DNA from: an uncultured delta proteobacterium
Lineage (GTDB): Bacteria; Desulfobacterota; Binatia; Binatales; Binataceae
Direction of reading: 5' to 3'
Assembly: GCA_963761255.1 (NCBI GenBank)
Contig: CAVXGH010000006.1
Span: 263,790 to 327,789, forward strand
Length of the DNA stretch: 64,000 bases
In this document: positions 1-64,000 of the stretch, piece after piece
Layout of the letters: each line of letters starts with the position of its first letter
Numbering within the stretch: the stretch's first letter is position 1
Notes under the pieces: model-generated
The model's input: only the letters and a program-made list of their open reading frames with translations
What the model was told of the DNA's origin: nothing
The model's database searches: none
Made by a program: the position numbers and the translations under genes

Positions 1-973
1 GTGGTGCTGTTTCTGGAACTCAAGCACGACGAGGTCGACGTCAACGTTCATCCGATGAAGACGGAAGTACGCTTCAAAAATTCGGGCGCGATCTTCGAAA
101 TCGTTTATCATGCGCTGCGCGACCGCTTAGCCAATCAGACGGATCCTGGCGTGGCTGATGCGGTACCGACTGCAATTGATGCATTACATCCCGCGATCCG
201 CGCCTCGGTTGCGCAGATGATCCCGCCGGAGCATTCCGCGTCGATCGCGCAACCGAGATCGGCCGCTCCGGCTGGTGGCGGATAATTCCTCGACGATGAC
301 GCGCGCCGAGCAGCGTCCGCTCAACCTGGGTTTCCAGCGTCCTGCCGAAGTCGCCCATCTGGCTGGCGCGCCGATGCGCGAGGCGGCGGTGCCGATGTAC
401 TCGACGCTGAAAATCCTCGGGCAGATTTTCGCGGGATACATCGCGCTCGAAGGCGAGGAGGGTCTGCTGCTGATCGATCAGCATGCGGCGCATGAGCGCG
501 TGACCTTCGAGAGGCTGCGGGCCGAAATGCGCAACGGCGGCATCCGCACCCAGGCGATGCTGACCGCCGCGACCATCGAGATGAATCCCGCGCGCACCGC
601 GCATATCGAAGCTGCGCTGCCGGAGTTGCGCGCGATGGGCTTCGACCTCGAACCGTTCGGTCCCTCGACGCTGCTGCTGAAAGGGACACCGGCGGTGTTC
701 GGCGCCGAAGGGGGAGCGAAGCTGCTCTCGGACATGCTCGACAGCATGGGCGACAACGGGTTTCGCGCGTCGGGTGAGGGCGCGCTCGAGGAATGGCTCA
801 AGCAGCTCGCCTGTCATGGCTCGGTGCGGGTCGGGCGCGCGCTCGAGGAGCGGGAAATTCGCGAGCTGCTCGCGGATCTTGATCGCACGCAGTTCAAGAC
901 CAACTGCCCGCATGGGCGGCCGGTGCATATCAATTTCGCACGCGGCCAGATCGAGCGGATGTTCCGCCGATGA
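1..973 (+). CDS. mutL: DNA mismatch repair protein MutL (5'-partial at window edge; transducer-domain end + C-terminal dimerisation domain; reading frame changes near 240-290)
   Basis: ORF 1..285 (…VDVNVHPMKTEVRF…, MutL transducer region) and ORF 275..973 (MutL C-terminal dimerisation domain, …LLIDQHAAHERV…) are in different frames; mutL-miaA synteny. Confidence 0.8.
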
Positions 974-1953
974 GCCACGCGCAAGCCGTCTCGATGGCGG
1001 GAAATCCTACCAAGGCACGCAGTGATCGCATCAAGGTCGGCTTCATCGTCGGGCCGACCGGTTCGGGTAAGAGCGCTATCGCGATGATGGTAGCAGAGCG
1101 CGTCGGCGCGGAAATCGTCAATGCTGACTCGCGCCAGCTTTATGCCGGGATGGATATCGGCACCGCGAAGCCCTCGCCCGAGGAACGCCGCCGCGTGCCG
1201 CATCATCTTATAGACGTGCGCACGCCGGACCAGCCGCTCGATGTCGCTGATTTCGTTGCGATGGCGCGCGTGGCGATCCTCGACATCGCGCGCCGAGGTC
1301 TGCGGGCGATCGTGGTGGGCGGCAGCGGGTTTTATTTGCGCGCGCTGCGCGGCGGAATTTTCCATGGTCCGTCGGCATCGCCGGAGATCCGCAGCGAACT
1401 GGAACAGGTTGCCGCAGAGCGCGGGATTCCATTTCTGCACGACGAGCTGATGAAGATTGACCCGCCGTCGGCCTCGCGCATCCAGCGTAACGATTTGTAC
1501 CGGATCGTGCGCGCGTTCGAGGTTTATCGTATCACCGGAATCACGATTACGGAGCATCAGGAGCGGCATCGGTTTGCGGAGCGCGAGTTCGATACGCTGA
1601 CGATCGCGCTGGAGGTTCCGCGCAAGCAGCTCTATGAGGCTATCGATGCGCGTTTCGATGCGATGATAGCGGCGGGGTTGGTTGAGGAAGTGCGCGGTCT
1701 GATGGGACGTGATTTTGGCCCCGAGCAGTCGCCCTTGAACAGCATCGGCTATCGCGAAGTGGCCGCATTCGTGCGCGGCGAGATGACGCTCGCTGAGGCC
1801 GTCGACCTCGCCAAGCGCAAGACGCGGCAATTCGCGAAACGTCAGCTCACCTGGTTTCGTAACGAAGACGAGGTGACCTGGGTTGACGTGGATCGAGGGG
1901 CGGAGCAAGCTCTGATGCTGTTCGAAAAATTCTTTTCGCAACCGTCTTCATGA
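970..1953 (+). CDS. miaA: tRNA dimethylallyltransferase
   Basis: P-loop GPTGSGKS, …NADSRQLYAGMDIGTAKP… motif; ATGA overlap with mutL stop. Confidence 0.9.
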   Translation: MSHAQAVSMAGNPTKARSDRIKVGFIVGPTGSGKSAIAMMVAERVGAEIVNADSRQLYAGMDIGTAKPSPEERRRVPHHLIDVRTPDQPLDVADFVAMARVAILDIARRGLRAIVVGGSGFYLRALRGGIFHGPSASPEIRSELEQVAAERGIPFLHDELMKIDPPSASRIQRNDLYRIVRAFEVYRITGITITEHQERHRFAEREFDTLTIALEVPRKQLYEAIDARFDAMIAAGLVEEVRGLMGRDFGPEQSPLNSIGYREVAAFVRGEMTLAEAVDLAKRKTRQFAKRQLTWFRNEDEVTWVDVDRGAEQALMLFEKFFSQPSS

Positions 1954-1959
1954 TGCACC

Positions 1960-2841
1960 ATGGCTTCGCGTCCCAAAACCGTAAACCATAAACAGAATGG
2001 AAGCTCTGTGGCGCCTGCGCCGCAAGGTCGCACCGCGATCGAGCGGGTGCGGCTCGCGCGCCATCCGTCGCGGCCGCAAACGTTCGACTACGTCGATGGT
2101 CTGTTCAAGGAATTTTTCGAAGTGCATGGCGACCGCCGCTTCGCCGACGACGGCGCGATCATCGCCGGTCTCGCGTACTTCGATGGAAAACCGGTAGCGA
2201 TTGTCGGCGAGCAGCGCGGCCGATCGACGGCGGATCGCATCAAGCGAAATTTTGGCAAGCCGCATCCGGAGGGCTACCGCAAGGCCGCCCGCGTTTACGA
2301 GCTTGCGGATCGGTTCAAGCTTCCACTCATCACCTTCATCGATACCCAGGGCGGTGAGTCTGGCGTCGGCGCCGAAGAACGTGGCCAGACCGAGGCGATT
2401 GCGCACAATCTGGAGCTGATGGCGCGGCTTGAAGTTCCGTCGATTGCGTGCGTGATAGGCGAGGGCGGTTCCGGCGGCGCGCTCGCACTGGGAGTTGCCA
2501 ACCTCGTTCTGATTCAGGAGAACGCTTGCTACTCGGTGATCACGCCGGAAGGATGCGCCGCGATTTTATGGCGCGAGGCCACTGAAGAGAACGTCGCCCG
2601 CGCCGCCGATGCGATGCGGCTCTCGGCGCCTGACCTGCTCCGCCTCGGCGTCGTTGACGAAATTATCGCGGAGCCGGAAGGCGGCGCGCACACCAGTCCT
2701 CCCGAGGCGGTTGCGACGGTTGGTGACGCTATCCGGCATCATCTCAAAGTGCTGATGAAGCTGAGCCCGAAAGAGATCCGCAAGGCACGCGAGCGCAAGT
2801 TTGCCGCGATGGGCTCCGCGTTTCTGACCTCGTCGGTCTGA
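1960..2841 (+). CDS. accA: acetyl-CoA carboxylase carboxyltransferase alpha subunit
   Basis: Full-length similarity to AccA (…RLARHPSRPQTFDY…, GGSGGALA). Confidence 0.9.
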   Translation: MASRPKTVNHKQNGSSVAPAPQGRTAIERVRLARHPSRPQTFDYVDGLFKEFFEVHGDRRFADDGAIIAGLAYFDGKPVAIVGEQRGRSTADRIKRNFGKPHPEGYRKAARVYELADRFKLPLITFIDTQGGESGVGAEERGQTEAIAHNLELMARLEVPSIACVIGEGGSGGALALGVANLVLIQENACYSVITPEGCAAILWREATEENVARAADAMRLSAPDLLRLGVVDEIIAEPEGGAHTSPPEAVATVGDAIRHHLKVLMKLSPKEIRKARERKFAAMGSAFLTSSV

Positions 2842-2848
2842 GCGCGCG

Positions 2849-4069
2849 TTGAAAAGCGCGACTCGATCAGTTAGCCATTCCCACGCGATGCCCTCGAAGA
2901 CCAACCGAAAGACCGCCGCTTCGCGCAAGAAGCCGGAGCGCGTGGATGTCACGCCTCTTTTCAAGGAGGAATCCAAGCCCGAGTGGAAGCCTGGTTCGAT
3001 CGAATCGCATCGAGTGCGGATGGATCGCATCAACCTGGAAATTCTGAAGCTGCTGTCCGAGCGCGCGTCGCATGCCAATGAGATCGGGCGCATCAAGCAC
3101 AACAGCGGCGCTCCCGTTTATCTGCCGGCGCGTGAGCGCGAGGTGATCGAGGGCATGGTCGCGGCGAATCCGGGGCCGCTCTCGGCGGAGCATATCGCGC
3201 GCATCTATGGCGAAATCATTTCCGCCTGTCGCGCGCTCGAACACGTGCCGCGAGTGGCGTATCTCGGGCCCGAGCACACCTACTCGCATGAGGCGGCGCG
3301 GGGCGCATTCGGCGGGAGCGTCGAGTTCGCGCCGCAGGCGTCGTTCGCGGCAGTTTTTCAAGAGGTACAAAACGGGCGCGCCGATTTCGGCGTGGTGCCG
3401 ATTGAGAACTCCACCGAGGGTCAGGTCAAGGAAGTGCTCGATCTGCTGATCGAGACACCGCTGGTGATTATCAGCGAGATTTTGCAGCCGGTCCGTCATG
3501 CGCTGATGTCACTCGACGGCGATCCTTCGAAGATCCGGCGCATCGTGTCGCATCAGCAGTCGCTCGGCCAATGCCGCGGCTACCTGAGCAGCAATTTCGC
3601 CGATCGCGAGCTGGAAGCGGTGGCCTCGAATGCGCTGGCGGCGCAGCGTGCGGCGCAGGACGCTTCGCTCGGCGCGATCGCCTCGCGCGCGGCGGCGGAA
3701 GCGTACAGACTGAAAGTCATCGCCGAAAATATCCAGGACCTCGCGCAGAACACCACGCGCTTCCTGGTGATGGGTACTCGCGGCGTGCCCAAGAGTGGAC
3801 GCGACAAGACGACCATTTTATTTGCGGTGCCCGATAAGGTCGGTGCGCTGAATACGGCACTGAACATGTTCGCGAAAAACAAGATCAACATTTCCAAGAT
3901 CGAGTCGCGTCCGTTACGTGGACGGTCATGGGAATATCTTTTTTTCGTGGACCTCGAAGGACACAGCGACGACCCTCGCGTGAAGCGCGCGCTCGCGGCA
4001 CTGAAAGACCGGACCCTTTTTTTGAGGGTCGCCGGATCGTATCCTGAGGCGAGGTCGGCCGCCGGCTAG
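2849..4069 (+). CDS. pheA: bifunctional chorismate mutase / prephenate dehydratase (P-protein) with C-terminal ACT domain; true start may be an internal Met
   Basis: CM domain (MDRINLEILKLLSERA…), PDT domain (VAYLGPEHTYSHEAA…), ACT domain (…TILFAVPDKVGALN…). Confidence 0.85.
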   Translation: MKSATRSVSHSHAMPSKTNRKTAASRKKPERVDVTPLFKEESKPEWKPGSIESHRVRMDRINLEILKLLSERASHANEIGRIKHNSGAPVYLPAREREVIEGMVAANPGPLSAEHIARIYGEIISACRALEHVPRVAYLGPEHTYSHEAARGAFGGSVEFAPQASFAAVFQEVQNGRADFGVVPIENSTEGQVKEVLDLLIETPLVIISEILQPVRHALMSLDGDPSKIRRIVSHQQSLGQCRGYLSSNFADRELEAVASNALAAQRAAQDASLGAIASRAAAEAYRLKVIAENIQDLAQNTTRFLVMGTRGVPKSGRDKTTILFAVPDKVGALNTALNMFAKNKINISKIESRPLRGRSWEYLFFVDLEGHSDDPRVKRALAALKDRTLFLRVAGSYPEARSAAG

Positions 4070-4087
4070 GGCGGCTGTTTCCGCAAA

Positions 4088-5182
4088 TTGGTTAAGCCAC
4101 AAGATTTGGTCCTGCCCGCGGTCGCGGCGATTCAGCCATACGAACCGGGAAAACCGACGGAAGAGCTGGAGCGCGAACTCGGCATCTCCGAGTCGGTGAA
4201 GCTCGCCTCCAATGAGAATCCAATCGGACCATCACCCATGGCGGTACAGGCGATTCGCGCGGCGCTCTCGGAGTTGAATCGCTATCCCGACGGCGGCAGC
4301 TTCACGCTGTGCAACCAGATCGCGGCGCGGCACAAGGTCAAACCCGAGCAGATTTTCATGGGATCGGGCTCCTGCGAGATAATCAACCTACTCGCGTTCC
4401 TGTTCCTGCGACCGGGCCTCAATGCGATTTCATCGGAGCATGCGTTTGCGATTTATCCGCTTGCGACCGCCTCGACCGGCGCGACCTACAAATCCGTGCC
4501 GATGCGCAATGGGTTCGAATTCGACCTCGATGCGATTGCCGGCGCGGTCGACGACAACACGCGCATCATCTATCTCGGCAATCCCAACAATCCGACCGGC
4601 ACGATTTACCGCCGTGCCGAATGGAAACGATTCCTGGCCAAAGTTCCACAGCGCGTCGTTATCGTCGCCGACGAGGCCTACTTCGAATTCGTGCGTGATG
4701 CCGAGTATCCGGACTCGATGCAGGATCATGACGGCACGCGGCTGATCATCACGCTGCGCACGTTTTCGAAAATCTTTGGGTTAGCGGGACTTCGCGTCGG
4801 ATATGGTGTGGCGCGGCCTGACATCGTCACGTTGCTGAACAAGGTCCGGCAGCCATTCAACATCACCACGCTCGCGCAGGTCGCGGTGGCGGCGGGAATG
4901 GATGATATCGATCACGTGAACGCGACCCTGCGAGTCAATCGCGAAGGGATGGAATATCTGGAGCGCGAATTTGCGCGCCTCAAGGTTGGATACATCCCGA
5001 GCCAGGCGAATTTTATTCTCGCCGAGGTCGGCGATGGGCGCGGTGTATTTGACAAGCTGCTGCATCTGGGAGTCATCGTGCGTCCGATGCATGGGTACGG
5101 CTACCCGCGTCACGTGCGCATCAGCGTTGGCTTGCCGGAGGAGAATCGCCGCCTGATCGAGGCGCTCGAAAAAGTTTTGTAA
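4088..5182 (+). CDS. hisC: histidinol-phosphate / aromatic aminotransferase
   Basis: …KLASNENPIGPSP… motif; PLP lysine region (FSKIFGLAGLRVGY). Confidence 0.85.
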   Translation: MVKPQDLVLPAVAAIQPYEPGKPTEELERELGISESVKLASNENPIGPSPMAVQAIRAALSELNRYPDGGSFTLCNQIAARHKVKPEQIFMGSGSCEIINLLAFLFLRPGLNAISSEHAFAIYPLATASTGATYKSVPMRNGFEFDLDAIAGAVDDNTRIIYLGNPNNPTGTIYRRAEWKRFLAKVPQRVVIVADEAYFEFVRDAEYPDSMQDHDGTRLIITLRTFSKIFGLAGLRVGYGVARPDIVTLLNKVRQPFNITTLAQVAVAAGMDDIDHVNATLRVNREGMEYLEREFARLKVGYIPSQANFILAEVGDGRGVFDKLLHLGVIVRPMHGYGYPRHVRISVGLPEENRRLIEALEKVL

Positions 5183-5241
5183 TCGGCAGCCCTTCGCGTC
5201 ATCCTTGCACAAGCTTCCTGCGAAGATAGCTGCTATAATCA

Positions 5242-6105
5242 ATGGCCACGCTTTTCCACCAAATCACCATATGCGGAGTCGGCCTCATCGGAGGCTCACT
5301 CGCCCTCATCGCGCGCGAACAGCATCTGATCGATCGCGCCGTCGGATTGGGACGCACGCTCACCAACCTCGAGGTCGCGCGCAATCGCGGGATGATCGAC
5401 CTCGCGACGCAGGACCCGGTCGAAGCTGCTAAGGGCGCTGACCTGGTGATGCTCGCGGTCCCGATTCGCACCATGCCCGCGGTTTTGGGCGCGATGATTC
5501 CTCACCTGCCGCCACATGCGGTCATCACCGACGTCGGCAGCGTCAAGGGATGGGTGGTGCGCGAGCTCGAGCCGCTGCTGAAGCCCGGCATGTCGCTGGT
5601 CGCGGTGCATCCGATCGCGGGCAAGGAGACCACCGGCGCCGAGGCGGCGGATCGCGAGCTGTTCGTGAATCGGCGCGTGATCGTGACGCCCTCGAAGACG
5701 AGCACGCCCGAGGCTATCGATAAGATCGAGCAGCTATGGCGCGCGACCGGCGCGAAGGTCGAAACGATGGACCCCGACTCGCACGATCGCATCCTCGCGC
5801 GCTCCAGTCATCTGCCGCAGCTCGTCGCGAGTGCGCTGGGTGCGTCGCTCAAGGATGAGCGCATCGCGGGCAAGCTCGCCGCCGAATACGGCGCGGGAGG
5901 TTTGCGCGATACGACCCGGCTGGCGGCATCGTCAACGGAAGTCTGGCGCGATATCTGTTTCACCAATCGCGACGCTATAATCGACGCGCTGAAGACTTTC
6001 GATGCGACCTTCGCGGAGCTTCGAAAGATCCTCGAAGCCGCCGATGAGCAGGCATTTACCGCGCTGTTTGATCGGGGCCGCGCGATGCGGGAGCGGCTGA
6101 AGTGA
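5242..6105 (+). CDS. tyrA: prephenate (or arogenate) dehydrogenase
   Basis: N-terminal Rossmann ICGVGLIGGSLAL; TyrA-family body; located between hisC and cmk. Confidence 0.8.
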   Translation: MATLFHQITICGVGLIGGSLALIAREQHLIDRAVGLGRTLTNLEVARNRGMIDLATQDPVEAAKGADLVMLAVPIRTMPAVLGAMIPHLPPHAVITDVGSVKGWVVRELEPLLKPGMSLVAVHPIAGKETTGAEAADRELFVNRRVIVTPSKTSTPEAIDKIEQLWRATGAKVETMDPDSHDRILARSSHLPQLVASALGASLKDERIAGKLAAEYGAGGLRDTTRLAASSTEVWRDICFTNRDAIIDALKTFDATFAELRKILEAADEQAFTALFDRGRAMRERLK

Positions 6106-6788
6106 AGCGCACGCATCCGATAGTTGCCATCGATGGACCCGGCGGTGCAGGAAAATCCACCGTCGCGCGCCGCCTCGCCAAAGAGTTGGGTTTCACCTAC
6201 TTGAATACCGGTGCGATGTATCGCGCGCTGGCGGTGGCGGTCAGCGAGGCCGGCCTCAAGACCGAGGATCCAAAGCTCGAAGAACGTATCGCGCCGATTA
6301 TGAAATCGATTCACATCGCTTTCGATGGCGACCGCGTGCTGCTCGGCGGACGCGATGTCTCGTCGGCGATCACCCGTCCCGATATCAGTGACCTCGCGTC
6401 AACCTACTCGACGCTGCCATCGGTGCGCGCGCGGATGCGGGAACTGCAGCGCGCCATTGGCGAGGCGGGCGGCGTGGTGATGGAAGGGCGCGATATCGGC
6501 ACCGCGGTGTTTCCCGATGCCGAGGTGAAATTTTTCCTCGATGCCGATCCGGCGATTCGCGCCGAGCGCAGATACGAGGAGTTGTCCACCAAAGGTGCGG
6601 CGACGACTCGTGACGAAGTGTTGAGAGAGCTAATGGCGCGCGACCAGCGTGACACCGCGCGTGAGCACGCGCCGCTGCGACGCGCGGATGACGCAATCGT
6701 GATCGATACGTCAAAGATCCCGATCGATCAGGTCGTAAGCGCGTTAAAAGAACGGATTCAAGGGCTTTATGTTTCTGATAGAGCTTGA
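6102..6788 (+). CDS. cmk: cytidylate kinase
   Basis: IVAIDGPGGAGKSTVARRLAKELGFTYLNTGAMYRA; GTGA overlap with tyrA stop. Confidence 0.9.
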   Translation: MKRTHPIVAIDGPGGAGKSTVARRLAKELGFTYLNTGAMYRALAVAVSEAGLKTEDPKLEERIAPIMKSIHIAFDGDRVLLGGRDVSSAITRPDISDLASTYSTLPSVRARMRELQRAIGEAGGVVMEGRDIGTAVFPDAEVKFFLDADPAIRAERRYEELSTKGAATTRDEVLRELMARDQRDTAREHAPLRRADDAIVIDTSKIPIDQVVSALKERIQGLYVSDRA

Positions 6789-6852
6789 AACGAGTGCGTC
6801 ACGGTTGTAAGTATCGCTACTGTCCCGAAGTCCCCCGGAAGGTTTCCACTAA

Positions 6853-8598
6853 ATGGAGAAAGTTTTGGCCGAACAACAAATGAGCGGAGGCGACAATGAT
6901 TTTGAGTCGTTGATGGAAGAGAGCCTCAAAGCTCCCCGTAACGGCGATGTCCTCGTCGGCAGGGTTCTGCTCGTCACACGCGATAGCGTCATCATCGACA
7001 TCAACTACAAGTGCGAGGGCCAGGTTCCACTCGCCGAGTTCCTTGATGCTGAGGGCAACGTCACCGTCAAGGAAGGCGACGAGGTCGATGTCTACTTCGA
7101 AGGCACCGAAACCGAGAACGGCACGGTTCTCCTCTCGCATGCGAAGGCGGAGAAATTCAAAGTCTGGCGCGAGCTCGAAAAAGCCTTCACCGCCGAACTG
7201 GCAGTCGAAGGCGTCGTCCTGGGCAAGGTCAAGGGCGGCCTGAAAGTAGATATCGGCGTTCCGGCATTCCTGCCCGGATCGCATGTTGATATTCGTCCCG
7301 CGCGCAATCTCGATCGTTACGTCGGTCAGCGCGGACGTTTTCAGATCCTGAAATTCAATCGTGCGCGCGGCAACGTCGTGGTCTCGCGCCGCAGCGTGCT
7401 CGAGCGCGAGCGCGCTACCCTGAAGGAAGAGACGCTGCGAGTCCTCGAAGAGGGCGTCATCCTCGAAGGCACGGTGAAGAACATCACCGACTATGGCGCA
7501 TTCATCGACCTCGGCGGCATCGATGGTCTCCTGCACATCACCGATATGTCATGGGGCCGCATCCAGCACCCGTCGGAAGTGCTGAAGGTGGGCGACAAAG
7601 TCAAAGTCGTCGTGCTCAAGTACGATCACGGCCGCGAGCGCGTCTCGCTCGGCATGAAGCAGATCATGCCCGATCCGTGGACCAAGGTGGCCGAGGCGTA
7701 TCCTCCCGGCACCCGCGTGACCGGCAAGGTCGTCAGCGTCACCGACTACGGCGCATTCGTCGAGCTGGAGAAGGGCGTCGAGGGGCTGATCCACGTTTCC
7801 GAGATGAGCTGGAGCAAGCGCGCCGTGCATCCGTCGAAGGTCGTCAATCCGAACGACAATGTCGAGGTGCAGGTGCTCGGCGTCGACGAGGGCAACCGGC
7901 GTATCTCGCTCGGACTGAAGCAGACTGAACCAAATCCGTGGCAGGCGCTCGCTGAGCAACATCCGGTGGGAACCCACGTTAAGGGCAAAGTCAAATCGAT
8001 CACCGACTTCGGCGTGTTCGTCGAAATCGAGCCCGGCATCGATGGTCTCGTGCACATTTCCGATCTCTCATGGACCAAGAAAATTCGGCATCCGTCGGAA
8101 ATCGCGAAGAAGGGCGACGAGATCGAAGCGGTGGTTCTCGGCATCGATGTCGAAAACGAACGCGTCAGCCTCGGCGTCAAGCAGTTGTCGCAGGATCCGT
8201 GGGATACCATCTCGGAGCGCTACCCGCTCAACACCCGCATCAACGGCAAGGTCAGTTCGGTTGCCGACTTCGGCGTGTTCGTCGAGATCGAGGAAGGCAT
8301 CGAGGGCCTCATCCATATCTCGCAGCTCTCCAATGAGCGCGTCGACAAGCCGTCGTCGCTGTACAAGGTTGACGATCCGGTCGAAGCGCTGGTGGTGCAG
8401 CTCGAGCCGAAGGAGCGCCGCATCGGCCTCTCGGTCAAGGCGCTCAAGCAGCATGAGGAGCGCGAAGAGATGCAGGCCTACGTCAAGAAAGAGCACGAGG
8501 CTGCGCGTTTCTCGATGGGGGATATCCTCAACGAGGAGCTGCGCCTCGACCGTGATGACGGGGAGCGCCGGCGCGCGGGCAAGGGACGCAACAACTAA
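6853..8598 (+). CDS. rpsA: 30S ribosomal protein S1 (six S1 domains); start could be Met at ~6880
   Basis: Repeated S1 domains (…GxVxxITDFGAFVELxxGIEGLIHISE…); cmk-rpsA-ihfB synteny. Confidence 0.95.
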   Translation: MEKVLAEQQMSGGDNDFESLMEESLKAPRNGDVLVGRVLLVTRDSVIIDINYKCEGQVPLAEFLDAEGNVTVKEGDEVDVYFEGTETENGTVLLSHAKAEKFKVWRELEKAFTAELAVEGVVLGKVKGGLKVDIGVPAFLPGSHVDIRPARNLDRYVGQRGRFQILKFNRARGNVVVSRRSVLERERATLKEETLRVLEEGVILEGTVKNITDYGAFIDLGGIDGLLHITDMSWGRIQHPSEVLKVGDKVKVVVLKYDHGRERVSLGMKQIMPDPWTKVAEAYPPGTRVTGKVVSVTDYGAFVELEKGVEGLIHVSEMSWSKRAVHPSKVVNPNDNVEVQVLGVDEGNRRISLGLKQTEPNPWQALAEQHPVGTHVKGKVKSITDFGVFVEIEPGIDGLVHISDLSWTKKIRHPSEIAKKGDEIEAVVLGIDVENERVSLGVKQLSQDPWDTISERYPLNTRINGKVSSVADFGVFVEIEEGIEGLIHISQLSNERVDKPSSLYKVDDPVEALVVQLEPKERRIGLSVKALKQHEEREEMQAYVKKEHEAARFSMGDILNEELRLDRDDGERRRAGKGRNN

Positions 8599-8637
8599 TT
8601 GTTGAGGCCGGGTTGCAGCGGCCGGTGGCGCGAAGTC

Positions 8638-8946
8638 ATGACCAAGCGCGGAATCATCGAGGAGCTGCTGACCCGGCATCAAAACTTCACCCATCGCGAG
8701 TCTGAGACCATCGTCAACGCGATGTTCGACGAGATGGCGCAGGCGCTCGCGAGCGGCGCACGAATCGAGATTCGCGGCTTCGGAAGTTTCGGCGTCAAGA
8801 AGCGCCGCGCCCGCGAGGGACGCAACCCCAAGACCGGCGCCGCGGTCAAGGTCGAAGCCAAGCGCATACCGTTTTTCCGCGCCGGTAAAGAACTCAAGCT
8901 GGAAGTGAATGGTGCGGAAAAGCCCATCTCGCGCGCCGCGCGCTAA
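8638..8946 (+). CDS. ihfB: integration host factor beta subunit / HU-family DNA-binding protein
   Basis: MTKRGIIEEL…RIEIRGFGSFGVKKRRAREGRNPKTG… HU/IHF signature; conserved position after rpsA. Confidence 0.75.
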   Translation: MTKRGIIEELLTRHQNFTHRESETIVNAMFDEMAQALASGARIEIRGFGSFGVKKRRAREGRNPKTGAAVKVEAKRIPFFRAGKELKLEVNGAEKPISRAAR

Positions 8947-9514
8947 GTCACCGCGTGCGAAGCCTTCGCGCGCAGGGCTACCAACCGACAATGGAACTCC
9001 GGCCAATGGCGCCCGGCTATGGGCGCCGTGGCGCTATCAATACATCCGCAGTGCGGGCGCGAAATCGGATTCGTGCATTTTCTGCTTCGGTAAGCTCGAC
9101 GTCGAGGAAAGCAAACGCCGCCTCGTGGTTTATGAGGGCGACGATGCGGTGGTCATGCTTAACCGTTATCCCTACAACAATGGGCATCTGATGGTGGCGC
9201 CGCGGCGTCATGTGGCCTCGCCCGAGCTCCTCACGCGCGAGGAACGCGGCATCATCGCGGAGCTGGTCTCCGAATGTTGCGTGCAGTTGCGCAAGGCACT
9301 CAATCCCTCCGGCTTCAACGTCGGCGCGAATCTCGGCCGCAGCGCCGGCGCGGGAATCGCCGACCATATGCATTGCCACATTGTGCCGCGATGGGATGGC
9401 GATACCAACTTCATGCCGGTGCTGGCGTCGACGCGGGTGTTGTCGCAGGACCTGGATTCCAGCTTCGAGATGCTCGCTCCACTGTTCAAAGCCATCGCCC
9501 AGGCGGGTTCCTGA
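8909..9514 (+). CDS. HIT (histidine triad) family protein
   Basis: …LWAPWRYQYI…CIFC…NRYPYNNGHLMVAPRRH…HMHCHIVPRW… (HxHxHxx triad); only in-frame ATG overlaps ihfB 3' end by 38 bp, so the start is uncertain. Confidence 0.65.
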   Translation: MVRKSPSRAPRAKSPRAKPSRAGLPTDNGTPANGARLWAPWRYQYIRSAGAKSDSCIFCFGKLDVEESKRRLVVYEGDDAVVMLNRYPYNNGHLMVAPRRHVASPELLTREERGIIAELVSECCVQLRKALNPSGFNVGANLGRSAGAGIADHMHCHIVPRWDGDTNFMPVLASTRVLSQDLDSSFEMLAPLFKAIAQAGS

Positions 9515-9530
9515 GCGCCTCGAAACGCTA

Positions 9531-10538
9531 TCAGGCGAGGCCGTACTTTTCGATTTTCGCATACAGGCGCTTGCGCGAGATATTCAAAGCCTCGGCCGCA
9601 TGCACCTTGTTGCCGCCCGCCATCTCCAGGGCGCGCGAGATGATGTCGCGTTCGGCGTCGGCGAAACTGCCCAATCGCAGCGCGGCGGTTGAATTGTCAC
9701 GCTCAGGCTTGCGACTACCTCCAATCGCGGGAGGCAGATCGGTCAACTGGATGCTGGGCGCGCGTCCGAAGATGAATGCGCCCTCGATTGCGTTGGAGAG
9801 TTCGCGCACGTTGCCCGGCCAGGCATAGAACCGCAGCGCTTCCAGCGCGTTCGGATCGATGCCTCCCACCTGTGAAGTCCGGACCCTTTTTTCATTGAAA
9901 AGATCGACGAAGTGATCCGTCAGCATTGGAATGTCATCGGAGCGTTCCCGCAGCGGGGGGACGCGCAGCACACTGGCTTGCAAACGATAGAACAAATCTT
10001 CCCGGAATTGCCGTTCCTCGATGGCCTGGCGCGGGTCGCGATTGGTCGATGCCACCACTCTCACATCGATGGTTATTTCCGTGCTCGATCCGACCGGCCG
10101 GACCTTATGTTCCTGTACCGCGCGCAAGAGCTTGCTTTGCGTATCGACCGCCATTTCGGTGATCTCGTCGAGGAACAAGGTACCGCCCTCGGCGGCGCGA
10201 AACAGGCCCAGATATTCGGTATTCGCGCCGCTGAACGCGCCGCGCTTGTATCCGAACAGCTCGCTCTCGATGAGCTCCTTTGGCAGCGCTGCACAGTTTA
10301 GCGGTACAAATGGTGCGTTGGGATCGGGGCCGCATTCGTGAACCGCGCGCGCGACCAGTTCTTTGCCGGTTCCACTTTCGCCCACCACCAGCGCCATCGC
10401 GCGCGCCCGCCCGACCGCTTCGATTCGTTGATACAGCTCGCGCAGGCCCGGTGTCTTTCCGACCAACCCGTGAAATCGCGTACGGTCCTGCGCCGGCAGC
10501 GCACTCGCCTCCATCTCGAGGCCATGGATTCGCATCAC
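9531..10538 (-). CDS. sigma-54-dependent transcriptional activator, AAA+ (RpoN-interaction) domain + C-terminal Fis-type HTH
   Basis: GESGTGKELVARAVH Walker A, GAFSGA / ESELFGY motifs, C-terminal …VHAAEALNISRKRLYAKIEKYGL…. Confidence 0.85.
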   Translation of the reverse strand: MMRIHGLEMEASALPAQDRTRFHGLVGKTPGLRELYQRIEAVGRARAMALVVGESGTGKELVARAVHECGPDPNAPFVPLNCAALPKELIESELFGYKRGAFSGANTEYLGLFRAAEGGTLFLDEITEMAVDTQSKLLRAVQEHKVRPVGSSTEITIDVRVVASTNRDPRQAIEERQFREDLFYRLQASVLRVPPLRERSDDIPMLTDHFVDLFNEKRVRTSQVGGIDPNALEALRFYAWPGNVRELSNAIEGAFIFGRAPSIQLTDLPPAIGGSRKPERDNSTAALRLGSFADAERDIISRALEMAGGNKVHAAEALNISRKRLYAKIEKYGLA

Positions 10539-10539
10539 C

Positions 10540-11031
10540 GCCGAGGTCCATTGTAATCGCGCATACGCGTTCGACCAACAGGATGATGCGCACGTGGCTC
10601 AGCTTGTCGAACTTGGTATAGACGTGCGTAGCGGTCGGCGGGTCGGTCGGGAACACGGATTGCGCCGCTTCCTCGAACAGGTGCAGCGAGGCAATCACCT
10701 CCTGCATCGGGACCCCACGCTCGACTAACTGCTCGCCGAGCATGAACACCCCGCGCGCGTAAGCATCCATATCCTTGCGCAAAAGCGCGTCCTGATTGTG
10801 CAGCAGCGGTGGTTCGAAAATCTCGCGGAACTGATTTTCCAGCAATGTGCGGCGATCACCGAAATGGAGTTCGTAGAGCCGATACCAGGCGCTGACTACT
10901 TCTGCGCGCCGGTCGCGGACCGCGATCAGGACCTCGCGCAACTCCTCGAGGTCTTCGTCCCACAAAAGATGGAAATACCGGGGCGGACTGGTCCGGGTCG
11001 GCGTAACTGCAGTCGGGCCTGAAACTGGCAT
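10540..11031 (-). CDS. N-terminal helical sensory domain that probably belongs to the same sigma-54 activator, but lies in a different frame (frameshift or separate overlapping gene)
   Basis: First ~165 aa of ORF 10105..11031 look like a real domain (…WYRLYELHFGD…LHLFEEAAQ…); the remainder of that ORF is an out-of-frame read of the AAA+ gene. Confidence 0.45.
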
Positions 11032-11159
11032 ATTCGACCGGTGAGCCTCCGCTTGGTCAAGCGTTAGAATGTCAGGTATGCGACATCGTTCTCCTATTTT
11101 GCCTCGATGCTGTCAAGAGTAACTGCGAGATATCGTGAACACCTCATGAGTTGTTATAG

Positions 11160-11437
11160 CGCGGGCCAATAAATCTATCGCGAATCAACCTTCGAGGCAC
11201 TTCTCGCCCGACGAAGTTAACGCGCACCAGCGTACCTTCATCGTCGCACCGATGAGGACCGGCGGACACCCATATCCCTCTCGCGCGCCGCGCCGTTTCG
11301 CCTCGCAGGCGAGGCAAGTCGTGCTTGATCAAATCCGCACCGTCGATCGCGAGCGTTTGATCCGCAAACTAGGCCGACTCTCAGCCCCAACGGTGCAAAG
11401 CGTCCTCCGGGTGCTTCAGGAGATGTGCGCGCCCTGA
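11160..11437 (+). pseudogene. MazF/PemK-family toxin remnant (C-terminal half only; N-terminus degenerate, no start, no cognate antitoxin)
   Basis: …FIVAPMRTGG…QARQVVLDQIRTVDRERLIRKLGRLSAPTVQSVLRVLQEM matches PemK/MazF C-terminus (VVVPVTSGG…CDQPRTIDMKAR…VLGRLSTIL). Confidence 0.4.
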
Positions 11438-11770
11438 TTCGTCTCCTTCGGTGATAATGATTTCGGCTGTGCCCAAAAAGTCTGCCGATTGCGATCCGAC
11501 TCGATGCGTGGCTCAGTGCGATCCGCGAATATTTCTCGCGTCCGTGGAGCGAAAAACTCTTCCGAGTCTTCGGTCGAGGGAGGCTGCATCATTGGAGGAA
11601 AGCTACCCTCTGATAACTGAGCCTGTCGGCTGAAAGGTGCCGTCGATTTCACGGTCGTCTCCGCGACGGGTGGTGTGTTAGGTTCATCTCTGCATGCGGT
11701 GATGATCGCGCCGCTTTCCAAAGCGATCGATGCTCAACTAATCTAAACGCAGGCATCCGCCGGAATGCCG

Positions 11771-11817
11771 CATAGGCGTCAGCCGGGATATAACCATAGG
11801 CGTCAGCCGGAATATAA
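11771..11817 (+). promoter_or_regulatory. 23-bp direct repeat ×2 (CATAGGCGTCAGCCGGRATATAA) abutting the start codon of the AAA+ gene; possible regulator binding site / RBS-proximal element
   Basis: Two near-identical tandem copies at 11771-11793 and 11795-11817; no sigma54 -24/-12 consensus found. Confidence 0.25.
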
Positions 11818-13233
11818 ATGGATCAAAATCTGCTCAATCTGCGTACCTTCGGCGAACTCAAAAGCGCCGGTTACAAAATCAGGCCGGTCAGAATCGAAAT
11901 GCGCGACAACCTCCTGACGCGCCTGCGCAACAAAGAGCGCATCATGCCCGGCATCATCGGCTACGATGACACCGTGCTGCCGGAAATCGAGAACGGCGTG
12001 CTCGCTGGCCATCACATGGTGTTCCTCGGCGAACGGGGCCAGGCCAAGTCCCGCATCATCAGGTCGCTGGCGCTGTTCCTGGATGAATACGTGCCGGCGA
12101 TCAAAGGATGCGAGATCAACGATGATCCCTCGGCGCCGATTTGCCAGCGCTGCCGCCGCCTCAAGACGGAACAGGGCGACCAGCTCGAGATTGCCTGGAT
12201 CGGCCGCGACCATCGCTATGCCGAAAAGCTGGCGACCCCCGATGTTTCGGTTGCCGATCTGATTGGCGAAATCGATCCGATCAAAGTTGCCGAGGGCCGC
12301 TACCTCGCCGATGAAGAGACGATTCACTACGGACTGATCCCGCGCATCAACCGCGGCATCTTCGCCATCAACGAGCTGCCTGATCTCACCGAGAAAGTGC
12401 AGGTCGGTCTGTTCAATTTGATGGAGGAAAAAGACGTCCAGATTAAGGGCTACAAGATTCGCCTGCCTATCGATGTGGTTTTCTGCGCGAGCGCGAACCC
12501 CGAGGATTACACCTCACGCGGCCGCATCATCACGCCGCTGAAGGATCGCTTCGACATCCAGATTCGGACTCATTATCCGAAGACCCTGGAGCAGGAAATC
12601 GCGGTGATGGAGCAGGAGGCGACGCTGCCCCCAGAATCCGGGATGGCGCTGCGCGTCCCGCAGTTCGTCAAGGAGATCGTCGCGCAGATCACTTTCGAAG
12701 CGCGCGGCTCCAACGAGATCAATCAAAGCTCGGGCGTGTCGGTGCGCGTATCGATCAACAATTTCGAATCGATTCTGTCCAATGCCGAGAAACGCGCGGT
12801 CATCAACAACGAGAACGAAATCGTGCCGCGGGTGTCGGACCTTCATTCGCTGTATGCCTCGACGGCCGGGAAGATCGAGCTCGAATACGTCGGCGAGGAC
12901 AAAAAGGAAGGCGATCTCATCGAGCGGCTGATCAATCGCGCAGTGCTGAAGACCTTCGATCGCTACTTCAAGATGGACGACCCGCAGCTCAAAAAGGTCG
13001 CCAACTATTTCGAAGGCGGATGGGGCGTCGAGGTTTCCGACCACTCGCCGTCATCGGAGTACACCGAGCCGATTCGCGAGGTCGAAGGGTTGCGCGACGC
13101 GATTCTTTCGCTCGGACCGTTCGAGACGCCGGGCTTGATGGCGGCGGCGAGCGAGCTGATTTTCGAGGGCCTCCATCTGCATCAGAAGCTGAATAAGGAT
13201 CGCGAGGGCGGACGTTTCTCCTACCACGCCTAG
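11818..13233 (+). CDS. AAA+ ATPase, Mg-chelatase ChlI/BchI-like family (partner of VWA protein)
   Basis: Variant Walker A GERGQAKS, ChlI-like core (…INRGIFAINELPDL…LMEEKDVQIKG…CASANPEDY…); immediately followed by a VWA gene. Confidence 0.7.
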   Translation: MDQNLLNLRTFGELKSAGYKIRPVRIEMRDNLLTRLRNKERIMPGIIGYDDTVLPEIENGVLAGHHMVFLGERGQAKSRIIRSLALFLDEYVPAIKGCEINDDPSAPICQRCRRLKTEQGDQLEIAWIGRDHRYAEKLATPDVSVADLIGEIDPIKVAEGRYLADEETIHYGLIPRINRGIFAINELPDLTEKVQVGLFNLMEEKDVQIKGYKIRLPIDVVFCASANPEDYTSRGRIITPLKDRFDIQIRTHYPKTLEQEIAVMEQEATLPPESGMALRVPQFVKEIVAQITFEARGSNEINQSSGVSVRVSINNFESILSNAEKRAVINNENEIVPRVSDLHSLYASTAGKIELEYVGEDKKEGDLIERLINRAVLKTFDRYFKMDDPQLKKVANYFEGGWGVEVSDHSPSSEYTEPIREVEGLRDAILSLGPFETPGLMAAASELIFEGLHLHQKLNKDREGGRFSYHA

Positions 13234-13249
13234 GAAACAGGAAAGCGCG

Positions 13250-14845
13250 ATGGGCACCATCCTTCGCTACACCCAATGGGACGGCACTCAGCAGCTCAAG
13301 CTGGACGCCGACAAGGTCTTCGAGAAACTCGCCGAGTACCTCTCGTACACCGACGACGTCCGCCAGGCTATGGACTGGATGATGCGCCAGGGGATGGATT
13401 TCGACGGGATGCGGGTGATGGGCCTCGATGAGTTCCTCGAGCAGCTGCGCCAGGAGATGCGCGAGCGTTATCGTGAGGTAAATCTCAAGAACGCGCTGTC
13501 GGAGATGGAGCAGAAGCTCGAAGACCTCCTCAATCAGGAACGCAAGACACTCGACTCGCTCAAAGGTAAGAAGCCAGGAGTCGAGGACAAGAATCGCGAA
13601 CTGAGCAAGATGCCGCGCAAGCTTTCGGAAGCCATCCGCAAGCTTGAAAGCTACGACTTCGAAGACGCGGACGCGAAGGAAGCCTTCGACGAGTTGCTGG
13701 AAGAGTACGAAAACATTCGCGACCTCGAGAATTTCAAGGATCGCAATCAGCATCTTTTTCATGGGCCGAAGAGCCTGAACTACGAGCAGTCGCTGGACCT
13801 CATGAAAGAGATGGAGCGCATGCGCCAGCTCGAACAGGACCTGATGTCGGGCAACTTCGACACCATCTCGATGGAAGACCTGCAGCAGATGCTCGGGCAG
13901 CAGGCGATGCAAGATTTCAAGAACCTCAAGCAGGTGATGGTGTTGCTCAACAACTCCGGCTACCTGATGCCGAAGGGTGAGCATTCGCAGTTATCTCCCA
14001 AGGGCGTGCGGCGAATCGGCCAACTGGCCCTGCGCGACATCTTCCAAAGCCTGCTGAAGGATCGCGCCGGCAGTCATACCACTGACCATCGAGGCGTGAC
14101 CGAGATTCGCCCCGATGAGACCAAGACGTACGCATTCGGCGATCCGCTGAACCTCAATCTGGTGGGCACTTTGAAGAAGGCGCTCGCGCGCAAGCCCGGG
14201 GTGCCGCTGCAGCTCAACCCCGAGGACTTCGAGATCTACGAAAACGACTACGGCAGCTCCTCCTCGACGGTGCTATGCCTCGATATGTCGTGGTCGATGA
14301 GCTGGGAAGGACGCTTTGCCGCGGCCAAGAAAGTCGCGATGGCGATGGAAACGCTCATCCGCTCGAAGTTCCCCCGCGATTTTTTCTCGATCGTTGGATT
14401 TTTCACCCGCGCGGTCGAGCTCAAGCTGAAGGATCTCCCCGAGGCGTCCTGGAACATGGGCGATCCATTTACCAATCTGCAGGATGGACTCCGCCTCGCC
14501 TCGGATATGCTCAATCGCCATCCGTCGCGCAATCAGCAGATCATCGTGATCACTGATGGTCAGCCCACGGCTTACTTTCTGAACAAGCGCCTCTATTGCG
14601 AATGGCCCCTGTCCTTCGGCGGCATCAGCATGCGAGCCGCCCAGGAAACGCTGAAGGAGGTCGAGCGGGTGACGCGTAAGGGCATCACCATCAACACCTT
14701 CATGCTCGATGATTCGCCGAGCTTGCGCGCCTTCGTCGAAAAGATGACACAGATCAATCGTGGCCGCGCGCTATACACGCGGCCCGATCATTTAGGCGAG
14801 TACATGTTGGTCGATTATCTCGCGAAGAAGAAAAAGCGCGGCTAG
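13250..14845 (+). CDS. VWA (von Willebrand factor A) domain protein with coiled-coil N-terminal region
   Basis: C-terminal MIDAS DMSWSMS … ITDGQPT; typical partner of ChlI/MoxR-like AAA+ ATPases. Confidence 0.8.
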   Translation: MGTILRYTQWDGTQQLKLDADKVFEKLAEYLSYTDDVRQAMDWMMRQGMDFDGMRVMGLDEFLEQLRQEMRERYREVNLKNALSEMEQKLEDLLNQERKTLDSLKGKKPGVEDKNRELSKMPRKLSEAIRKLESYDFEDADAKEAFDELLEEYENIRDLENFKDRNQHLFHGPKSLNYEQSLDLMKEMERMRQLEQDLMSGNFDTISMEDLQQMLGQQAMQDFKNLKQVMVLLNNSGYLMPKGEHSQLSPKGVRRIGQLALRDIFQSLLKDRAGSHTTDHRGVTEIRPDETKTYAFGDPLNLNLVGTLKKALARKPGVPLQLNPEDFEIYENDYGSSSSTVLCLDMSWSMSWEGRFAAAKKVAMAMETLIRSKFPRDFFSIVGFFTRAVELKLKDLPEASWNMGDPFTNLQDGLRLASDMLNRHPSRNQQIIVITDGQPTAYFLNKRLYCEWPLSFGGISMRAAQETLKEVERVTRKGITINTFMLDDSPSLRAFVEKMTQINRGRALYTRPDHLGEYMLVDYLAKKKKRG

Positions 14846-15771
14846 CGCCCCGAAGCGCTGAGCTTCGATTTCGCCGATTCCGGCACCGTCCAGGTGCCGC
14901 CGATCTCGCGCAACACCACACGATCCGATTCCGGCCCTGCCGCCGCGAGGAGCCGCGTCATGGGTTCGTGGACCGGTTCCTTGCCCAACTTGAATGTCCC
15001 CCAATGAATCGGCAGCAGCCAGGTTGCGCCGGTCTGTTTGAACATCGACCAGACCTGTTCCGGATTCGCGTGATTCCAGATCCACGGATCATAGGCGCCG
15101 TTCGAAAAGACCGCCACTTCGGGCGGGTCGCTCGCCAGCGGTGCGAACAAATCTGTGTATGCACTGTCGCACGCGATCAGCATCCGATGCCCATCTTTCT
15201 CGAGCACGAAGCTGTCGAAGCCATAGTCAGCACCAAGCGGCGGCCATCGCCTGCCCCAATGGCGCGCGCCCATCGCGGTGATCTTCAACCCGGAGAAGTC
15301 GGTGCTCTCGCCCCACTTCAGTTCGCGCACATCGGCAAAGCCCAGTGGTTTGATGATGCGCGAGCATTTGTCGCATGCGACCACGGTGGCAGTCTTCGGC
15401 AGCGCTTTGAGCGACCGCACATCCAGATGATCCATGTGCGCGTGAGTTATTAAGATGAGTTCCACATCTTGCAACTCGGCCGGCGTGAGTGGAGGTGCGC
15501 TGATGCGCTTGGGACCGATGGTGAACATCGAATCGATCGCGAGCCCTACCCGATCGAATAGCGAAGGATCGGTGAGCACTCGCACGCCGAGGTAGTTCAT
15601 CAGCAGGCAGGCATGGCCGAGGTTCGATACGGTGATGCGATCGTTCGGCCATGTGGCGGGATTCGGTTTAATGGTTGGAGACATCGGTTTATCGGCGCGC
15701 GCGGTCGCGAAAATAGCAATTCCCGCCGCGAGAGCCACGATCACGGCGAGCGCGCGAACAAGATGCCGCAT
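14842..15771 (-). CDS. MBL-fold metallo-hydrolase, secreted (signal peptide)
   Basis: LILITHAHMDHLD metallo-beta-lactamase motif; N-terminal signal MRHLVRALAVIVALAAGIAIFATARA. Confidence 0.75.
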   Translation of the reverse strand: MRHLVRALAVIVALAAGIAIFATARADKPMSPTIKPNPATWPNDRITVSNLGHACLLMNYLGVRVLTDPSLFDRVGLAIDSMFTIGPKRISAPPLTPAELQDVELILITHAHMDHLDVRSLKALPKTATVVACDKCSRIIKPLGFADVRELKWGESTDFSGLKITAMGARHWGRRWPPLGADYGFDSFVLEKDGHRMLIACDSAYTDLFAPLASDPPEVAVFSNGAYDPWIWNHANPEQVWSMFKQTGATWLLPIHWGTFKLGKEPVHEPMTRLLAAAGPESDRVVLREIGGTWTVPESAKSKLSASGR

Positions 15772-15780
15772 AGCTCAAGC

Positions 15781-16398
15781 CTATTCCTCCGGCTCCGGGA
15801 AGCATGGCAGATGTTTGGAGGCGGTGTAGGTGTAATGCTTGCCGTTCCAGTCGAACGTTCCCACCTTCTGTCCGAAATTATCCGCGATACTCATCGCCTG
15901 CTCGCTGTCCTGCGGTGTCTCCGCGACACTGGGAGCGTAGGCGAGATACTGAGGGTCCTTGTCAGGTAGCAGGAATTGCAGCGCCGGGTTGAAATGGAGC
16001 TTGTCGAGGTTGTTTTGCGCGCGCCAGCCGTCGGGCGCGCTCCCTCTGGAGCGATACACCACCCATCGATAGCTGTCGGCAGTTCGCTCGACGCGTATTT
16101 CGCGTGATTCGATCCCGAGTTGCGGCGTGCGGCGGATCTCCTCGATGCCCGGAGGATTACGCACCAGCTGCTCGCATTTCATGACCTTGTCTTCGTCTTT
16201 GTCGGTGTTGGGCTGGTGGGACTGCGAGTTCTCGACCGCGACGGCTTCCGGTGACGCCGGCAACGTTTCGGTATCGTGCGACGACGATGAATTGCCCGTC
16301 AGCCCGCATCCCGGCAATGAGACCAGAAACAAAGCGATCGCGATGGCGCTTACGGCCCGCGAGGTGAACGAGGTGTCGGAGAGTTTCGCTCGCATCAT
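15781..16398 (-). CDS. hypothetical lipoprotein
   Basis: Signal + lipobox (…LVSLPGC…); no recognisable domain. Confidence 0.45.
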   Translation of the reverse strand: MMRAKLSDTSFTSRAVSAIAIALFLVSLPGCGLTGNSSSSHDTETLPASPEAVAVENSQSHQPNTDKDEDKVMKCEQLVRNPPGIEEIRRTPQLGIESREIRVERTADSYRWVVYRSRGSAPDGWRAQNNLDKLHFNPALQFLLPDKDPQYLAYAPSVAETPQDSEQAMSIADNFGQKVGTFDWNGKHYTYTASKHLPCFPEPEE

Positions 16399-17423
16399 AC
16401 TTTATGCGCAATCACCAGCGACGAAGTAAATTGAGGGCTCGGAAGCGCCCGCTCTTGGATGTCGCGGAATCCGGCCTCGCGCATCCACGATGATACCTCA
16501 TCGAAACTGAAATCGCGCCCATGCGTGGTCAAAAGAAGATACAGGGCGAACACCGCTCCCGCCGGCGGATGCGTGAGCGCGCCATTCATGATGTGATCCT
16601 TGACGATCAACATCCCGCCCGGCGCCAGCGCGTCGAAACTTTTCTTTGTCAGCGTGGCATTGGTTTCCTCTGCCTCACTATGGATGATGTTCGACATGAA
16701 GATCGCATCGAAGCCGTGCGGCAACTGCTCTTTTAGATAGTCCACCCGCGCTAGTTCGATGCGATCGTGAACGGTAGGCTCGCGCTCTGCAAGCACTTGA
16801 CCTGCGACTGCGAGAGTTGCGGGGAGATCCCAGATCGAGCCTCGAAGATGCGGCCATCGCTTCAACATCGCGGCGACATAAGTGCCGGGCCCGCCACCGA
16901 GATCGGCGACTTTTCCAATCCTGCTTAAATCGAGATTCTCCGCGACCCAGACTGCGTCGCCACGCGCACGTACGAGGCTATCCATTGCGCGGATAAAGCG
17001 CGCGGTATCCTCCGGCGCGCTTTGAAACATATCGGGAGTGCGCGCCGGATTGCCGGTCCGAATGGAATCTTCCAATCGACCCCACACCTCCCATAACGCG
17101 GCATCGAAGAGAATCATTCCGCCGAGATACTCGGTGGAATCGCGCAGCAGATATCGTCGCGAAGAATCGGTAAGGCCGTAGCGTTGCCCATTTTTATCGA
17201 GTAGGCCCAAGGCCGCAAGCGCATTGGCGAGGAGACCGGTCGCTCTCGCGTCGGTGGCGATCGCCGCCGCGAGCGCAACCGCGTCGAGTTCCTTCTCCGA
17301 TAGCGCTTCGAACAGGCCGAGCTTCAGTGCAACCTGGATCGCGCGGGCCTCGGCATGACCCCCCGCCATCGCGGCAATGTCGCCGAAGCCCATTTCGCGA
17401 GTGGGTGAATTCTTAGCGGACAA
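16395..17423 (-). CDS. class I SAM-dependent O-methyltransferase (family 2, with N-terminal dimerisation domain)
   Basis: SAM motif VADLGGGPGTY; overall COMT/CrtF-like architecture. Confidence 0.75.
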   Translation of the reverse strand: MSAKNSPTREMGFGDIAAMAGGHAEARAIQVALKLGLFEALSEKELDAVALAAAIATDARATGLLANALAALGLLDKNGQRYGLTDSSRRYLLRDSTEYLGGMILFDAALWEVWGRLEDSIRTGNPARTPDMFQSAPEDTARFIRAMDSLVRARGDAVWVAENLDLSRIGKVADLGGGPGTYVAAMLKRWPHLRGSIWDLPATLAVAGQVLAEREPTVHDRIELARVDYLKEQLPHGFDAIFMSNIIHSEAEETNATLTKKSFDALAPGGMLIVKDHIMNGALTHPPAGAVFALYLLLTTHGRDFSFDEVSSWMREAGFRDIQERALPSPQFTSSLVIAHKV

Positions 17424-18021
17424 AATCCTGCGTGACGTAGGTCAGGCCGTCGTTGGACCGCGCAATCCCGATGCCGGTTTCGATGAAATCCGGCGACAGC
17501 AGGTTGGCGCGATGTTCGGGGCTGTCGAGCCATCCTTTGAGTGCGCGCGCACCGAGAGACTCGAGCTTGTGGTAGTCGTCGACATAGATATTTTCGGCAA
17601 TCGCCGTGAATTCCACTCCGACCCCGCGAACGCGATCGGCGGGCGTACTGCCCTCGGGGCTGTTGTGGTCGCGATAATGTCGAATCGCCATGTCATAGCT
17701 GTGTCCGCGCGCGACCACCGCCAGTCGCGGGGAAAACTTCAGCGCCTTGAGTCCGCGCCGCGTCCGTTCGGCATTAACCTCTTTGATGATGTCGGCCTCG
17801 GGCTCGTTCACGCCCGCCATCTCCTCGGGTGAGGGCGGCGAGTTTCGCGTCAGGTAAACACGCATCGCGATGGCGGCCAGCAACGCCGTGATCACTACGC
17901 CGATCCCCGCCTGAACCGCGCGGCGGCGCTTGACCACTTTAGGCGTACGCATCGGAATGATTTTCGCGGGGCCGCGCGGGCGTCTGGCGGTGCCGCGGCC
18001 GGTAGCGGAGGATGTCTTCAT
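17413..18021 (-). CDS. CAP/SCP/PR-1-like domain protein, membrane-anchored/secreted
   Basis: N-terminal TM, C-terminal CAP motifs (GHSYDMA…HYRDHNSPEG…GWLDSPEHRANLL…). Confidence 0.7.
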   Translation of the reverse strand: MKTSSATGRGTARRPRGPAKIIPMRTPKVVKRRRAVQAGIGVVITALLAAIAMRVYLTRNSPPSPEEMAGVNEPEADIIKEVNAERTRRGLKALKFSPRLAVVARGHSYDMAIRHYRDHNSPEGSTPADRVRGVGVEFTAIAENIYVDDYHKLESLGARALKGWLDSPEHRANLLSPDFIETGIGIARSNDGLTYVTQDFVR

Positions 18022-18151
18022 ACCGGGAACCCGTTACAAATGAAATGGGTTTCTAACTTCAGTGAAAATCGGATCGCCATCGCAACCACAAACCGCGGGT
18101 CGCATCCGCAGGCTTCCCGCGACGATTCTCAGCTATCGCGCCACCTCCGAT

Positions 18152-20380
18152 ATGTCAACGCGAAAGCTTGCGGTTGCGCTATTCGTCTTCGCAGTCATGA
18201 TTTTTTGCGTGAGCGGAGTCACGAGCTTTGCCGCGGAACGAACCCTGCCCCTTGATGCGCTGCCTCCGAATGCGCTGAAGAACTCGGCCAGCCTCTACCT
18301 TCGCGAGGCGGCCGGCGGACCAATCAGATGGCAGCCGTGGAACGAAGCGACCTTCGCACTCGCGCGCAAGCTCAAGCGCCCCGTGCTCATCGATATCGGC
18401 GCGGTCTGGTGTCATTGGTGCCACGTCATGGATCAGACGACCTACGCCGACCCCAAGGTTGCCACGATGGTGAACGATCACTTCGTGCCGGTGAAAGTCG
18501 ACAGCGACGAGCGCCCCGACATCGACGGGTACTATCAAGTCGCGGCGCAGAATTTCAGCGTCAGCGGATGGCCGCTCACATGCTTCACTACAGTTGATGG
18601 AGCCCCTCTGCTGATCGCGGGCTACCTGCCGCCAAATGGCGAAGAGCATCGCGGGATGCTCTGGGTGCTCGGCGCGGTGAGCGAGGCCTATAAGAAAGAT
18701 CCCAGATTCGACATGCTGGCGCACGAACTCACGGCGAAGATTGGCGCCGCTGAAATGGCAAGCGGCGCGAAACCGAGCTCGTTTGATGCACTCCGTGGAA
18801 GCATTCTGAAGGGCACGCGGCAAGCATTCGAAGCAGAGGCGCAAGGGCAGGGTGAGGGTGCGAGCTTTTACGATTTTCCGGCGACCCAAGCGATCCTCGC
18901 GCACGGATTCTTTGGCCATCCGGACTTCATCTCGACTGCCGTCACCAGGTTGAAGACCATCGCCGCGGGCGGTGTTTACGATCAGCTCGGCGGCGGGCTC
19001 CATCGCTATTCAGTTGACGCGAAGTGGCGCGTCCCACATTTCGAAAAGATGGCCTATGACCAGGCGATGGCGCTGAAGACCTACGCGCAAGCGTACGAGG
19101 CGACCCATGACGAGGAGTTTGCGCGGATCGCAAAAACCATCGCCGGATACGTCAACGGCACTTTGCTCGATGCGACTTCGCACACCTTCTATTCGCATCA
19201 GGACGCCGATGCGTTCGCGGGCGACGACGGCAGTTACTACACCTGGACCGAGGATGAGGTTCGGCATCTGCTCAAGGAGCGCGACCTTCAGATCGCGCTG
19301 CTGCACTTCGGCTTTACAAACGATCCCGGCCGCGCGCCCGACGGCCGAATCGTCCTGCGCGATGCAATGTCGGCTGACGATATTGCCCATCGGCTTGGAA
19401 TCTCGGCGACGGAGGCCGGCGCATCGATCAACCGCGCCTCGAAAGAAATGCTCAAAGCGAGAGAAAAGCGCCGCGCTCCGCAAGTCGATACCACCATTCT
19501 AATCGATCGCAATGCGTTGATGGCGTCGGCATATATCGCGGCAGCTGAGGCTTGGAATGACGAACAGCTTAAGCGGATCGCCCTCGCGAACCTCGATTAT
19601 CTCTACGCGAACGCACGCGCGGCTGACGGCAGTTTTTATCACGTGCTCGATCGCGGAAAGCCGAGCGTCCCAGGCCTCGCGGCGGATCAGGTTTATATGA
19701 TGAGCGCCTTGCTCGACGGGTATCAGGCGAGCGGCGATCGGAGGTATCTCGAGCATGCGTCATCGCTGGGAGCATTGGTATTCGAGAGCTTCCGCGATCC
19801 GGCGAGCGGTATGTTGAAGAATCGCGCCCCGGCTACGCCGGGGACCGTCCTCACGCAAGCGACGCCGATGGCCCAGGTCTTTTACGATGATCCAACACCC
19901 GCGATTCAGGCCGTGGCCGCCGAGGCGTTCCAGACGCTCGCAGCGTTGACGTCGAATTCGAACGATGCGGACGAGGCGGAGCAACTGCTGCGCCCGGCGT
20001 TGACACGAATCGGATCTTTCGCCGGACCCAACAACGGCGCCCTCGGCCTCGCGCTGGAAAAACATGTCAATGGAGAAGCGGTGGTCGCGATCGCCGGCGC
20101 CGATAACGACTCGCGCACAATGAGTTTGTGGCGCGCCGCGCTGGCGACATACCGTCCCGGCAAGGTGGTTGTGCGGCTGGCGTCGGGCGACAAAAACGCG
20201 CAACTCCCGGACGCGATGAAGGCGATGTACGAAGCCGCCGCGCATCGCGATGCCCCCCTGGCATTCGTATGCGCGGGAACGGCGTGCGCGAACCCGGCGT
20301 CGAATCCGGAGGCTCTGGCAAAAACCATCCGTGACTTCGCGGTGAATCGGCAGAGCTCCGCCAACCTCGCGAATCGCTAA
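18152..20380 (+). CDS. thioredoxin-domain protein of YyaL/DUF255 family (thioredoxin-like domain + six-hairpin glycosidase-like domain), secreted
   Basis: …RWQPWNEATFALARKLKRPVLIDIGAVWCHWCHVMD… DUF255 signature; signal peptide MSTRKLAVALFVFAVMIFCVSGVTSFAA (ORF-track start 18062 is likely too early). Confidence 0.75.
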   Translation: MSTRKLAVALFVFAVMIFCVSGVTSFAAERTLPLDALPPNALKNSASLYLREAAGGPIRWQPWNEATFALARKLKRPVLIDIGAVWCHWCHVMDQTTYADPKVATMVNDHFVPVKVDSDERPDIDGYYQVAAQNFSVSGWPLTCFTTVDGAPLLIAGYLPPNGEEHRGMLWVLGAVSEAYKKDPRFDMLAHELTAKIGAAEMASGAKPSSFDALRGSILKGTRQAFEAEAQGQGEGASFYDFPATQAILAHGFFGHPDFISTAVTRLKTIAAGGVYDQLGGGLHRYSVDAKWRVPHFEKMAYDQAMALKTYAQAYEATHDEEFARIAKTIAGYVNGTLLDATSHTFYSHQDADAFAGDDGSYYTWTEDEVRHLLKERDLQIALLHFGFTNDPGRAPDGRIVLRDAMSADDIAHRLGISATEAGASINRASKEMLKAREKRRAPQVDTTILIDRNALMASAYIAAAEAWNDEQLKRIALANLDYLYANARAADGSFYHVLDRGKPSVPGLAADQVYMMSALLDGYQASGDRRYLEHASSLGALVFESFRDPASGMLKNRAPATPGTVLTQATPMAQVFYDDPTPAIQAVAAEAFQTLAALTSNSNDADEAEQLLRPALTRIGSFAGPNNGALGLALEKHVNGEAVVAIAGADNDSRTMSLWRAALATYRPGKVVVRLASGDKNAQLPDAMKAMYEAAAHRDAPLAFVCAGTACANPASNPEALAKTIRDFAVNRQSSANLANR

Positions 20381-20407
20381 AATTACGCCGCTTGAATTAT
20401 CGACCAA

Positions 20408-21469
20408 ATGGTTGATAATTTAAGAGTTGAGGATGGACCCCGATCTATGAGCGACTTTGTCATTCCCAAAAGCGGCTTGATTCCTGCCCCCGAAGTTCCC
20501 CAGCCGAACATTTTTCCGATGGAGTGGCACCTCGAGACGCCAAAGCTCGCGGAAATTTATGAGCGCGCCAAGCGCGAGGGCTACAATCCTTCCTCGCTGC
20601 CATGGGATAGCTTCGATGCGAATGCCTACACGCAGGACCAGCGCGTCGCGATGATGTACTGGTTTGCGCTGCTGTCGAACTTCGATGCGTCCGGTCCGGC
20701 CGTCTTCGCCAAGGCCACGATTCATGCGTTCGAGCAACATGAAGAGAATCCCATTCGGCAATGCTTCTTTTCCATCACCCGCGACGAGACGAACCACGAG
20801 GAAACTTGCGGTCGCGCGATTACAAAATTGGTTCCCGGCGGCCCGGTCGACTGGGTCCCGCGCACCGAGTTGGAGCGCGTCGCCTTCAACAACATCAAGT
20901 GGCTCTACCACAATGGCGGCCGCTACTGGAGCGGCTATTCCAATTCGCTCGGTAAATATCCGCTCGCCATTCTGTTCACTTCTTTCATGATGGGCGAGGT
21001 GGCCTCGTCGACGCTGTTCCACGGGATGTCGCGCGCTTCGACGCATCCGCTCTACCAGGACATGTTCAAGAAGATCGGCCTCGACGAGTCGCGGCACCTG
21101 CAGATTTGCATCACGCTGCTGGAGAAGGATTGGCCGGGACTGTCCGATGAGTACCGCTCGTTCGTGACCAAGCAGCTTCGCGCCGGGTTCGTGTTTCTCT
21201 CGATGATTCTATGGGAGCCGCCCAACCAGTTCTGGGACCTGCCGGATTATTTTCTGCCCAACCATCGCGTGCTGCTCAACATCGCGCGCAAGGCCGGCCT
21301 CGGCATTCTGAGCGTCGATGAGCAGGCGGACAACTGGCGCCTCGCGATCGCGAGAGTACGCAAGCTGGTTGAGAAATGGCGCATCGAGTTCCCCGCGATC
21401 CCGGAGTTGGATATTGCGGGCGTGGACGTGGGTGATATCAGCGCGGCCGACATCATTCCGGTTTTTTAG
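20408..21469 (+). CDS. ferritin-like diiron-carboxylate protein (AurF-like N-oxygenase/oxidase family candidate)
   Basis: Two E…ExxH motifs (…DETNHEE…, …DESRHLQ…) in a helical scaffold. Confidence 0.45.
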   Translation: MVDNLRVEDGPRSMSDFVIPKSGLIPAPEVPQPNIFPMEWHLETPKLAEIYERAKREGYNPSSLPWDSFDANAYTQDQRVAMMYWFALLSNFDASGPAVFAKATIHAFEQHEENPIRQCFFSITRDETNHEETCGRAITKLVPGGPVDWVPRTELERVAFNNIKWLYHNGGRYWSGYSNSLGKYPLAILFTSFMMGEVASSTLFHGMSRASTHPLYQDMFKKIGLDESRHLQICITLLEKDWPGLSDEYRSFVTKQLRAGFVFLSMILWEPPNQFWDLPDYFLPNHRVLLNIARKAGLGILSVDEQADNWRLAIARVRKLVEKWRIEFPAIPELDIAGVDVGDISAADIIPVF

Positions 21470-21520
21470 CCGCGCTTTTCGCCGGGCCGTATTCTAGTCC
21501 GTCGCCATTTCTAGTAGACG

Positions 21521-22300
21521 TTGACGATGGCTATCGACATCCTCGTGCAAAACGCGGTTGGTGAGATCGTTCTCAACCGCCCCGACAAAATGAACGCGCT
21601 CAACAACGCCATGATGGGCGAGTTGAGCGAGGCCTTCGATGCCGCCGAGAAGGCGCAGGTACGCGCGCTTATCCTTCGCGGCGAGGGGCCAGGGTTCTGC
21701 GCCGGGCGTGACCTCGCGGATGCGGATCCAGGCAACGAGGATGCGGAGGCGATTCTTCAGGCGGTGTTCAATCCGGTGATTCGGCGCCTCGCGGATTTCC
21801 CGGCGCCGACTTTTGCGGCTGTCCATGGCGCGTGCCTAGGCGTCGGGCTCGGCCTCGCACTCGCGAGCGATGTGGTTTACGTTTCCGAGGACGCGAAGAT
21901 TGGCTCGCCCTTCGCCCGCATCGGCGCGGTGCTGGATTCCGGCGGGCATAAATTTTTCGTACAGCGCATCGGGCCGCATCGCGCGCTCGAGCTGATCTAT
22001 ACCAGCCGCTTGCTCTCTGGCACCGACGCCGCCGCGTGGGGTCTCGTCAATCAGTGCGTGGCGAAGAAAGATCTGCTCGAGAAGGTTCGCGAACTCGCCG
22101 CTACTGTCTCGAAAGGACCGACCGCCGCGTTCATGGAATCCAAGCGCATCATTCGGATGATCGATGAAGAAGGTGCGGGGCTTTCGGAAGTCCTCAACTA
22201 CGAGGCGCGCGCGCAAGGCGCGGCCGGCCGGACGGCCGACTACAAGGAAGGCATCGGCGCGTTCCAGCAGAAGCGGCAGGCGAAGTTTCTGGGAAGGTAG
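21521..22300 (+). CDS. enoyl-CoA hydratase/isomerase (crotonase) family protein
   Basis: …ILRGEGPGFCAGRDL… oxyanion-hole motif. Confidence 0.85.
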   Translation: MTMAIDILVQNAVGEIVLNRPDKMNALNNAMMGELSEAFDAAEKAQVRALILRGEGPGFCAGRDLADADPGNEDAEAILQAVFNPVIRRLADFPAPTFAAVHGACLGVGLGLALASDVVYVSEDAKIGSPFARIGAVLDSGGHKFFVQRIGPHRALELIYTSRLLSGTDAAAWGLVNQCVAKKDLLEKVRELAATVSKGPTAAFMESKRIIRMIDEEGAGLSEVLNYEARAQGAAGRTADYKEGIGAFQQKRQAKFLGR

Positions 22301-23100
22301 GTGGCGCTCCACCAGCGGGTGCGGGGCGCGTCCCCCCTCTCATCCGCCAGTCACGGTTCTCGCATCGAAGCCATCGCGAGAACCGCGCCTGGCACCTTCT
22401 CTCGCTTAGCGAGAGAAGGGAGAAGAATCCGCGCGGGCCGGTGCTGGGAAAACCGAGATCTCCTGCCTCACGTTCCCTCTCTCGCTTAGCGAGAGAAGGG
22501 AGTCAGTCAGGAGCAAGAGTTTTAGAGGGCTTTGAGTTTGCCGCGATGCGCGAGGCGACGGGCTGCTTCGCCGAGCGCGCCCGCGCGATGCCAGCGGCTG
22601 TATTCCTCGATGGTCAGGCCGCGCGGCGGACTACAAGGAAGGCATCGGGGCGTTTCAGCAGAAGCGGCAGGCGAAGTTTCTGGGAAGGTAGGTGGCGCTC
22701 CACCACCGGATGCGGGGCGCGTCCCCCCTCTCATCCGCCAGTCACGGTTCTCGCATCGAAGCCATCGCGAGAACCGCGCCTGGCACCTTCTCTCGCTCAG
22801 CGAGAGAAGGCAGAGGAATCCGCGCGAGGCGGTGCTGAGGCACCGAGATCTCCTGCCTGCCGGGTTCTCCTCTCGCTCAGCGAGAGAAAGGAGAGAATCC
22901 GCGCGGGCCAGTGCTGAGGGATCCCAGCCTCCCCGCCCGCTAGGTTCTTCTCTCGCTCAGCGAGAGAAGGGAGTCAGTCAGGAGCAAGAGTTTTAGAGGG
23001 CTTTGAGTTTGCCGCGATGCGCGAGGCGACGGGCTGCTTCGCCGAGCGCGCCCGCGCGATGCCAGCGGCTGTATTCCTCGATGGTCAGGCCGCGGGCCGC
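22236..23100. repeat. tandem segmental duplication (~391-bp unit ×2; second copy has one extra hairpin unit) spanning the 3' ends of two convergent genes plus their intergenic region
   Basis: 22238-22625 ≈ 22629-23100 at >95% identity. Pseudo-tails: crotonase C-terminus re-occurs at 22629-22692 (…DYKEGIGAFQQKRQAKFLGR*); PfkB-SIS C-terminus re-occurs at 22522-22625 (-). Confidence 0.8.
22397..22975. repeat. five copies of a conserved hairpin element TTCTCTCGC-YYA-GCGAGAGAA(GGGAG) separated by ~55-bp mutually similar spacers (REP/terminator-like intergenic repeat)
   Basis: Perfect 9-bp stem with variable loop (TTA/TCA) at ~22404, 22484, 22790, 22870, 22950; spacers share AATCCGCGCGGGCCGGTGCTG…. 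Confidence 0.7.
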
Positions 23101-24648
23101 TTCGAGCGCGACTGAGAGGCCTGCCAGCACGAACACCTGCGCGAGGACGCTGATCCGCGGCGCGAGGCCGAGGATTCCACCCTCGCGTTTCACCGGGGCA
23201 TGGAGCACGAGGTCGGCGAGTCGCGCGAGCTCCGATTGCTCGTCGCCCGTGATCGCGATCAGTTGTGCACCGTGGTCGCGAATCGCCATCGCCGCCTGAC
23301 ACAGTTCACTGGTGTTGCCGCTGTTGGAAATCGCAATCACCACGTCGCGCGGATGTACCTGGCCAAGGCTTCCATGCAATGTCTCGGTCGCGTGAAGAAA
23401 AGTCGCGGGCGTGCCGACCGAGCACAGCAGGCTGGCGCCGTAGCGGGCGACGTGTTCCGGCTTGCCGACGCCGGTGACGTGAACGCGGCCACTCTTGGTC
23501 AGCGCGGCGCGAATCATCTCGACCGCTTTCTCGATGGCGTGGAGGTTAATCTCGCGGCGCAGCGACGCCAATTCTTCCAGGGCGGTGTCGAAGAATCTTT
23601 GAATCTCGATTTGCGGATCGAAAGCGCCAGAGGGCTGCGGGACCGACGTTCTCATTTTGGGGCGATGGGCGACGGGGAGCGGGCGTCCGTATAATTTCAA
23701 AATCTGGCCGCGCAGCTCGAAGCCGGACGGAAACGCGCCGAGCCTTCCGATTCCGATTGCGGCCGCCGCGTTAGCGAGGCGGCCGATCTCCGGCCATTTC
23801 AGCTTCCACAACAACCCGGCAAGCACGCCGCCCAAAAACGCGTCGCCGGCGCCGGTGGTGTCGACGACTTTCACCTTGAAGGCCGGCACGCGAACGCTGG
23901 TATCATTGGCCGAGATGGCGCATCCGCTGGCGCCGGCGGTCATGATCACGGCGTCGTTTCCATAGCGCGCGCGGATTTGTTCCGCCATTTTCAGCGGATC
24001 GTTGCCCTCGGCCAGCTCGCGCGCGGCGCCCTTGGCGGGTTTGAGATAGGTCGCGAGCTTGAGCGCCTGTTCGAGTTCCGCGCGGGTGCCAAGAGTGCTG
24101 ACCGCATCGGAGGGCGGAACATCGAGGTCGAGGACGGTCGGAATCGAATTCTCGCGCGCGAATTTCAGAATCGCGATTACCGTCTTGAGCGGAAGCTGCG
24201 AGATCTCGGTGGACACCATCCGCGCGTTCTTGATGAATGCGCCGTGACGTCCGCGAATGTCACTGGGTTTCAGTTCGGCAGTAGCTCCACGCATCATGTA
24301 GATGGCGCGATTTCCCGCCGGATCGACGAACACCGTAGCGTACGAACTGGCAGATCCATCGAGGGTCAGATGATGGCGGATGCCGAGGCTCTCCATCCCG
24401 TCGCGCAGGAACTCGCCGTTACGATCATCGCCCATCTTGCCGAAGATGCCGGTCTCGAGGCCGAGCACGCGCGCCCATCCAAGATGATTAAGGACGACGC
24501 CACCGACCGAGGCTTGTTCGATCGCGACCCCGGCGCCGTTCGCATCGAGAATAACTTTTTCGTCGGCTTTGATGATGCGTGGAGTCCGATAGAACAGGTC
24601 CACCACCATGCTTCCGCAACCGACCACGTCGAGCTTCGAATCCACCAT
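22993..24648 (-). CDS. fusion protein: N-terminal PfkB-family carbohydrate kinase + C-terminal SIS (sugar isomerase) domain
   Basis: PfkB motifs (…VVGCGSMVVD…, DTTGAGDAFLGGVLAGL) then SIS (…VTGVGKPEHVARYGA…AISNSGNTSE…). Confidence 0.75.
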   Translation of the reverse strand: MVDSKLDVVGCGSMVVDLFYRTPRIIKADEKVILDANGAGVAIEQASVGGVVLNHLGWARVLGLETGIFGKMGDDRNGEFLRDGMESLGIRHHLTLDGSASSYATVFVDPAGNRAIYMMRGATAELKPSDIRGRHGAFIKNARMVSTEISQLPLKTVIAILKFARENSIPTVLDLDVPPSDAVSTLGTRAELEQALKLATYLKPAKGAARELAEGNDPLKMAEQIRARYGNDAVIMTAGASGCAISANDTSVRVPAFKVKVVDTTGAGDAFLGGVLAGLLWKLKWPEIGRLANAAAAIGIGRLGAFPSGFELRGQILKLYGRPLPVAHRPKMRTSVPQPSGAFDPQIEIQRFFDTALEELASLRREINLHAIEKAVEMIRAALTKSGRVHVTGVGKPEHVARYGASLLCSVGTPATFLHATETLHGSLGQVHPRDVVIAISNSGNTSELCQAAMAIRDHGAQLIAITGDEQSELARLADLVLHAPVKREGGILGLAPRISVLAQVFVLAGLSVALEAARGLTIEEYSRWHRAGALGEAARRLAHRGKLKAL

Positions 24649-25778
24649 TAGCTGAGCCGCATCCCCCGCTTGGGAGCATCATATGCGCTGACCCATTCCG
24701 GCTCCAGAACGCGAGCCCATTTCTCCCGCAGGCGCTGAAAGCGCGAGGCGAACTCACGGCGCTCGTCGGCCCTGAGCGCCGGCGTGCCCGGCGCGATGGC
24801 TTCGCTCGAAATAACGCCCAACTCCGCGAGCGCGGCCTTCAGGCACGCGATCATCGGAACGTAGGCCACACCCGACCGAGCGAAGGCACAGGCATCGCGA
24901 AATTCCGCCAGCGCCTCGGCATAGCGATGCATCTGTTCGGGATCCTGTTTGCGGCACCATTGCCACGCGCGTTGCCATTCGCGCGGCATCGGGTTCGCGG
25001 GTCCCGCGACGACTCCATAAGGAAGCGAATGGCGGGTCAGATAACGATTCCAATAATGCTTCGCGGTTGCGACGACGCTGCCAGGAGGCGCGAACAAATC
25101 GAAAATGAGGTGCGCATTGCCCGCATAGATCACGAATTCATGCGCGAGTCTGAAGTGCGAGGCCGCGCGGGTGTAGTTGCCGAGTTCGCTCTTGCTCGCG
25201 GTCACCTTGATGCCGCGCACATACGGCAGCTGGCTCATCTGCTTCACGTCGCGAGTATGCAGATGCAACGGCTTCCCCGGTGCGGCGATATCGGCATTGT
25301 CGTAGAGGAACACCGGAAGCGTTTTGCCCGCGCGCTCGAAGGCTTCGCCGACGTCGCGGGTTACCAGCTCGACCGGATCATCCACGTCTCTGATCGACAG
25401 CGGTGAAATCACAATCGCGCCGGCCTCGAGGGTAAGCGAGTATTCGAGATTCTCGATGGTCTCGGCGCGGGTATGCGCGGTGATACCCACCCATGCCTCG
25501 ACGCGGCGGTCTTTCGTGGATGAGCGCCGGCATTCATCGACGATGATGCGCGAGGCTTCCTGCCGATGCGCGTTGTCAAAGCGATCCCATTCGCCGTTGG
25601 TGCCGACCGCGAACAGAATGTCCGCTCCGCGTCCATCCTGGATGCAGAACCTGACCACTGCGCGCTGCTCGTCTTCAAGGATGTTCCCGGCGGCATCGAG
25701 CACCGTCACAACCGGAATCGACAGCCCCGGATGAGGGACGTAAGCGGCCAGCGGATCGTGGTTTTTCGAGGGCATCAA
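24648..25778 (-). CDS. DapA/NanA-like class I aldolase family protein (DHDPS fold) with ~130-aa C-terminal extension
   Basis: …FAVGTNGEWDRF… (GTTGE-like), Schiff-base lysine region …YVRGIKVTAS…. Confidence 0.65.
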   Translation of the reverse strand: MMPSKNHDPLAAYVPHPGLSIPVVTVLDAAGNILEDEQRAVVRFCIQDGRGADILFAVGTNGEWDRFDNAHRQEASRIIVDECRRSSTKDRRVEAWVGITAHTRAETIENLEYSLTLEAGAIVISPLSIRDVDDPVELVTRDVGEAFERAGKTLPVFLYDNADIAAPGKPLHLHTRDVKQMSQLPYVRGIKVTASKSELGNYTRAASHFRLAHEFVIYAGNAHLIFDLFAPPGSVVATAKHYWNRYLTRHSLPYGVVAGPANPMPREWQRAWQWCRKQDPEQMHRYAEALAEFRDACAFARSGVAYVPMIACLKAALAELGVISSEAIAPGTPALRADERREFASRFQRLREKWARVLEPEWVSAYDAPKRGMRLS

Positions 25779-25790
25779 GCGGCTTTTACT

Positions 25791-26492
25791 CTACAGGATT
25801 GCGATCCCGAGGTACGTTTTGAACTCCCAATGTTCGCCATCCAACGAGGCGAAGTTTTCGAAGCGCGCCTCGATGCGCAGGGTGTAGTTACCACTGCTGT
25901 CGGCGGCGTCGGGAGGCGGGTTGTGGATGTAGAGGCCCTTTTTGCATGCGGCGATGACCATTTTATCGACCGCGGCGGCTCCCGAATGCTGGTCGAGAAC
26001 CAGTTCCTTCAATACCCCGTGGCTATTGAGCGTCGCGGTAATGATCACCCATTTGAGGTCAGTCGGGAGCTTCAAATGGGAGATATTATCCTCACGTTCG
26101 AGATGGGAGAGTTCCTCGAATACTTGATCCAGCAGCCGCGCTGACAGCATCTGGAACTGCGCGGCTTTCTTGTTGAGTAAACGCTCTTCGCCCGGATGCT
26201 TATCGTCACCGACGTGGCGGACCTGACTTAGGCCGCTTACGTTTTGGACATCGTTTTCGCTGACATCCTCCGAGGTGATCTTTCTGGCTATGGCCTGGTC
26301 GCGTTTACCAAACGGACTGAGCGCGCTACCGGAACCAAGCTGCGAAAGATCGGTTACGGTATGTGGCGCGTCGGGTGGAGGAGGCTGGGGAAGCGGCTGA
26401 ACCTGGGGCGAACTGGCACCACAACCCTGAAGAATCACGAATAGCCCGAAGAACAGGGCGCACGACGATAGTAGGCAGGCCGCTCGCTTCAT
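25791..26492 (-). CDS. lipoprotein with Pro-rich linker and TonB-C-terminal-like domain (tentative)
   Basis: Signal + lipobox (…VILQGCG…), PQPPPPDAP linker, C-terminal …VIITATLNSHGVLKELVLDQHSGAAAVDKMVIAA… resembles TonB_C. Confidence 0.4.
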   Translation of the reverse strand: MKRAACLLSSCALFFGLFVILQGCGASSPQVQPLPQPPPPDAPHTVTDLSQLGSGSALSPFGKRDQAIARKITSEDVSENDVQNVSGLSQVRHVGDDKHPGEERLLNKKAAQFQMLSARLLDQVFEELSHLEREDNISHLKLPTDLKWVIITATLNSHGVLKELVLDQHSGAAAVDKMVIAACKKGLYIHNPPPDAADSSGNYTLRIEARFENFASLDGEHWEFKTYLGIAIL

Positions 26493-27961
26493 TTGGTCAA
26501 TGCCGAATCCCGATCCAACGCCATAATTCTCGGGCGCGCGTTATTGTAATCCTTAACGAACGCATCGAGAAACTCCTGCATCAGTGCGCGCCACTGCTCA
26601 CGGACCTTGACGTCATCCTTGTCGGCGATCGAGTCGGCCAATCGGGCGAAAAATTCCAGCGCCGGCGAATACATGAATTGGGCGCTCACTTCGGAGGTGA
26701 ACCTTATCGACCCGTCAGCCAGCGCCTGCGAGGTCACCTCGCTACGCATCCCGCCCGAGCCTTGCGCGACGGTTCGCATGAACTCTCCCCCGATGAACTC
26801 GGCGCCTTGCTGAATTCCCGGAGGCGCGACCACCATCGGCACCGCATCCATGCGGGCTTCAAAGGTGACGGTCGAATTGTTACGGAGGTACCGGTTAATG
26901 AAACTCAGGTCGTCGAGCCCGAAGTCCATCCCGAGGCGATGGATGCGAATCGAGGTACGCGATCGATTCATCCCACTGCGCAAAGAATCCAGCGCGATTG
27001 GCTGCCCGACGGGGCGGTCGGCATCATCGAAAGCCGACAGCTCGCCGGCGCGCACCATGAACGTCATCCAGACCTTGCCGCGATCGAAACCGCTACGCAT
27101 CCAGTAGTCGCCTTTTTCGTCCATAATGTCGACTTGCGCCGTCAGTATGGGTGCGACGTCCTGGTAGAATCTGTGTAGATCGGGAAATTTCCGCATCGCT
27201 TCGGCTCGGACTTCACCGGCGAAGTTAAACAGCACATAAGGACCGCCGACAGCTTCGAACTCGTCGAGGATGTTCTCGTACTTCAAGTATTGGTGGAATT
27301 TGTCATCGAGGGTCGGCAGGTCGCGGCGGAAGCGATCGCGCGCGACGACATCATGATGGTTGTAGAGGCCAGGTGCCGTATCCCATGGCGGGGCGAGGTC
27401 GCCATAGACCTCGGTCAGCATTTGCGCGATCGAATCGATGATTGCGCCAAAACCAAAAGTATTGGTTTTCATTTCACCCCCGAAGGTTCCGATGACCGAT
27501 GGCAGCGAGGACGACGTGCGGGCTACGCCCGGTGGCGGCTTCAATGCGAAATAGGCTTCCAAGTGAAACGGCTGCTGGGGCTTCGCGCAGGATGAGGAGG
27601 TCGTAACATAGAAGTTCTCGCCGCTCGGATATCCTTCCGCGCAAAGTTGATGTGTTTCATCAAGTTTGATCCACGGGATATCACGACGAGAGTATACCGA
27701 CGCCGCCCGAATCAGCGTCGAGTTCCGAGGCGGGATTTTTTCGAAGAGCGCTTTGAGGGTAGGGCTGTACTCGGGATGCAGCACCTCGCGCTGGAAGACA
27801 AGTTGCCGATCGAGGACCTCCATCGCACGTTCTGCGCGCCGAGGCCCTGGAGATACGAGCTGCAGGATTGGCGCGAAGTCGGTGCGCGTCGGCGGCGCGA
27901 AGCCGGCATCGTCCGCCGCCATCGAGAGCTGGCAGAATGCCAAAATCATCAGGACAATCAC
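26489..27961 (-). CDS. secreted hypothetical protein (~490 aa)
   Basis: Long ORF with good codon usage; likely start GTG/ATG ~27949-27961 giving signal peptide (…IVIVLMILAFCQLSMA|ADD); upstream part of the 642-aa ORF overlaps rpmE and is not coding. Confidence 0.5.
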   Translation of the reverse strand: MIVLMILAFCQLSMAADDAGFAPPTRTDFAPILQLVSPGPRRAERAMEVLDRQLVFQREVLHPEYSPTLKALFEKIPPRNSTLIRAASVYSRRDIPWIKLDETHQLCAEGYPSGENFYVTTSSSCAKPQQPFHLEAYFALKPPPGVARTSSSLPSVIGTFGGEMKTNTFGFGAIIDSIAQMLTEVYGDLAPPWDTAPGLYNHHDVVARDRFRRDLPTLDDKFHQYLKYENILDEFEAVGGPYVLFNFAGEVRAEAMRKFPDLHRFYQDVAPILTAQVDIMDEKGDYWMRSGFDRGKVWMTFMVRAGELSAFDDADRPVGQPIALDSLRSGMNRSRTSIRIHRLGMDFGLDDLSFINRYLRNNSTVTFEARMDAVPMVVAPPGIQQGAEFIGGEFMRTVAQGSGGMRSEVTSQALADGSIRFTSEVSAQFMYSPALEFFARLADSIADKDDVKVREQWRALMQEFLDAFVKDYNNARPRIMALDRDSALTK

Positions 27962-28051
27962 TATTGCCCGAATTCCCGGCGCATTGACCAGCCGAATTGT
28001 GTGGTTATCTTGGGGATGGTATCTTGTCTGCCGATACCAAGGACAACTTAG

Positions 28052-28282
28052 ATGAAATCTGCAATCCATCCCGAATACCATCGGTGCGTAGTGACCTGCG
28101 CATGCGGAAATACCTTCGAAACTCGTTCGACGGCCAGCGAGCTCCACGTCGAGGTGTGCTCGAATTGTCATCCGTTCTACACCGGCCAACAGCGGCTGGT
28201 CGATACGGCGGGCCGCGTTGAGCGCTTCAATCGCAAGTACGGCATCAAGAAAGCACCGGAAGCCGCCGCCGCGGAAAAGTAG
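28052..28282 (+). CDS. rpmE: 50S ribosomal protein L31
   Basis: [10 protein letters not shown]…CxCG…[12 protein letters not shown]… zinc ribbon. Confidence 0.9.
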
Positions 28283-28416
28283 CATTGGAACTCCCGCCAC
28301 CCTGGGGCGCGCTGCGCTCGGGTGCGCGGGGGGATGAAACTTCGTTGGGAGAATGGAACGCCGCCGCGCGCCATCTCCCTTTTTGTTTCCGCGTCCGATG
28401 AAGTGACTTAACTCCA

Positions 28417-29481
28417 ATGCTCGACGATAAGATCAAAGGCATCGAACAACGCTTCGATGAACTCGAAGGCCGCCTGAGCGATCCCGCGGTAATCGCCAAT
28501 CAGCGCGAGTATACCGCGCTCGCCAAAGAGCGTTCGCAGATGGCCGAGGTCGCGGGCGCGGTGCGCGACTATCGCAAAGTCTCGAACGAGATCGAGGAAT
28601 ACAGGTCGTACATGGATGGCGATGATGCCGACATGCGCGAGCTGGCCAAGGGCGAGCTACCTGAGTTGCAGCGCCGGCTTGCGGCGCTCGAAGAGAGGAT
28701 TCGCGTGCTGCTGACGCCGCGCGATCCCAATGATGACAAGAACGTCATCCTCGAGATTCGTGCGGGAACCGGCGGCGCCGAGGCCTCGCTCTTCGCCGCC
28801 GAATTGTTTCGCCTCTACACCCGCTATGCCGAACGCCATCGATGGAAGGTCGAAACGCTCAGCATGTCGGACACCGGCCTCGGCGGCATCAAGGAAGTCG
28901 TCGCCAGCATCAACGGAAAGGGTGCCTATTCGCGCCTGAAATATGAGGGCGGGGTGCATCGCGTGCAGCGCGTTCCTGCCACCGAGGCATCGGGACGCAT
29001 CCACACCTCGGCGGTCACCGTAGTGGTGATGCCCGAGGCTGACGAGGTCGAGATCAACATCAACGAGGAAAAAGATCTCCGCATCGATGTGATGCGCGCC
29101 TCGGGTCCCGGCGGCCAAAGCGTCAACACCACCGACTCCGCCGTGCGCATCACGCATATTCCCAGCGGGATGGTGATCATCTGTCGCGATGAAAAGTCGC
29201 AGCACAAGAACAAGGCGCGGGCGCTAAAGATCCTTCGCGCGAGGCTCCTCGACAAGGCCAACGCCGAGCAGGATGCCAAGATCGCGGCGCAGCGCAAATC
29301 GATGGTGGGAACTGGCGACCGTTCCGAGCGCATCCGCACCTACAACTTCCCGCAGTCGCGCGTCACCGACCATCGCGTCAACCTGACGCTTCATCAGCTC
29401 GACCAGGTCCTCGATGGCGATATCGACACGCTCATCGACGCGCTCACGACCCAGGAACAGGCCGAGGCGCTCAGCGCGTAA
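28417..29481 (+). CDS. prfA: peptide chain release factor 1
   Basis: GGQ motif (SGPGGQSVNTTDSAVRITH), PAT tripeptide motif (RVPATEASGRIHTS). Confidence 0.9.
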   Translation: MLDDKIKGIEQRFDELEGRLSDPAVIANQREYTALAKERSQMAEVAGAVRDYRKVSNEIEEYRSYMDGDDADMRELAKGELPELQRRLAALEERIRVLLTPRDPNDDKNVILEIRAGTGGAEASLFAAELFRLYTRYAERHRWKVETLSMSDTGLGGIKEVVASINGKGAYSRLKYEGGVHRVQRVPATEASGRIHTSAVTVVVMPEADEVEININEEKDLRIDVMRASGPGGQSVNTTDSAVRITHIPSGMVIICRDEKSQHKNKARALKILRARLLDKANAEQDAKIAAQRKSMVGTGDRSERIRTYNFPQSRVTDHRVNLTLHQLDQVLDGDIDTLIDALTTQEQAEALSA

Positions 29482-29513
29482 ACTCTGCGATTTAAGTTTA
29501 TACTCTACTCGCG

Positions 29514-30374
29514 ATGCTCCAGAACGTAAGTCCTGCTTCTTCTCGCGCGATGCTCGATGAAGCGTGTCTAATCCTCGCCGAGGCCGGCATCGACACCGCC
29601 CGTCTCGATGCCGAGGTGCTCCTCGCGCATGCCTGCGGAGCCTCGCGCGCCAATTTGCTCGCCGGTTTGGCGGTCGATGCCGATGCTGCTGAAAAATTTC
29701 GCCGCATGATTTCCCGCCGCAGGGCGCGTGAGCCCATCGCATATATCATCGGATGCCGGGAATTCTTCTCTCTCGATTTCGAGGTGACCCCGGCCGTTCT
29801 CATTCCTCGTCCCGAGACCGAGACGCTCGTCGAGGCCGCGCTGAAGTTTCTCGCGACGCGTCCCGAGTCGCACGTCCTCGACCTCGGCACCGGTTCGGGC
29901 GCGATCGCGATTGCGATTGCGACGAAAGCACAAAAAGCACAAATGAAAGGCACCGATATATCACAAGCAGCACTTGAGGTTGCGCGGCGCAATGCGCTCC
30001 GCCATCGATGCGACACGCGCATCGATTTCATCGTTGCCGATCTCTTTCCCGCTGACCCCGCGCGCTTCGATCTGATCGTCTCGAATCCTCCCTATGTCGC
30101 CGAAACTGACCTCGCAAATCTCCAGCCCGAGATTCGCCTCCACGAACCTCGCGTCGCGCTTACCGATGCTGCCGATGGGCTGGCTTTCTATCGCCGCATC
30201 GCGACCGCGAGCCGCTCGCGCCTCAATCCCGGCGGCGCGGTGATGGTGGAAATCGGGGCCGGCCAGGCTCGCGAGGTCGAGGCTCTTTTCCGCCGCGCCG
30301 GTTTCAGCAACATTGATGCGATACGGGATCTCGCGGGCATCGAGCGCGTCATTTGCGCGCAAGCCTCGAAATGA
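29514..30374 (+). CDS. prmC: release-factor glutamine N5-methyltransferase
   Basis: NPPY motif (IVSNPPYV), SAM-binding VLDLGTGSGAIA; follows prfA. Confidence 0.85.
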   Translation: MLQNVSPASSRAMLDEACLILAEAGIDTARLDAEVLLAHACGASRANLLAGLAVDADAAEKFRRMISRRRAREPIAYIIGCREFFSLDFEVTPAVLIPRPETETLVEAALKFLATRPESHVLDLGTGSGAIAIAIATKAQKAQMKGTDISQAALEVARRNALRHRCDTRIDFIVADLFPADPARFDLIVSNPPYVAETDLANLQPEIRLHEPRVALTDAADGLAFYRRIATASRSRLNPGGAVMVEIGAGQAREVEALFRRAGFSNIDAIRDLAGIERVICAQASK

Positions 30375-30390
30375 TCGCGTCACCACATCA

Positions 30391-31659
30391 ATGGACAAAA
30401 TGATCATCCACGGCGGCGCTCCTCTCAAAGGCGCCGTCAATGTCAGTGGCAGCAAGAACGCCACGCTGCCGATCCTGATGGCGTCGCTGCTGACCCGGGA
30501 ACCCGTCCGCATCCGCAACGTCCCGCACCTGCGCGACGTCGAGACCGCGCTCGCGCTGCTGCGCCGTCTCGGGGTGCAATGCGCGTGGACCGGCGACCAT
30601 AACCTGGTGCTGCAAGCCGAGAATGTCACCTCGCACGAGGCGCCTTACGACCTCGTCAAGACCATGCGCGCGTCGTTTTTCGTGCTCGGCCCGCTGCTGG
30701 CCCGGGCCAAACGCGCCAAGGTTTCCACTCCCGGTGGATGCGCGATCGGCGCGCGCCCCGTCAACCTGCACATCCTGGGCATTCGCGCGCTCGGCGCGCG
30801 CGTGCAGTTGCGCAATGGCTACGTCGAGGCGCATGCCGACCGGCTCGAAGGCGCGCGCATCTGGCTCGACAATCCTTCGGTGGGCGCGACCGAGAACATC
30901 ATGATGGCGGCGGTGCTGGCCGCCGGCAAAACCACCATCGAAAATGCGGCGCGCGAGCCCGAGGTGCAGGACCTCGCGAAATTCCTGGTTGCGATGGGCG
31001 CCAACGTGCGCGGCGCCGGCACCCACGTCATCGAGATCGAAGGCGTCACCAAGATGCATGGCGCCGATCACGAGGTGATTCCCGATCGCATCGAGGCGGG
31101 CTCGCTGATGGTCGCGGCGGCAATCACCGGCGGCGACGTGTCGATTCGAAACGTCCCGGTCGATCAGCTCGAAGCCGTCATCGTCAAGTTGCGCGAAACC
31201 GGCGTCTCGGTGGTCGCCGCCGATGGCGGCGTGCGCGTCAGCGGCGGCGGCGCGCTGCGTCCGGTCGAGCTGCGGACGCTGCCGCATCCCGGATTTCCGA
31301 CCGACCTGCAGGCGCAGATGATGGCGCTGCTGGCGCAAGCGAATGGCACCTCGGTCATCACCGAGACGATTTTCGAAAATCGCTTCATGCACGCGCTCGA
31401 GCTGATGCGGATGGGCGCCGACATCGTGATGAAAGGTTCGACCGCGGTGGTCCGCGGCGTGCCGCGATTGCAAGGCGCCCCGGTGATGGCGACTGACTTG
31501 CGCGCGAGCATGGGTCTGATCCTCGCGGGTTTGAGCGCCGAAAATTCGACCGAGATCGGCCGCGTCTATCATCTCGATCGCGGCTACGAAGCCCTCGACG
31601 CGAAGCTGTCGTCCTTGGGCGCGCACATCGAACGCGTGAAAGATTCCGTGGCATCGTAA
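30391..31659 (+). CDS. murA: UDP-N-acetylglucosamine 1-carboxyvinyltransferase
   Basis: MDKMIIHGGAPLKGAVNVSGSKNATLPIL…; full-length MurA. Confidence 0.9.
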   Translation: MDKMIIHGGAPLKGAVNVSGSKNATLPILMASLLTREPVRIRNVPHLRDVETALALLRRLGVQCAWTGDHNLVLQAENVTSHEAPYDLVKTMRASFFVLGPLLARAKRAKVSTPGGCAIGARPVNLHILGIRALGARVQLRNGYVEAHADRLEGARIWLDNPSVGATENIMMAAVLAAGKTTIENAAREPEVQDLAKFLVAMGANVRGAGTHVIEIEGVTKMHGADHEVIPDRIEAGSLMVAAAITGGDVSIRNVPVDQLEAVIVKLRETGVSVVAADGGVRVSGGGALRPVELRTLPHPGFPTDLQAQMMALLAQANGTSVITETIFENRFMHALELMRMGADIVMKGSTAVVRGVPRLQGAPVMATDLRASMGLILAGLSAENSTEIGRVYHLDRGYEALDAKLSSLGAHIERVKDSVAS

Positions 31660-31689
31660 CCTCCGCATGATAGACTGCGCTGACAGGCG

Positions 31690-31781
31690 GTCGACTCCTG
31701 ATGCAGTGCCGGTCTATTATAAAAATCTAATGCGATAGACTTCCGCTTCGTTTTATGTTATTATAATTTTCTGATAGACGG
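31690..31781 (+). promoter_or_regulatory. AT-rich (≈35-40% GC) promoter/operator region of the higBA-like module with three GATAGAC motifs incl. inverted pair GTCTAT…ATAGAC
   Basis: Sharp GC drop relative to the ~63% background; repeated/inverted GATAGAC half-sites just upstream of the toxin start. Confidence 0.3.
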
Positions 31782-32147
31782 ATGAAATGGACCTTCGACG
31801 ATTTTCTACACGCCTCCGGGGAGAGCGTGATCGAACAGTGGTTTGTCCAAATTGGCGACGAGCCGGAAGCATTCATTGAACGCCGCTTGCGCGATATGCG
31901 GCCGCTGCGGACTTGGCCGGAAAAGTGGGCCAGCAAGTATAAGGGTATCGACTTAATCGAGCTGCGAATTACTTTCAAAAAAGTGCAGTACCGGCCATTG
32001 GGTTGTTACGCTCCGGAATTTCACTTCTGGTTGCTCGCCGGAGCCATCGAAAAAGGGAAAATACCGAAGTCCGACATCGAGACCGCGACCGCCCGGAAGA
32101 AAATGGTCGAAGGCGGCCTGGGCAGGATCAGAGAACATGAATTTTAG
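31782..32147 (+). CDS. higB: HigB-like toxin (RelE/ParE superfamily, Gp49/DUF891-type)
   Basis: …KGIDLIELRITFKKVQYRPLGCYAPEFHFWLLAGAIEKGKIPKSDIETA… matches ELRI…YR…LL.G..K….DIE.A signature. Confidence 0.7.
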   Translation: MKWTFDDFLHASGESVIEQWFVQIGDEPEAFIERRLRDMRPLRTWPEKWASKYKGIDLIELRITFKKVQYRPLGCYAPEFHFWLLAGAIEKGKIPKSDIETATARKKMVEGGLGRIREHEF

Positions 32148-32562
32148 TCTTCGAAAGTTCCTTCGTAAGCGATACCGCGACGTTTTCGGCACTTCGATAA
32201 CGGGTACTACCGCGGCGCAGATCCGCGCGATGCGTGAGCAGCGCGGATGGACCCAGGAGGACTTCGCGCAAAAAATTGGGATGGGTCAAGCACGAATATC
32301 GCTTCTGGAAAATCCGAACTATGAGAACTTGAGTCTGAAGACTCTAAAGCGGGTTGCGAACGTTTTCGACGTAGCGCTGGTCGTCCGGTTTGCGCCCTTC
32401 AGCCGGCTCTTGGAGATGGTCGAGAGTGAAAACCCTGAAACACTTGCGGTCCCGAGTTTTGCAGATGAATTTGGTAGTGGCGAAGTCTCGATCGTCAAGT
32501 CGTCTCCGGAAATGACCGATTTCCATGAGCCGCTCCGGGAGTTTGATCGAGATCGGCGCTGA
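32137..32562 (+). CDS. higA: HigA-like antitoxin, XRE-family HTH regulator
   Basis: …AAQIRAMREQRGWTQEDFAQKIGMGQARISLLEN… HTH_XRE; 11-bp overlap with toxin gene. Confidence 0.7.
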   Translation: MNFSLRKFLRKRYRDVFGTSITGTTAAQIRAMREQRGWTQEDFAQKIGMGQARISLLENPNYENLSLKTLKRVANVFDVALVVRFAPFSRLLEMVESENPETLAVPSFADEFGSGEVSIVKSSPEMTDFHEPLREFDRDRR

Positions 32563-32595
32563 GCAGACCTGGAGAAGGTCCCGCGCGCCTTGGCT

Positions 32596-32655
32596 TCAAG
32601 AGCGGCGTGTCATGGCGACTGACCTGCGCGCGAGCATGGGCCTGATCCTCGCAGG
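32596..32655 (+). other. ~55-bp remnant / direct repeat of the murA 3' coding end (≈90% identical to 31483-31540)
   Basis: tcATGGCGACTGACcTGCGCGCGAGCATGGGcCTGATCCTCGCaGGgTTGAaG vs murA …VMATDLRASMGLILAGLS…; translated fragment VMATDLRASMGLILAGLK. Confidence 0.7.
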
Positions 32656-32759
32656 GTTGAAGTCTGAGATGACGTGTTCCCGCGGATACTGGCGTTTAGC
32701 GCGGGCTCTTTAAACTGCGCACCTCGATAGAGTATGTAAACTAGCAGACAACCGAGGCC

Positions 32760-34240
32760 GCTCTCTCTGTTATTCTGAGCGGAGGCTGCCGCAGCGAAGG
32801 ATCTACGCGCAGCGATGGGACCGTTCGGCAACGCCGAACGGTCGCCCTGAGCCTTGCGAAGGGCCTCCGCGCACTCTGCTTTATTTTTGTCATTCTGAAG
32901 CGAGCGGAACGCGACGCTGAAGAACCTCAGCCGAGGTGACTCAGCAAATGTCACTTCAGCATTCGCATGGTTCTTCTCTCCGCGATGGTGGAATGCGAAC
33001 GCGCTCCGTTCGCATGCTGCAGTGACATTCGGTGGTCAGGCACATCCGAGGTTCTTCGGCAGCGCAAGCTTGCCTCAGAATGACAAGCCACGGAGACGAT
33101 TTACTCGCGGATGGCATGGCATCACGATTCCCACGCCAAGTGCGAATCTCTTGCTCAGCTACCCCGCTAACCCGTTCCTCGCCCCGGGCTGCGAATAATG
33201 CTGCACGCTGTCACATTCGTGCCAATCGATTCGGTGCCTCCTGGCTTGTGATTCCGGTATTCGCCGTTTTGTCATTCTGAAGCGAGCGGAACGCGATGCT
33301 GAAGAACCTCGGCCGAGGTGACTCAGCAAATGTCACTTCAGCATTCGCATGGTTCCTCTCTCCGCGATGGTGGAATGCGAACGCGCTCCGTTCGCATGCT
33401 GCAGTGACATTCGGTGGTCAGGCACATCCGAGGTTCTTCGGCAGCGCAAGCTTGCCTCAGAATGACAAGCCACGGAGACGATTTACTCGCGGATGGCATG
33501 GCATCACGATTCCCACGCCAAGTGCGAATCTCTTGCTCAGCTACCCCGCTAACCCATTCCTCGCCCCGGGCTGCGAATAATGCTGCACGCTGTCACATTC
33601 GTGCCAATCGATTCGGTGCCTCCTGGCTTGTCATTCCGGTATCCGCCGTTTTGTCATTCTGAACCGAGCGGAACGCGATGCTGAAGAACCTCGGCCGAGG
33701 TGACTCAGCAAATGTCACTTCAGCATTCGCATGGTTCTTCTCTCCGCGATGGTGGAATGCGAACGCGCTCCGTTCGCATGCTGAAGTGACATTCGGTGGT
33801 CAGGCACATCCGAGGTTCTTCGGCAGCGCAAGCTTGCCTCAGAATGACAAGCCACGGAGACGATTTACTCGCGGATGGCATGGCATCACGATTCCCACGC
33901 CAAGTGCGAATCTCTTGCTCAGCTACCCCGCTAACCCATTCCTCGCCCCGGGCTGCGAATAATGCTGCACGCTGTCACATTCGTGCCAATCGATTCGGTG
34001 CCTCCTGGCTTGTCATTCCGGTATTCGCCGTTTTGTCATTCTGAAGCGAGCGGAACGCGATGCTGAAGAACCTCGGCCGAGGTGACTCAGCAAATGTCAC
34101 TTCAGCATTCGCATGGTTCTTCTCTCCGCGATGGTGGAATGCGAACGCGCTCTCATTCGCATGCTGAAGTGACATTCGGTGGTCAGGCACATCCGAGGTT
34201 CTTCGGCAGCGCAAGCTTGCCTCAGAATGACAAGCTTGCG
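32760..34240. repeat. tandem array of a 382-bp unit (one degenerate leading copy + 3 full + 1 truncated copy); each unit contains a ~235-bp imperfect palindrome with ~95-bp arms
   Basis: Exact 382-bp periodicity (unit starts 32887, 33269, 33651, 34033), copies >97% identical; arms TTGTCATTCTGAAGCGAGC…/…GCTTGCCTCAGAATGACAA and internal hairpins (GCGAACGCGCTCCGTTCGC). Confidence 0.9.
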
Positions 34241-34362
34241 GGAGGCTTGGGGTCGCCCGCTTCAGCCATTCGTCGATGGCGCCGGTTACGGAATTGGCGC
34301 CACTATTGTAGAGGCGACCGCGCGTGGACTGCCTCGCCTCGCTCGCCTACACTCCGCACCAC

Positions 34363-35685
34363 ATGAAGCCCCGCATCCTCAAGTCCGGAACTTCTGAGTT
34401 CAAGCGCTTCCTCGACGCCATCATCGCGCGGCGCGGTGGCGATGACGATGCGGCGCGCGTCGATGCTGCCGTGAGCGCAATCATCGCGGATGTGCGCAAG
34501 CGCGGCGATGCCGCGCTGATCGAATACACCGAGAAATTCGATCGCGTGAAGCTGACGCCGAAGACCTTGCGGGTCTCATCGAAGGAGCTTCGCGACGCGC
34601 TAGCACAGCTGCCTAAAAAGGATCGCGTCGCGCTCGAACTGGCGGCGCGCCGCATCGCCGCGTTTCATAAGAAGACTATCGAGAAGCCATTCTCCTATAC
34701 CGACAGCCTCGGGATGCGGCTCGGCCAGATGGTGCGCCCGCTCGATCGCGCGGGGATTTATGTGCCGGGCGGAATGGGCGCGTATCCGTCCTCGGTGCTG
34801 ATGAATGCGATTCCCGCGCGCGTCGCCGGAGTTCGCGAAATCGTCATGGTCTCGCCGCCCTCGGCCGAGAGCGACCGCCCCGAGGTGATGGCTGCGGCTG
34901 CGATTGCCGGCGTCGATGAATTCTATCGCGTCGGCGGTGCGCATGGGGTTGCCGCGCTCGCCTACGGAACCTCGAGCATCGCGGCCGTCGACAAGATCGT
35001 CGGGCCCGGAAATGCGTACGTCCAGGCCGCCAAGCGCATGGTCTATGGTGTAGTGGATATCGACAAAATGGCGGGTCCGAGCGAGGTCCTCGTCATTGCC
35101 GATGACAGCGCGCATGCCGCCTGGGTCGCCGCCGACCTCATCGCGCAAGCCGAGCATGGCTCCGGCGACGAATCCGCAGTGATGCTAACTCCTTCGCAAA
35201 AGCTCGCCGATGCGGTGTCGGATGCGCTCGTGGCGGCGCTGGTGGATTTGCCACGCGCCCGCGCCGTCGAAGCCGTCCTCGACAAGCGAGGCGCCCTGGT
35301 GGTCGTGCGGGACCTGGAAGAAGCTTTCGAGCTCGCAAATATCATCGGACCTGAACATCTGGAGCTCGAAATCCGCAATCCTTCGCGATGGCTCCCCAAA
35401 GTTAAAGCAGCAGGTGCGATTTTCCTCGGTCCGATGAGTCCGGCTCCGTTAGGCGATTATCTCGCTGGCCCAAACCATGTTCTACCCACCGGCGGCTCGG
35501 CTCGTTTTGCGTCTCCTCTCGGCGCTTACGATTTTCTCAAGCGCACCAGTATAATCGAGGCGTCGCCCAAGGCGCTGCGCAAGCTCGGTCCGACGGTCGC
35601 GCGGCTGGCGCGGATGGAAGGATTCGAGGGTCATGCGCGCGCGATGGAGACTCGTTACCAACCGAACGGGCGGCGGGGAAAATAA
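34363..35685 (+). CDS. hisD: histidinol dehydrogenase
   Basis: Full-length HisD (…IVGPGNAYVQAAKR…, …AEHGSGDES…). Confidence 0.9.
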   Translation: MKPRILKSGTSEFKRFLDAIIARRGGDDDAARVDAAVSAIIADVRKRGDAALIEYTEKFDRVKLTPKTLRVSSKELRDALAQLPKKDRVALELAARRIAAFHKKTIEKPFSYTDSLGMRLGQMVRPLDRAGIYVPGGMGAYPSSVLMNAIPARVAGVREIVMVSPPSAESDRPEVMAAAAIAGVDEFYRVGGAHGVAALAYGTSSIAAVDKIVGPGNAYVQAAKRMVYGVVDIDKMAGPSEVLVIADDSAHAAWVAADLIAQAEHGSGDESAVMLTPSQKLADAVSDALVAALVDLPRARAVEAVLDKRGALVVVRDLEEAFELANIIGPEHLELEIRNPSRWLPKVKAAGAIFLGPMSPAPLGDYLAGPNHVLPTGGSARFASPLGAYDFLKRTSIIEASPKALRKLGPTVARLARMEGFEGHARAMETRYQPNGRRGK

Positions 35686-36398
35686 TGGCGAGCAAAAAGA
35701 AAACGAAAGTTCGCGCAGTATCGGCACCGGCGCGCCGGCACATCGAGGCCTCTAACGGCGCGCATGATGAAAGCCGCGCCCTGATGCCCACACTCCACAG
35801 CGACAATGGCAAGCGCGTCGCGCACGTCGATCGCAAGACGCGCGAGACCGCGGTGAAGATCGCGCTCAAGCTCGATGGCGGCGGGCGTGGCGAAATCGCT
35901 ACCGGCGTCCCGTTCCTCGATCACATGCTCGATAGTTTCGCGCGCCATGGTTTTTTCGATCTCAAAATCGAGGCGAAGGGCGACCTCCAGATCGACGAGC
36001 ATCACACGGTCGAGGACGTCGGCATCGTGCTCGGCAAGGCGTTCGCGCAGGCGCTCGGCGATCGCTCCGGTATCAAGCGCTACGGCGAGGCGACGGTTCC
36101 GCTCGACGAGGCGCTCTGCTCGGTGGTGGTCGATATCAGCGGGCGCTCGTATCTCGCCTACAACGTGCCGATCACGCAGGAGCGGGTGGGTTCGTTTCAG
36201 ACCGAGCTGGTGCATGATTTCATGAAGGCGCTGAGCGACAACGTCGGGATGAACCTGCACATGAACATGCTGAGCGGGCGCAATCCTCATCACGTGATCG
36301 AGGCGTCATTCAAAGCGCTCGCGCGTGCGATGGATACGGCGACCTCGCTGGAGCCGCGCGTGGCGGGAGTGCTATCGACGAAGGGAACATTGAGCTGA
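35685..36398 (+). CDS. hisB: imidazoleglycerol-phosphate dehydratase (start may be internal Met ~35781)
   Basis: …DRKTRETAVKIALKLDGGG…GVPFLDHMLDSFARHG…VEDVGI…. Confidence 0.85.
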   Translation: MASKKKTKVRAVSAPARRHIEASNGAHDESRALMPTLHSDNGKRVAHVDRKTRETAVKIALKLDGGGRGEIATGVPFLDHMLDSFARHGFFDLKIEAKGDLQIDEHHTVEDVGIVLGKAFAQALGDRSGIKRYGEATVPLDEALCSVVVDISGRSYLAYNVPITQERVGSFQTELVHDFMKALSDNVGMNLHMNMLSGRNPHHVIEASFKALARAMDTATSLEPRVAGVLSTKGTLS

Positions 36399-36411
36399 GG
36401 GAAAACCCGCG

Positions 36412-38649
36412 CTATTTTTTCACCTTCGGCGCCTTGCCGGTTACCGAGGCCGCGACGCTCACGACGCCGACGCTCGAGTTGCTGGTGATCTGCACGCTCC
36501 CGGTGTTGGTTCCTACGGTCGAGGGCGTCATCGTGAATGCCAGGGTGCATTTGCCCTTGGGCGCGAGACTCATCCCGGCGGTGCAGGTGCCGCCCGACCG
36601 CGCAAGGTTCGAGCTAATGGCGAAGCTCTTCAGCGTGATCGAAGCGCTACCCTTCGCCGCTCCATTTTCCACCGTGAGTGTCTTCGGTTTGCTCGCCGTG
36701 CCGGTCGTGGTGGTTGCGAATTTCAAGGCGCCGGGACTGGCTTCCAGTTTCGAAGCTACCGGCGGCATCGGCGCGGCGAGGTACGCGGTGACGAATGCGT
36801 CGGCATCGATCGAGCCCCATCCGGTCACCAGGTCATAGCCGGGGCCGGCGGAATATCCCTGCACGGTGACCGCGCCATGCCCGCTGACATTGCTGATGTA
36901 GGTGTTGTCGCCGGAAGTGATGTCATGGAATCCATGCGCCGCCTGCCCCGCGACACCCAATTCCCAGACGATCGGGTTGAGACTGCCGAGCCGCCGGCCG
37001 CCATTTGCAGTTTGCAGAAGGCGCGAATAACCCGCCCACAACGGCGCGGCGAGACTGGTGCCGACGACTAAATAATTGGACTGGGTAGGTTTAGCGACGC
37101 CGGCCACATCGGTATCGGCGAAAATAACGATGTCGGGTTTGCCCGCCAGCGAGGCCACGTCGGGAAGGTCGCGAGAGTTATCATTGCTGGTACCCGCCAC
37201 TCCCAGTTGCCATGAAGGCCTGGTAAAAACGCTGCTGATGCCGCCTCCACTGACCTCGTTCTTGCCGGCCAGGGCGGCGTTACCGTTTTGATTGTTCCAT
37301 GATGACTCGGTCGAATAGCCGGTCGAGAACCCGTTGGTGTAAGTCGGCGAGTCTACTTCAGTGCCGCCGACCGAAGTGGTCAGCGGATTGGCGCCGAGTT
37401 CGTTTACATTGGGCGAACCGGTCTGGCAGGTATCGGCGCCATGATCGCCCGCGGACACGAACACCGACTGCCCCTGGGCTTGTGCCCTGGAAAACAGATT
37501 GCCCAGGGTAGTCGTAAAAAAGGCGTTGGACGCACCGCAGACGTGGTAGCTGAAATTCAACGCGCCGCATTTGTTCTCGGTGGTCATCGCCGTGATCGCG
37601 TCGGTCAGATTCTGTGCGAACGAGAGTTTGTCGGGGTTGGTGACATACAGCGTTATCGGCGCGCCCGGCGCGATCAGATGCGCGGCCTCGATATCGAGAT
37701 AGGCCTCGATGTCGGCGCCGTTGCCGATAACTCCTGGATTAGTCTCCCGGGAAAGATCGATGGTGAGGGCGGGGTTGGTCGCGAAGGAGGTGTACTGCGA
37801 GAAAAGCGCGAAGTAGTCCTTAAGAATGGTGGCCTGCGACGGCTCGGTAAAAATGTTGGTGTTGGCGAAGATCCCGATACAGTCCCCGCCGTTGGCGCCG
37901 GTGTTGCCGCCCTCCAGCAGCGGGGTTTCGTCATAGAAGGTGTAAAAATCCGGCGGACCGAAAGTAAGGCCCGAGCCACCGATTGTCTCGAGGCTGAAAT
38001 CGGGGCCCGACCCCGCGGCGTGGCCATCGCGCTTCATGACCGGGAGTTTGCGAAGACTCGGTTTCAGCCTGGCAGTCGCATCGTCGGGCTCGAGGCTGCC
38101 CAGGTTCTGCATCCCGAGGATATCGCCGATTAAGCCGGCGAACTGCGCGGGGATTTCAGGTTCCATCAGATTGGCGAATTTGCCGTTGCCAAAGTCCTCG
38201 AGCTGAGTGTTGAACGTCCGCTCGACCGATACGGTATCGGTACTGAAGCGAAGGTAGCCGTCCTCGCGCGAGCCGCCGAGGATCTGGAAGCCACTCGCAG
38301 TCAGCCAATCCTGCACCGCCGAAAAATCGCTCGCGCTCACTCCGAACCGGCGCGTGAAGTCATCCGAAGTGATCCATTGATGGTATTGCGATGAAGCCGG
38401 ATCGATTTGCGCCGCGATTAGCTGATCGAGCTGCGCTCGGTTGCGGATCGCGAATCGAATGTCGAGGGTCAGGGTCTTGGCGGGATCGAGATGCCTAAGG
38501 ACGGCCATCGTCGCCGCGGCGGGCGGGACCGTCCCGCGCATCTTCACCACCTGCGCCATCGCCACGGACGGGATGACAGACATCAGGATGAAAATCGCGA
38601 ACGATTGAGCTCGACGTTTGGCAGACTCAAACGGAACGACCGGCGAATG
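36412..38649 (-). CDS. secreted S53-family serine peptidase (sedolisin/kumamolisin-like) with pro-peptide activation domain and C-terminal Ig-like domain
   Basis: Signal peptide, pro-kumamolisin activation domain, catalytic Ser motif VVGTSLAAPLWAGY; C-terminal β-sandwich tail shared with other proteins in the cluster. Confidence 0.8.
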   Translation of the reverse strand, partial: HSPVVPFESAKRRAQSFAIFILMSVIPSVAMAQVVKMRGTVPPAAATMAVLRHLDPAKTLTLDIRFAIRNRAQLDQLIAAQIDPASSQYHQWITSDDFTRRFGVSASDFSAVQDWLTASGFQILGGSREDGYLRFSTDTVSVERTFNTQLEDFGNGKFANLMEPEIPAQFAGLIGDILGMQNLGSLEPDDATARLKPSLRKLPVMKRDGHAAGSGPDFSLETIGGSGLTFGPPDFYTFYDETPLLEGGNTGANGGDCIGIFANTNIFTEPSQATILKDYFALFSQYTSFATNPALTIDLSRETNPGVIGNGADIEAYLDIEAAHLIAPGAPITLYVTNPDKLSFAQNLTDAITAMTTENKCGALNFSYHVCGASNAFFTTTLGNLFSRAQAQGQSVFVSAGDHGADTCQTGSPNVNELGANPLTTSVGGTEVDSPTYTNGFSTGYSTESSWNNQNGNAALAGKNEVSGGGISSVFTRPSWQLGVAGTSNDNSRDLPDVASLAGKPDIVIFADTDVAGVAKPTQSNYLVVGTSLAAPLWAGYSRLLQTANGGRRLGSLNPIVWELGVAGQAAHGFHDITSGDNTYISNVSGHGAVTVQGYSAGPGYDLVTGWGSIDADAFVTAYLAAPMPPVASKLEASPGALKFATTTTGTASKPKTLTVENGAAKGSASITLKSFAISSNLARSGGTCTAGMSLAPKGKCTLAFTMTPSTVGTNTGSVQITSNSSVGVVSVAASVTGKAPKVKK

Positions 38650-38995
38650 CTGGTCCATGCGGGTTCCCCCCAAAAGCACCGGTATAAGAAATCGTGCCCG
38701 GAGCTGAATTGACCGCGCCCGAAATCGCGATTCATTCAAGCACATGAGATAAAGGCTTCGCCAGCGAGACTCTCGGTGGTCAGATTCAACTGCCCCGCGG
38801 AGATCCGAGGGCGTCACCGTTCCAATCTCACTCACAGATTCGAATCGGCGATCCGCGGTCGCGAGGAGAGGAATTCCAGTCTGAAGCATGGTCGCGACGA
38901 GTTCTATGGGAATAAGGTGCGGCCGCGGGCGCGCAGGCATCTGCCGCAGGCCCAACCCCTTCCCTTTAGAGAAGCGCCGCAGCAAGATTGGGATC

Positions 38996-39730
38996 TTGTT
39001 TGAAAAATTCACGGTAATTCCTTCGATCGACCTCAAGAATGGCGAGGTTGTGCGGTTGCTGCGCGGCGCGATGGATAAGGCCACCGTTTATGGATCCGAT
39101 CCGGCGGCGGTAGCGCGCGATTTCGAAGGTCAGGGCGCCGAAATTATCCATGTCGTTGACCTCGACGGCGCCATCGCGGGCGAGCCGAAGAACCTCGAGG
39201 CGATCCGCGCGATTCGTGCCGCCGTGCGATGCGAACTCGATGTGAGCGGCGGGCTGCGCACGATGGCTTCGATTCGCGAGATCATCAAGGCCGGCGCGAC
39301 GCGAGTTTCGATCGGCTCAGCCGCCTTCCTCAATCCGCAGTTGCTCATCGATGCGTGCGCGGAGTTGCCGGGAAAGATTTTCGGCTCCCTCGATGCGCGC
39401 GACGGCAAGCTCGCCATCAAGGGATGGGTCGAGACCAGCGCGCTGACGGTTGCCGATGCGGCGCGGCGGTTTCGAGAAGCAGGTGTCGCCGCCGCGATTG
39501 TCACCGACATCTCGCGCGATGGGACCGAGGCCGGCCTCAACATTGAGACTATTCGCGCGATTGCGCGCAGCGTCGCCCTGCCGATGATCGCGTCAGGCGG
39601 CGTTGCGAGGCTCGAGGACATTTCCAACTTGAAGGCGCTCTTCTCCGCGGGTGTCGTGGGCGTCATCACCGGCCGCGCGTTGTACGAAGGCCGCTTCACC
39701 GTGGCGCAAGCGATCGCCGCGTCGCGCTAG
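38996..39730 (+). CDS. hisA: 1-(5-phosphoribosyl)-5-[(5-phosphoribosylamino)methylideneamino]imidazole-4-carboxamide isomerase
   Basis: …VIPSIDLKNGEVVRL…VVDLDGA…; probable TTG start. Confidence 0.8.
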   Translation: MFEKFTVIPSIDLKNGEVVRLLRGAMDKATVYGSDPAAVARDFEGQGAEIIHVVDLDGAIAGEPKNLEAIRAIRAAVRCELDVSGGLRTMASIREIIKAGATRVSIGSAAFLNPQLLIDACAELPGKIFGSLDARDGKLAIKGWVETSALTVADAARRFREAGVAAAIVTDISRDGTEAGLNIETIRAIARSVALPMIASGGVARLEDISNLKALFSAGVVGVITGRALYEGRFTVAQAIAASR

Positions 39731-40320
39731 GGATTTAATTCGCGCAGGATAAAGTCCACCCGTTGCGCAACCGGCACCTTAGGAATCAGCACCAGTTCAT
39801 AGCCAAGGCGCTGATAGGTCGGCAGCAGCGTTTGGTACTCGGCCAGCGCGTCTGCATAAGTATGGGTGCGTTCGGCGTCGTTGCGGAACATTTGCGGCCA
39901 CGGCGGTGTGATGAAGACTTTCCGGTTGTATCTGAAAATCTCCACCGCTTTCCTGAGGTGAGCTGGAGCGCCGCCGCTCAGCTGTTCGAGGCCATTGAAA
40001 TTGTCGACCATCGATCGATCGAAGAAAACGTGCGACGTGGTGGCGGCCGCGCTGATCATGTTGTGCATCGATCGCGAAACGCAGAGCTCGGCGAATTTGT
40101 ACACGTCCTTGCCCGGGATGCCGTCGCCGCCAATAGCATTTTGTTCCTTGACGATTTGCCGGCCTGGCTCCGCGAATGCGCGATAACCGCGGGTGGACAA
40201 CTCATGCAGCAGCGATGACTTGCCGGCGCCGGAGCATCCGGAAATTACTACATAGTAATCGCGCGCCGCCGTGACGTGCGCGGGCGAATAGTCATCTTCG
40301 AGCATCCTGAAACCACTCAT
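39727..40320 (-). CDS. P-loop NTPase (AAA_28 / small nucleoside-nucleotide kinase-like)
   Basis: Walker A ISGCSGAGKSSLL; no other recognisable motifs. Confidence 0.5.
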   Translation of the reverse strand: MSGFRMLEDDYSPAHVTAARDYYVVISGCSGAGKSSLLHELSTRGYRAFAEPGRQIVKEQNAIGGDGIPGKDVYKFAELCVSRSMHNMISAAATTSHVFFDRSMVDNFNGLEQLSGGAPAHLRKAVEIFRYNRKVFITPPWPQMFRNDAERTHTYADALAEYQTLLPTYQRLGYELVLIPKVPVAQRVDFILRELNP

Positions 40321-40342
40321 ACATTTCTCCCGCTGACCCGCC

Positions 40343-42433
40343 TTACCACGCCGCCCATGGCACTCGCGAAAAAATGTCCGGGTACCTGAGAGCTCCGGGG
40401 ATGGCAAACAGGGCTGCGACGACGACGAGAATCCCGCAAGCTATCAGAGCCGGCCGTCTGACTCTGCTCGTGTCTTCGATGGTCGCGAGCGCGAACCACG
40501 GCAGGAAAGGGACCCAATAGCGGGGACCATAGCAGAGTCCCGGCCCGGTGCCGGAGCAACTAAGAAGTACCAGGAACAAAACGAGGGGGAGCGCCATTTG
40601 ACGGAGCAGCTTTGCCTCGGGAAAATCGGAGCGGAACGCGCGTGCGATGGCGATGAAGGCGATAATTGCCCACGGAACAAAGTATAGCAGTGCGTGGCCA
40701 GGCTCGAAGAAAGTGTCATAGATCGATTTGAGGCTGGCGCCGCGCAGCCAACTCGAGTTTCCGGAAATCACCAGGGTTTTTGCGAGCCAGTAGTTGAAGA
40801 CCAGCACTGGCGCGCCGCACAGTGCCATCACGATGCCCAGCTTGATCGCGTTTTGCCGGCGTCCCGCGACGAACTCGTTGATCATGAATCCGATTCCGAC
40901 CACTGCAAGTGGCGGCTTGAGAATCGCTGCGAAGGCGACGCCGAGGCCTGCCACTATTGGTCTATCTGTGGTCAGCGCCCAAAGCGCCACTATCAGGCCT
41001 AGACCGATGGTGGCCTCGGGAAAGAACGATCGCGAATAGGCCAGCCACGAACTCGCTCCCATGAGAAGGGCAACCGCCAGCAGCGCTTTGATGCGGCTCA
41101 TTCCCACCCCGCGTCCTGCCACGTAGGTCATTAGAGCTCCGAGCCACGAAATAATTGCCAGCACGACAGCGGTGTAGGACTCGGCATCGCCGAAGGCGGG
41201 ACGAAAAGGAGCGACCGCGAGCGCCATTAACATGGAAAATTCCGGTGGATGAGCCGAGACCTCGTAGACGTCGCCGGAGGGAACAAACTCCGGGTTGCAG
41301 GCACTTACGGAGTCAGGAGAATCGATTGAAGCGAAAGCATGATGGCCGGTACGCTGGTTGACTATTAGCGTATGACGATCGAGCGGTACATTCCGGAATC
41401 GAACTCCGGCGTCCACTCCGCCGGCAGCAACCCGATCGTAGTCGTCCTGCAACTCGAAGTCGTGGTCGAACAACAGGCTATTTATCAGCAGGATATAATG
41501 CGGCTCGTCACTGCGCGCGGCTCGCGGCGTGACGAGGGAAAATCCCGCGCCGGGGGTCCATTCGATTCGCGTCAGCACAAGGATTCCCCCCAGCAGCAGG
41601 GCAAACAGAATCGCAACTCCGCGCGCGGATAAGGAGTTTGTCGAAACCTTCCCGGCCGCCATGGAAGTGGTCGGGCCATCGGCGAACCGATAGTAGATGA
41701 GTCCGAGCACGCTCAGTACGAGAATCAACCAGACAGTCGTCCAGTTGATCGATGCGGCGGAAAAATGTGCGGCCTTCGCGAATTCGAATTGCCGCGCGCC
41801 CTCTGGAGGGGACGCAATCCGCGTGAAGGTGAGGTTGCGGCACGAGACCCTGGTGTGGAGATTCGGCGAGGTGAGACCACATTGAACCTCGACCGGGTCG
41901 TCGCCGAAGATGCGAACGTAAATATCGTGACGTGCCCAGTCCTCGCCACGCCAAAACGCCGAGGCGGAGTCGTGTCTTTGTTTGACGGCGAGGAATGCGC
42001 CGCCCATCCGTGAGCCCTGGGTGCGCAACTCGGCGCTAAGATCGTACCAGCCCGGCGCCACCGACACGGTTTGGGTCCATGCCGCGTCATCCCCCGGCGC
42101 ATTGACGATGCTCAATTCGCCCGGCGCATCTTTTGAGCGTACCCAATGGAAGCTGTCGCAGCCGGAGCGACGCGATGGATACCAGTCGTTGGGCATCGCG
42201 ATACCGCCGCTCAGGTCAGAGTTGAGGAGGAGGTTGGTTGCCGCGGAGGCCGAAGGGATAAAGACCATCAGCATCAGCAAAATCGCCGTCCCGACGCCTG
42301 GGAATCGGCTGACGATGCTTCGATCCCGGCGCGGCAGCCATTTGCAGCTAACAGATGCGACGATATCCCCCATTATGTTCATTTCGCACGTCTTCGCCCA
42401 TTCGAACCTATCTATGATGACTGCTGATGACAA
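40343..42433 (-). CDS. GT-C-fold membrane glycosyltransferase-like protein (PMT/ArnT-like; DE-type loop-1 motif) with N-terminal extracytoplasmic β-sandwich domain; paralogue of 59795..61177
   Basis: Multi-TM C-terminal half, …RIEWTPGAGF…SDEPHYILLINSLLFDHD…; ~55% identity to 59795..61177 over ~400 aa. Confidence 0.55.
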   Translation of the reverse strand: MSSAVIIDRFEWAKTCEMNIMGDIVASVSCKWLPRRDRSIVSRFPGVGTAILLMLMVFIPSASAATNLLLNSDLSGGIAMPNDWYPSRRSGCDSFHWVRSKDAPGELSIVNAPGDDAAWTQTVSVAPGWYDLSAELRTQGSRMGGAFLAVKQRHDSASAFWRGEDWARHDIYVRIFGDDPVEVQCGLTSPNLHTRVSCRNLTFTRIASPPEGARQFEFAKAAHFSAASINWTTVWLILVLSVLGLIYYRFADGPTTSMAAGKVSTNSLSARGVAILFALLLGGILVLTRIEWTPGAGFSLVTPRAARSDEPHYILLINSLLFDHDFELQDDYDRVAAGGVDAGVRFRNVPLDRHTLIVNQRTGHHAFASIDSPDSVSACNPEFVPSGDVYEVSAHPPEFSMLMALAVAPFRPAFGDAESYTAVVLAIISWLGALMTYVAGRGVGMSRIKALLAVALLMGASSWLAYSRSFFPEATIGLGLIVALWALTTDRPIVAGLGVAFAAILKPPLAVVGIGFMINEFVAGRRQNAIKLGIVMALCGAPVLVFNYWLAKTLVISGNSSWLRGASLKSIYDTFFEPGHALLYFVPWAIIAFIAIARAFRSDFPEAKLLRQMALPLVLFLVLLSCSGTGPGLCYGPRYWVPFLPWFALATIEDTSRVRRPALIACGILVVVAALFAIPGALRYPDIFSRVPWAAW

Positions 42434-42550
42434 ACCGAGCGTGCGTCAGTTTGTCTCGACGGTGGTATGTATGCTATGAAAAGCCCGCTAGCGCCTGCGC
42501 AACTTTGGGGAGCTATCTAAAAAGGCGCAACAAAAGGGAAGGAGACTTGA

Positions 42551-43318
42551 ATGAAGGTTAAAGCACTTGTGGGGGCGTTTGGAGCTTTCCTGATCGCGCT
42601 CGGATTGAGTTCGGCCGCGCGGGCAATGTCGCCGGACGTACCCGGACAGGTTTTGTACACCTACTACGAGACCACCGAAAACTTTACGTTCTGCGACAGC
42701 ACGACCGCCGATACTGACGGGTGCGATGTTGGCGGCAATGGGGACAATATCATTCGCCTAATCAATCCCAATGGTGCGGCGAACGCCAATCTTGCGGGCG
42801 CGCAGACCAATACGATTTGCGCCATGATCTATGTCTTCGATGATGACGAGGAAATGGGCGAGTGCTGCGGTTGCCCCTTGTCTTCCGCGCAACTGGCGAC
42901 TTTCTCAGTCGAGCACAACCTGACCTCCAACTGGGGTCTCTCGGGTGGGGCTGAAAGCGGGGATCATGCCAATGGTGCTATCGCGATCATATCCGCGGAT
43001 CAGAACGCGAGTATTTCGTTTCAGCCCGGTTTGAGCAACGGACAAGGGTGCTCAAACAGCCAGAGCGGCGCCTGCAATTTAGGTTGCGATCCCACCAACA
43101 ATCCGGGATATCCAGTCGCGGTCGCGGGCGGGGATAATCTCCTCGGCAGCATCACCCACAACCAGGTAATTTTCCCGATCGATGGCCAAATCACCGAAAC
43201 CCAGTTGTTCGATGATTGCCACGGCGAGGACATCAATCTCGTCTATCTGCAGACTCAATGCGGCGCGTTGGTCGGCAACGGCACGCATGGCGGAATCTGC
43301 AACTGCCCGGTTGAATAG
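42551..43318 (+). CDS. secreted Cys-rich hypothetical protein
   Basis: Signal peptide MKVKALVGAFGAFLIALGLSSAARA; 12 Cys incl. ECCGCP, CNLGCDP; no family recognised. Confidence 0.5.
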   Translation: MKVKALVGAFGAFLIALGLSSAARAMSPDVPGQVLYTYYETTENFTFCDSTTADTDGCDVGGNGDNIIRLINPNGAANANLAGAQTNTICAMIYVFDDDEEMGECCGCPLSSAQLATFSVEHNLTSNWGLSGGAESGDHANGAIAIISADQNASISFQPGLSNGQGCSNSQSGACNLGCDPTNNPGYPVAVAGGDNLLGSITHNQVIFPIDGQITETQLFDDCHGEDINLVYLQTQCGALVGNGTHGGICNCPVE

Positions 43319-43354
43319 ACTGAACCGCGCATCGAATTACTGATCTGATAAAGA

Positions 43355-43388
43355 CGCCGCCGGACATCCTCCGGCGGCGTTTTTGTTT
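43355..43388 (+). terminator. rho-independent terminator (GCCGCCGG-loop-CCGGCGGC + TTTTTGTTT), also the insertion site of the group II intron
   Basis: 8-bp GC stem + T-run directly after the stop of 42551..43318. Confidence 0.65.
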
Positions 43389-45262
43389 GTGCGCCCAGCA
43401 TGGCGCGTGACTTGTGAGGTGAAAGTCCTCTGTGCGAGCAGGCCGCGTCGAGCACTAGCGAAGCGCAAGGGCGTCATCGTGAGATGGGGTCTGGAGGAAG
43501 CGCGGAGCAAAGCCGCGAGCCGACGAACAGGAACCGGATACAAGGGCGAGGTGGCTCAGGGCGAGCGGGCAAATGACCGCGAAGCTCTATCGGCCAAGGA
43601 GTCATCGCGTAGATCCGGCGGTTTGTGCGGCGAAGGTCACGGCGTCTTACCTGGGGAGATCTCGCTTCACGCCTGAAAGGGCGACGCGCAGGAGCGCGGA
43701 GCGAGAAGTCAGCCGAGGCCGTAGTAGTCAGCGGGACACGGCAGAGGCCTCGATGTCCGCGCTGATGAAGGGCCGAACGGAAGGGAGAGCGAAGCCGCTG
43801 TGAGTCCGAAAGACGCCAGGCGCCAGAAGCCCGAGCAATTGGGGCTGCCGCTGGAAGGTAGAGGTGAAGCCTCGAGGGTCCAGCGCAGCGGCGAAGCGTC
43901 GACGATGGCGAACAGAGAGGAGCGCTCGGGAAGCGACCGCCTGATGGAAGCGGTGGTTGCGCGCGGCAATGTCAGGGCGGCGTTGACGCGGGTACGTGAG
44001 AACCGGGGCAGCCCCGGAGTCGAGGGGATGACGGTGGAAGAACTGCCGCAGCACCTGATGGAGCACTGGCAGGAAGTCCGCGAGCAACTACTCGCCGGAA
44101 CTTACCAGCCCAAAGCGGTGCTGCGACGGGAAATCCCGAAAGCGAGCGGCGGAATGCGAGAGCTCGGCATTCCGTGCGTGCTCGACCGGCTGATCCAACA
44201 GGCGATACTGCAGGTGCTGCAGCCGCGATTCGACCCCAGCTTCTCGGAGCACAGTTACGGCTTCCGGCCGGGGCGCAGCGCGCACGACGCGGTGTTAGCG
44301 GCGCAGCGCTATGTGCAGGAAGGACGCCACTGGGTGGTGGACGTGGACCTGGAGAAGTTCTTCGACCGGGTCAACCACGACGTGCTGATGGGAAGACTAG
44401 CGCGGCGAATCGATGACTCGCGGCTCCTGCGGCTAATCCGCCGCTATCTCAACGCCGGCCTGATGGCCGACGGAGTGGTGATGGAACGCACTGAGGGAAC
44501 GCCGCAGGGAGGACCACTGTCGCCACTGCTGGCGAATCTCCTGCTTGACGAAGTGGACAAGGAGCTGGAGAAACGCGGGCACACGTTCGTGCGCTATGCC
44601 GACGACTGCAACGTCTATGTGCGGTCGCGGCGCGCGGGAGAACGAGTGATGGCGGCGCTGGAGCGAATGTACGCCAAGCTCCGACTTAAAGTGAATCGCG
44701 AGAAGAGCAAGGTGGACCTCGCGCACAAGCGCAGCCTCTTGAGCTACAGCTTCTGGTACGCCAGGGGCGGCGCGGTGGCATGCCGGGTCGCACCCAAGGC
44801 GCTGCGCGCGCTCAAGCAGCGCGTGCGGCGGATAACCAGACGCAGCGGCGGACGGAGCATGAGAAGCGTAGTCGCGGAGCTGAGGAAGTATCTGCCGGGA
44901 TGGAAGCAATACTTCCAACTAGCGGACACGCCGAAGACCTTCGCTGACTACGACAAATGGCTCCGCCACCGGTTGCGAGCGCTGCAACTCAAACAGTGGA
45001 AGCGCGGCTCGAAGATCTATACCGCGATGCGCCGCCTCGGACTGCCGGACGCGATTGCGGCGCAAGCCGCACGGGTTAACCGACGCTGGTGGCATCGGGC
45101 CGCCATGTCGGTCCACGCCGGACTCACTGCCCGCTACTACGACCGACTTGGAGTACCCAGACTTGCCGATTAACCTCAACCTTCCGAACCGCCGGATGCG
45201 GACCCGCATGTCCGGTGGTGTGGCAGGGGAGTAGCGCTGCGGCGCTACCCCCTATGCCGATT
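43389..45262 (+). mobile_element. group II intron, bacterial class C-like (ORF in domain IV), inserted immediately downstream of an intrinsic terminator
   Basis: 5' end GUGCGCC (GUGYG consensus) right after the terminator T-run. ORF-containing DIV. Domain V-like hairpin CCGCCGGAUGCGG…CCGCAUGUCCGGUGG (CGC catalytic triad variant typical of class C). Domain VI hairpin with bulged A (CCCCCUAUGCC) ~8 nt before the 3' end. Confidence 0.7.
43905..45173 (+). CDS. group II intron-encoded reverse transcriptase/maturase
   Basis: RT motifs incl. FVRYADDCNVYV (YADD), maturase/X domain (…RKYLPGWKQYF…). Confidence 0.85.
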   Translation: MANREERSGSDRLMEAVVARGNVRAALTRVRENRGSPGVEGMTVEELPQHLMEHWQEVREQLLAGTYQPKAVLRREIPKASGGMRELGIPCVLDRLIQQAILQVLQPRFDPSFSEHSYGFRPGRSAHDAVLAAQRYVQEGRHWVVDVDLEKFFDRVNHDVLMGRLARRIDDSRLLRLIRRYLNAGLMADGVVMERTEGTPQGGPLSPLLANLLLDEVDKELEKRGHTFVRYADDCNVYVRSRRAGERVMAALERMYAKLRLKVNREKSKVDLAHKRSLLSYSFWYARGGAVACRVAPKALRALKQRVRRITRRSGGRSMRSVVAELRKYLPGWKQYFQLADTPKTFADYDKWLRHRLRALQLKQWKRGSKIYTAMRRLGLPDAIAAQAARVNRRWWHRAAMSVHAGLTARYYDRLGVPRLAD

Positions 45263-45296
45263 CGATGACTCAGCCCGCCGGCCGCACTCGGGATTT

Positions 45297-47957
45297 TTAT
45301 AAGGCGATCATCGAGAATGGGCGGGAGGGTTCGGCGCCGTCGCTGGTCAGTCTGGCGATGGCGCTCAATAGGGTCTGCTTCTTGATCGGCTTGCTCACAT
45401 GGAGATTGCAACCCGCCTCCCGCGCGCGCTGAACATCCTCGTCGAGCGCCGATGCGGTCAGGGCGATGATCGGCACCTGAGGCAGTCCCTGCGCGCGTTC
45501 CCATTCACGAATCGCGCGGGTGGCCGCGAAGCCGTCGAGCAGCGGCATCTGGATGTCCATCAGGATGACGTCGTAGCGATTGTTCTTGACGATATCGATC
45601 ACCCGCTGGCCGTTCTCTGCCTCATCGATCTTGAACGAGGTTTTTTGCAGGAAGGCCTTGACCACCAGCCGATTGTCGGGGGAATCGTCGGCCAGCAGGA
45701 TGCGCAGCGCCCTGGAATTTTCGGCGGGAGGATGGTTGACGACGGGAATCAGGCGGCCGCTGCCGAGCGGCTTGAATTCGCGGGCGCCGGCGATCTCGGC
45801 AATCGTGGTGAAAAGATCGTGGCGCCGGATCGGCTTGAAAATGTAATGGCGCAAGCCGACTTCCTGCATCCGCGGCCGGTCGGCGCTCAATGCGGTCGAA
45901 TTGACCATTAGGATCGCAGGTGGAAGCCGCCAGGCGTTTCGACTCAAGCGCCGCAACATCTCGAGGCCATCCATCTGTGGCATGCGCTGGTCGACCAGCA
46001 TCAGATCGAAGGGACTTGCGAGGTCGTTGGCCTTGCGAATGAGCTCGAGGCCTTCCGCCGCGGACCCCGACTGGGCAATCCGCGCGCCACGCAGAGTGAG
46101 CATCTCGGCCAGAATCGCGCGGCTGGTCTGATTGTCATCGGTGATGAGAATCCGCATGCCGCCAAGATCCGGCATCGCGGGCAGTGCCGCATCAGCCCGG
46201 GTCTGGTCGAGGTCGAAGGCAGCGGTGAAGAAAAATGTGCTGCCTTTGCCGGGCGCGCTCTCGGCCCACACGCGGCCGCCCATCAGTCCTACCAGCCGCT
46301 CGACGATCGTGAGCCCGAGTCCGCTGCCACCATATTTTCGGGTGGTGGAAGAATCGGCCTGGGTGAAGGCCGAGAAGATATTGGCCAGCTTGTCCGCGCC
46401 GATGCCGATGCCGGTATCGGAGACGCTGAACCTCAGGTGCGCCGGGTTTTCCGCGGCCGGATCGCGCTCGACCCGAATCGCGACTTCACCCGCATCGGTA
46501 AACTTGATCGCGTTGCCGACCAGGTTGGTGACCACTTGTCGCAAGCGCAGCGGATCTCCGACCAGCCGGGTCGGAACCTCGGGCGCGAATCGAAGCGTGA
46601 GCTCCAATTGCTTTTCGTCGGCGCGCACGGCGAGGGTCTCGATGGTTTTTTCGACGACCTCCGCCAGTTCAAAGGCCGTGGCCTCGAGGCTCAGGCGTCC
46701 GCTTTCCATCCGCGCCAGATCGAGCACGCTATTGATGAGCTCGAGCAGGGCGTTGCCATTGCTGACCAGGGTTCCGACGTAGCGGCTCTGATCGGAATTG
46801 AGCGGAGTTTCCGAAAGCAGATCGGCGGTGCCGAGGATGGCGTTCATCGGGGTGCGAATCTCATGCGACATGCTGGAAAGGAATTCCGACTTGGCCCTCG
46901 AGGCTGCCAGCGCGGCCGCACTCGCGGCCTCGAGCTGACGCTGAGTTTCCTTCAGCTTCGAGACGTCACGCGCGATGAAAAGGGCGCATTGCCGGCCACC
47001 GAGTTCGAGGACCACCGACGAAACCAGCGCGGGCGAGGGCATTCCGTAAGCGCCGCGGGTCATGATTTCTTCGTTGCGAACCTTCAAATCGCTCACCACT
47101 CGCTCAATCAGGCGCTCGGCGCTGGCGTCATCAAACCAGATATTGAGTTCCTGCCAGTGTTTGCCGATCGCCTCTTCGCGGGTGAAGCCGGTCGCGAGCA
47201 AAAATTCCTCGTTCACGTTGATGTAGCGCTGAGTGCGAAGATCGATGATGCAGAGCGGATCGAGGATCGAGTCGAGCGCCTTGCGCAGCGCGGCTTCGTT
47301 GTCCGCCAGGCGCAGATTCTGTTGCGACACCTGATTGCGATTCTGCTCGCCCAGCGACGCCGCGAAATGTCCCACCGCGCCGGCGGTTCCGAATCCCACC
47401 CAATGAAAGAAGGACAGCGTGTCCTGTTTGCTCAGCAGCGCTACCGCGCCAAGGCCGAGAACGGTCGCGGCCGAAAGAGAATCCTGCCAGCGAGTTTCCC
47501 ACGGCAGGAGCGCTCCGGCGCCGAGGACCACCATGAAGCCGCTGATAAAGTAGAACTCCGCGTTTTCATTGAGCAGCGCGAGAGCAGCCACACTGGCGAG
47601 CAGGCAAATGCAACCGAGCAGCGTGAGCTGGCGCCATCGGGCCAGCATCCACCGATGGAAGGTCAGTCGAACAAACAGCAGACCGATACACAAGTTGAAG
47701 GAGTAAAAGAGCGTCGCGAGGGCCGCCGTTTTCGTGTGCGCCAGCAAGGCCGGGACGGCGAGTGCGACCTGTGACAAGGCGACCAGGGTGGCGGCCACCC
47801 GCAACATCACCAGGGCGCGGCCATCCGCGCTCAGCTCGAGCTGCGAGGGCAGCAGCGATTCCCATCGAGTGGATGTCGATGTTCTACCCATATCCCCCTG
47901 AAACGGCCGCCGATCCGGATGCGGAGCCGCGATCGAAGCACCTCTCCCCAAAGGCAT
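45297..47957 (-). CDS. hybrid sensor histidine kinase/response regulator (TM region, PAS, HisKA, HATPase_c, two REC domains)
   Basis: H-box LSSMSHEIRTPMNAI, G-boxes, two receiver domains (…ILITDDN…, …ILLADDSPDN…). Confidence 0.85.
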   Translation of the reverse strand: MPLGRGASIAAPHPDRRPFQGDMGRTSTSTRWESLLPSQLELSADGRALVMLRVAATLVALSQVALAVPALLAHTKTAALATLFYSFNLCIGLLFVRLTFHRWMLARWRQLTLLGCICLLASVAALALLNENAEFYFISGFMVVLGAGALLPWETRWQDSLSAATVLGLGAVALLSKQDTLSFFHWVGFGTAGAVGHFAASLGEQNRNQVSQQNLRLADNEAALRKALDSILDPLCIIDLRTQRYINVNEEFLLATGFTREEAIGKHWQELNIWFDDASAERLIERVVSDLKVRNEEIMTRGAYGMPSPALVSSVVLELGGRQCALFIARDVSKLKETQRQLEAASAAALAASRAKSEFLSSMSHEIRTPMNAILGTADLLSETPLNSDQSRYVGTLVSNGNALLELINSVLDLARMESGRLSLEATAFELAEVVEKTIETLAVRADEKQLELTLRFAPEVPTRLVGDPLRLRQVVTNLVGNAIKFTDAGEVAIRVERDPAAENPAHLRFSVSDTGIGIGADKLANIFSAFTQADSSTTRKYGGSGLGLTIVERLVGLMGGRVWAESAPGKGSTFFFTAAFDLDQTRADAALPAMPDLGGMRILITDDNQTSRAILAEMLTLRGARIAQSGSAAEGLELIRKANDLASPFDLMLVDQRMPQMDGLEMLRRLSRNAWRLPPAILMVNSTALSADRPRMQEVGLRHYIFKPIRRHDLFTTIAEIAGAREFKPLGSGRLIPVVNHPPAENSRALRILLADDSPDNRLVVKAFLQKTSFKIDEAENGQRVIDIVKNNRYDVILMDIQMPLLDGFAATRAIREWERAQGLPQVPIIALTASALDEDVQRAREAGCNLHVSKPIKKQTLLSAIARLTSDGAEPSRPFSMIAL

Positions 47958-48500
47958 TATTCATGCCTGATGGTAGGGTAGCTTATGGTGAGCAGCGATG
48001 CGAGGTTTTGGGGTTGAGGTGCGCGAGGCTGAAACAGTATGCCCGGCAGCGGGTTTTTTCGAAGTGACAAGTCTGCGGTGGTGCTACGGTACGCGATTTG
48101 GCCAGCCCTCGCGAAAGGACCAATAGCTATCGGCAAGCCACGAATCGTGGCCTGCCGGAATTTCGAGCGGCGGAGAGAAACCCGGTAAGCTAACGGGCTG
48201 GTTTGGATCCGCGGATGTTCTTCAGGATGAAGGCGATATCGCGCGCGCTGGACAGATTACCGAACAACGACACGGTCTTTAGCAACTCGAGCTCTTCTTC
48301 GGTGACGCCATGCCGGGCGAGCATTTCCGCGTCGGTGCCGAACCGCTCGAGCAGATCCTTTGCTCCCGTTGCGCGCGGAGCATTCGCTCTGGCCATACAG
48401 TCCCCCTAGACGACCTGTTGACCAGCAAATAGTAGGTTTATGCTACAAGAGAGTCAAGCGCGAAGCGCGACTAATTTCCGCAGCTCCAGGCGCACGTTAG

Positions 48501-49699
48501 TTAGTGGGTGGTCGCGACGAATTGTGTTCCCGCATTGTTGTTGGCCGGACTCTCGCTCGCGTAATTCTTGATCAGGCAAACCGGCGCGGTCCCGCATTGG
48601 CTGCTATTCTGCAGGCCCAACAGCGCGATGGTGCCGCTGCCCGAATTCCCCGTGTAGGCAAAAAACCCCGCCGGGTCGACGACCAGCCCGGTCGGTCCGC
48701 TGGAATCGCCCACCGTCGATTGCAGCGTCAATGTCGCGTTGGTTCGGGTAAAGGGCTGCACAAAGTTGACATTGGGGTTCGCGGTCAGAATATAGTTCGC
48801 GCCGCTGACCCCGCCGGCGTTGATAACCGAGCCGATTCCGATCGCGCTGGTGGACTGGGAACTCAAGAAAGTCCCGCTGTAAACCAGGGCGCCGGTGCTG
48901 GCCTGGATGGTGAAGGCAGACACGACGCCGAGGCTTTTGTCGTCCACAAACAGATAGGCCTGGGTGCTGTCAATCGCGATTGCCATCTGACCGGGGTTGG
49001 CCAAAGTGCCGCCGTTGGCCGGAACGGCGCTGCCGATCTGCGAGAGGGTGCCGTTGTCATTGACCAGGAACGAGTAGATGAATCCAGCCGTGTCGTTGAC
49101 ATAGACAAGTCCGAGAGAAGGGTACGAGGTAATCCCAAAAGGCTGTCCGGCGAAACTGCCAAAGACTCCAATCAAGCTCAACGTTCCTTGCGAACCGATC
49201 TGGTATTCGGTAACCGTTTTCGATCCGGAGTTGGTAACATAAACAAAGTTGTCGGAGGAATCGATCGCGATTCCCTGCGGGGTGGTGCCGGACGCGATCT
49301 TTCCGAGACTGGTCAGGCTGCCGAGGACGCCGCTGGTTGCAATGGCATATTGGTAGACATTGCCGTCCGCGGCATTGGCCACAAACACCAGATCTTTTCG
49401 GCCGTTACTGCCACGCCTTCCGGTCCATTGGCAGCCCCCGCCGATTGTTTTGCGATAAATCCTAGCGCGCCGGTATTGGTATTGCGGGTGAACGCGCTCA
49501 CCGTCCCGTCACGGAAATTGGTTGCGTATAGATACGCGTCCGCAACCGGGGTGGCAGTCGAGGTGGTGGACGAGGTGACTTCCGGAAACAATCCCTTGCC
49601 GCATCCGCCGGTACTGCCGAGGAAAAATCCGATCGATACCACCATCGAGACAGCCAGAGCGAAGCGCATCAAGTGCGCAATACTTTTTCGAATGGACAA
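48501..49699 (-). CDS. YVTN/lactonase-type β-propeller lipoprotein; interrupted by a single-base frame change at ~49385 (A-run)
   Basis: N-terminal ORF 49313..49699 (signal + lipobox GGCG, …AYLYATNFRDGTVSAF…) and C-terminal ORF 48501..49388 (…FVANAADGNVYQY…YVTNSGS…) join into …GVAVTAEKDLVFVANAADG… if one A is restored. Confidence 0.6.
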
Positions 49700-49947
49700 G
49701 TGTCTTCCTCAGCCCCCGCTACGCTCTGAAGTTATCGATCGACGGCGCGAATTCCTCGCGATGGTCGTCAGATACGGCGAAGCATCCAGGCGTTTCGCGT
49801 TTGAACCATTAAGACGCCGCGAAGAGGGATTGGTTGCGGAGAAAACGGCAACATCGGCATGCTTCTCCGTACCACTTCCATCGCTATTGCCTCAAGGGCG
49901 CGCCGGATGCGGTGGCCGTCACGCCGATTTGGAACTGACGATTTTGC

Positions 49948-52900
49948 TCACTTCCCGGATCCTTTCAGCGTTACCACGGTGCTGCCGGTGCTCGGGGCGA
50001 TGACCCCAATCGCCAGGGCGGCCGACGGGTTCACACCTTTGACCGCTGGGATGAAAGTAACTGATATGGCGATGGTCGCGCCCGGCGACAGATCGAAGTG
50101 ACCGGAATTAACGTTGTAGGGAGCGATGTTAACCGGCGCCCAATCGCCACTCAGGAGTCCCTTGCCGATATTCTTGATAGTCAGGCTGGTCGGGAAAGTC
50201 GTTCCGGTCGGCGCAGTGATCGTAAAAGCGCTCGGTACTGAAAGCTTTCCGGCCAGGCCGACGCCAGTCAGCGCGATGCCGATCGAAGGCCGCGTCGCAT
50301 CATTGGTGTTGATGATCGCCGCCGCAGTGTCACTGGAAGATCCGGCGCAAAGGTCATCGATTCGGTTAGTGATTGGCCCGGGGCTATGTCGAAAGAGCCC
50401 TGGCTGACCTGGAAGACCTGACTTCGGGTTGCTGGGCTGGTCATCACACCCAGGTTTCCAATCAGGTCACCCTTACCCGAATTCTTGATGCTGAAGTTCT
50501 TGCTGGTCGATTGCCCAATGGCCACCGAGCCCAGGTTCAAGCTTGCCGGAGCTACGATTTTCGCGCCACTCGGGAGCGGAGTCGGCGTGGGTGTAGCGGT
50601 CTGAGTCGCCGTGGTAGTGGCCGTCGTGGTTGCGGTCGCGGTAGGAGTTGCGGTGATGGTTGCGGTCGAAGTCGCCGTGATAGTCGGAGTTGGAGGCGCC
50701 GTCGGGGTGCTGGTAGGCGTCGCGGTGCTGGTCGCGGTCGCAGTCGCAGTCGGTGTAGGCGTGGGCGCCGCGATGAGCAGCATGGCCTGAGCTGTCACAA
50801 CTTCGGTGCTGCCCGAGAGCGTGGCAAATACCGGGTAGACGGATGACTGAGTGTGGGCGGAAGGAGCCACTCCGTCGGCGAACGCTGCCGCAAACCCCTC
50901 CTTCGCGGAACTCATGTTGAAGCGCTGAGTCAGCAGACTCGACAAGGCCAGAGTCGGCGCATTCGGCGCCTGGGCGCCATAGAAGAATACCTGCAGGTCA
51001 TGGTTGTTGTTCGGGCTTAATGACGGAGCGGAGACACTAACAGGACTAGTTCCGGACGCCGTCGCCCCCGAGGTGTTCTCGATCGGCAACGAAGTTGCTC
51101 CTCTCCATGCGCCCATCACACCAGTGGCAAAGTTGGAGGCTATCGCCCAGGTATAGGAAGCGGGTTCACTCGCACCCGCGACCTTGTAATACAGCCATGA
51201 GGTCGCCTGGTTGCTGCTACCACTGCCGACCGAATCATTGCGAATGCTGGACCAGCCGCTCGGAAAGGTCGGGATATCCGAGCCGGTACCATCGTGGATG
51301 ATGATCTGTGCGATGAGCGTATCGCCTTGCCGAACTCCCGCCGGCAGGGAGACCGGGATGGTTGTCACCGCGGTACTGGAATCGCTCAGCGGGCCCTGGC
51401 CGACGAAACTGATGGTGGTAGTAGGGGTTGCGGTAGCGGTTGGCGTAGCCACCGTGAGAAATGCCGTCTCGAAGGTATTCACATCGGGAGAGCCCCAACC
51501 GGTGGTCAAATCGTAACCCACCGCCGCACTGTATCCGGCGACTTCATTGAAGCCGTTGCTTCCGGTGGTCACGTCACGCAACCCGGATTTGGACGAATTT
51601 GCGAGTGCACCGAGCGCATAGATCCGCGCATTCATGGCTCCCAGCCGACCAGCCGAGATCTGAGCGATCAGCTTCGAGATGCCTGCCCACATCGGGGTGG
51701 CGATGCTGGTTCCCCCGATGCCGCCCATCTCGGCGGGGGATCCCGCCAGATCGTCAACCCACCAGAAACCGGGGGTCGTATTGCTGGCCGCCGCTGACAC
51801 GTCAGGGATGTCGCGCAAACCATCATTCGGGGTGCCGGCGTTTTGGTACGGGGGTTTGGCGAACAGCATGCTTTTGCCGCCGCCGGTTGCGCCTGCGCCA
51901 TTGTTCCAGGCGGCTTCCGGGACATTCCCGACATCGTTGCCCTGGGAATCATAGTTAGGGGAGAACTGGGTTCCACCGACCGCGGTAACATTGGGATTGG
52001 CGGCTAACTCGCTGACATTTTGGGTCGTAGCGGTCACGCAGGTGTTACCGTTTAAGGAGGTCAGACCAGCAGAACCCCAGTCTCCCGTCGCGGCGAAGAC
52101 CGTCTGCCCCTGCATGGCCGCTTGCGTCAGTGCGTTGCCGATGGTGGTGGTGTAAAACGACGACGTGCCGTTGCAGAAGAAATAAGTGAAGCTGATGGTG
52201 CCGCAGGCATTGTCATTGATGGATTTCACGAGCGCGTCGGTCAAAGGATCAATCACTGAGGACGCCTGGTTGCCGAGATACACGTTGATCGGAGCTCCAG
52301 GTGCGGCGACATGGGCCCACTCGATGTCAACCAGGGCCTCGGTTTCATCGCTATTCGTTACAGGACTGGTGGTATCGGCGGGTACCTTAGTCACACTGGC
52401 GGCGGGCAGCGAGAAGCTCGTGTCAAAGGTACTTACCGCGGCGGCTAGGAAGTCGGAGTCCTGGATGATTCCGATGCAGTCGCCGCCGCTCCCATCGATC
52501 GCGCCATTGACCGGAGGCGTTTCATTGTAGAACGTCCAGAGATCCTGAGGGCCGAAAAACACGGTGCTCAGCGCCGGACTGCTGCTGGCTGGCGCTGAGG
52601 TGGCTCGCGTTGATTTGGCGAAACTCGGAAGCTTCACCGTGGCAGCGAGACTGACTGGTCGCGCGGTTACCGGGGTCCAATGACGCAGGTTATCGAGCCC
52701 GTCAAGCGACCCAATGACATCGGTGAAGCGGGCGGGAATTTGCGGAGCCGACGTGTTCGAGAACCTCGCTCCGTCGGCTGATGCGGCTATGGTGGTGGCG
52801 AAAGTCTGCTCCGCTTTCGAGACGGTCGCCACCGCGCTGATCTCGCGATTCGAGGAATGAGTGACATGAAAGCCGTGGCCGGAAAGCCATTGCGATACGG

Positions 52901-53228
52901 CCTGCGTCTCGGCTTGGGTCCGGCCAAATCGCGCGTTGAACTGCGTGGGCGTCAACCAGCGATGATACATCGGAGACGCGGGATTTTGCAGATCGGCCTG
53001 GAGTTTCGCCAGGGCCTCGCGATTGCGAAGCCGAAAGGCCACATGGACTGTTAGTGAGCGTTGGCCAGATGCGCGCGACGACAGAGCCGCAGCCTCCAGC
53101 GGACGATTGTCGCCAAGCGCAACCGTCTGTGCCAGCGCCACACCCGCCGCGAAGGTACCCATCACCGCCAAAAACGAAATGGCAATTACGAGGTGCAGTG
53201 CGCCGCGGCTAACTCCAAACTTTTCCAT
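49948..53228 (-). CDS. secreted S53-family serine peptidase (sedolisin-like), multidomain: pro-domain, catalytic domain, uncharacterised ~200-aa domain, (TP)n linker, two Ig-like C-terminal domains; single-base frame change at ~50335 (C-run)
   Basis: Pro-kumamolisin domain (…YHRWLTPTQFNARFG…), Ser motif IGGTSIATPMWAG. Tail in another frame (…SDTAAAIINTNDATRPSIGIALTG…VVTLKGSGK*) is homologous to the C-terminus of the 1213-aa neighbour. Confidence 0.8.
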
Positions 53229-53335
53229 ACTTCAGCGGCCTTGTTGCTACTCGAATCGATATCTCGCCACCGCCCAGGCCGGCATTGTCCCGAATGCAAT
53301 CGGAACTCATCGCGCGGTGAAGCGCACGGTTCAAC

Positions 53336-56300
53336 TCACTTACCCACTCCCTTCAAGGTTATGACGGTGGTTTTCCCGCCGGGCGCGTTGACCCCGATCG
53401 GCAATACCACCGAGGGAGCACTGCCTTTGAGAGTCGGGGTGAAATTAATCTGGATGCTTTGGGTTGCGCCGGGTTGCAGGTCGAAGTGCCCCGAGCCGAC
53501 TTGATAGGGCGGGATAGAGACCGGCGCCCAGTCTCCACTCAGTGGTCCCTTGCCGGTGTTTTTGATCGTCAGGGTTGCGGGCAAGGTGATCCCAACCTGC
53601 GAGGTCATTGTAAAGGCCGCGGGCGCCGTCAGTTTTCCCACCAGACCAGTTCCATTGAGTACAACCCCAACTGTGGGCCGGGTTGCATCGTCACTGCTTA
53701 TGAGCGCCAGGGCTGTATCGCTCGGCATGTCAGGCGCGAAAGTCCCAGTTTCGGTAATTGAAGTGCCGGGCGGGATATTGAACGAGCTTTGGTTGACGCT
53801 GAAAACGGATGCTCGCGAGGGCGGATCGATCAATACCTGGACCGTTCCAAGCAGGTTACCCTTACCCGAATTCTTGATGGTGAACTTCCGGGCCGTAGTT
53901 TGACCGATAGCCACCGAACCGAAATTTACCATCGCGGGCACCACGATCTTGGCGCCGGTCGGAACCGGCGTTGGCGTAGGTGTAGTCGTCGGGGTTGGGG
54001 TTGTGGTGGCGGTCGTCGTCGGAGTGGCGGTGGTAGTTGGAGTGGGTGTCGCCGTCCGGGTTGCAGTAGGAGTCGGGGTCGCTGTGGTGGTTGCGGAAGC
54101 GGTCGGCGATGCAGTCGCGGTGGCCGTCGTCGTAGGAGTTGGTGTCGAGGTGGGGGTAGGGGTCACCGTGGCGAGCGCGAGTTGGAACGCTCCGCGTCCG
54201 TGGGTCCCCGCAAACGTCACCCCGACCGAGTTCTGCTCGAGGTCGTACACCGGAACGGTGGGCATTCCGGTAGTGAAAGATTGCCAGGTGGTGCCGCCGT
54301 CGGAACTATGGAAGACCCCGACGTCGGTTGCGGCGAAGACGCTGTTGCTGCAGGGGTTGCCGCCGCAGGAGCCGCTATCGTCGGTCGAATCAACGAGCAC
54401 CTTAAGGACCGGCACGTCCGGTAATCCATTAGTGTTGGCTACGATCGCTCCGCCGGAGATGCTGTTGCCATCCGCCAGCGTCCAGGTCTGTCCAAAATTA
54501 ACGGTCTTGTAGATGTGGCCGACTTGAGTATCAGAGGTAAAACCCGAAAGGCCGAGATACGCGACGTTGAGGTTATGCGGGTCCGGCGCGATGCTGGTGG
54601 CCTGGGTGGATAACGCGCCTAACGGGCTGGTCTTCTTCATCGCGGTGTCCACCCCACCGGTCACATCGACCCAAAAGGCTCCATCAGCATGATTGGCGTC
54701 CAGCTGGACGTTGGATTGCTTGGTGTTGTTAATCGCGAAGGCGACGGTCCCGTCGAGATCGCTCATCGCCAGAGACCAGGCTGGGTAGATGCTGTTCAGA
54801 ACATCGTTGGGCCCAAACTCGAGGTCTTCGATCGCGCAGCTTTGATTGGCGCACATCGCCCCTTCAAAGGTGCCGTCGGAAGTCAGGTCCTGGTCGGTCT
54901 GCTGCGCCCAGTGAGCCATCCCGTCGGTCGAAACATAAACTGAGTGCGCGGCGAACCAAACTCGATGCGCCACGTTGGGGTCGACGGCGAGGGGTGGATA
55001 GAAAACCGGGCCTTCGTCTCCAACGGAGTTGAGCAAGGTTTGCAGGTTGGTTGTCCACTGTTGTCCGAAGACCGCGCAATGGGGATTGGTCTGGTCAGGC
55101 GCGCTGCACCAGTCTTGCCCGCCATCACTGGAGGCCGAAATCTGCGCGTGATCAATCTCGTCGAGCGAGAAGTCGTGGTAGACGTAGTTGGGGTCCTGAA
55201 CGTCATAGAACTCGAAACCGCCGTCGCCGGTCTCGCTGTCAGGAGTGAACCAGTTGGCGACTGAGTTGCTGTATAACTGGGTGCCGTTGTCCTGGAATCC
55301 GGCGATCAGTTTGGTCGAGTCGGTCGGATGGGGTCCGATGCCCTGAATCTGGCCGGCGTTGATTTGCTGATTGAGCGAAACGAAGCTCGGAGCGCTTTGG
55401 GTGGGGTCGAACATGTACAGCCCACCATCGTTTGCTACCAGCACCTGGTTGTTGACAGGATCCCAGACCAACGCGTGCTGATCCGAGTGGACGCCACCAT
55501 TGGCGGCGAGAAAGGTCCACAAATGGCCGTAGCTACCCGCGGATTTGTAAAGCCCTACGCCGCCGAAAAACACGGTGGAGGGGTCAGTGGGAGAGACCAG
55601 CATCGCCTGGTCATAAAACGATTGGGAGAAGTTGTTGGGATTGGTTCCATCGATGGTGGTGCCGTTGGACGTGACGGTCGGAATTGTTGGGGCCAGCACC
55701 GTGCCAGCATTCCAGGTGGCTCCCGCATCGAAGGACGCGAACATCGCTGAGTACTCAAGTCCATCGGAGGCCCCAATCATCGCGTAAACGACTCCACCGG
55801 GCGGATTGGTCGGCCCCAGTGGAGCGCCCACTTTTGGACCCACCGCAAGGCTTTGGCGTCCTTGGATTAGTTTCGCTCCGAGGAAATTGGCCGGATGGAA
55901 AGTTCCACCTCCGTCGTTGGAGTAGTAGACGGTGTCGGAGTCAATCGCGACGTAGACGTTCAGAGGCTGTAATGGGTCGATGACGACATCATCGGCGGGA
56001 CAGGGAGCGTTAGTGTTCTGTCCGCCAATCAGGTCGCAGCCTCCGAAGGTGGATTCCGGATATTGACTCCAACTGGTGCCTCCATCAGTGGAACGCCACA
56101 GTCCGGCCTTGCTGGAATCGGACTCGAAGATTCCGGCATCCGCACGGCTGCCGCTGAATCCACTGGTGGTGCCGGCAAAAATCCGCGGCTTGCCCGGGGT
56201 GGTCTGGGTATCTATCGCCAGCGAGGTAAACGACGCGCGATCGAAGGTTCCGGTCGGTCCCACCGAGGTCCAGGTCTGACCCAGGTTGGTGGATTTGAAC

Positions 56301-56977
56301 ATCCCCGACCCGTACAAGGAGTCGATGGATCCGTTGCCTTCACCGGTGCCCACATAAATCGTGCTGGGGCTAGTCGTGGTATCGAGGGCAATTGCGCCGA
56401 CGGCCTGGGTTGGTTGGTTGTCGAATACCGAAACGAAGCTTCCACCATTGTTGGTGCTGACCCACAACCCGCCCGATGCAGCGCCTACCACGATCAGCCC
56501 AGTCGAATCGACCGCGATGGCGGTCAGACGTCCCGTCATCGCGACGTTGCTTCCGATCGCCGAGCCGGTGAAATTAGCCTTCTCCGACATCGGAAGAGGA
56601 CCCAAAGCCTTCCAAGATCCTGAAATCCCGGCAGCGGAACTCGTCGCGCCGATCGCGCTCGAAGTGGCGCCCGAAGTCGCCGGCGGCCGCGAGGGCAGCG
56701 CTTGTTTCATCGCGCGCATGTGTGACACCGCACGCGGAATTGCCTGCTTCGGAATCCCAAACTGCAGTCCGTGGCGCGAGGACTGAAAGATCTCTCGACG
56801 TACCGCCTCAGGCAGGTGGGTTCCCTCGCTATGTTCGCTAATCTCGGCGCCTTCCGCGGAGGCGGGGAAATCGCGCCCGCAGGAAGTAAGGAAAAGACCC
56901 AGCGCCAACGCCAGGAGCAGGGTCCTCGGCGCGCCGCGTAGAAATTGTCCGGAACTCATTGACTTAATCTCTGGCAA
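53336..56977 (-). CDS. large secreted lipoprotein with BNR/Asp-box β-propeller repeats, (TP)n linker and two C-terminal Ig-like domains
   Basis: Lipobox (…LFLTSCG…); ≥9 Asp-box motifs (STNNGGSF, STNLGQTW, STDGGTSW, SSDGGTTW…); 70-aa Thr/Pro/Ala linker; C-terminal domains homologous to S53 peptidase tails. Confidence 0.7.
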   Translation of the reverse strand: MPEIKSMSSGQFLRGAPRTLLLALALGLFLTSCGRDFPASAEGAEISEHSEGTHLPEAVRREIFQSSRHGLQFGIPKQAIPRAVSHMRAMKQALPSRPPATSGATSSAIGATSSAAGISGSWKALGPLPMSEKANFTGSAIGSNVAMTGRLTAIAVDSTGLIVVGAASGGLWVSTNNGGSFVSVFDNQPTQAVGAIALDTTTSPSTIYVGTGEGNGSIDSLYGSGMFKSTNLGQTWTSVGPTGTFDRASFTSLAIDTQTTPGKPRIFAGTTSGFSGSRADAGIFESDSSKAGLWRSTDGGTSWSQYPESTFGGCDLIGGQNTNAPCPADDVVIDPLQPLNVYVAIDSDTVYYSNDGGGTFHPANFLGAKLIQGRQSLAVGPKVGAPLGPTNPPGGVVYAMIGASDGLEYSAMFASFDAGATWNAGTVLAPTIPTVTSNGTTIDGTNPNNFSQSFYDQAMLVSPTDPSTVFFGGVGLYKSAGSYGHLWTFLAANGGVHSDQHALVWDPVNNQVLVANDGGLYMFDPTQSAPSFVSLNQQINAGQIQGIGPHPTDSTKLIAGFQDNGTQLYSNSVANWFTPDSETGDGGFEFYDVQDPNYVYHDFSLDEIDHAQISASSDGGQDWCSAPDQTNPHCAVFGQQWTTNLQTLLNSVGDEGPVFYPPLAVDPNVAHRVWFAAHSVYVSTDGMAHWAQQTDQDLTSDGTFEGAMCANQSCAIEDLEFGPNDVLNSIYPAWSLAMSDLDGTVAFAINNTKQSNVQLDANHADGAFWVDVTGGVDTAMKKTSPLGALSTQATSIAPDPHNLNVAYLGLSGFTSDTQVGHIYKTVNFGQTWTLADGNSISGGAIVANTNGLPDVPVLKVLVDSTDDSGSCGGNPCSNSVFAATDVGVFHSSDGGTTWQSFTTGMPTVPVYDLEQNSVGVTFAGTHGRGAFQLALATVTPTPTSTPTPTTTATATASPTASATTTATPTPTATRTATPTPTTTATPTTTATTTPTPTTTPTPTPVPTGAKIVVPAMVNFGSVAIGQTTARKFTIKNSGKGNLLGTVQVLIDPPSRASVFSVNQSSFNIPPGTSITETGTFAPDMPSDTALALISSDDATRPTVGVVLNGTGLVGKLTAPAAFTMTSQVGITLPATLTIKNTGKGPLSGDWAPVSIPPYQVGSGHFDLQPGATQSIQINFTPTLKGSAPSVVLPIGVNAPGGKTTVITLKGVGK

Positions 56978-57492
56978 GGCGCTGCCGCTTCAACTTGATG
57001 GTTCGCAAAACCGGAATTGACAATTGTTGACGAACGAATTCCACGCCCCCTATGGTTGCCGATTCTCACTTCAAACGGCCTTTGCCGACCGAACGAAAAA
57101 TCGCAACCAACGAGCTAGACGGCGCGAAAATCGTTGCGCCACCGAGGTTGTGAAAAGAGCGCTCCCCTTTTGAGTCACTTACGCTTCTTTGAACCTAAAA
57201 TTTTATCAGAATGGTCATCAACAGTGCAATCAATTTTTCCGAAGGCGCAAAAAAACGCGATTGGGAGAGCGCGGTTTAGATTCGAACTCGCAGCGAACGA
57301 TGAGGAATCGCATCGATACATTGCGCATCTGAGAGCGTCGTCTCGAAGTTAAACCGATTCTGTTCAATTCTGGCGTAATCGCCGCGCCTGAGCATGCGAG
57401 AAGGCTTCGATGCTTGATCACGAGTGCAAAGATAGGCTTTGAATGTAGCCTCGCAAAAGTGAATTTTGAGTAAGCGAAGGGAAGGAAAGACG

Positions 57493-59820
57493 ATGGAGAA
57501 GAAGCGGCTTCGATTCTCCGATTGGCTATATTCTCCTTCCTTCGTTCCAATCGCGTTAGCGGCGATGGTCGTTGCGATGTTCGCGAGCATCGTTCTCACG
57601 GGCGGCGACCAAGTTCTTTCGCATTCGGGCACTGACCTTTCCGCCGAGTTCGTTTACTGGCGCCAATTCGGCTTTGATCAATTGAGGGCGGGCCACCTCG
57701 CATTATGGAATCCACATGTCTTCAGTGGGGTTCCGTTTATGGGCGGATTTCAAGCGGCCCTGTTCTATCCGCCCGACTGGATTTACCTGATTCTTCCGCT
57801 TCGTACTGCCATCAACTGCGAAATCGTACTGCATGTCTTTCTGATCGGCCTGTTCACCTGGGCATGGCTTCGTCGTTACGATCTGCATCCGTTGGCCCTG
57901 CTTCTTGGTTGCACGGTGACCATGTTCGGGGGGCCGTTCTTCCTTCATATCTATCCAGGGCACCTCGCGACTCTGGACTCGATGGCGTGGATCCCGCTGA
58001 TCCTGCTTACCGTCGATGAACTGGTCGAGAGGCCGAACGCCAAATGGGTATTGGTCGGGATTTTTGCATTCTCGATGCAGTTTCTGGCCGGCCATCCGCA
58101 AACGCTCTTCAACACGATGGTGACGTGTTTGATTTATGGGTCCCTGCGCATGGTCAAGGCTTCATACCGGAAGCAAACGATCATCGCGCTCGCGGTCATC
58201 GGAGTCGGTGCGATCGCGATCACGGCGGTTCAGCTTTGGTCGGGACTGAATGCGTCCGGTGAGGGAACGAGGCAAGGGGGAGTGCCCTTCACCTTCGCGG
58301 CGATGTTTTCCTTTCCGCCGGAAAATCTGCTCACCGTGTTGGTTCCGGGTTTGTTCGGTGACATGACGGGCTTTACTTATTGGGGCCGTTGTTACTTGTG
58401 GGAAATGTCCGCGTTCTTCGGACTCACCGGTCTGGTGATGGCGATCTATGGAAGCATGGTGAGCTTTCGCGGACGCAAACTCTGTCTTTTGATGATAGGC
58501 GTCCCGATCGTTCTCGCACTGGGAAATCACACGCCATTGTTCGCATTGCTGTATCGCTTCGCTCCCGGCTTCGACCATTTTCGTTCGCATTCGAAATTTC
58601 TGGTTCAGGCAACTCCATTCCTGGCGATTTTGACCGGGCACGGGATGAATCGGGTCTTGCAGTCGTCGCGTGGCACGAAAACCGGCGCGCTAGCGGTCCT
58701 GTCAGTCAGCCTGGTTTTGGCGATCGCCGGATTCGCTCTGTGGCATTCGGGTTTTCCGGCGATCAAGGATGCATGGGAGCACGCGATGGATGCGGTCGCT
58801 GCTACCGGCGAGTCGTATCTTCCGTCGCGTAATTACGCGGCTCCTGATTTTGTTGCGAACGCCGCATCTTTCGCCGGATATCAATGCCTCACCGCAGCCG
58901 GCGTTCTTCTCGCGATAGCTCTGCTGCTCTACCTTCGATCATTTAGCCGAGTTGCGGCGATTGCTTTAGCCATTGTGGGAATAGGAGAAATGTTTTGGTT
59001 TGCGAACTCTTCGCTGGCGACGTTTTCCCTGGCGGAGACAGTTCCTACTTCAGTGCGCGACTTTCTAAGCGCGCATCCAGGCGACTATCGAATCCTGGAG
59101 CTGCCGGATCCCAACGGTGCGATCGCGATTGGTGCGGAAGATATCTGGGGCTACGACCCCATGGTGCTGGGACGTTACTCTCAATTCGTCACTTATTCTC
59201 AAGGTGGCGATCCCGCAGATGCCGACATGTACGTGAACTTTTCGAGGATAACGCGCATGCTTGGGCTGTTGCGATTGAAATACGTCTTCCGCAACCAGGT
59301 CATGGTTTCTGAAACGGAAAGATCGCTTCCGCACTTTCTTCTACTCGGCGGATGGGAACGGGAAACTGATCGAAACAATATCCTTAGCTCGCTCGAATCT
59401 TCAGTCTTTGATCCGGAAAGGACTGCCATCCTCGAAGCCGATCCTGAGCCGGCTCCGGTCTCTGGTGAGACATCTCCGGGAACGGTGCAACTCGTTGACA
59501 GCACTACAGACTCGATGACTATATCGGCGCATCTCACGCGACCCAGCCTGCTACTCATTACCGACTGCTACAGTCGCTACTGGCGCGCGGTGGCCGAGCC
59601 GGGCAGCGTTCAGAAAAGCTACCAGGTAGTTCCGGCCGATTATACTTTGCTGGCGGTGCCGCTTTCCGCGGGCGAGCATCGTATGCGCATCGAATATGCT
59701 CCTCCCGGATACACGATAGGGCGATGGATTTCACTGGTAGGCCTGCTTCTATACATATTGGCGGGTGTGTTTTTCTTGCGACGCTCGAAGTTAAATGCCG
59801 CCGCCAGACCAAATGAATAG
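57493..59820 (+). CDS. YfhO-family GT-C-type membrane glycosyltransferase-like protein
   Basis: Multi-TM N-terminal ~500 aa with YfhO-like …WNPHVFSGVPFMGGFQAALFYPPDW…; C-terminal extracytoplasmic β-rich domain. Confidence 0.6.
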   Translation: MEKKRLRFSDWLYSPSFVPIALAAMVVAMFASIVLTGGDQVLSHSGTDLSAEFVYWRQFGFDQLRAGHLALWNPHVFSGVPFMGGFQAALFYPPDWIYLILPLRTAINCEIVLHVFLIGLFTWAWLRRYDLHPLALLLGCTVTMFGGPFFLHIYPGHLATLDSMAWIPLILLTVDELVERPNAKWVLVGIFAFSMQFLAGHPQTLFNTMVTCLIYGSLRMVKASYRKQTIIALAVIGVGAIAITAVQLWSGLNASGEGTRQGGVPFTFAAMFSFPPENLLTVLVPGLFGDMTGFTYWGRCYLWEMSAFFGLTGLVMAIYGSMVSFRGRKLCLLMIGVPIVLALGNHTPLFALLYRFAPGFDHFRSHSKFLVQATPFLAILTGHGMNRVLQSSRGTKTGALAVLSVSLVLAIAGFALWHSGFPAIKDAWEHAMDAVAATGESYLPSRNYAAPDFVANAASFAGYQCLTAAGVLLAIALLLYLRSFSRVAAIALAIVGIGEMFWFANSSLATFSLAETVPTSVRDFLSAHPGDYRILELPDPNGAIAIGAEDIWGYDPMVLGRYSQFVTYSQGGDPADADMYVNFSRITRMLGLLRLKYVFRNQVMVSETERSLPHFLLLGGWERETDRNNILSSLESSVFDPERTAILEADPEPAPVSGETSPGTVQLVDSTTDSMTISAHLTRPSLLLITDCYSRYWRAVAEPGSVQKSYQVVPADYTLLAVPLSAGEHRMRIEYAPPGYTIGRWISLVGLLLYILAGVFFLRRSKLNAAARPNE

Positions 59821-61177
59821 CGGAAACGCCTCATCATCGAGGTTATGGCCGACCTCGCTTAAACAGCTATCGAATTACGCCATACCTGCATTCTTCGTGG
59901 TTCTTCTCGTGGGATTTTGGGGCGTTACCCGGATCGAATGGGTTCCGGGTACGGGATTCGAAGTTGTTTCACCGCGGGTGATTTCCGGCGATGAGCCCCA
60001 TCACCTGCTGGTGCTCAACAGCATCCTTTTCGATCACGACCTGCAGATTCAAGACGACTACATACGCGCGCAAACCGGACTGGACGCGGGAGGCGTACCG
60101 CTGCCGGATCATCACACCATCATCGTAAATCGGCGAACGGGTCAGCACGGTACCTGGTTTGAGCATCACGGCGAGGATGGTTTGACGCCTGGTCCCGATG
60201 TGTATGAGGTGTCCTCACATCCACTGGCGTATCCGGTATTTCTCGCCGCCCTCATTGCGCCCTTTCGGCCGAAGATGGATGACGTTCAACGCGATGCGAG
60301 CCTGGTGATGGTGTTGGTGTCGTGGCTTGGCGCGATTTTCACGTTTCTGCTTGCTCGAAGAGTCGGATTGGGAGCTGGTTACGCACTGCTCGCGACCGCC
60401 CTCCTCGCGCTGGCTAGCCCATGGCTCGCATACAACCGATCATTTTTTGTCGAACCGGTCATCGGCCTGACAGCGGTGATTTCATTGTACGCACTGGAGG
60501 GGGAGCGCCCGATCCTCGCAGGTGCGGCCGCCGCGGCCGCGGCGATTTTCAAGCCGCCGTTGGCGGTGATCGGCGCCGGCTTCGCGATCGATCGCATGCA
60601 GCGAAAGCGTTGGCACGATGTGATCGTGTTGCTCGCGGTGCTGGGTGTCTCTGGCTTTGTTCTGGTGTGTTTCAATTATTGGCTGGCACGCACGCTGGTC
60701 ATCTCCGGTAACGTCAGCGGTCCGTGGCCGTTTGGTTCGAACACCGCGCATGACTTCCGTCGTCTCGGAGACACTTTTATCGGAAGCGATCACGGGCTGT
60801 TCATCTTCGCGCCGTGGACGATTTTTGCGATCTTTCCGATCGGCAAGGCGTTCTGCTCCTTGGATGCCAGCCCGCGGTTCCTTCGCGAGATGTCGCTGCC
60901 GCTGGCGATGCAGCTGGTGCTCCTGACGGCTTCCAATTTTGACGTCGGCGCCTGCTACGGGCCGCGTTACTGGATCCCGTTTTTACCGTGGATGGCGGTC
61001 GCCGCAGCTTACACCGTAAAGTCCGCGGGCTGGACCTGGAAAAGCATCTTCGTCGCGCTTGCGGCGGTTAGTCTCGCGATCTCGATCGCCGGCGCCCTCC
61101 GATATCCGCAAATGTTTTCGCTCTCGCCATGGTTCCTCTGGCATACCGAGGCGACCAGCGCGAATCTGCTCTTCTGA
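59795..61177 (+). CDS. GT-C-fold membrane glycosyltransferase-like protein (PMT/ArnT-like), shorter paralogue of 40343..42433
   Basis: …RIEWVPGTGFEVVSPRVISGDEPHHLLVLNSILFDHD… and conserved TM core …CYGPRYWIPFLPW…. Confidence 0.55.
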   Translation: MPPPDQMNSGNASSSRLWPTSLKQLSNYAIPAFFVVLLVGFWGVTRIEWVPGTGFEVVSPRVISGDEPHHLLVLNSILFDHDLQIQDDYIRAQTGLDAGGVPLPDHHTIIVNRRTGQHGTWFEHHGEDGLTPGPDVYEVSSHPLAYPVFLAALIAPFRPKMDDVQRDASLVMVLVSWLGAIFTFLLARRVGLGAGYALLATALLALASPWLAYNRSFFVEPVIGLTAVISLYALEGERPILAGAAAAAAAIFKPPLAVIGAGFAIDRMQRKRWHDVIVLLAVLGVSGFVLVCFNYWLARTLVISGNVSGPWPFGSNTAHDFRRLGDTFIGSDHGLFIFAPWTIFAIFPIGKAFCSLDASPRFLREMSLPLAMQLVLLTASNFDVGACYGPRYWIPFLPWMAVAAAYTVKSAGWTWKSIFVALAAVSLAISIAGALRYPQMFSLSPWFLWHTEATSANLLF

Positions 61178-61588
61178 ATATGATACGCGACCACGCGTCG
61201 AATTCTTCGGATGATTCATCGTGACGCCGATTGTCGCACTTGTGATGATGCCTCGCGTCCCACCTCGGTACAGCGACCAAAGCGATGCTCACAGGACAAA
61301 ATCGACGCACCTGCGATTATGCGCGACATTACAGAACGTCTCGTGACGGGGTAGTCTTCTCCATTGCCTGTCAACCGGTGAGATGTGCAGTCTGAGCAAA
61401 AGAAAGCACACCGCAGTTTCTCTAAAGAAACAAGTTGTACAATTTTTCTACAAATGTATGATGTTTCCTCGCTGCCCCTCGCGGAACGCTTCTTGCTTTG
61501 ACTCGCCATAGCGTAAATAAATTAGACGGTCCGCAGACGGACCACGCTTCTCGAAGAGTTTTTTCCGCTCTTCGCGACTGGGGGGAAC

Positions 61589-64000
61589 ATGAAGCGAGCC
61601 CTATCGACGCTTGGGCTAGCCGAAACGCATGGATCGGTCTCGAGGCCGATCGGATTTGATGGGTCGGCACAGCCCGCATCATTGAGCACTAACGTCGCGC
61701 GCAACCATAACGCGGAACCTCGTTTCCGTGCAGTTCCTTTTTTTCCTCGCTTCGTCGCTCTGCTGATCGCCGTCATGTTCGTAGGCATCGGCACGAGTGC
61801 CGCCAATGCGCAAACACTCAGCCTGGTAACCTCGCAACAAGCCCTGCAATCGAACGACAACGTTTCATGGGCACAGCTCAATTCCAACAACGGCGCAACC
61901 ACGCTGCCCGCGAGCTTCAATGTCACTTCCGCAAACGCGAATCCAATCACCGTCAGCCTGACCGGCGCCAATAGTGTCCCCGCGGTAAGCTGTCCCGCAT
62001 CAACATGCAGTTGGATGGGCTCCGAGATGCCAGCCGGTGATACTCTGGTTTGGACCTCGGATGGAAACAACGGAGGCAACGGTCCTCTCACTGCAACTTT
62101 CGGACATCCACAGACCGCCGTCGGCGCCTACATCCAGGCCGATGGGCCGGGGCAGTTCGTAGCGCAAATTCAGGCCTTCAACAGCGCGGGCCTGTCGTTG
62201 GGGACCCTTTCCGAAACCAGCGATGCGACCGGCGATGCCATGTTCATCGGCGTTCAGGATCACGCGGGCGCGCAGATTTCCACGATCGTTTTCAGTCTGG
62301 TCAGTGCGCAGGGACCGGTGTCGGACTTCGCCCTCGATAGCTTGTTCCTCAATGGCCCGGTGTTGCCTACGCCGACCGCCACCGTAACTCCTACTATCAC
62401 GCCGACCAGAACTCCGACGGCGACCCCGACACCCAATGTTACACCCACGCCAACTCAGGCGGGGACACCAACTCCGACTCCCGCGCCGAGTCAGAGTGTG
62501 ACGCCGACGGTCACCGTGACACCCACGAAGACCGCCACGGCGACCTTAACTCCGACGCGCACGCCTACTGCGACTTTCACCGCGACGCCCACCTTAACGG
62601 CGACGCTCACCGTGACGGCCACACCGGTGCCGACGATTCCGCCACCCACCTTGACGCCAACCGCCACCTTGACGCCCACCGTCACCCCGACTCCGACGGT
62701 GACGGCCACGCCGACTCCGACCGCGACGCCTACGACAAGCATCGCTTTCGTCGGCGCGGGGCCGCTGGCCGACTACAGCACCGCGGTGACGACAGTAACA
62801 CTCGGTCTGCCGGCCGGCGTGCAAGCGGGCGATACGCTGCTCGCGCAGATTATCGTCTATGACGGTACTGGCTCGGATGTTCCCACCGCGCCCAGCGGAT
62901 GGACGAGCATTCGCCACGACAGCATCAGCAATGGCCTCCTGGCGACCTCATGGCTCTTTTACAAGACCGCGGGCACCAACGAGCCTTCTTCTTACGGATG
63001 GAACATCAGCTCGAACTGGGCCGCTGGCGCCATGGGCGCCTGGCGAGGTGCGTCGGTCGCCCCGATCGATAGTGCTTCGGGAACGACAGCCTCGGGCGCG
63101 CTGACGATATCTGCTTCGGCGCCCTCGCTCACGCCGAGCGCCGACGATGAGTTGCAAGTGTACTTCTATGGATCGCAGTCTCACGTTGGCCCGACCATAA
63201 CTCCCTCGAGCAGCCTCAACCAGCGCTTCGATGCGAGCTCGTCGAAGGAAGGCTTCGCACTCGCCTTCGCAGACCTCGCGGCGCCTTTCGCAAACAATGC
63301 TTCGCTCGCGTATCCCTCGGTGACGAGCATCTCTGGTACTGCGGTGGTGACGGCCCAGGCGGTTTTGTTGACCGCGACAGCGCTAACTCAAAGTCCGACG
63401 CCCACAATTCCGGCGACGAAAACCGCGACCTCAACTCCCATCCCGACGACCACGCCGACGTTTACCTCGATTCCGACCAACACCGCCACGGTAGTTCACA
63501 CGCCGACCATCACCGCCACGCTCACCTCCACGGCGGTTTCAACTCCCACGCCGACACCGGTCGCGAATATCACCTTCGTCGCGACGGGGCCGCTCGCGGA
63601 CTACAGCACCGCGGTAACTACGGTTACCGTAGGGTTGCCTTCCGGCTTGCAGGCAGGCGACACCATGGTCGCTCAGCTCCTCATCTATGATGGCAGCGCC
63701 TCCGACGTCCCGACCGCGCCGAGCGGCTGGAACCTCATTCGTCACGACTCGGTAAACAACGGCAACAAAGCGACCTCATGGCTCTATTACAAGACCGCCG
63801 GTGCCAATGAGCCCGCGTCCTACGGATGGAACATCAGCTCGAACTGGGCAGCCGGTGTCATGGCGGCATGGCGCGGCGCGTCGGTTGCTCCGATCGATAG
63901 CGATGCGGGCGCGATCGCATCCACCGGCAATCCGGTTTCGGTCGCCGCTCCCTCGCTGACTCCATCTACCAACAATGAGCTGCAGATCTACTTCTACGGA
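61589..64000 (+). CDS. secreted repeat protein (3'-partial at window end): N-terminal β-domain, long Thr/Pro linker, then ≥2 copies of an uncharacterised ~200-aa domain separated by TP linkers. Not in the supplied ORF track because no stop is reached
   Basis: Manual translation from ATG 61589 is open to 64000. Signal-like …[20 protein letters not shown]. Domain copies at ~62738-63350 and ~63560-64000 (…[14 protein letters not shown](L/V)GLP(A/S)G(V/L)QAGDT…ATSWL(F/Y)YKTAG(T/A)NEP(S/A)[13 protein letters not shown]…[12 protein letters not shown]…). Confidence 0.6.

Follow-up and report, generated by a model that had tools for sequence, protein, structure and literature searches.

How a toxin-antitoxin pair comes to lie between murA and hisD, with a short copy of murA sequence behind it, is the question raised by this Binataceae locus, which was analyzed within a stretch of 64,000 nucleotides (hereafter the window). 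An initial annotation had proposed a HigB/HigA-like module brought behind murA by site-specific integration, with the murA 3' end being reconstituted and the module being what remains of a larger element. In the reading developed below, to which we give a probability of about one half, a HigBA-type pair, derived by truncation from an operon of three genes, would sit in a composite insert and would have come through recombination with foreign, murA-linked DNA of the Binataceae.

An insertion at the murA-hisD junction

30385-31659, + strand: murA (UDP-N-acetylglucosamine 1-carboxyvinyltransferase), full length, 424 codons (Pfam EPSP_synthase, E 8e-107)
31660-31711, no strand: 52-nt segment from the murA stop to the start of the module homology
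34311-34362, no strand: segment of ~52 nt directly 5' of hisD, common to relative L087 and not in the empty-site relatives
34363-35685, + strand: hisD (histidinol dehydrogenase; Pfam Histidinol_dh, E 5e-160, and synteny table)

In the window, murA and hisD are 2,703 nt apart. Relatives for the comparison of this junction were gathered through proteins homologous to MurA and the contigs encoding them; a contig scan with MurA was dominated by universally conserved motifs, its best match having 62% identity, and the window MurA is 79-90% identical to Binataceae MurA proteins. In six Binatia relatives (L088, L089, L166, L171, L172 and L008), including a 62%-identical Binatia genome, the murA stop overlaps the hisD start or lies within 19 nt of it. 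The 2,703 nt of the window are thus an insertion, as the initial annotation had proposed while suggesting that murA-hisD synteny be compared in relatives, and the toxin-antitoxin (TA) pair lies inside a patchwork of ~2.7 kb which splits an ancestral murA/hisD junction.

The same place has received insertions repeatedly, three different inserts occupying it across lineages. The relative with the closest MurA (L087, 90%) carries other cargo there together with 45 nt duplicated from the 5' end of hisD, and L090 has the same type of TA behind murA, the ~50 nt past the murA stop being unrelated in the window and in L090. The ~52-nt segment that precedes hisD in both the window and L087 probably represents a conserved right-hand border of the insertion and possibly a new hisD leader. 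By eye, CTCCGCA at 31661-31667 recurs at 34349-34355, near both edges of the insert, seven nucleotides being too short for a test.

Downstream of the TA pair, the insert also contains the following features:

32661-32884, no strand: non-coding filler with a REP/MITE-like hairpin element (~32765-32870), read from the sequence
32885-34235, no strand: 382-bp tandem array, 3.5 copies, 98% identity

The array counts four palindromic, MITE-like units (~205 nt each) and, as spacers, three identical stretches of ~177 nt. It sits in the same murA-hisD insert as the TA module; as no link between module and array was found, the suggestion that the TA element continues into the array is not retained. Homologs of the filler hairpin were absent from all fetched loci, and neither array nor filler has copies elsewhere in the window or in these loci. 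Rfam searches of 31000-35000 returned nothing meaningful, the window holds no tRNA and no terminator-like sites were found. Apart from the TA pair, the insert (31660-34362) has no ORF above 141 aa, and the ORF list agrees with the earlier statement that no integrase remains, no integrase or recombinase being found there.

A predicted toxin-antitoxin pair of the HigBA kind

31782-32147, + strand: toxin gene, Gp49/HigB-like (RelE/ParE superfamily), 121 aa
32137-32562, + strand: antitoxin gene, XRE-type HTH protein, 141 aa (HTH_3, E 4e-13)

Both ORFs are intact, on the + strand and overlap by 11 nt, the toxin gene coming first and, by this overlap, being coupled in translation to the HTH gene. 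Judging from its sequence and a structural model, the segment is predicted to encode a type II TA pair of the HigBA kind. Regarding the toxin, the PF05973 (Gp49) search suggested at the outset gave a divided answer: the window protein itself scores 19.5 bits (E 1.1e-3), under the gathering score of 23.9, but 28 of 35 toxin relatives match this profile at E <= 0.01 (best 2.3e-8). NCBIfam and PADLOC searches returned no toxin match for the window protein; a 73%-identical relative carries the NCBI name 'RelE/ParE family toxin'. The AlphaFold model (pLDDT 94.6, pTM 0.88) has a RelE-like fold with N-terminal helices and, at residues 96-110, the long C-terminal helix typical of Gp49-like toxins (PMC9098466), two features in common with the Gp49-like HigBs. 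When compared with the PDB using Foldseek, 9 of the 10 top matches were HigB toxins (probability 0.95-1.0). The best ones (6af4, 7awk, 8a0x and 5jaa) span TM 0.46-0.73, with 0.62-0.73 for the HigBs of S. pneumoniae and M. tuberculosis and 0.46-0.55 for V. cholerae HigB2. The toxin differs from these solved HigBs by its sequence identity of 12-22% and its sub-threshold Pfam score. Family profiles and model together place it, by prediction, in the Gp49/HigB-like family.

Among the toxin relatives, E60, R62 and R71 are invariant or near-invariant and K93 is mostly conserved. In a weak profile alignment with M. tuberculosis HigB1 (E 0.6), these residues align with E66, R68, R77 and K99 of HigB-TAC, which are proposed catalytic-pocket residues (PMC9098466). 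In the same weak alignment (E 0.6), HigB-TAC K95 faces Ile89 of the window toxin, the conserved lysine standing two positions on, and the catalytic geometry is therefore uncertain.

The HTH profile search also suggested for the antitoxin assigned it to HTH_3 (E 4e-13), with four further Pfam HTH families over their thresholds, whereas all its NCBIfam matches (Y4mF/HipB, MqsA and others) were far under the cut-offs. Its nearest PDB sequences are HipB antitoxins and restriction-modification C-proteins, with no solved HigA among them; by sequence, the protein thus stands nearer to the HTH domains of HipB and of C-proteins than to any solved HigA. The two genes of the pair are kept adjacent in essentially all of the 80+ loci. 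With dN/dS values versus relatives of 0.02-0.05 for the toxin and 0.08-0.13 for the antitoxin, purifying selection on the pair is estimated to be strong (0.02-0.13). The HigB/HigA-like assignment of the initial annotation is hence upheld by the Gp49 matches of the toxin family, the HigB fold, the HTH_3 domain and the order of the genes. By family knowledge, the 121-aa toxin would most likely be a ribosome-dependent mRNA endonuclease, which the XRE-HTH protein would neutralize while probably repressing the AT-rich promoter.

The leader and its candidate operator

31712-31781, + strand: leader of the TA operon, AT-rich promoter/operator (nine upstream regions aligned, promoter scan, GC profile and motif counts)

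The AT-rich region reported ahead of the toxin gene is real, the GC content being 0.37-0.43 at 31700-31849 versus 0.60-0.78 within murA. The promoter scan pointed to a -35-like TAGACT (31736-31741) and a TG-extended -10 TATTAT (31759-31764), and the alignment of nine upstream regions revealed a conserved TTTTCTGATA right ahead of the toxin ATG. The initial annotation had considered GATAGAC repeats as an autoregulatory operator. Three copies do occur on the + strand within 31669-31779 (31669-31675, 31734-31740 and 31773-31779), a non-random occurrence (P = 0.003 for any 7-mer at least three times in shuffles of the 126-nt leader), but GATAGAC was not found to be conserved in the relatives across the nine aligned regions and was rejected as operator. 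What is conserved in the relatives is the palindrome ATTAGAAAATTCTAAT, about 50-65 nt 5' of the toxin ATG, and from this pattern the operator is likely to be this palindrome rather than the repeats. In the window it has the degenerate form ATTATAAAAATCTAAT (31716-31731), and regulation may therefore differ from that in the relatives.

A truncated three-gene operon

In close relatives, the pair belongs to a three-gene operon consisting of the toxin, a tailed antitoxin and a third protein of ~220 aa. Of 60 loci whose sequence runs far enough past the antitoxin gene, 39 have the third gene, among them all close relatives of sufficient length; it is absent from the window. The homology of the window antitoxin stops at about residue 138 (near nt 32550), whereas that of close relatives runs for ~30 residues more; L005 is among the relatives pairing a short antitoxin with the third gene. 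The model of the third protein (pLDDT 90.3) has a two-repeat TBP fold as best match. Searches of Pfam, PHROG, PADLOC and PDB sequences gave no match for this protein, and its identification as a SecB, a recombinase or a known defense protein was rejected on these empty searches. Its family comprises about 1,800 clusters at 50% identity and has no Pfam model.

Between loci, homology of the module starts about 70 nt ahead of the toxin ATG and ends at the third-gene stop. Across at least five genomic contexts it is confined to the bare operon, and the DNA shared around the module by loci in different contexts contains neither common ends nor a recombinase gene. These comparisons show, at the sequence level, the window pair to be a truncated derivative of a three-gene operon found bare at many Binataceae sites. 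The idea that it is the remnant of a larger element holds insofar as a three-gene operon has been cut down, with the break inside the antitoxin tail; the insert holds no integrase.

A sister case to the window arrangement is L003, where the complete operon of three genes stands between nuoD and a ~290-nt piece that duplicates, with a frameshift, the nuoD 3' end, including a 33-nt block at 100% identity. When toxin loci of at least 3 kb were self-compared, flanking direct repeats appeared only in L003/L097, L125 and L143/L144, that is, in 3 distinct contexts, and they were rejected as a general property of the module.

The 52-nt murA repeat

31483-31534, + strand: repeat copy 1, within functional murA, codons 367-383, peptide VMATDLRASMGLILAGL
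32609-32660, + strand: repeat copy 2 (psi-murA core), an isolated murA fragment, 47/52 identity

The duplicated murA sequence is a genuine direct repeat of 52 nt (GTCATGGCGACTGACCTGCGCGCGAGCATGGGCCTGATCCTCGCAGGGTTGA), with 47/52 identical positions (~90%), copies 1,126 nt apart and clear significance (blastn E 6e-14; MurA C-terminal profile E 1.9e-10). It had been described as a copy of the last murA codons; the repeat is in fact internal, since copy 1 corresponds to codons 367-383 of 424, its last nucleotide being 125 nt ahead of the murA stop (31659). In addition, the DNA identity between murA and its relatives stays uniform along the gene, whether ahead of the repeat, inside it or past it (81-87% after it versus 81-86% in the rest of the gene), and by this measure murA looks native up to its stop. 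A segment bounded by a reconstituted murA 3' end is thus not what is observed, and the displaced murA 3' end of a site-specific integration footprint is absent after copy 2.

Between copy 2 and the stop codon of the shortened antitoxin gene there are about 45 nt. The core may extend, weakly, to about 32583-32674; the murA similarity of the flanks beyond the core is not significant (DNA shuffle p = 0.45 and 0.28; profile E at least 0.2). A longer murA pseudogene, indicated by tblastn at 32543-32734 versus MurA residues 340-418, was rejected on the same flank shuffles and on a MurA C-terminal HMM, which gave E at least 0.2 when the core was taken out of the sequence. Copy 2 is nearest to the murA of the window itself (47/52 versus 42-44/52 for the other murA sequences compared). 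All five differences between the copies are synonymous, a pattern with P = 0.0012 under free drift of both copies and P = 0.012 under constraint on murA and neutrality of the copy, and outgroup comparison assigns at least 2 of the 5 changes to the lineage of copy 2 itself. Because every difference is synonymous, the comparison suggests that the 52-nt scrap derives from the working murA of another lineage.

Origin of the insert

In the favored scenario, the module would have arrived through recombination with DNA of a different Binataceae lineage, where murA and the module were linked. One crossover of the Campbell type, within the 3' region of murA, would probably have integrated a circularized fragment, and later deletions together with MITE and tandem-repeat insertions would have eroded the duplicated part of murA, leaving the 52-nt foreign scrap joined near the point where the antitoxin gene is cut short. 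Such an integration predicts a displaced murA 3' end after the 52-nt core and abutting hisD, of which there is no significant trace. The segment preceding hisD was tried for this role and rejected (shuffle p 0.79 in the window and a marginal p 0.02 in L087, the profile being not significant). As the displaced end is missing, the Campbell model needs extra steps of deletion and insertion. No donor lineage for the module was found among the compared loci, and between the TA of L090 and that of the window, synonymous sites have reached saturation.

It is unlikely, in our view, that a larger integrative element with a tyrosine or serine integrase used a specific site in the 3' portion of murA and brought a replacement end, the 52-nt repeats being attL and attR and the TA being stabilizing cargo left after decay of the integrase and the remainder of the element (CIME-like, possibly with tandem accretion). 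Such an event would account for a real direct repeat in a highly conserved murA segment, for empty sites in relatives, for three different inserts at one junction and for the nuoD 3'-end duplication (with its 33-nt block at 100%) beside the same module in L003; synonymous-only differences would also fit an attP preserving the murA coding sequence. However, the repeat ends 125 nt ahead of the murA stop, murA is no less relative-like after it (81-87% versus 81-86%), no displaced 3' end stands behind copy 2 and the insert has no ORF above 141 aa beyond the TA pair. The lack of a tRNA in the window, the restriction of homology between contexts to the operon (about -70 to the third-gene stop, without common ends or recombinase) and the finding of flanking repeats in only 3 distinct contexts among the self-compared toxin loci of at least 3 kb also speak against it.

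A local rearrangement, in which the TA was already at murA-hisD and a tandem duplication, or a templated filler patch at a junction of illegitimate repair, copied a piece of the resident murA beside the broken antitoxin end before a later deletion, strikes us as improbable. The murA piece only ~45 nt past the truncated antitoxin stop, the closeness of the copy to its own murA (47/52 versus 42-44/52) and the sharp, junction-like borders on both sides would be expected of it, but five synonymous-only differences are unlikely under neutral drift (P = 0.012) and at least two changes map to the lineage of the copy by outgroup comparison. We consider it very improbable that the pair is ancient at this place, having been passed down vertically in the murA-hisD spacer and lost in relatives. 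L090, which by its murA 3' end is about as distant as L089 and L166, also has the TA; yet the six relatives with a murA stop overlapping hisD or at most 19 nt from its start would demand repeated precise deletions, L087 and L088 are closer than L090 and have no TA, and the window and L090 have unrelated sequences over the ~50 nt that follow murA.

Relation to known systems and significance

The Gp49-like HigB/HigA systems of S. pneumoniae (6af4), V. cholerae (HigBA2; 5jaa and 8a0x) and M. tuberculosis (HigB1/HigB-TAC; 7awk and 7nbu) have, like the window, the toxin gene first and an overlapping HTH antitoxin, and the E, R, R and K positions of the window toxin align, albeit weakly, with the pocket residues of HigB-TAC. 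In TAC systems, which associate HigB1, HigA1 and a SecB-like chaperone, deleting the C-terminal ChAD extension frees the antitoxin from the chaperone (PMC5105189). The operon of close relatives is similar in having three genes and an antitoxin extension of ~30 residues ahead of the third one; it differs by its third protein, whose fold is TBP-like and not SecB-like and which has no Pfam match. By analogy, the window copy, devoid of both extension and third gene, could mirror chaperone independence. We propose, tentatively and with more doubt than confidence, that the complete module is an undescribed tripartite system made of a HigB-like toxin, a tailed XRE antitoxin and a TBP-fold protein that would take the regulatory place of the SecB-like chaperone. 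The window copy would be a natural derivative without tail and third gene, and the bare operon would insert beside housekeeping 3' ends (murA, nuoD), leaving partial copies, without an element-encoded recombinase.

Elements such as e14 in icd, or those accreting as CIME/ICE at fda, insert in the 3' end of a protein gene and supply a replacement end. The window resembles them by its full-length target gene, cargo and partial copy, by the empty sites and by a reused site; it differs in that the copy is an internal stretch of 52 nt and that integrase and displaced end are missing, as is any detectable foreign murA 3' end.

The locus is an ordinary genomic islet, a routine TA islet at a recombination hot spot, and its analysis mainly shows that a short repeat had been over-interpreted as the footprint of an att site. 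Moreover, it points to a widespread and unannotated three-gene HigB/HTH/TBP-fold operon, of which the window represents a natural two-gene 'deletion mutant' useful for studying the roles of the third protein and of the antitoxin tail. Finally, with three inserts containing scraps of both flanking genes, the murA-hisD junction of Binataceae offers a compact natural system for studying the entry of small cargo operons that have no recombinase of their own between translationally coupled essential genes.

A HigBA-like pair behind murA

In the window, the genes rpmE-prfA-prmC-murA are separated by 2,703 nt from hisD and hisB, with the following features:

30385-31659, murA, whose stop precedes the 2,703-nt gap to hisD
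31782-32147, + strand, toxin ORF, 121 aa, intact
32137-32562, + strand, antitoxin ORF, 141 aa, intact, overlapping the toxin ORF by 11 nt
32885-34235, 382-bp tandem array, 3.5 copies, 98% identity
34363-35685, hisD, followed by hisB

The two intact, overlapping ORFs of the initial annotation are thus present, as is the AT-rich start it described, with a GC content of 0.37-0.43 just 5' of these ORFs versus 0.60-0.78 in murA. Taken alone, the toxin remains below threshold against Pfam Gp49 (E 1.1e-3, 19.5 bits versus a threshold of 23.9) and has no match in NCBIfam or PADLOC. Among its 35 homologues, chiefly from Candidatus Binataceae, 28 match PF05973 (best 2.3e-8), and a 73%-identical relative is named RelE/ParE family toxin by NCBI. 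The AlphaFold model built on the homologue alignment is confident (pLDDT 94.6) and has HigB toxins as top PDB matches (S. pneumoniae 6af4, M. tuberculosis 7awk, V. cholerae 8a0x, 5jaa; probability 0.95-1.0), with TM-scores of 0.62-0.73 to the S. pneumoniae and M. tuberculosis HigBs and 0.46-0.55 to the V. cholerae chains. It possesses the long C-terminal helix described for Gp49-like toxins (PMC9098466). In a weak profile alignment to M. tuberculosis HigB1 (HigB-TAC), E66, R68, R77 and K99 of the latter lie opposite the family-conserved E60, R62, R71 and K93, whereas the position of K95 is unmatched.

The antitoxin has a clear HTH_3 domain (Pfam, E 4e-13) and fits no specific curated antitoxin family among NCBIfam and PDB sequence neighbours. 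Both proteins are under strong purifying selection (dN/dS 0.02-0.13 versus homologues). Family, model, HTH and selection evidence therefore lead us to accept a HigB/HigA-like type II toxin-antitoxin (TA) pair, the identity originally proposed, which profile searches uphold for the toxin family, the window toxin itself being sub-threshold, and for the antitoxin as regards its HTH domain. It is most likely a divergent Gp49-type HigBA module, in working as in identity; toxicity, neutralisation and autoregulation are predicted.

Nine upstream regions of the TA operon were aligned, revealing as conserved the palindrome ATTAGAAAATTCTAAT, a TATTAT -10 element and TTTTCTGATA before the toxin ATG. The window's own version of the palindrome, ATTATAAAAATCTAAT (31716-31731), is degenerate, and a promoter-like site lies at 31736-31764. 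GATAGAC repeats had been proposed as the operator; they do occur three times (+ strand, 31669-31779; P = 0.003 for any heptamer three times in leader shuffles), but their 'GAC' is not conserved in the aligned leaders whereas the palindrome is, so that the palindrome is preferred as candidate operator and the GATAGAC copies are, as far as the alignment indicates, a lineage-specific oddity. A 6-nt inverted repeat with a 17-nt gap, GTCTAT (31712-31717) and ATAGAC (31735-31740), surrounds the degenerate palindrome, so these copies may partly mirror a lineage-specific operator rearrangement.

A hot spot between normally coupled genes

Close MurA relatives were found by protein homology and their contigs read at the murA-hisD junction. 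In six of these loci, hisD starts at most 19 nt from the murA stop or overlaps it (L088, MurA identity 88%; L089, 86%; L166, 84%; L171, 81%; L172, 79%; and L008, a Binatia genome, 62%), and the 2,703 nt of the window are hence an insertion. The closest relative (L087, MurA 90%) carries a different 1.7-kb insert at this junction (3321-5049), with a 227-aa ORF without Pfam match, a 45-nt copy of hisD codons ~7-21 (84% identical, 4231-4275 versus 5068-5112) and a 113-aa and 88-aa ORF pair with a weak MazE-like match (E 0.08), which looks like another small TA-like module. L090, a 1,045-nt contig with an 87%-identical toxin, also carries the window's promoter and TA pair behind the murA 3' end; compared with the window, the ~50 nt past the murA stop show no relationship and synonymous sites in the TA genes have reached saturation. 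The empty sites, the different insert of L087 and the TA pair of L090 therefore establish this junction of normally coupled genes as a hot spot that repeatedly takes in cargo.

About 52 nt directly 5' of hisD, common to the window (34311-34362) and L087 (~4995-5049) and absent from the empty sites, could mark where the insertion ends on the right in both, or act as a new leader/promoter for hisD; the L087 segment has a marginal resemblance to murA codons ~400-412 (p 0.02). The heptamer CTCCGCA, too short for testing, occurs just past the murA stop (31661-31667) and a second time 8 nt ahead of hisD (34349-34355); its copies could be the two halves into which the ancestral spacer between murA and hisD was split, or mark a short target-site duplication around the whole 2.7-kb insert. 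The 382-bp array consists of four ~205-nt palindromic MITE-like units, with ends TTGTCATTCTGAAGC...GAAGAACCTCGG / CCGAGGTTCTTCGG...CCTCAGAATGACAAG, and three identical ~177-nt spacers; it has no Rfam match and no further copies in the window or any fetched locus. Short REP-like hairpins of the type 'TTATTCTG(A/C)GCGGAG...' lie behind murA in the inserts of the window (32765-32870) and L087 (~3335-3365).

A three-gene operon truncated in the window

Scanning metagenomes with the toxin alignment yielded 76 loci. An HTH gene directly follows the toxin gene in essentially all of them, and a third gene (~220 aa) comes next in 39 of the 60 with sufficient downstream DNA, including every close relative with room (L003, 6856-7524; L001, 6862-7536; L167, 940-1608; and many further loci). 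Across at least five genomic contexts, homology extends from ~70 nt 5' of the toxin ATG to the third-gene stop, with neither shared ends nor a recombinase; the unit is a bare operon. Homology of the window antitoxin reaches about residue 138 (nt ~32550), relatives running ~30 residues further, into the third gene; a murA-like piece lies ~45 nt beyond the antitoxin stop and the 64-kb window contains no third gene. Judged from these gene comparisons, the window pair is a truncated three-gene operon. The suggestion of a larger element's remnant holds in this sense, and not for an integrase-type element, no integrase being present. In distant relatives, the pair lies beside tRNA genes (Gly, Val, Thr; L125; L124 and L109, ~4780-4851), and in L125 between 81-nt direct repeats (3720-3800 / 5576-5654) with an IS-like transposase alongside; one toxin family is hence found in mobile contexts of different kinds.

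The murA scrap and the arrival of the module

The reported ~55-bp, ~90%-identical murA repeat is real: 31483-31534 recurs in direct orientation at 32609-32660 with 47 of 52 nt identical, far past chance (blastn E 6e-14; profile of 120 MurA C-termini, E 1.9e-10). However, it corresponds to murA codons 367-383 of 424 (VMATDLRASMGLILAGL) and not to the last ones, ending 125 nt short of the stop. Outside this core (at most ~32583-32674), no murA homology was detected by DNA tests (p 0.45, 0.28) or the MurA profile (E >= 0.2). Nor is the claimed reconstitution of the murA 3' end borne out: the functional murA is as similar to four relatives before the repeat as within and after it, with no sign of an imported end, although 116 nt make this a test of low power. 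The two copies differ at five positions, all of them synonymous (S = 13.3, N = 37.7; P = 0.0012 with both copies drifting, P = 0.012 with murA constrained and the copy neutral), which argues that the scrap diverged within the working murA of another lineage and arrived in foreign DNA. A sister case with the same topology is L003, whose complete operon has full-length nuoD on one side and, on the other, a frameshifted duplicate of ~290 nt from the 3' end of that gene (5073-5333 versus 7768-8032), with a 33-nt block at 100% identity ending 3 nt before the last codon. Such flanking repeats are rare, only three distinct contexts being found among those toxin loci of 3 kb or more that were compared with themselves.

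Our best reading is that the operon was gained by recombination from another Binataceae lineage that had it in linkage with murA. Integration was probably of the Campbell type, with one crossover joining a circularised fragment to the 3' region of murA; deletions and incoming REP/MITE-like DNA, the 382-bp array among it, would later have eroded the outcome. A weakness of this reading is that such an integration predicts a displaced murA 3' end, of which nothing is detectable, so extra steps are required. Site-specific integration into the murA 3' end, the initial interpretation, would account for the repeat and the hot spot, yet is contradicted by where the repeat lies and by the lack of both a displaced end and an integrase. 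The sharp borders of the scrap agree with a duplication or filler patch of purely local origin, but a decaying local duplicate fits the synonymous-only pattern poorly and is less likely. Ancient vertical residence of the pair in the murA-hisD spacer is contradicted by the six precise empty sites.

The third protein and significance

The third protein, from a family of about 1,800 50%-identity clusters, has no match in Pfam, PHROG, PADLOC or PDB sequences. By its AlphaFold model (pLDDT 90.3) it comes closest to the two-repeat fold of the TATA-box-binding protein (TBP; Foldseek probability 1.0, TM 0.40-0.47). With a tailed antitoxin and a third gene, the relatives' complete operon resembles in layout toxin-antitoxin-chaperone (TAC) systems, in which the antitoxin becomes chaperone-independent once its tail is removed (PMC5105189); however, the TAC third gene is SecB-like, whereas the relatives' third protein is not. 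Full-text literature searches returned no paper joining 'TBP-like' with toxin-antitoxin, and only incidental mentions of Binatia toxin-antitoxin modules. The window itself holds a TA pair, of the already known HigBA kind, with an over-interpreted repeat; the third gene, whose product has the TBP-like fold, lies outside it, in the operons of relatives.

What the first reader, a model, noticed from the sequence alone, without database searches (positions are those of the whole stretch)
32760..34240. 1.5-kb tandem array of a 382-bp palindrome-bearing unit between the higBA module and hisD
Four-plus head-to-tail copies with exact 382-bp periodicity and >97% identity, so this is a recent amplification or under concerted evolution. 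Each unit is dominated by a ~235-bp imperfect palindrome with ~95-bp arms (TTGTCATTCTGAAGCGAGC… pairing with …GCTTGCCTCAGAATGACAA) plus nested perfect hairpins, so an RNA or DNA cruciform structure is conserved. The repeated 82/94-aa ORFs inside are low-complexity and identical between copies, so they are not credible proteins. The array sits exactly where foreign DNA (TA module, murA 3' duplication) has entered the chromosome. Candidates are a structured ncRNA array, a MITE-like element amplified in tandem, or an att/recombination hotspot satellite. I cannot assign it to any known repeat or RNA family from sequence alone.
Basis: seen in the sequence. Interest (0 to 1): 0.7.

Follow-up and report, generated by a model that had tools for sequence, protein, structure and literature searches.

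The report
Tandemly amplified REP-like hairpin repeat cluster
The 1.35-kb stretch upstream of hisD holds four copies of a 200-bp hairpin-forming intergenic repeat, common in Binataceae genomes, separated by three copies of a 182-bp spacer; it is real, but it is an ordinary kind of bacterial repeat cluster and not a new RNA gene or system.

Summary
The array is real. It runs 32885-34235 with period 382, 3.5 copies and 98% identity, and a second, independently assembled strain carries it copy for copy. Its anatomy is P-S-P-S-P-S-P: four 200-bp imperfect palindromes (P) and three 182-bp spacers (S).

P is not unique. Full-length relatives (68-79% identity) lie dispersed in intergenic DNA of Candidatus Binataceae MAGs, usually within 50 bp of a stop codon. 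Each P end is a ~40-nt module with three parts: an unpaired TGTC tag, a covarying 5-bp stem (ATNCY/RGNAT) and a CTCG tail. The same module, in inverted pairs around variable cores, occurs in many phyla and in 119 IMG/VR contigs. It fits the published CGTC/TGTC-tagged REP superfamily, which has no known transposase.

S has no homolog anywhere I searched. Relatives have different cargo between murA and hisD, with no P and no S.

Best reading: two REP-dimer-like elements bracketing 182 bp were amplified by unequal recombination before the two strains split. This makes a BIME/NIME-like cluster. No Rfam or Pfam match was found, no promoter or terminator was predicted inside the array, and I found no evidence for an RNA gene. 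Novelty: new member of a known kind. Interest is low to moderate.

The parts
32768..32804 (+). Solitary, slightly degenerate terminal-type module (TGTTATTCTGA...GAAGGATCT). It lies upstream of the array and is not part of the tandem repeat.
   Evidence: In strain L001 the same site reads as the canonical TGTCATCCTGA...GAAGGATCT (differences at 32771 and 32774). Related copies occur in L043.
32887..33086 (+). P1, a 200-bp imperfect palindrome made of left module 32887-32930, core 32931-33045 and inverted right module 33046-33086.
   Evidence: fold.
33087..33268 (+). S1, a 182-bp spacer. Its 3' end carries a degenerate tag-like motif (TTGTGATTCCGG, ~33246-33257) just before the next P.
   Evidence: No homolog was found elsewhere, and there is no significant similarity to P.
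33269..33468 (+). P2 (left module 33269-33312, core 33313-33427, right module 33428-33468).
33469..33650 (+). S2.
33651..33850 (+). P3 (left module 33651-33694, core 33695-33809, right module 33810-33850).
33851..34032 (+). S3.
34033..34233 (+). P4, 201 bp with a 1-nt insertion in the central hairpin (left module 34033-34076, core 34077-34192, right module 34193-34233). It ends the array 129 bp before the hisD start.
31782..32562 (+). Flanking two-gene module: a Gp49/HigB-like ORF (31782-32147) and an HTH_3 antitoxin-like ORF (32137-32562).
   Evidence: Gp49 E 0.0011, below the Pfam cut-off; HTH_3 E 4e-13.
32609..32660 (+). Displaced fragment of the murA 3' region, a direct repeat of 31483-31534. 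The two copies bracket the higB-like/HTH island.
   Evidence: 90% over 52 bp. The fragment also matches the murA 3' region of relatives at 80-87%.
34363..35685 (+). hisD, with the likely true start at ATG 34363 giving 440 aa as in homologs.
   Evidence: Histidinol_dh E 6e-160; homologs of 438-447 aa covering 97% of the query.

Best explanation
The array is a BIME/NIME-like cluster of selfish intergenic hairpin repeats. It is not a gene.

What P is. P belongs to a dispersed family of ~190-210-bp elements in Candidatus Binataceae genomes. Each element is a head-to-head dimer of two ~40-nt REP-like modules around a ~115-nt core. A module consists of an unpaired (T/C)GTC tag, a 5-bp stem ATNCY/RGNAT that closes a variable inner hairpin, and a CTCG/CTAG tail.

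How the array arose. The ancestral state at this site was P-S-P, two such elements 182 bp apart. Unequal homologous recombination, or replication slippage, between the directly repeated P copies then expanded it to P-S-P-S-P-S-P. This happened before the two sampled strains diverged. Since then the copies have drifted independently, to 1-2.5% divergence.

Likely effect. The elements probably spread and persist as single-stranded hairpins, as REP/REPIN elements do. They are tolerated because they sit just downstream of genes. Once transcribed they would form long hairpins in the 3' UTR or inter-operon RNA. I infer no dedicated function for the array itself.

Shown: the anatomy, family membership, module structure and covariation, the age of the array relative to the strain split, the absence of S elsewhere, and the intergenic 3'-proximal placement of family members.

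Inferred: the P-S-P ancestor, the recombination mechanism, single-strand mobilisation and the lack of function.
For: 1. The repeat boundaries coincide exactly with P ends. The array begins and ends with a P, which is what unequal crossing-over between two flanking P copies predicts.
2. Full-length P relatives (68-79% identity) are dispersed in Binataceae and MFD 'delta proteobacterium' MAGs. The window itself is Binataceae by HisD similarity.
3. All 13 family copies examined are intergenic, and 9 lie 17-49 bp from a stop codon. Across the superfamily, elements lie between co-directional (26) or convergent (12) genes and rarely between divergent ones (3).
4. The terminal stem covaries within an arm. 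In genome loci the pairs are T-A 72, C-G 12, G-C 6 and non-Watson-Crick 5. There are 24 compensatory cells against 3.6 +/- 1.6 in shuffles, with 0 of 500 shuffles reaching that. Viral loci replicate this: TA 243, CG 47, GC 5, AT 3 and 1 mismatch. Mixed elements keep the local pairing in each arm while the left and right arms disagree with each other (L005 5532, L003, L012).
5. The features match the published description of CGTC/TGTC-tagged REPs: an unpaired tag, a stem starting AT, a short tail, mostly head-to-head dimers and no transposase. [quoted passage not shown]
6. Smaller tandem duplications of module-bearing units exist elsewhere: L064 118 bp x1.9, L059 77 bp x1.9, L041 31 bp x2.7.
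7. Copy-specific variants are shared by the window and L001. The array's divergence between strains (2 differences in 1351 bp) matches its flanks (~0.3%).
8. There is no Rfam family, no Pfam hit for the internal ORFs, and no promoter- or terminator-like site inside the array.
Against: - S has no detectable relative, so the P-S-P ancestor is inferred and has not been observed. Every relative I could fetch has different content between murA and hisD.
- No mobilising enzyme was identified.
- No insertion polymorphism (an empty versus a filled site) was observed for P.
- P-family sequence blocks, including core blocks such as TCACTTCAGCATTCG, are strongly conserved across MAGs. That could reflect a function I have not recognised.
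- G.U pairs outnumber A.C mismatches 35 to 18 on the aligned strand. This is compatible with some RNA-level constraint.
- Only 64 kb of the source genome was available. I therefore could not count P copies genome-wide or see whether S occurs elsewhere in it.
Confidence: 0.75

Rival explanations
1. The array encodes structured non-coding RNAs. Each P, or each 382-bp unit, is an RNA gene or a cis-regulatory hairpin, for example an mRNA stabiliser or insulator between the toxin-antitoxin pair and hisD, and copy number is functionally relevant.
For: - The predicted hairpins are very stable (z -5.3 to -5.6).
- Wobble pairs outnumber A.C mismatches 35 to 18 on the aligned strand.
- The better-folding strand tends to be the transcribed one, 15 versus 7.
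- Family members sit just after stop codons, as do REPs known to stabilise mRNAs.
Against: - There is no Rfam match even at E up to 10.
- Conservation is symmetric between arms, and only 2 of 55 long-range pairs show compensatory change.
- Element orientation relative to the upstream gene is mixed, about 5 same and 3 opposite.
- Cores are unalignable at orthologous sites.
- The 15-versus-7 trend is not significant.
- No promoter or intrinsic terminator was predicted inside the array.
Confidence: 0.1
2. P is a classical MITE, a deletion derivative of a DDE-transposase insertion sequence with terminal inverted repeats TGTCATTCTGA.../...TCAGAATGACA. The array arose by repeated insertion next to itself.
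For: - The TGT...ACA termini and reiterated subterminal motifs resemble transposon ends.
- 2 of 150 ORFs flanking modules hit DDE_Tnp_IS1595.
Against: - There are no target-site duplications. The flanks are inverted complements (pyrimidine-rich on the left, purine-rich on the right), not direct repeats.
- No locus shows a transposase bracketed by outward-tagged modules. The only + ... - pair at kb spacing encloses a YwiC-like membrane protein.
- Covariation lies within an arm, which points to hairpin recognition rather than duplex end recognition.
- S is amplified along with P, which repeated insertion would not do.
Confidence: 0.07
3. The array is a NIME-like substrate for a site-specific recombinase. 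The modules would be recombinase binding or integration sites, as dRS3 is for Neisseria filamentous phages, and the array would both result from and promote the cargo turnover seen between murA and hisD.
For: - The murA-hisD interval carries different cargo in every relative: hicAB, a DUF2141 gene, an 809-aa ORF.
- The alternation of modules and spacers mirrors dRS3-RS arrays (PMC1797815).
- Modules are abundant in IMG/VR contigs.
- Cores are exchanged at orthologous sites while the modules stay.
Against: - The local island is bounded by murA 3' direct repeats, not by modules.
- Relatives with other cargo have no modules at this locus.
- There is no recombinase gene next to the array.
- The units are near-identical copies of one P and one S rather than a mosaic of different RS families.
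Confidence: 0.12
4. The array is an assembly artefact, a collapsed or expanded repeat.
For: A short-read contig (L002) breaks at the neighbouring 52-bp repeat. This shows that repeats in this region do disturb assemblies.
Against: Two assemblies of strains that differ by 2% agree on copy number and on copy-specific SNPs.
Confidence: 0.02

Closest known systems
CGTC/TGTC-tagged REP superfamily (Di Nocera, De Gregorio & Rocco 2013, PMC3733652)
   Same: - An unpaired (C/T)GTC tag at one end.
- A stem whose first two positions are A and T.
- A short unpaired tail.
- Units mostly arranged as head-to-head dimers able to fold into larger hairpins.
- Location downstream of genes.
- No dedicated transposase.
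- Clusters in which dimers are reiterated in tandem with flanking DNA.
   Different: - The published families have 8-9-bp stems and 4-5-nt loops, about 25-30 nt in all.
- The window's modules have a conserved 5-bp stem closing a 22-26-nt inner hairpin, and the dimer encloses a ~115-nt conserved core.
- The tail is CTCG/CTAG rather than CCA.
- The published phyla do not include Binatota, Chloroflexota, Omnitrophota or Patescibacteria.
- The family consensus sequences are in a figure that is not held, so I could not compare them base by base.
Neisseria intergenic mosaic elements (NIME: dRS3 + RS arrays; PMC1797815)
   Same: - Arrays in which short palindromic repeats alternate with 50-200-bp spacer repeats in intergenic DNA. 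dRS3 (ATTCCCN8GGGAAT) is classed as CGTC-1.
- Arrays lie at syntenic positions across strains.
- Arrays are associated with variable loci.
   Different: - NIME arrays are mosaics of many RS families and vary in length between strains.
- Here one P and one S are repeated near-identically, and copy number is the same in both strains.
- dRS3 has a known phage recombinase that targets it. No such enzyme was found here.
E. coli-type REP/BIME clusters and REPINs with RAYT transposases
   Same: Intergenic palindromic units, inverted doublets forming long hairpins, clustering, 3'-of-gene location, and presumed single-strand hairpin recognition.
   Different: - Those carry a GTAG tag and are associated with RAYT (Y1 HUH) genes that are flanked by the repeats.
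- Here the tag is TGTC.
- No RAYT association was seen among the 150 flanking ORFs, although only the 25 most frequent families were listed.
Larger hairpin-type intergenic repeats (Correia/CREE, ERIC, BOX, RUP)
   Same: Elements of 100-200 bp with inverted ends, a modular build and an intergenic location, often co-transcribed with neighbouring genes.
   Different: There is no sequence relationship. Correia elements have a TA target duplication and IHF or promoter functions, and none of that is shown here.

Membership tests
CGTC/TGTC-tagged REP superfamily | Unpaired tetranucleotide tag CGTC (or TGTC/CCTC) at one end of the stem-loop | tested here: met
   All eight array modules start TGTC. Column 4 of alignment A2 is at least 90% T, with C in a few rows, and GTC is invariant. 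The tag lies outside the covarying stem.
CGTC/TGTC-tagged REP superfamily | Stem whose first two positions are complementary A and T residues | tested here: met
   The stem is ATNCY/RGNAT. Pairs A-T and T-A are present in all 72 distinct modules, but those two positions were fixed by the search pattern. The free positions covary.
CGTC/TGTC-tagged REP superfamily | Stem of 8-9 bp and loop of 4-5 nt | tested here: not met
   - In the window's modules a 5-bp stem closes 22-26 nt of inner hairpin.
- The widespread short form (ATTCT-GA-GCGNAGC-GA-AGAAT) is a 9-position stem with a tandem G.A and a 3-nt loop. That is close but not identical.
CGTC/TGTC-tagged REP superfamily | Short unpaired 3' tail (consensus CCA) | tested here: inconclusive
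   A conserved tail exists, but it reads CTCG, CTAG or CCCT.
CGTC/TGTC-tagged REP superfamily | Predominantly head-to-head dimers, and no associated transposase gene | tested here: met
   - Inverted pairs with tags outward are the rule.
- The 150 flanking ORFs are housekeeping genes, and no transposase family has more than 2 members.
- A single RAYT beyond the 25 families listed cannot be excluded.
REPIN/RAYT (GTAG REP) system | GTAG tag and a RAYT gene flanked by the repeats | tested here: not met
   The tag is TGTC. No gene flanked by inverted modules is a transposase. Complete genomes were not available.
NIME (Neisseria) | Arrays of dRS3-type inverted repeats separated by many different RS families, with length varying between strains | tested here: not met
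   Only two spacer types are present (core and S), repeated near-identically, and copy number is identical in the two strains.
Classical MITE | Terminal inverted repeats plus direct target-site duplications, and a related autonomous insertion sequence | tested here: not met
   Inverted ends are present, but the flanks are inverted rather than direct repeats. No autonomous partner appears in 67 genome loci.
Any Rfam RNA family | Covariance-model score at or above the family's gathering threshold | tested here: not met
   There are no hits in the array at gathering thresholds. The best permissive hits are sR10 at E 0.44 and mir-Ro6-3 at E 8.9.
P family of Binataceae (defined here) | An element of ~190-210 bp with conserved blocks TGTCATTCTGAAGC.AGC / GCTGAAGAA(C/T)CTCGG / TCACTTCAGCAT.CG.ATG and their inverted partners | tested here: met
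   Alignment A1 has 11 sequences with 74% mean column identity and 72 invariant columns.

The most novel reading that the evidence does not exclude
The TGTC-tagged hairpin module may be a single, very widely distributed mobile or recombinogenic DNA hairpin. Its canonical form is TGTC-ATTCT-GA-GCGNAGC-GA-AGAAT-CTC, and its apex is the 'extraordinarily stable mini-hairpin DNA' motif.

It occurs in Binatota, Chloroflexota, Omnitrophota, Patescibacteria, Acidobacteriota and in 119 IMG/VR contigs, and its mobilising or recognising enzyme is still unknown.

On this reading the murA-hisD array would be a NIME-like recombination substrate outside Neisseria, where such arrays were said not to occur. 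The modules would be the sites at which cores and neighbouring cargo are exchanged.
Probability: 0.15. Interest if true: 0.55.

Novelty: new member of a known kind. Interest (0 to 1): 0.28.

Why it matters
For annotation: the 82/94-aa ORFs called in this array are spurious. They are called as genes in the ENA contig. The 1.35 kb should be labelled as a repeat region, and short-read assemblies will break here.

For biology: the finding documents an undescribed REP-dimer-like family in the uncultured phylum Binatota. It also shows that the TGTC-tagged hairpin module is far more widespread than the five phyla originally reported, including CPR bacteria, Omnitrophota and viral contigs. The module has clean within-arm covariation and a mini-hairpin apex, both of which point to recognition as single-stranded DNA.

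Who moves these 'orphan' REPs remains an open question. The array itself adds little to that question beyond being a clear example of tandem reiteration.

Tried and rejected
1. Rfam at gathering and permissive thresholds gave nothing.
2. Pfam on the array ORFs gave nothing.
3. Origin of S. BLAST against 67 genome loci found no hit. A JGI metagenome scan with a 19-mer from S returned two hits that share only 19-21 nt, which is chance level. Plasmid and phage collections had no match. Relatives' murA-hisD loci had no match. Smith-Waterman alignment of S against P scored 20-22 against a shuffle mean of 17.7 +/- 2.5, which is not significant. An nhmmer search with a P-family profile returned nothing, possibly because the targets were too short.
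4. I looked for further strains carrying the array through its spurious 94-aa ORFs. Only the L001 contig came back.
5. I looked for an autonomous element or transposase. ORFs between paired ends are a YwiC-like membrane protein and an amino-acid permease. The Pfam census of 150 flanking ORFs shows housekeeping genes, and I did not trace the two IS1595 hits to specific loci.
6. I tested whether the better-folding strand follows transcription direction. The result was 15 versus 7, not significant.
7. Full-text searches for the repeat sequence found no relevant paper. The supplements of PMC3733652 hold no sequences to compare.
8. tblastx of the window against the repeat loci, intended to place the taxon, was uninformative. 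HisD homolog names settled the taxon instead.
Full report
**1. The observation**

Tandem Repeats Finder reports a single array in 30-37 kb. It lies at 32885-34235, with period 382, 3.5 copies, 98% matches and no indels. Reading the sequence and locating the conserved ends gives the anatomy P-S-P-S-P-S-P:
- Four imperfect palindromes P: 32887-33086, 33269-33468, 33651-33850 and 34033-34233. They are 200, 200, 200 and 201 bp long.
- Three spacers S of 182 bp each: 33087-33268, 33469-33650 and 33851-34032.

P copies match at 196-198 of 200-201 positions, and S copies at 179-181 of 182. Each P is about 70% self-complementary. The unit folds much better than shuffled sequence on either strand, and also as DNA (z -4.6 to -5.6).

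- There are 3.5 units, not 'four-plus'.
- The palindrome is 200 bp, not ~235 bp.
- The array begins at 32885. The stretch from 32768 is a separate solitary module.
- The last period is 383.

**2. Not an artefact, and not very recent**

An exact-protein look-up with the neighbouring HTH protein retrieved a 437-kb ENA metagenome contig, L001. It is 97.85% identical to the window over 10.7 kb.

L001 carries the same array with the same 3.5 copies. The variants that distinguish copies 1-4 in the window are found in the corresponding copies of L001, and only two positions differ between the two arrays.

The array therefore predates the split of these strains and is not being homogenised.

Divergence between the two strains is mosaic: 5-8% at 27.7-31.5 kb and about 0.3% from 31.5 to 38.5 kb. 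The low divergence of the array simply matches its flanks.

**3. Context**

The gene order is prfA, prmC, murA, a Gp49/HigB-like ORF, an HTH_3 ORF, the array, hisD and hisB.

A 52-bp piece of the murA 3' region (31483-31534) is repeated at 32609-32660. The two copies bracket the two-gene toxin-antitoxin-like island. A short-read contig (L002) spans exactly the stretch between them.

HisD homologs named by their sources are Candidatus Binataceae or Binatus, at 74-88% identity. The window therefore comes from that lineage.

In relatives with 91-94% identical HisD, the murA-hisD interval holds quite different cargo:
- hicAB alone.
- A YopA_C-like gene plus hicAB plus a DUF2141 gene.
- An 809-aa ORF.

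None of these loci contains P, S or a module. The interval is a hotspot for gene turnover, but the array is specific to this species.

**4. P is a dispersed repeat**

A scan of one genome per GTDB species for TTGTCATTCTGARGCRAGC gave 67 loci. BLAST of P against them finds full-length relatives (68-79% identity) in several Candidatus Binataceae MAGs and in long-read soil MAGs labelled 'uncultured delta proteobacterium'.

An 11-sequence alignment (A1) shows blocks of near-invariant sequence arranged symmetrically in the two arms, separated by variable stretches. Mean column identity is 74%. RNAalifold predicts one long hairpin of 55 pairs, but only two pairs show compensatory change. The clearest is columns 45/174, with C-G five times, U-A four times and C-A twice.

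All 13 family copies examined are intergenic, and nine lie 17-49 bp from a stop codon. Orientation relative to the upstream gene is mixed. No transposase lies between or beside them.

**5. The ends are REP-like modules found across phyla**

Outside the Binataceae only the terminal ~44 nt of P are conserved, at 85-90% identity. This holds in Caldilineaceae, other Chloroflexota, Omnitrophota, a Portnoybacteria genome, Acidobacteriota, a Burkholderiales MAG and others.

Printing those elements shows a common plan:
- The left end reads (T/C)GTC-ATNCY-GA ... GA-RGNAT-CTCG.
- A variable core of 20-300 nt follows.
- The same module then appears inverted at the right end.

The two pentamers within one arm are complementary and covary:
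- In 95 modules from the genome loci, the free middle position pairs T-A 72 times, C-G 12 times and G-C 6 times, with 5 exceptions.
- On 72 distinct rows, 24 cells carry compensatory changes against 3.6 +/- 1.6 in shuffles, with 0 of 500 shuffles reaching that. Sliding the partner by one to three columns destroys the signal.
- Some elements have different variants in their left and right arms, for example ATCCT/AGGAT on the left and ATTCT/AGAAT on the right in L005. Each arm still pairs locally.

The selected structure is therefore the local stem-loop, not only the long hairpin.

An independent scan of IMG/VR for TGTCATTCTGA-N6-36-GAAGAATCTC found 119 contigs, where my rough estimate of the chance expectation is about one. 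The 299 modules in those contigs replicate the covariation: TA 243, CG 47, GC 5, AT 3 and one mismatch.

The commonest form has a 7-nt apex. It is GCGNAGC in 62 of 105 cases and ACGNAGT in 17. GCGNAGC is the 'extraordinarily stable mini-hairpin DNA' motif (PMC13037366 abstract). This is a hint that the relevant form is single-stranded DNA.

**6. Comparison with the literature**

Di Nocera et al. (PMC3733652) sorted prokaryotic REPs into GTAG- and CGTC-tagged superfamilies. They describe the CGTC class as follows:
- An unpaired tag, often TGTC.
- Stems of 8-9 bp that begin with A and T.
- Loops of 4-5 nt.
- A short tail (CCA).
- Mostly head-to-head dimers.
- No associated transposase.

Against this description:
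- The modules here meet the tag, AT-start, dimer-orientation and no-transposase criteria.
- They fail the stem and loop size criteria. The conserved stem is 5 bp, and it closes a 22-26-nt inner hairpin in the window's copies.
- The tail differs (CTCG rather than CCA).
- The published consensus sequences are in a figure that I could not read, and the supplements hold no sequences.

I therefore treat this as 'works like, and probably belongs to, the CGTC/TGTC superfamily'. I do not treat it as a proven member of one of its four families.

**7. What S is**

I could not find S anywhere else:
- It is absent from the 67 genome loci.
- A JGI metagenome scan with a 19-mer returned two chance matches of 19-21 nt.
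- It is absent from the plasmid and phage collections.
- It is absent from the relatives' loci.

S has no significant similarity to P. Its 3' end does carry a degenerate tag-like motif (TTGTGATTCCGG) just before the next P. This resembles the short reiterated left-end modules seen upstream of other family members, namely L041, L030, L057 and L058.

The ORFs that run through P and S have no Pfam match, and the 94-aa ORF lacks its start codon in copy 1.

**8. Mechanism**

The array starts and ends with P, and S is amplified together with P. The simplest history is an ancestral P-S-P, two elements 182 bp apart, expanded by unequal homologous recombination or replication slippage between the direct P repeats.

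Smaller tandem duplications of module-bearing units occur in other genomes: 118 bp x1.9, 77 bp x1.9 and 31 bp x2.7.

The copies differ from one another by 1-2.5%, against 0.15% between strains. The expansion is therefore several-fold older than the strain split.

At two orthologous sites in different Binataceae species, the flanks and the modules are conserved while the cores cannot be aligned. Modules evidently persist while cores turn over, as in mosaic elements.

Across the superfamily, elements lie between co-directional (26) or convergent (12) genes and rarely between divergent ones (3). This is the classic REP distribution.

**9. The RNA alternative**

Evidence for some RNA-level constraint is weak:
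- G.U pairs outnumber A.C mismatches 35 to 18 on the aligned strand.
- The better-folding strand is the transcribed one in 15 of 22 decisive cases, which is not significant.

Against an RNA gene:
- There is no Rfam hit.
- No promoter or intrinsic terminator is predicted inside the array.
- Conservation is symmetric between arms.
- Orientation relative to genes is mixed.

I regard a passive role as a transcribed hairpin as plausible, and an RNA gene as unlikely.

**10. Verdict**

The finding is a real, well-defined repeat array. It is explained by a known kind of object: a cluster of REP-dimer-like hairpin elements amplified in tandem with flanking DNA.

The family is undescribed for Binatota. 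The breadth of the TGTC module across phyla and viral contigs, with still no known mobilising enzyme, is the most interesting by-product of this work.

I rate it as a new member of a known kind, with interest 0.28.

Noticed in passing
window 31483-31534 and 32609-32660: A 52-bp direct repeat (90%) of the murA 3' region brackets the higB-like/HTH pair. The downstream copy also matches the murA 3' region of relatives. It looks like the scar of an island that integrated into the murA 3' end and supplied a replacement end.
   Followed up: partly
window 27750-31500 versus 31500-38500, compared with L001: Divergence between the two strains is 5-8% upstream of about 31.5 kb and about 0.3% downstream. 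This implies a recombination breakpoint near the murA 3' end.
   Followed up: partly
L072-L079 (murA-hisD interval of Binataceae relatives): The interval carries different cargo in each lineage: hicAB; a YopA_C-like gene plus hicAB plus DUF2141; an 809-aa ORF. In L072 hisD is not next to murA at all. It is a hotspot for toxin-antitoxin and other accessory genes.
   Followed up: partly
L081-L199 (119 IMG/VR contigs) and L003-L069: The 28-nt hairpin TGTC-ATTCT-GA-GCGNAGC-GA-AGAAT-CTC is common in viral contigs and in many bacterial phyla, often several copies per contig. Its apex matches the GCGNAGC 'mini-hairpin DNA' motif, with ACGNAGT as a covarying variant. I did not check whether the viral contigs are true phages or host fragments.
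   Followed up: partly
L028:3128-3313 versus L063:4257-4400; L004:6384-6562 versus L067:2902-3105: At orthologous intergenic sites in different Binataceae MAGs (flanking proteins 88-92% identical), the terminal modules are conserved but the cores cannot be aligned.
   Followed up: partly
L041:4741-4826, L030:~3889-3933, and upstream of the elements in L057/L058/L016: Short ~31-nt units (GTCATTCTGAAGCGAGCG..CGCTCC-TTTT) are reiterated head-to-tail just outside the left end of P-family elements. This is a second, smaller-scale form of tandem reiteration.
   Followed up: no
window 43473-43773: Group II intron RNA domains are present: RF02001 at 127.6 bits and RF01998 at 42.9 bits. They are unrelated to the array.
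   Followed up: no
window 57000-61000: GC drops to 52-56% with a strongly negative AT skew (down to -0.25). This may be foreign or strand-biased DNA.
   Followed up: no
A3 (150 ORFs flanking modules in L003-L067): Two ORFs match DDE_Tnp_IS1595 (best E 2e-28). I did not trace which loci they come from or whether modules bound them.
   Followed up: no
L005:1439-2098 and L024:7149-7673: Dihydrofolate reductase genes lie next to a module in two unrelated phyla, Omnitrophota and Anaerolineaceae. This is probably coincidence.
   Followed up: no
L001:2277-3914: In the ENA contig, prfA and prmC are called as one fused 545-aa product, whereas the window has two ORFs. This is probably a frameshift or assembly difference.
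   Followed up: no

Follow-up and report, generated by a model that had tools for sequence, protein, structure and literature searches.

The distal part of the 64,000-nt window (the whole stretch of DNA analyzed), from about 40.3 to 64 kb and onward, is a conserved gene block of the Binataceae, the family of the uncultured soil bacterium that hosts it. In it, a periplasmic glycosylation pathway of several components appears to be combined with genes for exported proteins in which Thr/Pro/Ala (T/P/A) linkers connect the domains (Table 1). We consider it quite probable that the block encodes a lipid-linked periplasmic glycosylation system. The full statement, in which Thr residues of the linkers are the protein acceptor, is tentative and falls a little short of an even chance.

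Table 1. Features in the window, with position, strand, and evidence.
Feature	Position (nt)	Strand	Evidence
Sedolisin 1, 748 aa from likely start, one C-terminal Ig-like domain	36412..38658	-	Pro-kuma_activ, E 4e-22
GT-C paralog A, 696 aa	40343..42433	-	DEPHY, aa 309-313, nt 41495-41509
Cys-rich secreted protein, 255 aa, conserved block member	42551..43318	+	Orthologs at same position, loci L029 and L041
Hybrid sensor histidine kinase, PAS-HisKA-HATPase-2xREC	45297..47957	-	Pfam
Lactonase-like beta-propeller, probable lipoprotein	48501..49699	-	Pfam Lactonase, E 1e-9
Sedolisin 2 (S53 peptidase)	49948..53228	-	Pro-kuma_activ, E 9e-24; HYDIN/ASH Ig matches
BNR/Sortilin-type beta-propeller lipoprotein, 1213 aa	53336..56977	-	Pfam Sortilin-Vps10, BNR, HYDIN_VesB Ig; NCBIfam choice_anch_D, F510_1955
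Divergent YfhO-family GT-C, 784 aa	57466..59820	+	Pfam YfhO, NCBIfam, homologs
GT-C paralog B, 460 aa, short form	59795..61177	+	DEPHH, aa 66-70, nt 59990-60004
Multi-repeat secreted protein, about 1100 aa in total	61589..64000, running past window end	+	Translation

A first-pass annotation had described a 28-kb cluster here. The genes it listed exist, but their span is not a single unit, as hisA, an AAA_28 gene, a group II intron, and the hybrid histidine kinase also lie inside it. Sedolisin 1, though within this span, is not part of the conserved block: it is flanked by hisB and hisA and is missing from that position in the close relative L041. It is uncertain whether the hybrid kinase belongs to the block, since it occupies the same position in L041 (86%) but is missing from L029. 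The lactonase-like gene has orthologs in L029, L041, and L002. The Cys-rich protein had no Pfam matches, and a second copy of it was found beyond the GT2 gene in L010, L011, L012, L014, and L006.

Three membrane proteins of the block are of the GT-C type, as had been proposed: paralogs A and B on the basis of predicted structure, and the third through its YfhO-family homologs. The two paralogs are 44% identical (E 1e-109), and the DE(P)H(Y/H) motif ascribed to them was confirmed in both. The motif immediately follows TM1; across 35 homologs in the paralog alignment, its D (D309 in paralog A, D66 in paralog B) and P are invariant and E67 is nearly so. Both proteins are polytopic with a conserved transmembrane core, and their sequences place the conserved acidic residue in a predicted first extracytoplasmic loop, which is probably periplasmic because the N-termini are positively charged. 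Paralog A is laid out as an N-terminal signal/anchor, a periplasmic CBM-like beta-sandwich (aa ~105-217), one TM helix, and a GT-C core (aa ~267-696); paralog B lacks a soluble acceptor-binding domain. Structure prediction, a check that could have gone against the GT-C assignment, modeled both paralogs confidently in this fold. The best structural match of these small GT-Cs was ALG12, followed by ALG9, PIG-M, and PimE, at sequence identities of only 8-16%.

The earlier label "PMT/ArnT-like" thus holds for the fold but not for family membership. Neither paralog had a Pfam match at E <= 0.01, PMT (PF02366) and PMT_2 included, and the 35 homologs had no PMT-family match at E <= 1; weak, sub-threshold matches of family members were to GT22 and GT87. 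Membership in PMT/GT39 was ruled out by the lack of both a PF02366 match and a luminal MIR domain (the predicted models contain no beta-trefoil domain), and membership in ArnT/GT83 (PMT_2) failed on PF13231 and the C-terminal periplasmic domain. The paralogs represent an unclassified family, found in no curated database and referred to here as the DEP family. It occurs mostly in Binataceae, with several paralogs per genome.

The third enzyme is assigned to the YfhO family through its homologs. Its own score against the YfhO model (PF09586) was 26.9 bits, below the 28.5-bit cut-off, and covered the C-terminal 70 residues only; the model was matched by 37 of 41 homologs 40-74% identical to the window protein (best E 2.6e-14). 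C-terminal NCBIfam matches were to PgfM2 and PgfM1, the former at 35 bits against a 1500-bit cut-off, which marks the protein as very divergent. Residue D57 (nt 57634), predicted to lie in the first periplasmic loop, is invariant among the YfhO-like homologs. The genes for this enzyme and paralog B overlap by 26 nt and stay adjacent in orthologous loci; the overlap implies an operon, from which the BNR gene is divergent.

The window itself contains no GT2 gene. A polyprenyl-phosphate-hexose-synthase-like GT2 and a methyltransferase lie just past its end, as seen in contig L010 from the same species (96.5% identity over 16 kb), with the GT2 about 1.7-3 kb beyond the window end. The GT2 is also present in L002, L011, and L014; L011 and L014 have intact copies, and that of L010 is frameshifted. 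Its best NCBIfam matches, all below equivalog cut-offs, were AglJ, Dol-P-hexose transferase, PpgS, ArnC, and PgfS, all of which are polyprenyl-phosphate sugar synthases, and it has four C-terminal hydrophobic segments. The contigs of relatives thus show a GT2 encoded with GT-C enzymes, as in systems of the Pgf and GtrB-PgtC2 type, and the methyltransferase-GT2-GT-C trio reappears at other loci.

Both predicted sedolisin-type peptidases were borne out, with Pro-kuma_activ above its cut-off and a Ser-Glu-Asp triad plus oxyanion Asp in each. In sedolisin 1, the motifs DIEAYLDIE, SAGDHG, and GTSLAAP were read directly. Sedolisin 2 aligned to TPP1 (E 3.5e-14) with the catalytic E, D, and S and the oxyanion D kept. 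It consists of a signal peptide, a prodomain, a catalytic domain, a ~215-aa domain, a T/P/A linker (aa 821-886, nt 50571-50768), and, last, a pair of Ig-like domains. The listed ORF ends early, at 986 aa, owing to a frameshift near 50330-50345 that puts the second Ig domain in another frame; orthologs measure 1095-1140 aa. The lactonase-like gene is likewise broken, near 49390, into two overlapping ORFs in different frames. Both frameshifts are plausibly long-read assembly errors, because the same-species contig L010 has many.

The 1213-aa protein is indeed an Asp-box beta-propeller lipoprotein: its lipobox, LTSC, was read directly from the sequence, it scored 33.4 bits against the 33-bit cut-off of Sortilin-Vps10 (the BNR model was sub-threshold), and its homologs carry PF15902. 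Glycosidase activity cannot be deduced from its F510_1955 match, whose 48 bits fall short of the 175-bit cut-off. The propeller protein also has a T/P/A linker (aa 938-1006, nt 53960-54166) and, at its C-terminus, two Ig-like domains. The multi-repeat secreted protein was also recovered. Besides a signal peptide and an N-terminal domain, it has long T/P linkers (nt 62354-62752 and nt 63392-63562) and, in triplicate, the ~215-aa domain that it has in common with sedolisin 2. It is full length in L010, L011, L012, and L014, where it is located between GT-C B and the methyltransferase-GT2 pair.

Two features had been attributed to all four of these secreted proteins. C-terminal Ig-like domains of the "choice-of-anchor D"/HYDIN type occur in three of the four (in sedolisin 1 with a choice_anch_D score of 43.3 bits), but the multi-repeat protein, searched also as an intact ortholog, had no Pfam match, Ig-like domains included. 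T/P linkers are found in sedolisin 2, the BNR protein, and the multi-repeat protein, but a search of sedolisin 1 for a T/P run yielded none. T/P-rich runs are confined to those three ORFs (50.5-63.6 kb) and absent from the other ~50 kb of the window; roughly nine were counted in ~0.95 Mb of non-orthologous loci, by comparison with which the block is about 20-fold enriched. The linkers are 66-135 residues long and conserved in composition. All BNR orthologs keep the T/P/A linker, the gene keeps its place in the block, and 83 of 120 BNR homologs have S/T/P linkers.

In L001, L002, L006, L011, L012, and L014, at GT-C identities as low as 54%, the block keeps its order: the BNR gene diverges from the YfhO-GT-C B pair, which is followed by the multi-repeat protein, the methyltransferase, and the GT2. 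On the side of paralog A, conservation was seen in L029 and L041. The suggested co-occurrence across related genomes was therefore found for gene order within Binataceae, but linker proteins accompany GT-Cs in this one block only: about 40 loci with other DEP-family members had no T/P-rich ORF within 10 kb. As a single syntenic block of a single clade, the co-localization of GT-C and linker-protein genes amounts to roughly one evolutionary event. Two linker-bearing BNR paralogs that were checked lie in unrelated contexts, both far from any GT-C, so any protein glycosylation would be general rather than dedicated, or the co-localization has another cause.

In the pathway we propose, the GT2, with its four C-terminal hydrophobic helices, would transfer a hexose from a nucleotide sugar to polyprenyl phosphate at the cytoplasmic face, and the adjacent SAM-dependent methyltransferase may modify the sugar so loaded. 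A flippase, for which no gene was found (GtrA/GtcA type included), would then flip the lipid-linked sugar. At the periplasmic face, the YfhO-family enzyme and the two DEP paralogs would use it as donor, the conserved Asp of the first periplasmic loop being the putative catalytic residue of all three. A diderm envelope is assumed for the Binataceae host because of its deltaproteobacteria-like placement. The most likely acceptor would be Thr in linkers of exported proteins, including those encoded by the block. The glycan might be started by the YfhO enzyme, by analogy with PgtC2 and PgfM1, and then extended or decorated by the small ALG-like enzymes, of which one has a CBM-like domain. If so, glycosylated linkers would resist both co-encoded and environmental proteases. 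The first-pass idea of a dedicated protein O-glycosylation module gains from the GT-C enzymes, the GT2 and methyltransferase, the conserved order, and precedent, given that streptococcal YfhO enzymes with a GT2 O-glycosylate Ser/Thr-rich regions; dedication to these proteins is not established, with one clade represented and linker-bearing BNR proteins occurring away from GT-Cs.

Alternatively, the GT-Cs, GT2, and methyltransferase may put a possibly methylated hexose on a glycan or glycolipid of the cell envelope, be it LPS core, O-antigen, lipid A, or exopolysaccharide, in the manner of ArnC/ArnT, GtrB/Gtr, and CsbB/YfhO. The secreted proteins would then not be substrates and would be tied to the enzymes only by shared envelope biology (e.g., a BNR propeller binding or trimming the glycan) or inherited gene order. 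We regard this as a serious possibility, though one we would sooner doubt than accept. What the family keeps as a partner is not the linker proteins but the GT2, sometimes together with the methyltransferase: a GT2 is directly adjacent to the GT-C at at least 11 of the about 40 loci mentioned above. The CBM-like domain, carried by paralog A and most DEP-family members, points to a carbohydrate ligand and counts against a protein acceptor, as do the glycan or lipid acceptors of the nearest structural relatives (ALG12, ALG9, PIG-M, and PimE). Distant YfhO homologs lie in polysaccharide/LPS-type clusters amid GT2, epimerase, UDP-glucose dehydrogenase, GT9, and PMT_2 genes, the BNR protein is weakly similar to BNR glycosyl hydrolases, and teichoic acids, namely LTA/WTA in Bacillus and Listeria, are the acceptors of the founding YfhO enzymes (PMC5836110). 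Against this, the ~30-kb block lacks polysaccharide assembly genes (Wzx/Wzy, priming transferase, nucleotide-sugar genes), a linker-protein gene separates GT-C B from the methyltransferase-GT2 pair, the divergent pairing of BNR gene and YfhO operon holds to 54% GT-C identity, and proteins are now also known as acceptors of YfhO enzymes (PMC12041528).

It is unlikely that the YfhO and DEP enzymes serve different acceptors (e.g., protein and glycan, or the reverse) in a block of envelope and secretome genes with no single pathway. The two families showed no relationship in profile-profile comparison, each genome has several paralogs of both, and their phyletic spreads differ (486+ YfhO homologs over several phyla as opposed to mostly Binataceae for DEP); among the loci compared, their genes stand side by side only in this block. 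However, translational coupling usually indicates one pathway, the two genes overlap and remain adjacent in orthologous loci, and the single GT2 of the block could feed both enzymes. We judge it still less likely that the genes have no functional connection, with modular secreted-protein genes duplicated locally and shuffled beside unrelated membrane proteins, some decaying to pseudogenes. In favor of this reading, Ig, T/P-linker, and ~215-aa modules have been shuffled among the secreted proteins, whose clustering therefore does not count as independent evidence; two genes are frameshifted; and insertion in particular lineages accounts for sedolisin 1, the intron, and the kinase. Against it, several species-level genomes keep the gene order, the frameshifts are plausibly artifacts, and peptidase catalytic residues and GT-C motifs are intact.

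Among known systems, the proposed glycosylation pathway can be compared with four groups. The small GT-Cs resemble ALG12/ALG9 (GT22), PIG-M, and PimE/GT87 in size (~400-500 aa) and in having no large soluble domain; they differ by extra beta-hairpins in loop 1 and an optional N-terminal CBM-like domain, and no family model reaches threshold. In relation to the three-component decoration systems CsbB/GtcA/YfhO, GtrA/GtrB/Gtr, and ArnC/ArnT, the block lacks a GtrA/GtcA-type flippase gene and nearby envelope-glycan genes, and it has three GT-Cs of two families with linker-protein genes among the enzyme genes. The sites that PMTs modify are frequently located in Pro/Thr-rich linkers, and loop 1 of these enzymes has an acidic "DE" motif, which the loop-1 DEP motif of the block resembles. 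The same two-step logic of GT2 and GT-C operates in actinobacterial Ppm1/Pmt (GT39), where the GT2 makes polyprenyl-P-mannose and the GT-C transfers mannose onto Ser/Thr of secreted proteins (PMC5882110). The streptococcal pairs GtrB+PgtC2 and PgfS+PgfM1, each a GT2 and a YfhO-type GT-C, glycosylate Ser/Thr-rich disordered regions (PMC12041528, PMC5856776). Pgf (PgfS-PgfM1-PgfE-PgfM2) and GtrB/PgtC2 thus combine, like the block, a GT2 polyprenyl-phosphate sugar synthase with YfhO-family GT-C enzymes; the catalytic Asp of these enzymes lies in an extracytoplasmic loop, as is predicted here. Unlike in Pgf, whose host is a Firmicute, the Binataceae system comes from an uncultured organism, its YfhO protein is very divergent, two extra GT-Cs stem from an unrelated, unclassified family, a methyltransferase replaces the epimerase, and the linkers are T/P/A-rich rather than poly-Ser/Thr. 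The pgf cluster also encodes its own Thr-rich substrates (PMC12041528, PMC5856776), in parallel with the linker proteins inside the Binataceae block.

The genes of the 36.4–64 kb region, mapped from an ORF listing and family scans (table below), belong in large part to a conserved block in which a GT2 enzyme (with a methyltransferase) and three periplasm-facing GT-Cs are encoded with exported modular proteins and quite probably carry out lipid-linked glycosylation. By its homologs the window is assigned to Candidatus Binataceae. The first-pass annotation had described the span as one cluster. Most of the features it named are present, but unrelated genes also lie inside, and we rejected the single-cluster view: sedolisin 1, hisA and the AAA_28 gene fall outside the conserved block, and the group II intron is lineage-specific.

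Genes and other features of the region (window coordinates)
Feature	Coordinates	Strand	Remark
hisB	35685-36398	+	
Sedolisin 1	36412-38658	-	pro-kumamolisin activation domain
hisA	~39.0-39.73 kb	+	
AAA_28 ATPase	39727-40407	-	
Membrane protein A	40343-42433	-	696 aa
Cys-rich secreted protein	42551-43318	+	255 aa
Group II intron + RT/maturase	43473-45173	+	Rfam
Hybrid histidine kinase	45297-47957	-	
68-aa ORF	48190-48396	-	
Lactonase-like propeller lipoprotein	48501-49699	-	frameshifted
Sedolisin 2	49948-53228	-	frameshift near 50,335
BNR/Sortilin-type lipoprotein	53336-56977	-	
YfhO-like protein	57466-59820	+	
Membrane protein B	59795-61177	+	460 aa; 26-nt overlap with YfhO gene
Multi-repeat secreted protein	from 61589	+	continues past window end

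An expected his operon (hisD-hisB ... hisA) is interrupted by sedolisin 1, which is encoded on the opposite strand. At the corresponding hisB/hisA gap the sedolisin is absent from the 86–95% identical relative L041, where some 2.2 kb separate the two genes and contain no ortholog of it. The his locus of the window showed no hisH. The group II intron, flanked by the genes for the Cys-rich protein and the histidine kinase, comprises Rfam domains D1–D4 (43473–43773) and an RT/maturase ORF (43800–45173); because it is absent at this position in the relatives L029 and L041, we regard it as a recent insertion. The 68-aa ORF, with no family match in Pfam or NCBIfam, occupies the same position in these two relatives and in the same-species contig L010 (76–87% identity), with the kinase or Cys-rich gene on one side and the lactonase-like gene on the other. 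Elsewhere in the window, adjacent ORFs of 233 and 642 aa upstream of prfA (25791–28417, - strand) had no Pfam match (E <= 1e-4).

Membrane proteins A and B share 44% identity across the whole of B. Neither matched any Pfam model, and NCBIfam yielded a single weak match, to a family named 'cell surface glycopolymer formation'. In GT-C enzymes the catalytic acid sits directly after TM1, which is where the DEPH motif is found, with D66 and P68 of B and the equivalent D309 of A invariant. As an invariant aspartate occupies the catalytic-acid position, the proposed GT-C assignment holds at the level of the modelled fold. The narrower label of PMT/ArnT-like does not: with no family-model match, MIR domain or C-terminal soluble domain, A and B are not members of PMT/GT39 or ArnT/GT83. 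An HMM search of 1.84 billion representative proteins with the family of A and B (DEP) returned 182 clusters (50% identity) at E <= 1e-30 and 527 at E <= 1e-10. None of ten divergent members reached a Pfam threshold, although traces of GT22, GT87 and DUF6427 were visible. DEP is a small GT-C family missing from curated libraries. Its members in species-representative genomes belong almost entirely to Binataceae, the few others being in Myxococcales, Acidobacteriota and Alphaproteobacteria. A genome carries three to four copies or more, and members are often fused to a CBM-like domain.

The YfhO-like protein scored 26.9 bits against a Pfam cut-off of 28.5. Its homologs mark it as a divergent YfhO, since 37 of 41 (40–74% identity) match PF09586; D57 in the first loop is invariant. 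Neither GT-C family had a relevant match among PDB chains in sequence or profile searches. Profile–profile comparison of YfhO with DEP gave no signal (probability 0.8%), so the shared GT-C nature of the two is not demonstrable by sequence.

No GT2, methyltransferase or GtrA-type flippase was detected in the window, using Pfam on 20 upstream ORFs (6.8–35.7 kb) and tblastn on the whole window, the first ~6.8 kb being covered by tblastn only. A candidate donor enzyme became visible in L010, which matches the window at 96.5% identity over 16 kb and reaches 5.4 kb past its end. There the multi-repeat gene is followed by genes for a SAM-dependent methyltransferase, a GT2 with a GT2_TM_C tail and a second Cys-rich protein. 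An intact GT2 ortholog (L011:16135-17367) has four C-terminal hydrophobic segments and is nearest to AglJ, dolichyl-phosphate hexose transferase, PpgS, ArnC and PgfS, each of which loads a sugar onto polyprenyl phosphate. By this resemblance, the GT2 plausibly makes polyprenyl-phosphate hexose, the donor needed by a GT-C pathway. The flanks of L010 and L011 likewise yielded no recognisable flippase. The Cys-rich 255-aa secreted family (motif DDEEMGECCGCP) had no match in Pfam or NCBIfam; the second copy in L010 lies at 20731–21339 (- strand), and two copies flank the block in several genomes.

Among the secreted proteins, both proposed sedolisins were confirmed to carry a pro-kumamolisin activation domain. 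Alignment of sedolisin 2 with human TPP1 showed conservation of the Glu, Asp, oxyanion Asp and Ser, and the same catalytic motifs are present in the sequence of sedolisin 1. The BNR protein is, as described, a propeller lipoprotein; it has a lipobox, a large propeller, a T/P/A linker of 69 residues and a pair of Ig-like domains. Its similarity to GH74-like glycosidases is weak and sub-threshold, so it was left unassigned. Within the 64 kb, T/P-rich runs are confined to three ORFs, all at 50.5–63.6 kb; some 0.95 Mb of further loci contained ~9. Thr/Pro linkers and C-terminal Ig-like domains had been ascribed to all four secreted proteins, but sedolisin 1 has no T/P linker and the multi-repeat protein, examined as an intact ortholog, has no Pfam-detectable Ig domain.

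Frameshifts interrupt sedolisin 2 (~50330–50345) and the lactonase-like lipoprotein (~49390), both on the - strand, and the second Ig domain of sedolisin 2 continues in another frame down to 49948. As L010 has many such breaks, both frameshifts are likely long-read assembly errors, although real pseudogenes are possible. A domain of ~215 aa (consensus start I(S/A)FVG.GPL.D.STAVTT...) is present as a single copy in sedolisin 2 (aa ~600–815, 51.4–50.8 kb), as three copies in the multi-repeat protein (62.75–64.0 kb) and also in a 1417-aa sedolisin of locus L002. Neither this domain nor the N-terminal domain of the multi-repeat protein had a match in Pfam or NCBIfam.

We scored 51 genomic loci with DEP members, together with metagenome-contig contexts, by tblastn for block proteins, and for T/P runs as well. 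All components together (BNR, sedolisin, Ig, YfhO, T/P linkers, methyltransferase, GT2 and Cys-rich) were found only at the orthologous locus of related genomes: L001, L002 (= L013), L006, L010, L011, L012 and L014 (GT-C identity 54–99%) and, on the paralog A side, L029 and L041. Gene order is well conserved at orthologous loci, and every BNR ortholog has a T/P/A linker of about 30–110 residues. Co-occurrence of GT-C and linker-protein genes is seen at this one locus and not at about 40 other DEP paralog loci, where no T/P-rich ORF was found. At these, a GT2 gene is directly adjacent in at least 11 (L016, L018, L026, L030, L034, L036, L038-L040, L042 and L051), three of which have the full methyltransferase–GT2–GT-C trio. 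This trio is a recurrent Binataceae module, whichever the acceptor. Compact versions with no linker proteins nearby lie at L016 7854–11341, L026 10055–13296 and L051 7859–11373. In the window's clade, the multi-repeat linker-protein gene stands between GT-C B and the methyltransferase–GT2 pair, an arrangement that suggests its insertion into an ancestral three-gene module.

The BNR propeller family is large (3397 matches) and multi-copy, and an S/T/P linker follows the propeller in 83 of the best 120 matches. For two linker-bearing BNR paralogs on megabase-scale contigs, no GT-C or YfhO gene lay within 10 kb. Distant YfhO homologs in other phyla lie amid polysaccharide/LPS-type genes (GT2, epimerase, UDP-glucose dehydrogenase, DUF2079, GT9 and PMT_2).

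As to what the enzymes act on, we tentatively favour the Thr-rich linkers. Synteny is conserved with a linker-protein gene between enzyme genes, and the BNR gene is divergently paired with the YfhO operon. Precedent also points this way: Ser/Thr-rich disordered regions are glycosylated in streptococci by two YfhO-family enzymes, PgtC2 acting with GtrB and PgfM1 acting with PgfS, and the Thr-rich adhesins that are substrates of the pgf system are encoded in its own cluster (PMC12041528, PMC5856776), with Actinobacterial Ppm1/Pmt as a second protein-glycosylation precedent (PMC5882110). However, the association is one lineage-level event, and the family-wide partner of the GT-Cs is GT2, not linker proteins. 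The idea of a dedicated O-glycosylation module is partly supported: its enzymology stands, strengthened by the GT2 outside the window; 'dedicated' is still conjecture and, because linkers are general in Binataceae exported proteins, unlikely even if they are glycosylated.

Decoration of an envelope glycan is a serious possibility. Enzymes that act on glycans or lipids are the nearest likeness of the small GT-Cs, many of which have a CBM-like domain, and the original YfhO enzymes decorate teichoic acids (PMC5836110); polysaccharide-assembly genes, on the other hand, are absent from the block, which favours the linkers. The two lines of evidence could be reconciled if YfhO initiated a glycan on Thr and the ALG-like, CBM-bearing GT-Cs extended it. 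Mixed functions are unlikely, and the lack of any functional link is more improbable still.

More doubtfully, linker glycosylation could be general in Binataceae (presumably diderm), with YfhO initiating O-glycosylation of exported Thr/Pro linkers and the lineage-expanded DEP GT-Cs extending. In such a pathway the DEP enzymes, which have no Pfam model, would add hexose, possibly methylated, from a polyprenyl-phosphate donor, and the periplasmic CBM-like domain often fused to them would read the growing glycan. If true, the mechanism by which streptococci glycosylate IDRs would extend to an uncultured soil phylum, and DEP would be a new GT-C family whose acceptor is a protein glycan. Should the linkers be the acceptor, the block would be the first evidence that the GT2 and YfhO route to glycosylated disordered Ser/Thr regions, known from streptococci, is also used in an uncultured, presumably diderm soil lineage, and a GT-C family outside all curated libraries would gain a function. 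Whichever the acceptor, the long T/P linkers of the abundant Binataceae secreted propellers and peptidases are candidates for modification and, with the recurrent trio, matter for interpreting the secretome and cell surface in this widespread soil group.

Our search found no literature on glycosylation in this uncultured phylum. The logic of a GT2 and a GT-C using a lipid-linked sugar is already known. New are the uncurated GT-C family with its optional CBM-like domain, the pairing of DEP GT-Cs with a YfhO enzyme and a methyltransferase, and their setting beside T/P-linker proteins in an uncultured phylum.

Follow-up and report, generated by a model that had tools for sequence, protein, structure and literature searches.

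Does the reverse-transcriptase gene that lies between two convergent genes in this 64-kb stretch of DNA (hereafter the window) stand alone, or does it belong to a larger retroelement, and if so of which class, with which ends, and still able to move? In our reading, a bacterial class C (group IIC) intron fills window positions 43389–45261 as a full-length retroelement that is probably active; on the sequence comparisons described below we put the probability of this reading at about 0.96. Introns of this kind are well known; the present one adds a new member and leaves the understanding of group II introns unchanged.

Boundaries and insertion site

The complete group IIC intron occupies 43389–45261 of the plus strand (1873 nt), running from 5′ GUGCG (43389–43393) to a 3′ end in ...GAU, with 45261 as its last base. 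Rfam matches, copies of 99.8–100% identity elsewhere and the junctions of 11 other copies define these limits: similarity to the 11 sets in at most 15 nt ahead of the 5′ junction, in a common T-run, and stops no more than 9 nt beyond the 3′ junction. Chance is excluded as a source of the match by the Rfam group-II-D1D4-3 hit (E = 6.8e-26 for the whole window). A preliminary description of this DNA had placed the unit at 43355–45262; an intron is present there, but that start takes in the terminator hairpin of the 5′ exon and that end reaches one base into the 3′ exon. The covariance-model fold and exact boundaries that it proposed to obtain are now supplied by the Rfam matches, by domains V and VI (DV and DVI) modelled with covariation, and by the 43389–45261 unit.

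The upstream gene of the 5′ exon (42551–43318, plus strand, from the ORF list) is read in the same direction as the intron and encodes a 255-aa Cys-rich protein, which matched no Pfam family and in which an N-terminal hydrophobic segment was recognized by eye. A GC-rich terminator hairpin (43355–43379, plus strand; arms CGCCGCCGGA and TCCGGCGGCG, loop CAUCC) lies 37 nt past the stop codon of this gene, with a folding energy of −31.8 kcal/mol (z = −7.2; equalled by 0 of 200 shuffles). It is followed by the T-run TTTTTGTTT (43380–43388, plus strand), whose last three bases (TTT, 43386–43388) are IBS1. Directly after this run, 9 nt past the GC hairpin, the intron begins, so the reported GUGCG start behind the T-run of a GC-stem terminator holds. 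The hairpin stem can be extended by pairing of an A-tract with the T-tract. A terminator consensus scan listed nothing in 42400–46000, probably since pairing of the T-run with the A-tract ahead of the hairpin leaves no free T-tail past the maximal stem; this miss is a matter of tool definition and no argument against a terminator.

At the other junction, the putative IBS3 is the T (45262, plus strand) with which the 3′ exon opens, and T is found at +1 in 11 of the 11 close copies with a 3′ junction. Without the intron, the joined exons are predicted to read …GGCGGCGTTTTTGTTT/TCGATGAC…, the slash marking the junction. The convergent downstream gene (45297–47957, minus strand) encodes a hybrid histidine kinase with PAS, HisKA, HATPase_c and two receiver domains in Pfam. 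Folding of the segment between the kinase stop codon and the intron gave no significant hairpin (z = +0.74). On the minus strand, where UCUUUAU comes next, the 43355–43379 hairpin is again able to fold (z = −3.97), and the intron looks as though it sits in a single bidirectional terminator common to the two convergent genes.

The intron-encoded protein

Domain IV contains an RT/maturase ORF of 457 aa (43800–45173, plus strand), with the YADD motif encoded at 44595–44606, in agreement with the preliminary description of such an ORF in about 1.87 kb. The protein matches Pfam RVT_1 (E = 5.7e-40) and GIIM (E = 1.2e-17) as well as TIGR04416 (group_II_RT_mat; 409 bits, against a cutoff of 300), and is laid out as an N-terminal extension of about 45 aa, RT0–7, an X/thumb region and a D region. 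Its start codon is GTG, at a position where homologues have ATG, with a conserved GGAGAG upstream. No endonuclease domain was found by Pfam in the 457 aa (RVT_1 and GIIM only), and the alignment to the endonuclease-less GsI-IIC RT reaches residue 454 of 457. A retron, a DRT and a G2L-type domesticated RT were each considered and rejected: the NCBIfam models scored far under their cutoffs, and a complete ribozyme encloses the ORF.

Among proteins in the PDB, GsI-IIC RT scored 440 bits, with 51% identity over residues 48–454, and 7uim, 5hhj and 5hhl scored 273–316 bits; the latter three we take to be the class IIC gut-bacterial maturases of the Pyle laboratory. The IIB entry 6me0 and the IIA protein LtrA each scored about 121 bits. 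The protein thus appears to group with class C, as had been anticipated, in what is a similarity ranking against a database whose group II entries are IIA, IIB and IIC only.

The ribozyme

Rfam covered domains I–IV with RF02001 (127.6 bits) and RF01998 (42.9 bits). DV/DVI matched RF00029 at 38.9 bits (E = 1.4e-5), 1.1 bits short of the curated threshold of 40 because of the IIC-specific 4-nt shortening of DV. Domain I (43394–43655, closed by the helix CCCAG/CUGGG; RF02001 E = 6.8e-26 over 43473–43645) is followed by domain II (43656–43710), J2/3 (43711–43716) and domain III (43717–43774), all on the plus strand. The RF01998 match spans 43682–43773, and RNAalifold pairs in domains II and III show covariation. 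Compensatory changes in relatives were seen for 64 of the 98 pairs of the 5′ region (RNAalifold, 29 sequences) and for 12 of the 28 pairs of DV/DVI (34 sequences), three of them in DV and nine in DVI.

Within domain I, the 11-nt epsilon-prime bulge GUCUGGAGGAA (43489–43499, plus strand) corresponds to 11 unpaired positions in the RF02001 structure line and ends in AGGAA (43495–43499). In the alignment, relatives have AGGAA or AAGAA here, and the AGGAA bulge motif is described as unique to IIC (PMC1702495). EBS1 (AAA, 43571–43573, plus strand) lies in a hairpin of domain I, within its loop GCAAAUGA, and pairs with IBS1 (UUU, 43386–43388). This 3-bp interaction has all three pairs in 65 of 75 sites, and 23 of the 31 distinct EBS1/IBS1 combinations are fully paired, whereas 5000 shuffles gave 3.2 ± 1.6 (maximum 10). 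At −4, pairing is seen in just 51% of sites. A column-by-column scan of domain I for the EBS3 of a IIB-type EBS3–IBS3 pairing gave no clear covariation with the +1 base, the top candidate being intron position 74 (A43462; 32 of 44 sites).

The 3′ end carries the two hairpins reported earlier: DV, whose triad is CGC, and DVI, in which an A is bulged. In the RF00029 alignment, DV (45189–45218, plus strand, 30 nt) consists of a 9-bp basal helix, an AU bulge (45208–45209), a 3-bp distal helix and the loop GACC, and its CGC triad (45190–45192) is invariant across 34 relatives. Relative to the 34-nt Rfam consensus, a 4-nt gap falls in the distal stem, which is 2 bp shorter than in IIA/IIB. DVI (45221–45259, plus strand; RF00029) has bulged U45253 and A45254. 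A45254, which lies 7 nt from the 3′ splice site, is the putative branch point, and the bulge sequence CUAU is invariant among relatives.

Copies at other sites and the target-site rule

A search for further copies, as had been suggested, found the intron at 99.8–100% identity at 8 other sites (9 in total with the window site) and at 95–96% identity at 3 more; within the 64-kb window, blastn and tblastn returned no second copy. The protein recurs without change on at least 9 contigs, and identical copies are present in metagenome sample ERZ25039548. All flanks differ, which makes it unlikely that the copies are assembly duplications of one locus. Most relatives lie on contigs of roughly 2 kb, so the repeat explains broken short-read assemblies. 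The 95–96% identical copies are in MAGs with differing taxonomic labels on record.

Each of the 12 close-copy sites places the intron after its own unrelated hairpin, and the 12 independent sites have in common only TTT at −3 to −1, invariant in 12 of 12, and T at +1. From −4 to −14 there is no fixed base among these sites of a near-identical intron, that is, no conserved IBS2. Family-wide, 82% of 74 sites are directly preceded by a hairpin with a folding energy of −20 kcal/mol or below, versus 4.5% of 1480 control 45-mers. In all 8 loci with gene calls, the intron comes after a co-oriented gene, which ends 57–71 nt before it in seven and 284 nt before it in L087. The downstream gene is convergent at five of the seven identical-copy sites where one is called, the window locus being one of the five.

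Probable recent activity

The intron has probably been active recently, because its copies at 8 other sites are 99.8–100% identical and encode an identical protein in all cases. The preliminary description had called it recent or active on the grounds that it lies between convergent genes; activity probably stands, on the evidence of the copies, but the reasoning from convergent genes does not. Intact catalytic elements, together with near-identical copies at many sites, point to self-splicing and retromobility.

The strongest competing explanation, itself unlikely, is that the element, although of class C, is dead: an insertion of long ago, left as a relic that has lost splicing and movement. 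Such a relic would fit the single copy in the window and the presence of the insertion in a second assembly of the same locus as well (L085, 98.55% identity over 4 kb). It would also fit the exact-pattern scans of the metagenome collection, in which neither the hairpin 36-mer nor the predicted exon–exon junction 24-mer revealed an empty site, and the report that class C introns are seldom transcribed (PMC7306698). A look-up of the exact upstream 255-aa protein returned the occupied locus only, with no empty allele. However, the ORF is intact, retains YADD and aligns over its full length with an active RT, every catalytic RNA element is intact, and decay would mean divergence, whereas the copies at the 8 other distinct sites have stayed near-identical in sequence and identical in protein.

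Class assignment

The proposal of a class C intron inserted after a terminator is borne out by the GsI-IIC protein match, by the IIC RNA hallmarks and by the hairpins that precede 12 of 12 copies. Neither of the outcomes named beforehand as counting against it appeared: the protein ranks with class C, and DV/DVI can be modelled well, with covariation. The traits of IIA and IIB introns were not found: the triad is CGC rather than AGC, DV has 30 nt rather than 34, three 5′-exon bases only are conserved in place of the 6-bp EBS1 and EBS2 pairings, and the many unrelated target sites differ from site-specific homing. The CGC triad and the shorter DV distal stem are among the defining RNA traits of IIC (PMC1702495).

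Since the protein was classed by similarity ranking and the PDB is without classes D, E and F, one could imagine an endonuclease-less group II intron of one of these classes, or of an undescribed lineage, that came to lie after a terminator by chance. We regard this as very improbable. The CGC triad, 30-nt DV, AGGAA bulge, 3-bp EBS1 and absent IBS2 separate IIC from IIA/IIB, GsI-IIC RT is matched at 51% identity along the full length of the protein, hairpins are targeted across 74 family sites, and IIC RNA structure is in one-to-one correspondence with class C proteins (PMC7306698; PMC4424553). Least credible of all is membership in the IIC-attC sub-lineage, with the upstream hairpin being an integron attC site instead of a terminator: some class C introns do target attC inverted repeats (PMC4424553), but the hairpin here is a perfect GC stem with a T-run 37 nt past a co-oriented gene's stop, each of the 12 sites has a GC stem that is perfect or close to it, the other copies follow similar hairpins, mostly with T-rich tails, after unrelated housekeeping-type genes (co-oriented in the 8 loci with gene calls), and the scanned neighbours include no integrase or cassette array.

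Proposed mechanism

For a terminator-targeting class C intron, the precursor RNA would arise by read-through from the upstream gene past its terminator, or from an internal promoter. The 457-aa RT/maturase, translated from domain IV, would bind the intron and aid its splicing, with the 5′ exon held by the 3-bp pairing of EBS1 (AAA, 43571–43573) with IBS1 (UUU, 43386–43388) and by recognition of the terminator stem-loop, which would substitute for the absent EBS2–IBS2 pairing. The excised RNA–protein particle would then reverse-splice into DNA that presents a hairpin, a few bases and TTT/T, and cDNA synthesis would be primed by the nascent strand at a replication fork, because the protein is without an endonuclease. 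The anatomy, the class, the boundaries, the EBS1–IBS1 pairing, the target-site rule and the near-identical copies are read from the sequences themselves. The splicing chemistry, the recognition of hairpins by the particle and the replication-fork priming are here taken over from the family.

The insertion may also bear on the host. As the kinase gene now has no separate hairpin, transcription from it would run through 1.87 kb of the intron in antisense before meeting one, and read-through could therefore yield antisense RNA over the RT gene and the ribozyme. If true, such RNA would link host gene expression to the silencing or control of the retroelement. We hold this antisense coupling of the kinase gene to the intron to be unlikely. 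A less far-reaching possibility is a burst of one IIC lineage that seems to be still under way, with identical copies at 9 sites.

Genomic context and significance

The intron had also been taken as a marker of accessory DNA, a claim that the neighbourhood does not support. Genes around it in the window include hisD, hisB, proteases and the histidine kinase, with no mobile-element genes among the scanned neighbours, and other copies sit beside glutaredoxin/BolA and aminoacyl-tRNA synthetase genes. No tRNA genes, and hence no tRNA-linked island, were found in the window. The GC content of the intron (64.7%, against 60.3% for the window) differs modestly and is uninformative on its origin. Class C introns are described as indifferent to their neighbourhood (PMC7306698), and an intron of this kind is no flag for accessory DNA.

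The chief value of the result lies in annotation: with the intron boundaries fixed, the RT ORF should carry the label of an intron-encoded protein and not that of a stand-alone or defence reverse transcriptase. The family alignment further offers an unusually clean natural display of how IIC introns choose their targets, by a hairpin together with a 3-nt IBS1 covarying with EBS1. As a mesophilic, GC-rich relative of TGIRT, the RT could attract enzyme prospectors.

Comparison with known systems

TGIRT-III is the GsI-IIC RT of Geobacillus stearothermophilus (PDB 6AR1). It is the closest solved-structure match to the window protein, with which it has in common the layout of RT, thumb/X and D regions and the lack of an endonuclease. 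Unlike GsI-IIC RT, the window protein begins with an additional stretch of about 45 aa, in which the motif LPLEGRGEA is conserved. The comparison is at the protein level, the host of GsI-IIC being a thermophilic Firmicute and that of the window intron an uncultured bacterium of roughly 60% GC. 7UIM, 5HHJ and 5HHL, which presumably derive from IIC introns of Eubacterium rectale and Roseburia intestinalis, are second-tier matches, more distant than GsI-IIC and without the N-terminal extension. GsI-IIC RT is likewise described as endonuclease-less (PMC3683930; PMC4424553), and its intron is also multi-copy in the host genome (PMC3683930).

The crystallised IIC ribozyme O.i.I1 (Oceanobacillus iheyensis) has the same minimal IIC RNA architecture as the window intron, whose ribozyme measures about 500 nt without the ORF. 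The crystallised O.i.I1 construct is not known to contain a protein-coding ORF, whereas in the window intron the ORF is intact and DVI is complete, bulged A included.

For terminator targeting, the reference IIC intron is B.h.I1 of Bacillus halodurans (PMC1702495), compared here by listed traits rather than by sequence, with AAA as EBS1 and UUU as IBS1 in the window. The window intron and B.h.I1/IIC have in common a terminator stem-loop in place of IBS2, an IBS1–EBS1 pairing of 3–4 bp, the CGC triad, a DV distal stem shorter by 2 bp and the AGGAA bulge (PMC1702495). Insertion of the window intron 9 nt past the stem falls inside the 3–11 nt range reported for IIC introns (PMC1702495).

A class C intron and its encoded protein

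By its sequence, the element at 43389-45261 (+) is a real and complete class C group II intron, with its protein placed by PDB similarity ranking. Rfam searches showed group II ribozyme domains surrounding the 457-aa ORF on the same strand: group-II-D1D4-3 at 43473-43645 (+) (127.6 bits, E 6.8e-26 over the whole window), group-II-D1D4-1 at 43682-43773 (+) (42.9 bits), and, at relaxed thresholds, RF00029 for DV/DVI at 45187-45261 (+) (38.9 bits, E 1.4e-5). The last score lies 1.1 bits below the gathering score of 40 because of a 4-nt deletion in the DV distal stem, itself a class C hallmark.

Every feature listed as separating IIC introns from IIA and IIB (PMC1702495) is present. The ribozyme outside the ORF amounts to ~500 nt. 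Domain V (45189-45218, +) is 30 nt long, with a 9-bp basal helix, an AU bulge, a 3-bp distal helix and a 4-nt loop; the distal stem falls 2 bp short of that in IIA and IIB, and CGC replaces AGC as the catalytic triad (45190-45192, +). The epsilon-prime bulge (43489-43499, +) consists of 11 unpaired bases, GUCUGGAGGAA, containing the conserved AGGAA, and domain VI (45221-45259, +) has a bulged UA that positions A45254 7 nt from the 3′ splice site. The IBS1-EBS1 pairing is just 3-4 bp and there is no EBS2/IBS2, a terminator stem-loop occupying the IBS2 position. Double changes preserve 12 of 28 pairs in DV/DVI (34 distinct relatives) and, over the 5′-most 410 nt (29 sequences), 64 of the 98 pairs predicted there, indicating that the ribozyme is under structural selection. 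The preliminary description had identified a class-C-like intron with a CGC-triad DV and a bulged-A DVI and had proposed a covariance-model fit; the models, the covariation and the protein all agree with it.

The RT/maturase ORF (43800-45173, +) matches RVT_1 (E 5.7e-40), GIIM (E 1.2e-17) and the NCBIfam equivalog for group II intron RT/maturases, TIGR04416 (409 bits, cutoff 300). Retron and DRT identities were rejected, the corresponding NCBIfam models scoring far under their cutoffs. Among all PDB chains, the top match is the RT of GsI-IIC, the Geobacillus stearothermophilus group IIC intron (440 bits, residues 48-454, 51% identity), followed by three gut-bacterial group II maturase entries that we take to be IIC (273-316 bits); scores for 6me0, a IIB protein, and for LtrA, a IIA protein, stop at ~121 bits. 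There is a one-to-one correspondence between IIC RNA structure and class C proteins (PMC4424553; PMC7306698).

Translation likely begins with the GTG at 43800. In homologues at 53-70% identity the frame is open upstream of the M49 equivalent for a median of 80 codons, many have an ATG exactly at the GTG position, and a purine-rich GGAGAG ~10 nt upstream is conserved, which together argue for an N-terminal extension of ~45 aa. A motif in this extension (window 43800-43940), LPLEGRGEA…RSGEA…ERSG, is kept in more than 50 homologues, and the extension may coincide in part with the protein-binding site of domain IVa.

Boundaries, copies and mobility

The 5′ junction falls between …GACGCCGCCGGACAUCCUCCGGCGGCGUUUUUGUUU and GUGCGCCC…, and the 3′ junction between …CCCCCUAUGCCGAU and UCGAUG…. 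The search for additional copies suggested at the outset, made by exact-protein look-up and by scanning genome contigs with the protein as guide, returned 11 further close copies. Their similarity to the window begins no more than 15 nt ahead of the 5′ junction, within the common T-run, and ends at most 9 nt beyond the 3′ junction, except in L085, which represents this locus in a different assembly (98.55% identity across 4 kb). These limits define the mobile unit as 43389-45261, 1873 nt. The span first proposed, 43355-45262, does hold the intron; its start takes in the 5′-exon hairpin and its end lies one base too far.

At least nine contigs encode the exact 457-aa protein; six of these are long and come from one ENA sample. 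Compared with the intron in the window, the copies show 99.8-100% identity: two (L082 and L088) match it across all 1873 nt, and most others have a single 1-nt indel as the sole difference. The flanks all differ, so the copies are true separate insertions. Near-identical copies, together with an ORF and catalytic RNA that are both intact, point to mobility that is recent and probably still ongoing, the contigs possibly representing more than one genome. A recent or active element had been proposed from its location between convergent genes; that conclusion stands on the copies, the gene arrangement not being evidence in itself.

A 94.8% identical copy, L002 (CAVXIA010000012.1, 2595-4463), whose protein frame breaks shortly before the M49 equivalent, lies in a MAG labelled Conexibacteraceae, while the 96% copies L001 and L003 lie in a MAG labelled delta proteobacterium; the differing labels reflect horizontal spread, mis-binning or mislabelling. 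A sister lineage in Longimicrobiales MAGs (L008-L025, L043, L047, L054) has 5′ GUGGG, EBS1 CAC and IBS1 GUG, with at least four or five copies within single MAGs; a few of its sites have no strong upstream hairpin (e.g. L023, -4.2 kcal/mol). At another locus, L062, an ORF-less IIC-like element of ~670 nt (750-1421; 5′ domains 751-1099, DV/DVI 1330-1421) may be an ORF-deleted derivative; a full-length protein ORF, separate from it, follows ~1.5 kb downstream.

Target site

The co-oriented 255-aa gene is followed, 37 nt past its stop codon, by a hairpin with a GC core (43355-43379, +; -31.8 kcal/mol, z -7.2), and the intron starts where the T-run ends, 9 nt from the stem, just as the preliminary description placed it. 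A consensus terminator scan of window 42400-46000 returned 0 sites despite this hairpin and T-run, probably because A-tract/T-tract pairing prolongs the stem through the T-run and defeats the scan's "free T-tail" rule.

At the 12 independent sites (window, L081-L084, L086-L089, L001-L003) the GC hairpin differs each time, and the only invariant bases are TTT at -3 to -1 (12/12) and T at +1 (11/11), with none from -4 to -14. Across 74 distinct wider-family sites, 82% have upstream 45-nt structure of at least -20 kcal/mol in strength, vs. 4.5% of the 1480 45-mers taken from these loci as controls. EBS1 (AAA; 43571-43573, +) lies in the domain I loop GCAAAUGA, and in relatives this triplet co-varies with the last three exon bases (CAC/GUG, CAA/UUG, AAC/GUU, AUG/CAU, ACG/CGU, UUC/GAA, CGC/GCG). 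All three pairs form in 65 of 75 sites, and 23 of 31 distinct EBS1/IBS1 combinations are fully paired vs. 3.2 ± 1.6 (maximum 10) in 5000 shuffles. By analogy with the class (PMC1702495, PMC4424553), the intron RNA would splice with maturase assistance and reverse splice into DNA bearing the hairpin, and, with no endonuclease in the protein, priming would take place at replication forks.

Read on the minus strand, the hairpin folds as well, with UCUUUAU after it (43335-43395 region), and it was probably once a bidirectional terminator common to both convergent genes. Antisense intron sequence, 1.87 kb of it, now lies between this hairpin and the histidine kinase gene (45297-47957, -), an arrangement that might give rise to antisense RNA; in the stretch from the kinase stop codon (45297) to the intron (45262-45299), no significant minus-strand structure was found (z +0.74). 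In L085 (4498-6711) this 886-aa kinase gene is called as three genes; the 13 gaps relative to the window over 4 kb look like long-read assembly frameshifts in one of the two versions.

Neighbourhood and comparison with known introns

Within ~10 kb of the intron lie hisD and hisB (34324-36398), an AAA_28 protein, sedolisin-like proteases, membrane proteins and the hybrid histidine kinase, and no integrase or transposase. Other copies are found behind glutaredoxin/BolA genes or adjoining an aminoacyl-tRNA synthetase. With these neighbours and no tRNA genes in the 64-kb window, the proposal that the intron marks accessory DNA is not supported. Class C accounted for half of 863 bacterial group II introns surveyed, and its members were largely indifferent to neighbourhood function (PMC7306698). 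Two large ORFs (36412-39084 and 50268-53228, both -; 890 and 986 aa) have a pro-kumamolisin activation domain, which suggests sedolisin-type secreted proteases. An IS481-type transposase (HTH and rve domains; L086 4629-5797) lies directly downstream of the identical intron copy in L086.

The window intron is one more example of a very well-known and abundant kind of element. Its 9-nt spacing falls inside the 3-11 nt stem-to-insertion distance of B.h.I1, the Bacillus halodurans reference for terminator targeting (PMC1702495). GsI-IIC belongs among the group IIC introns, with several copies in its genome and an RT without an endonuclease domain (PMC3683930); a domain scan of the 457-aa protein likewise detected no domains other than RT and X/D, whereas the ~45 aa ahead of RT0 set it apart from the GsI-IIC RT.
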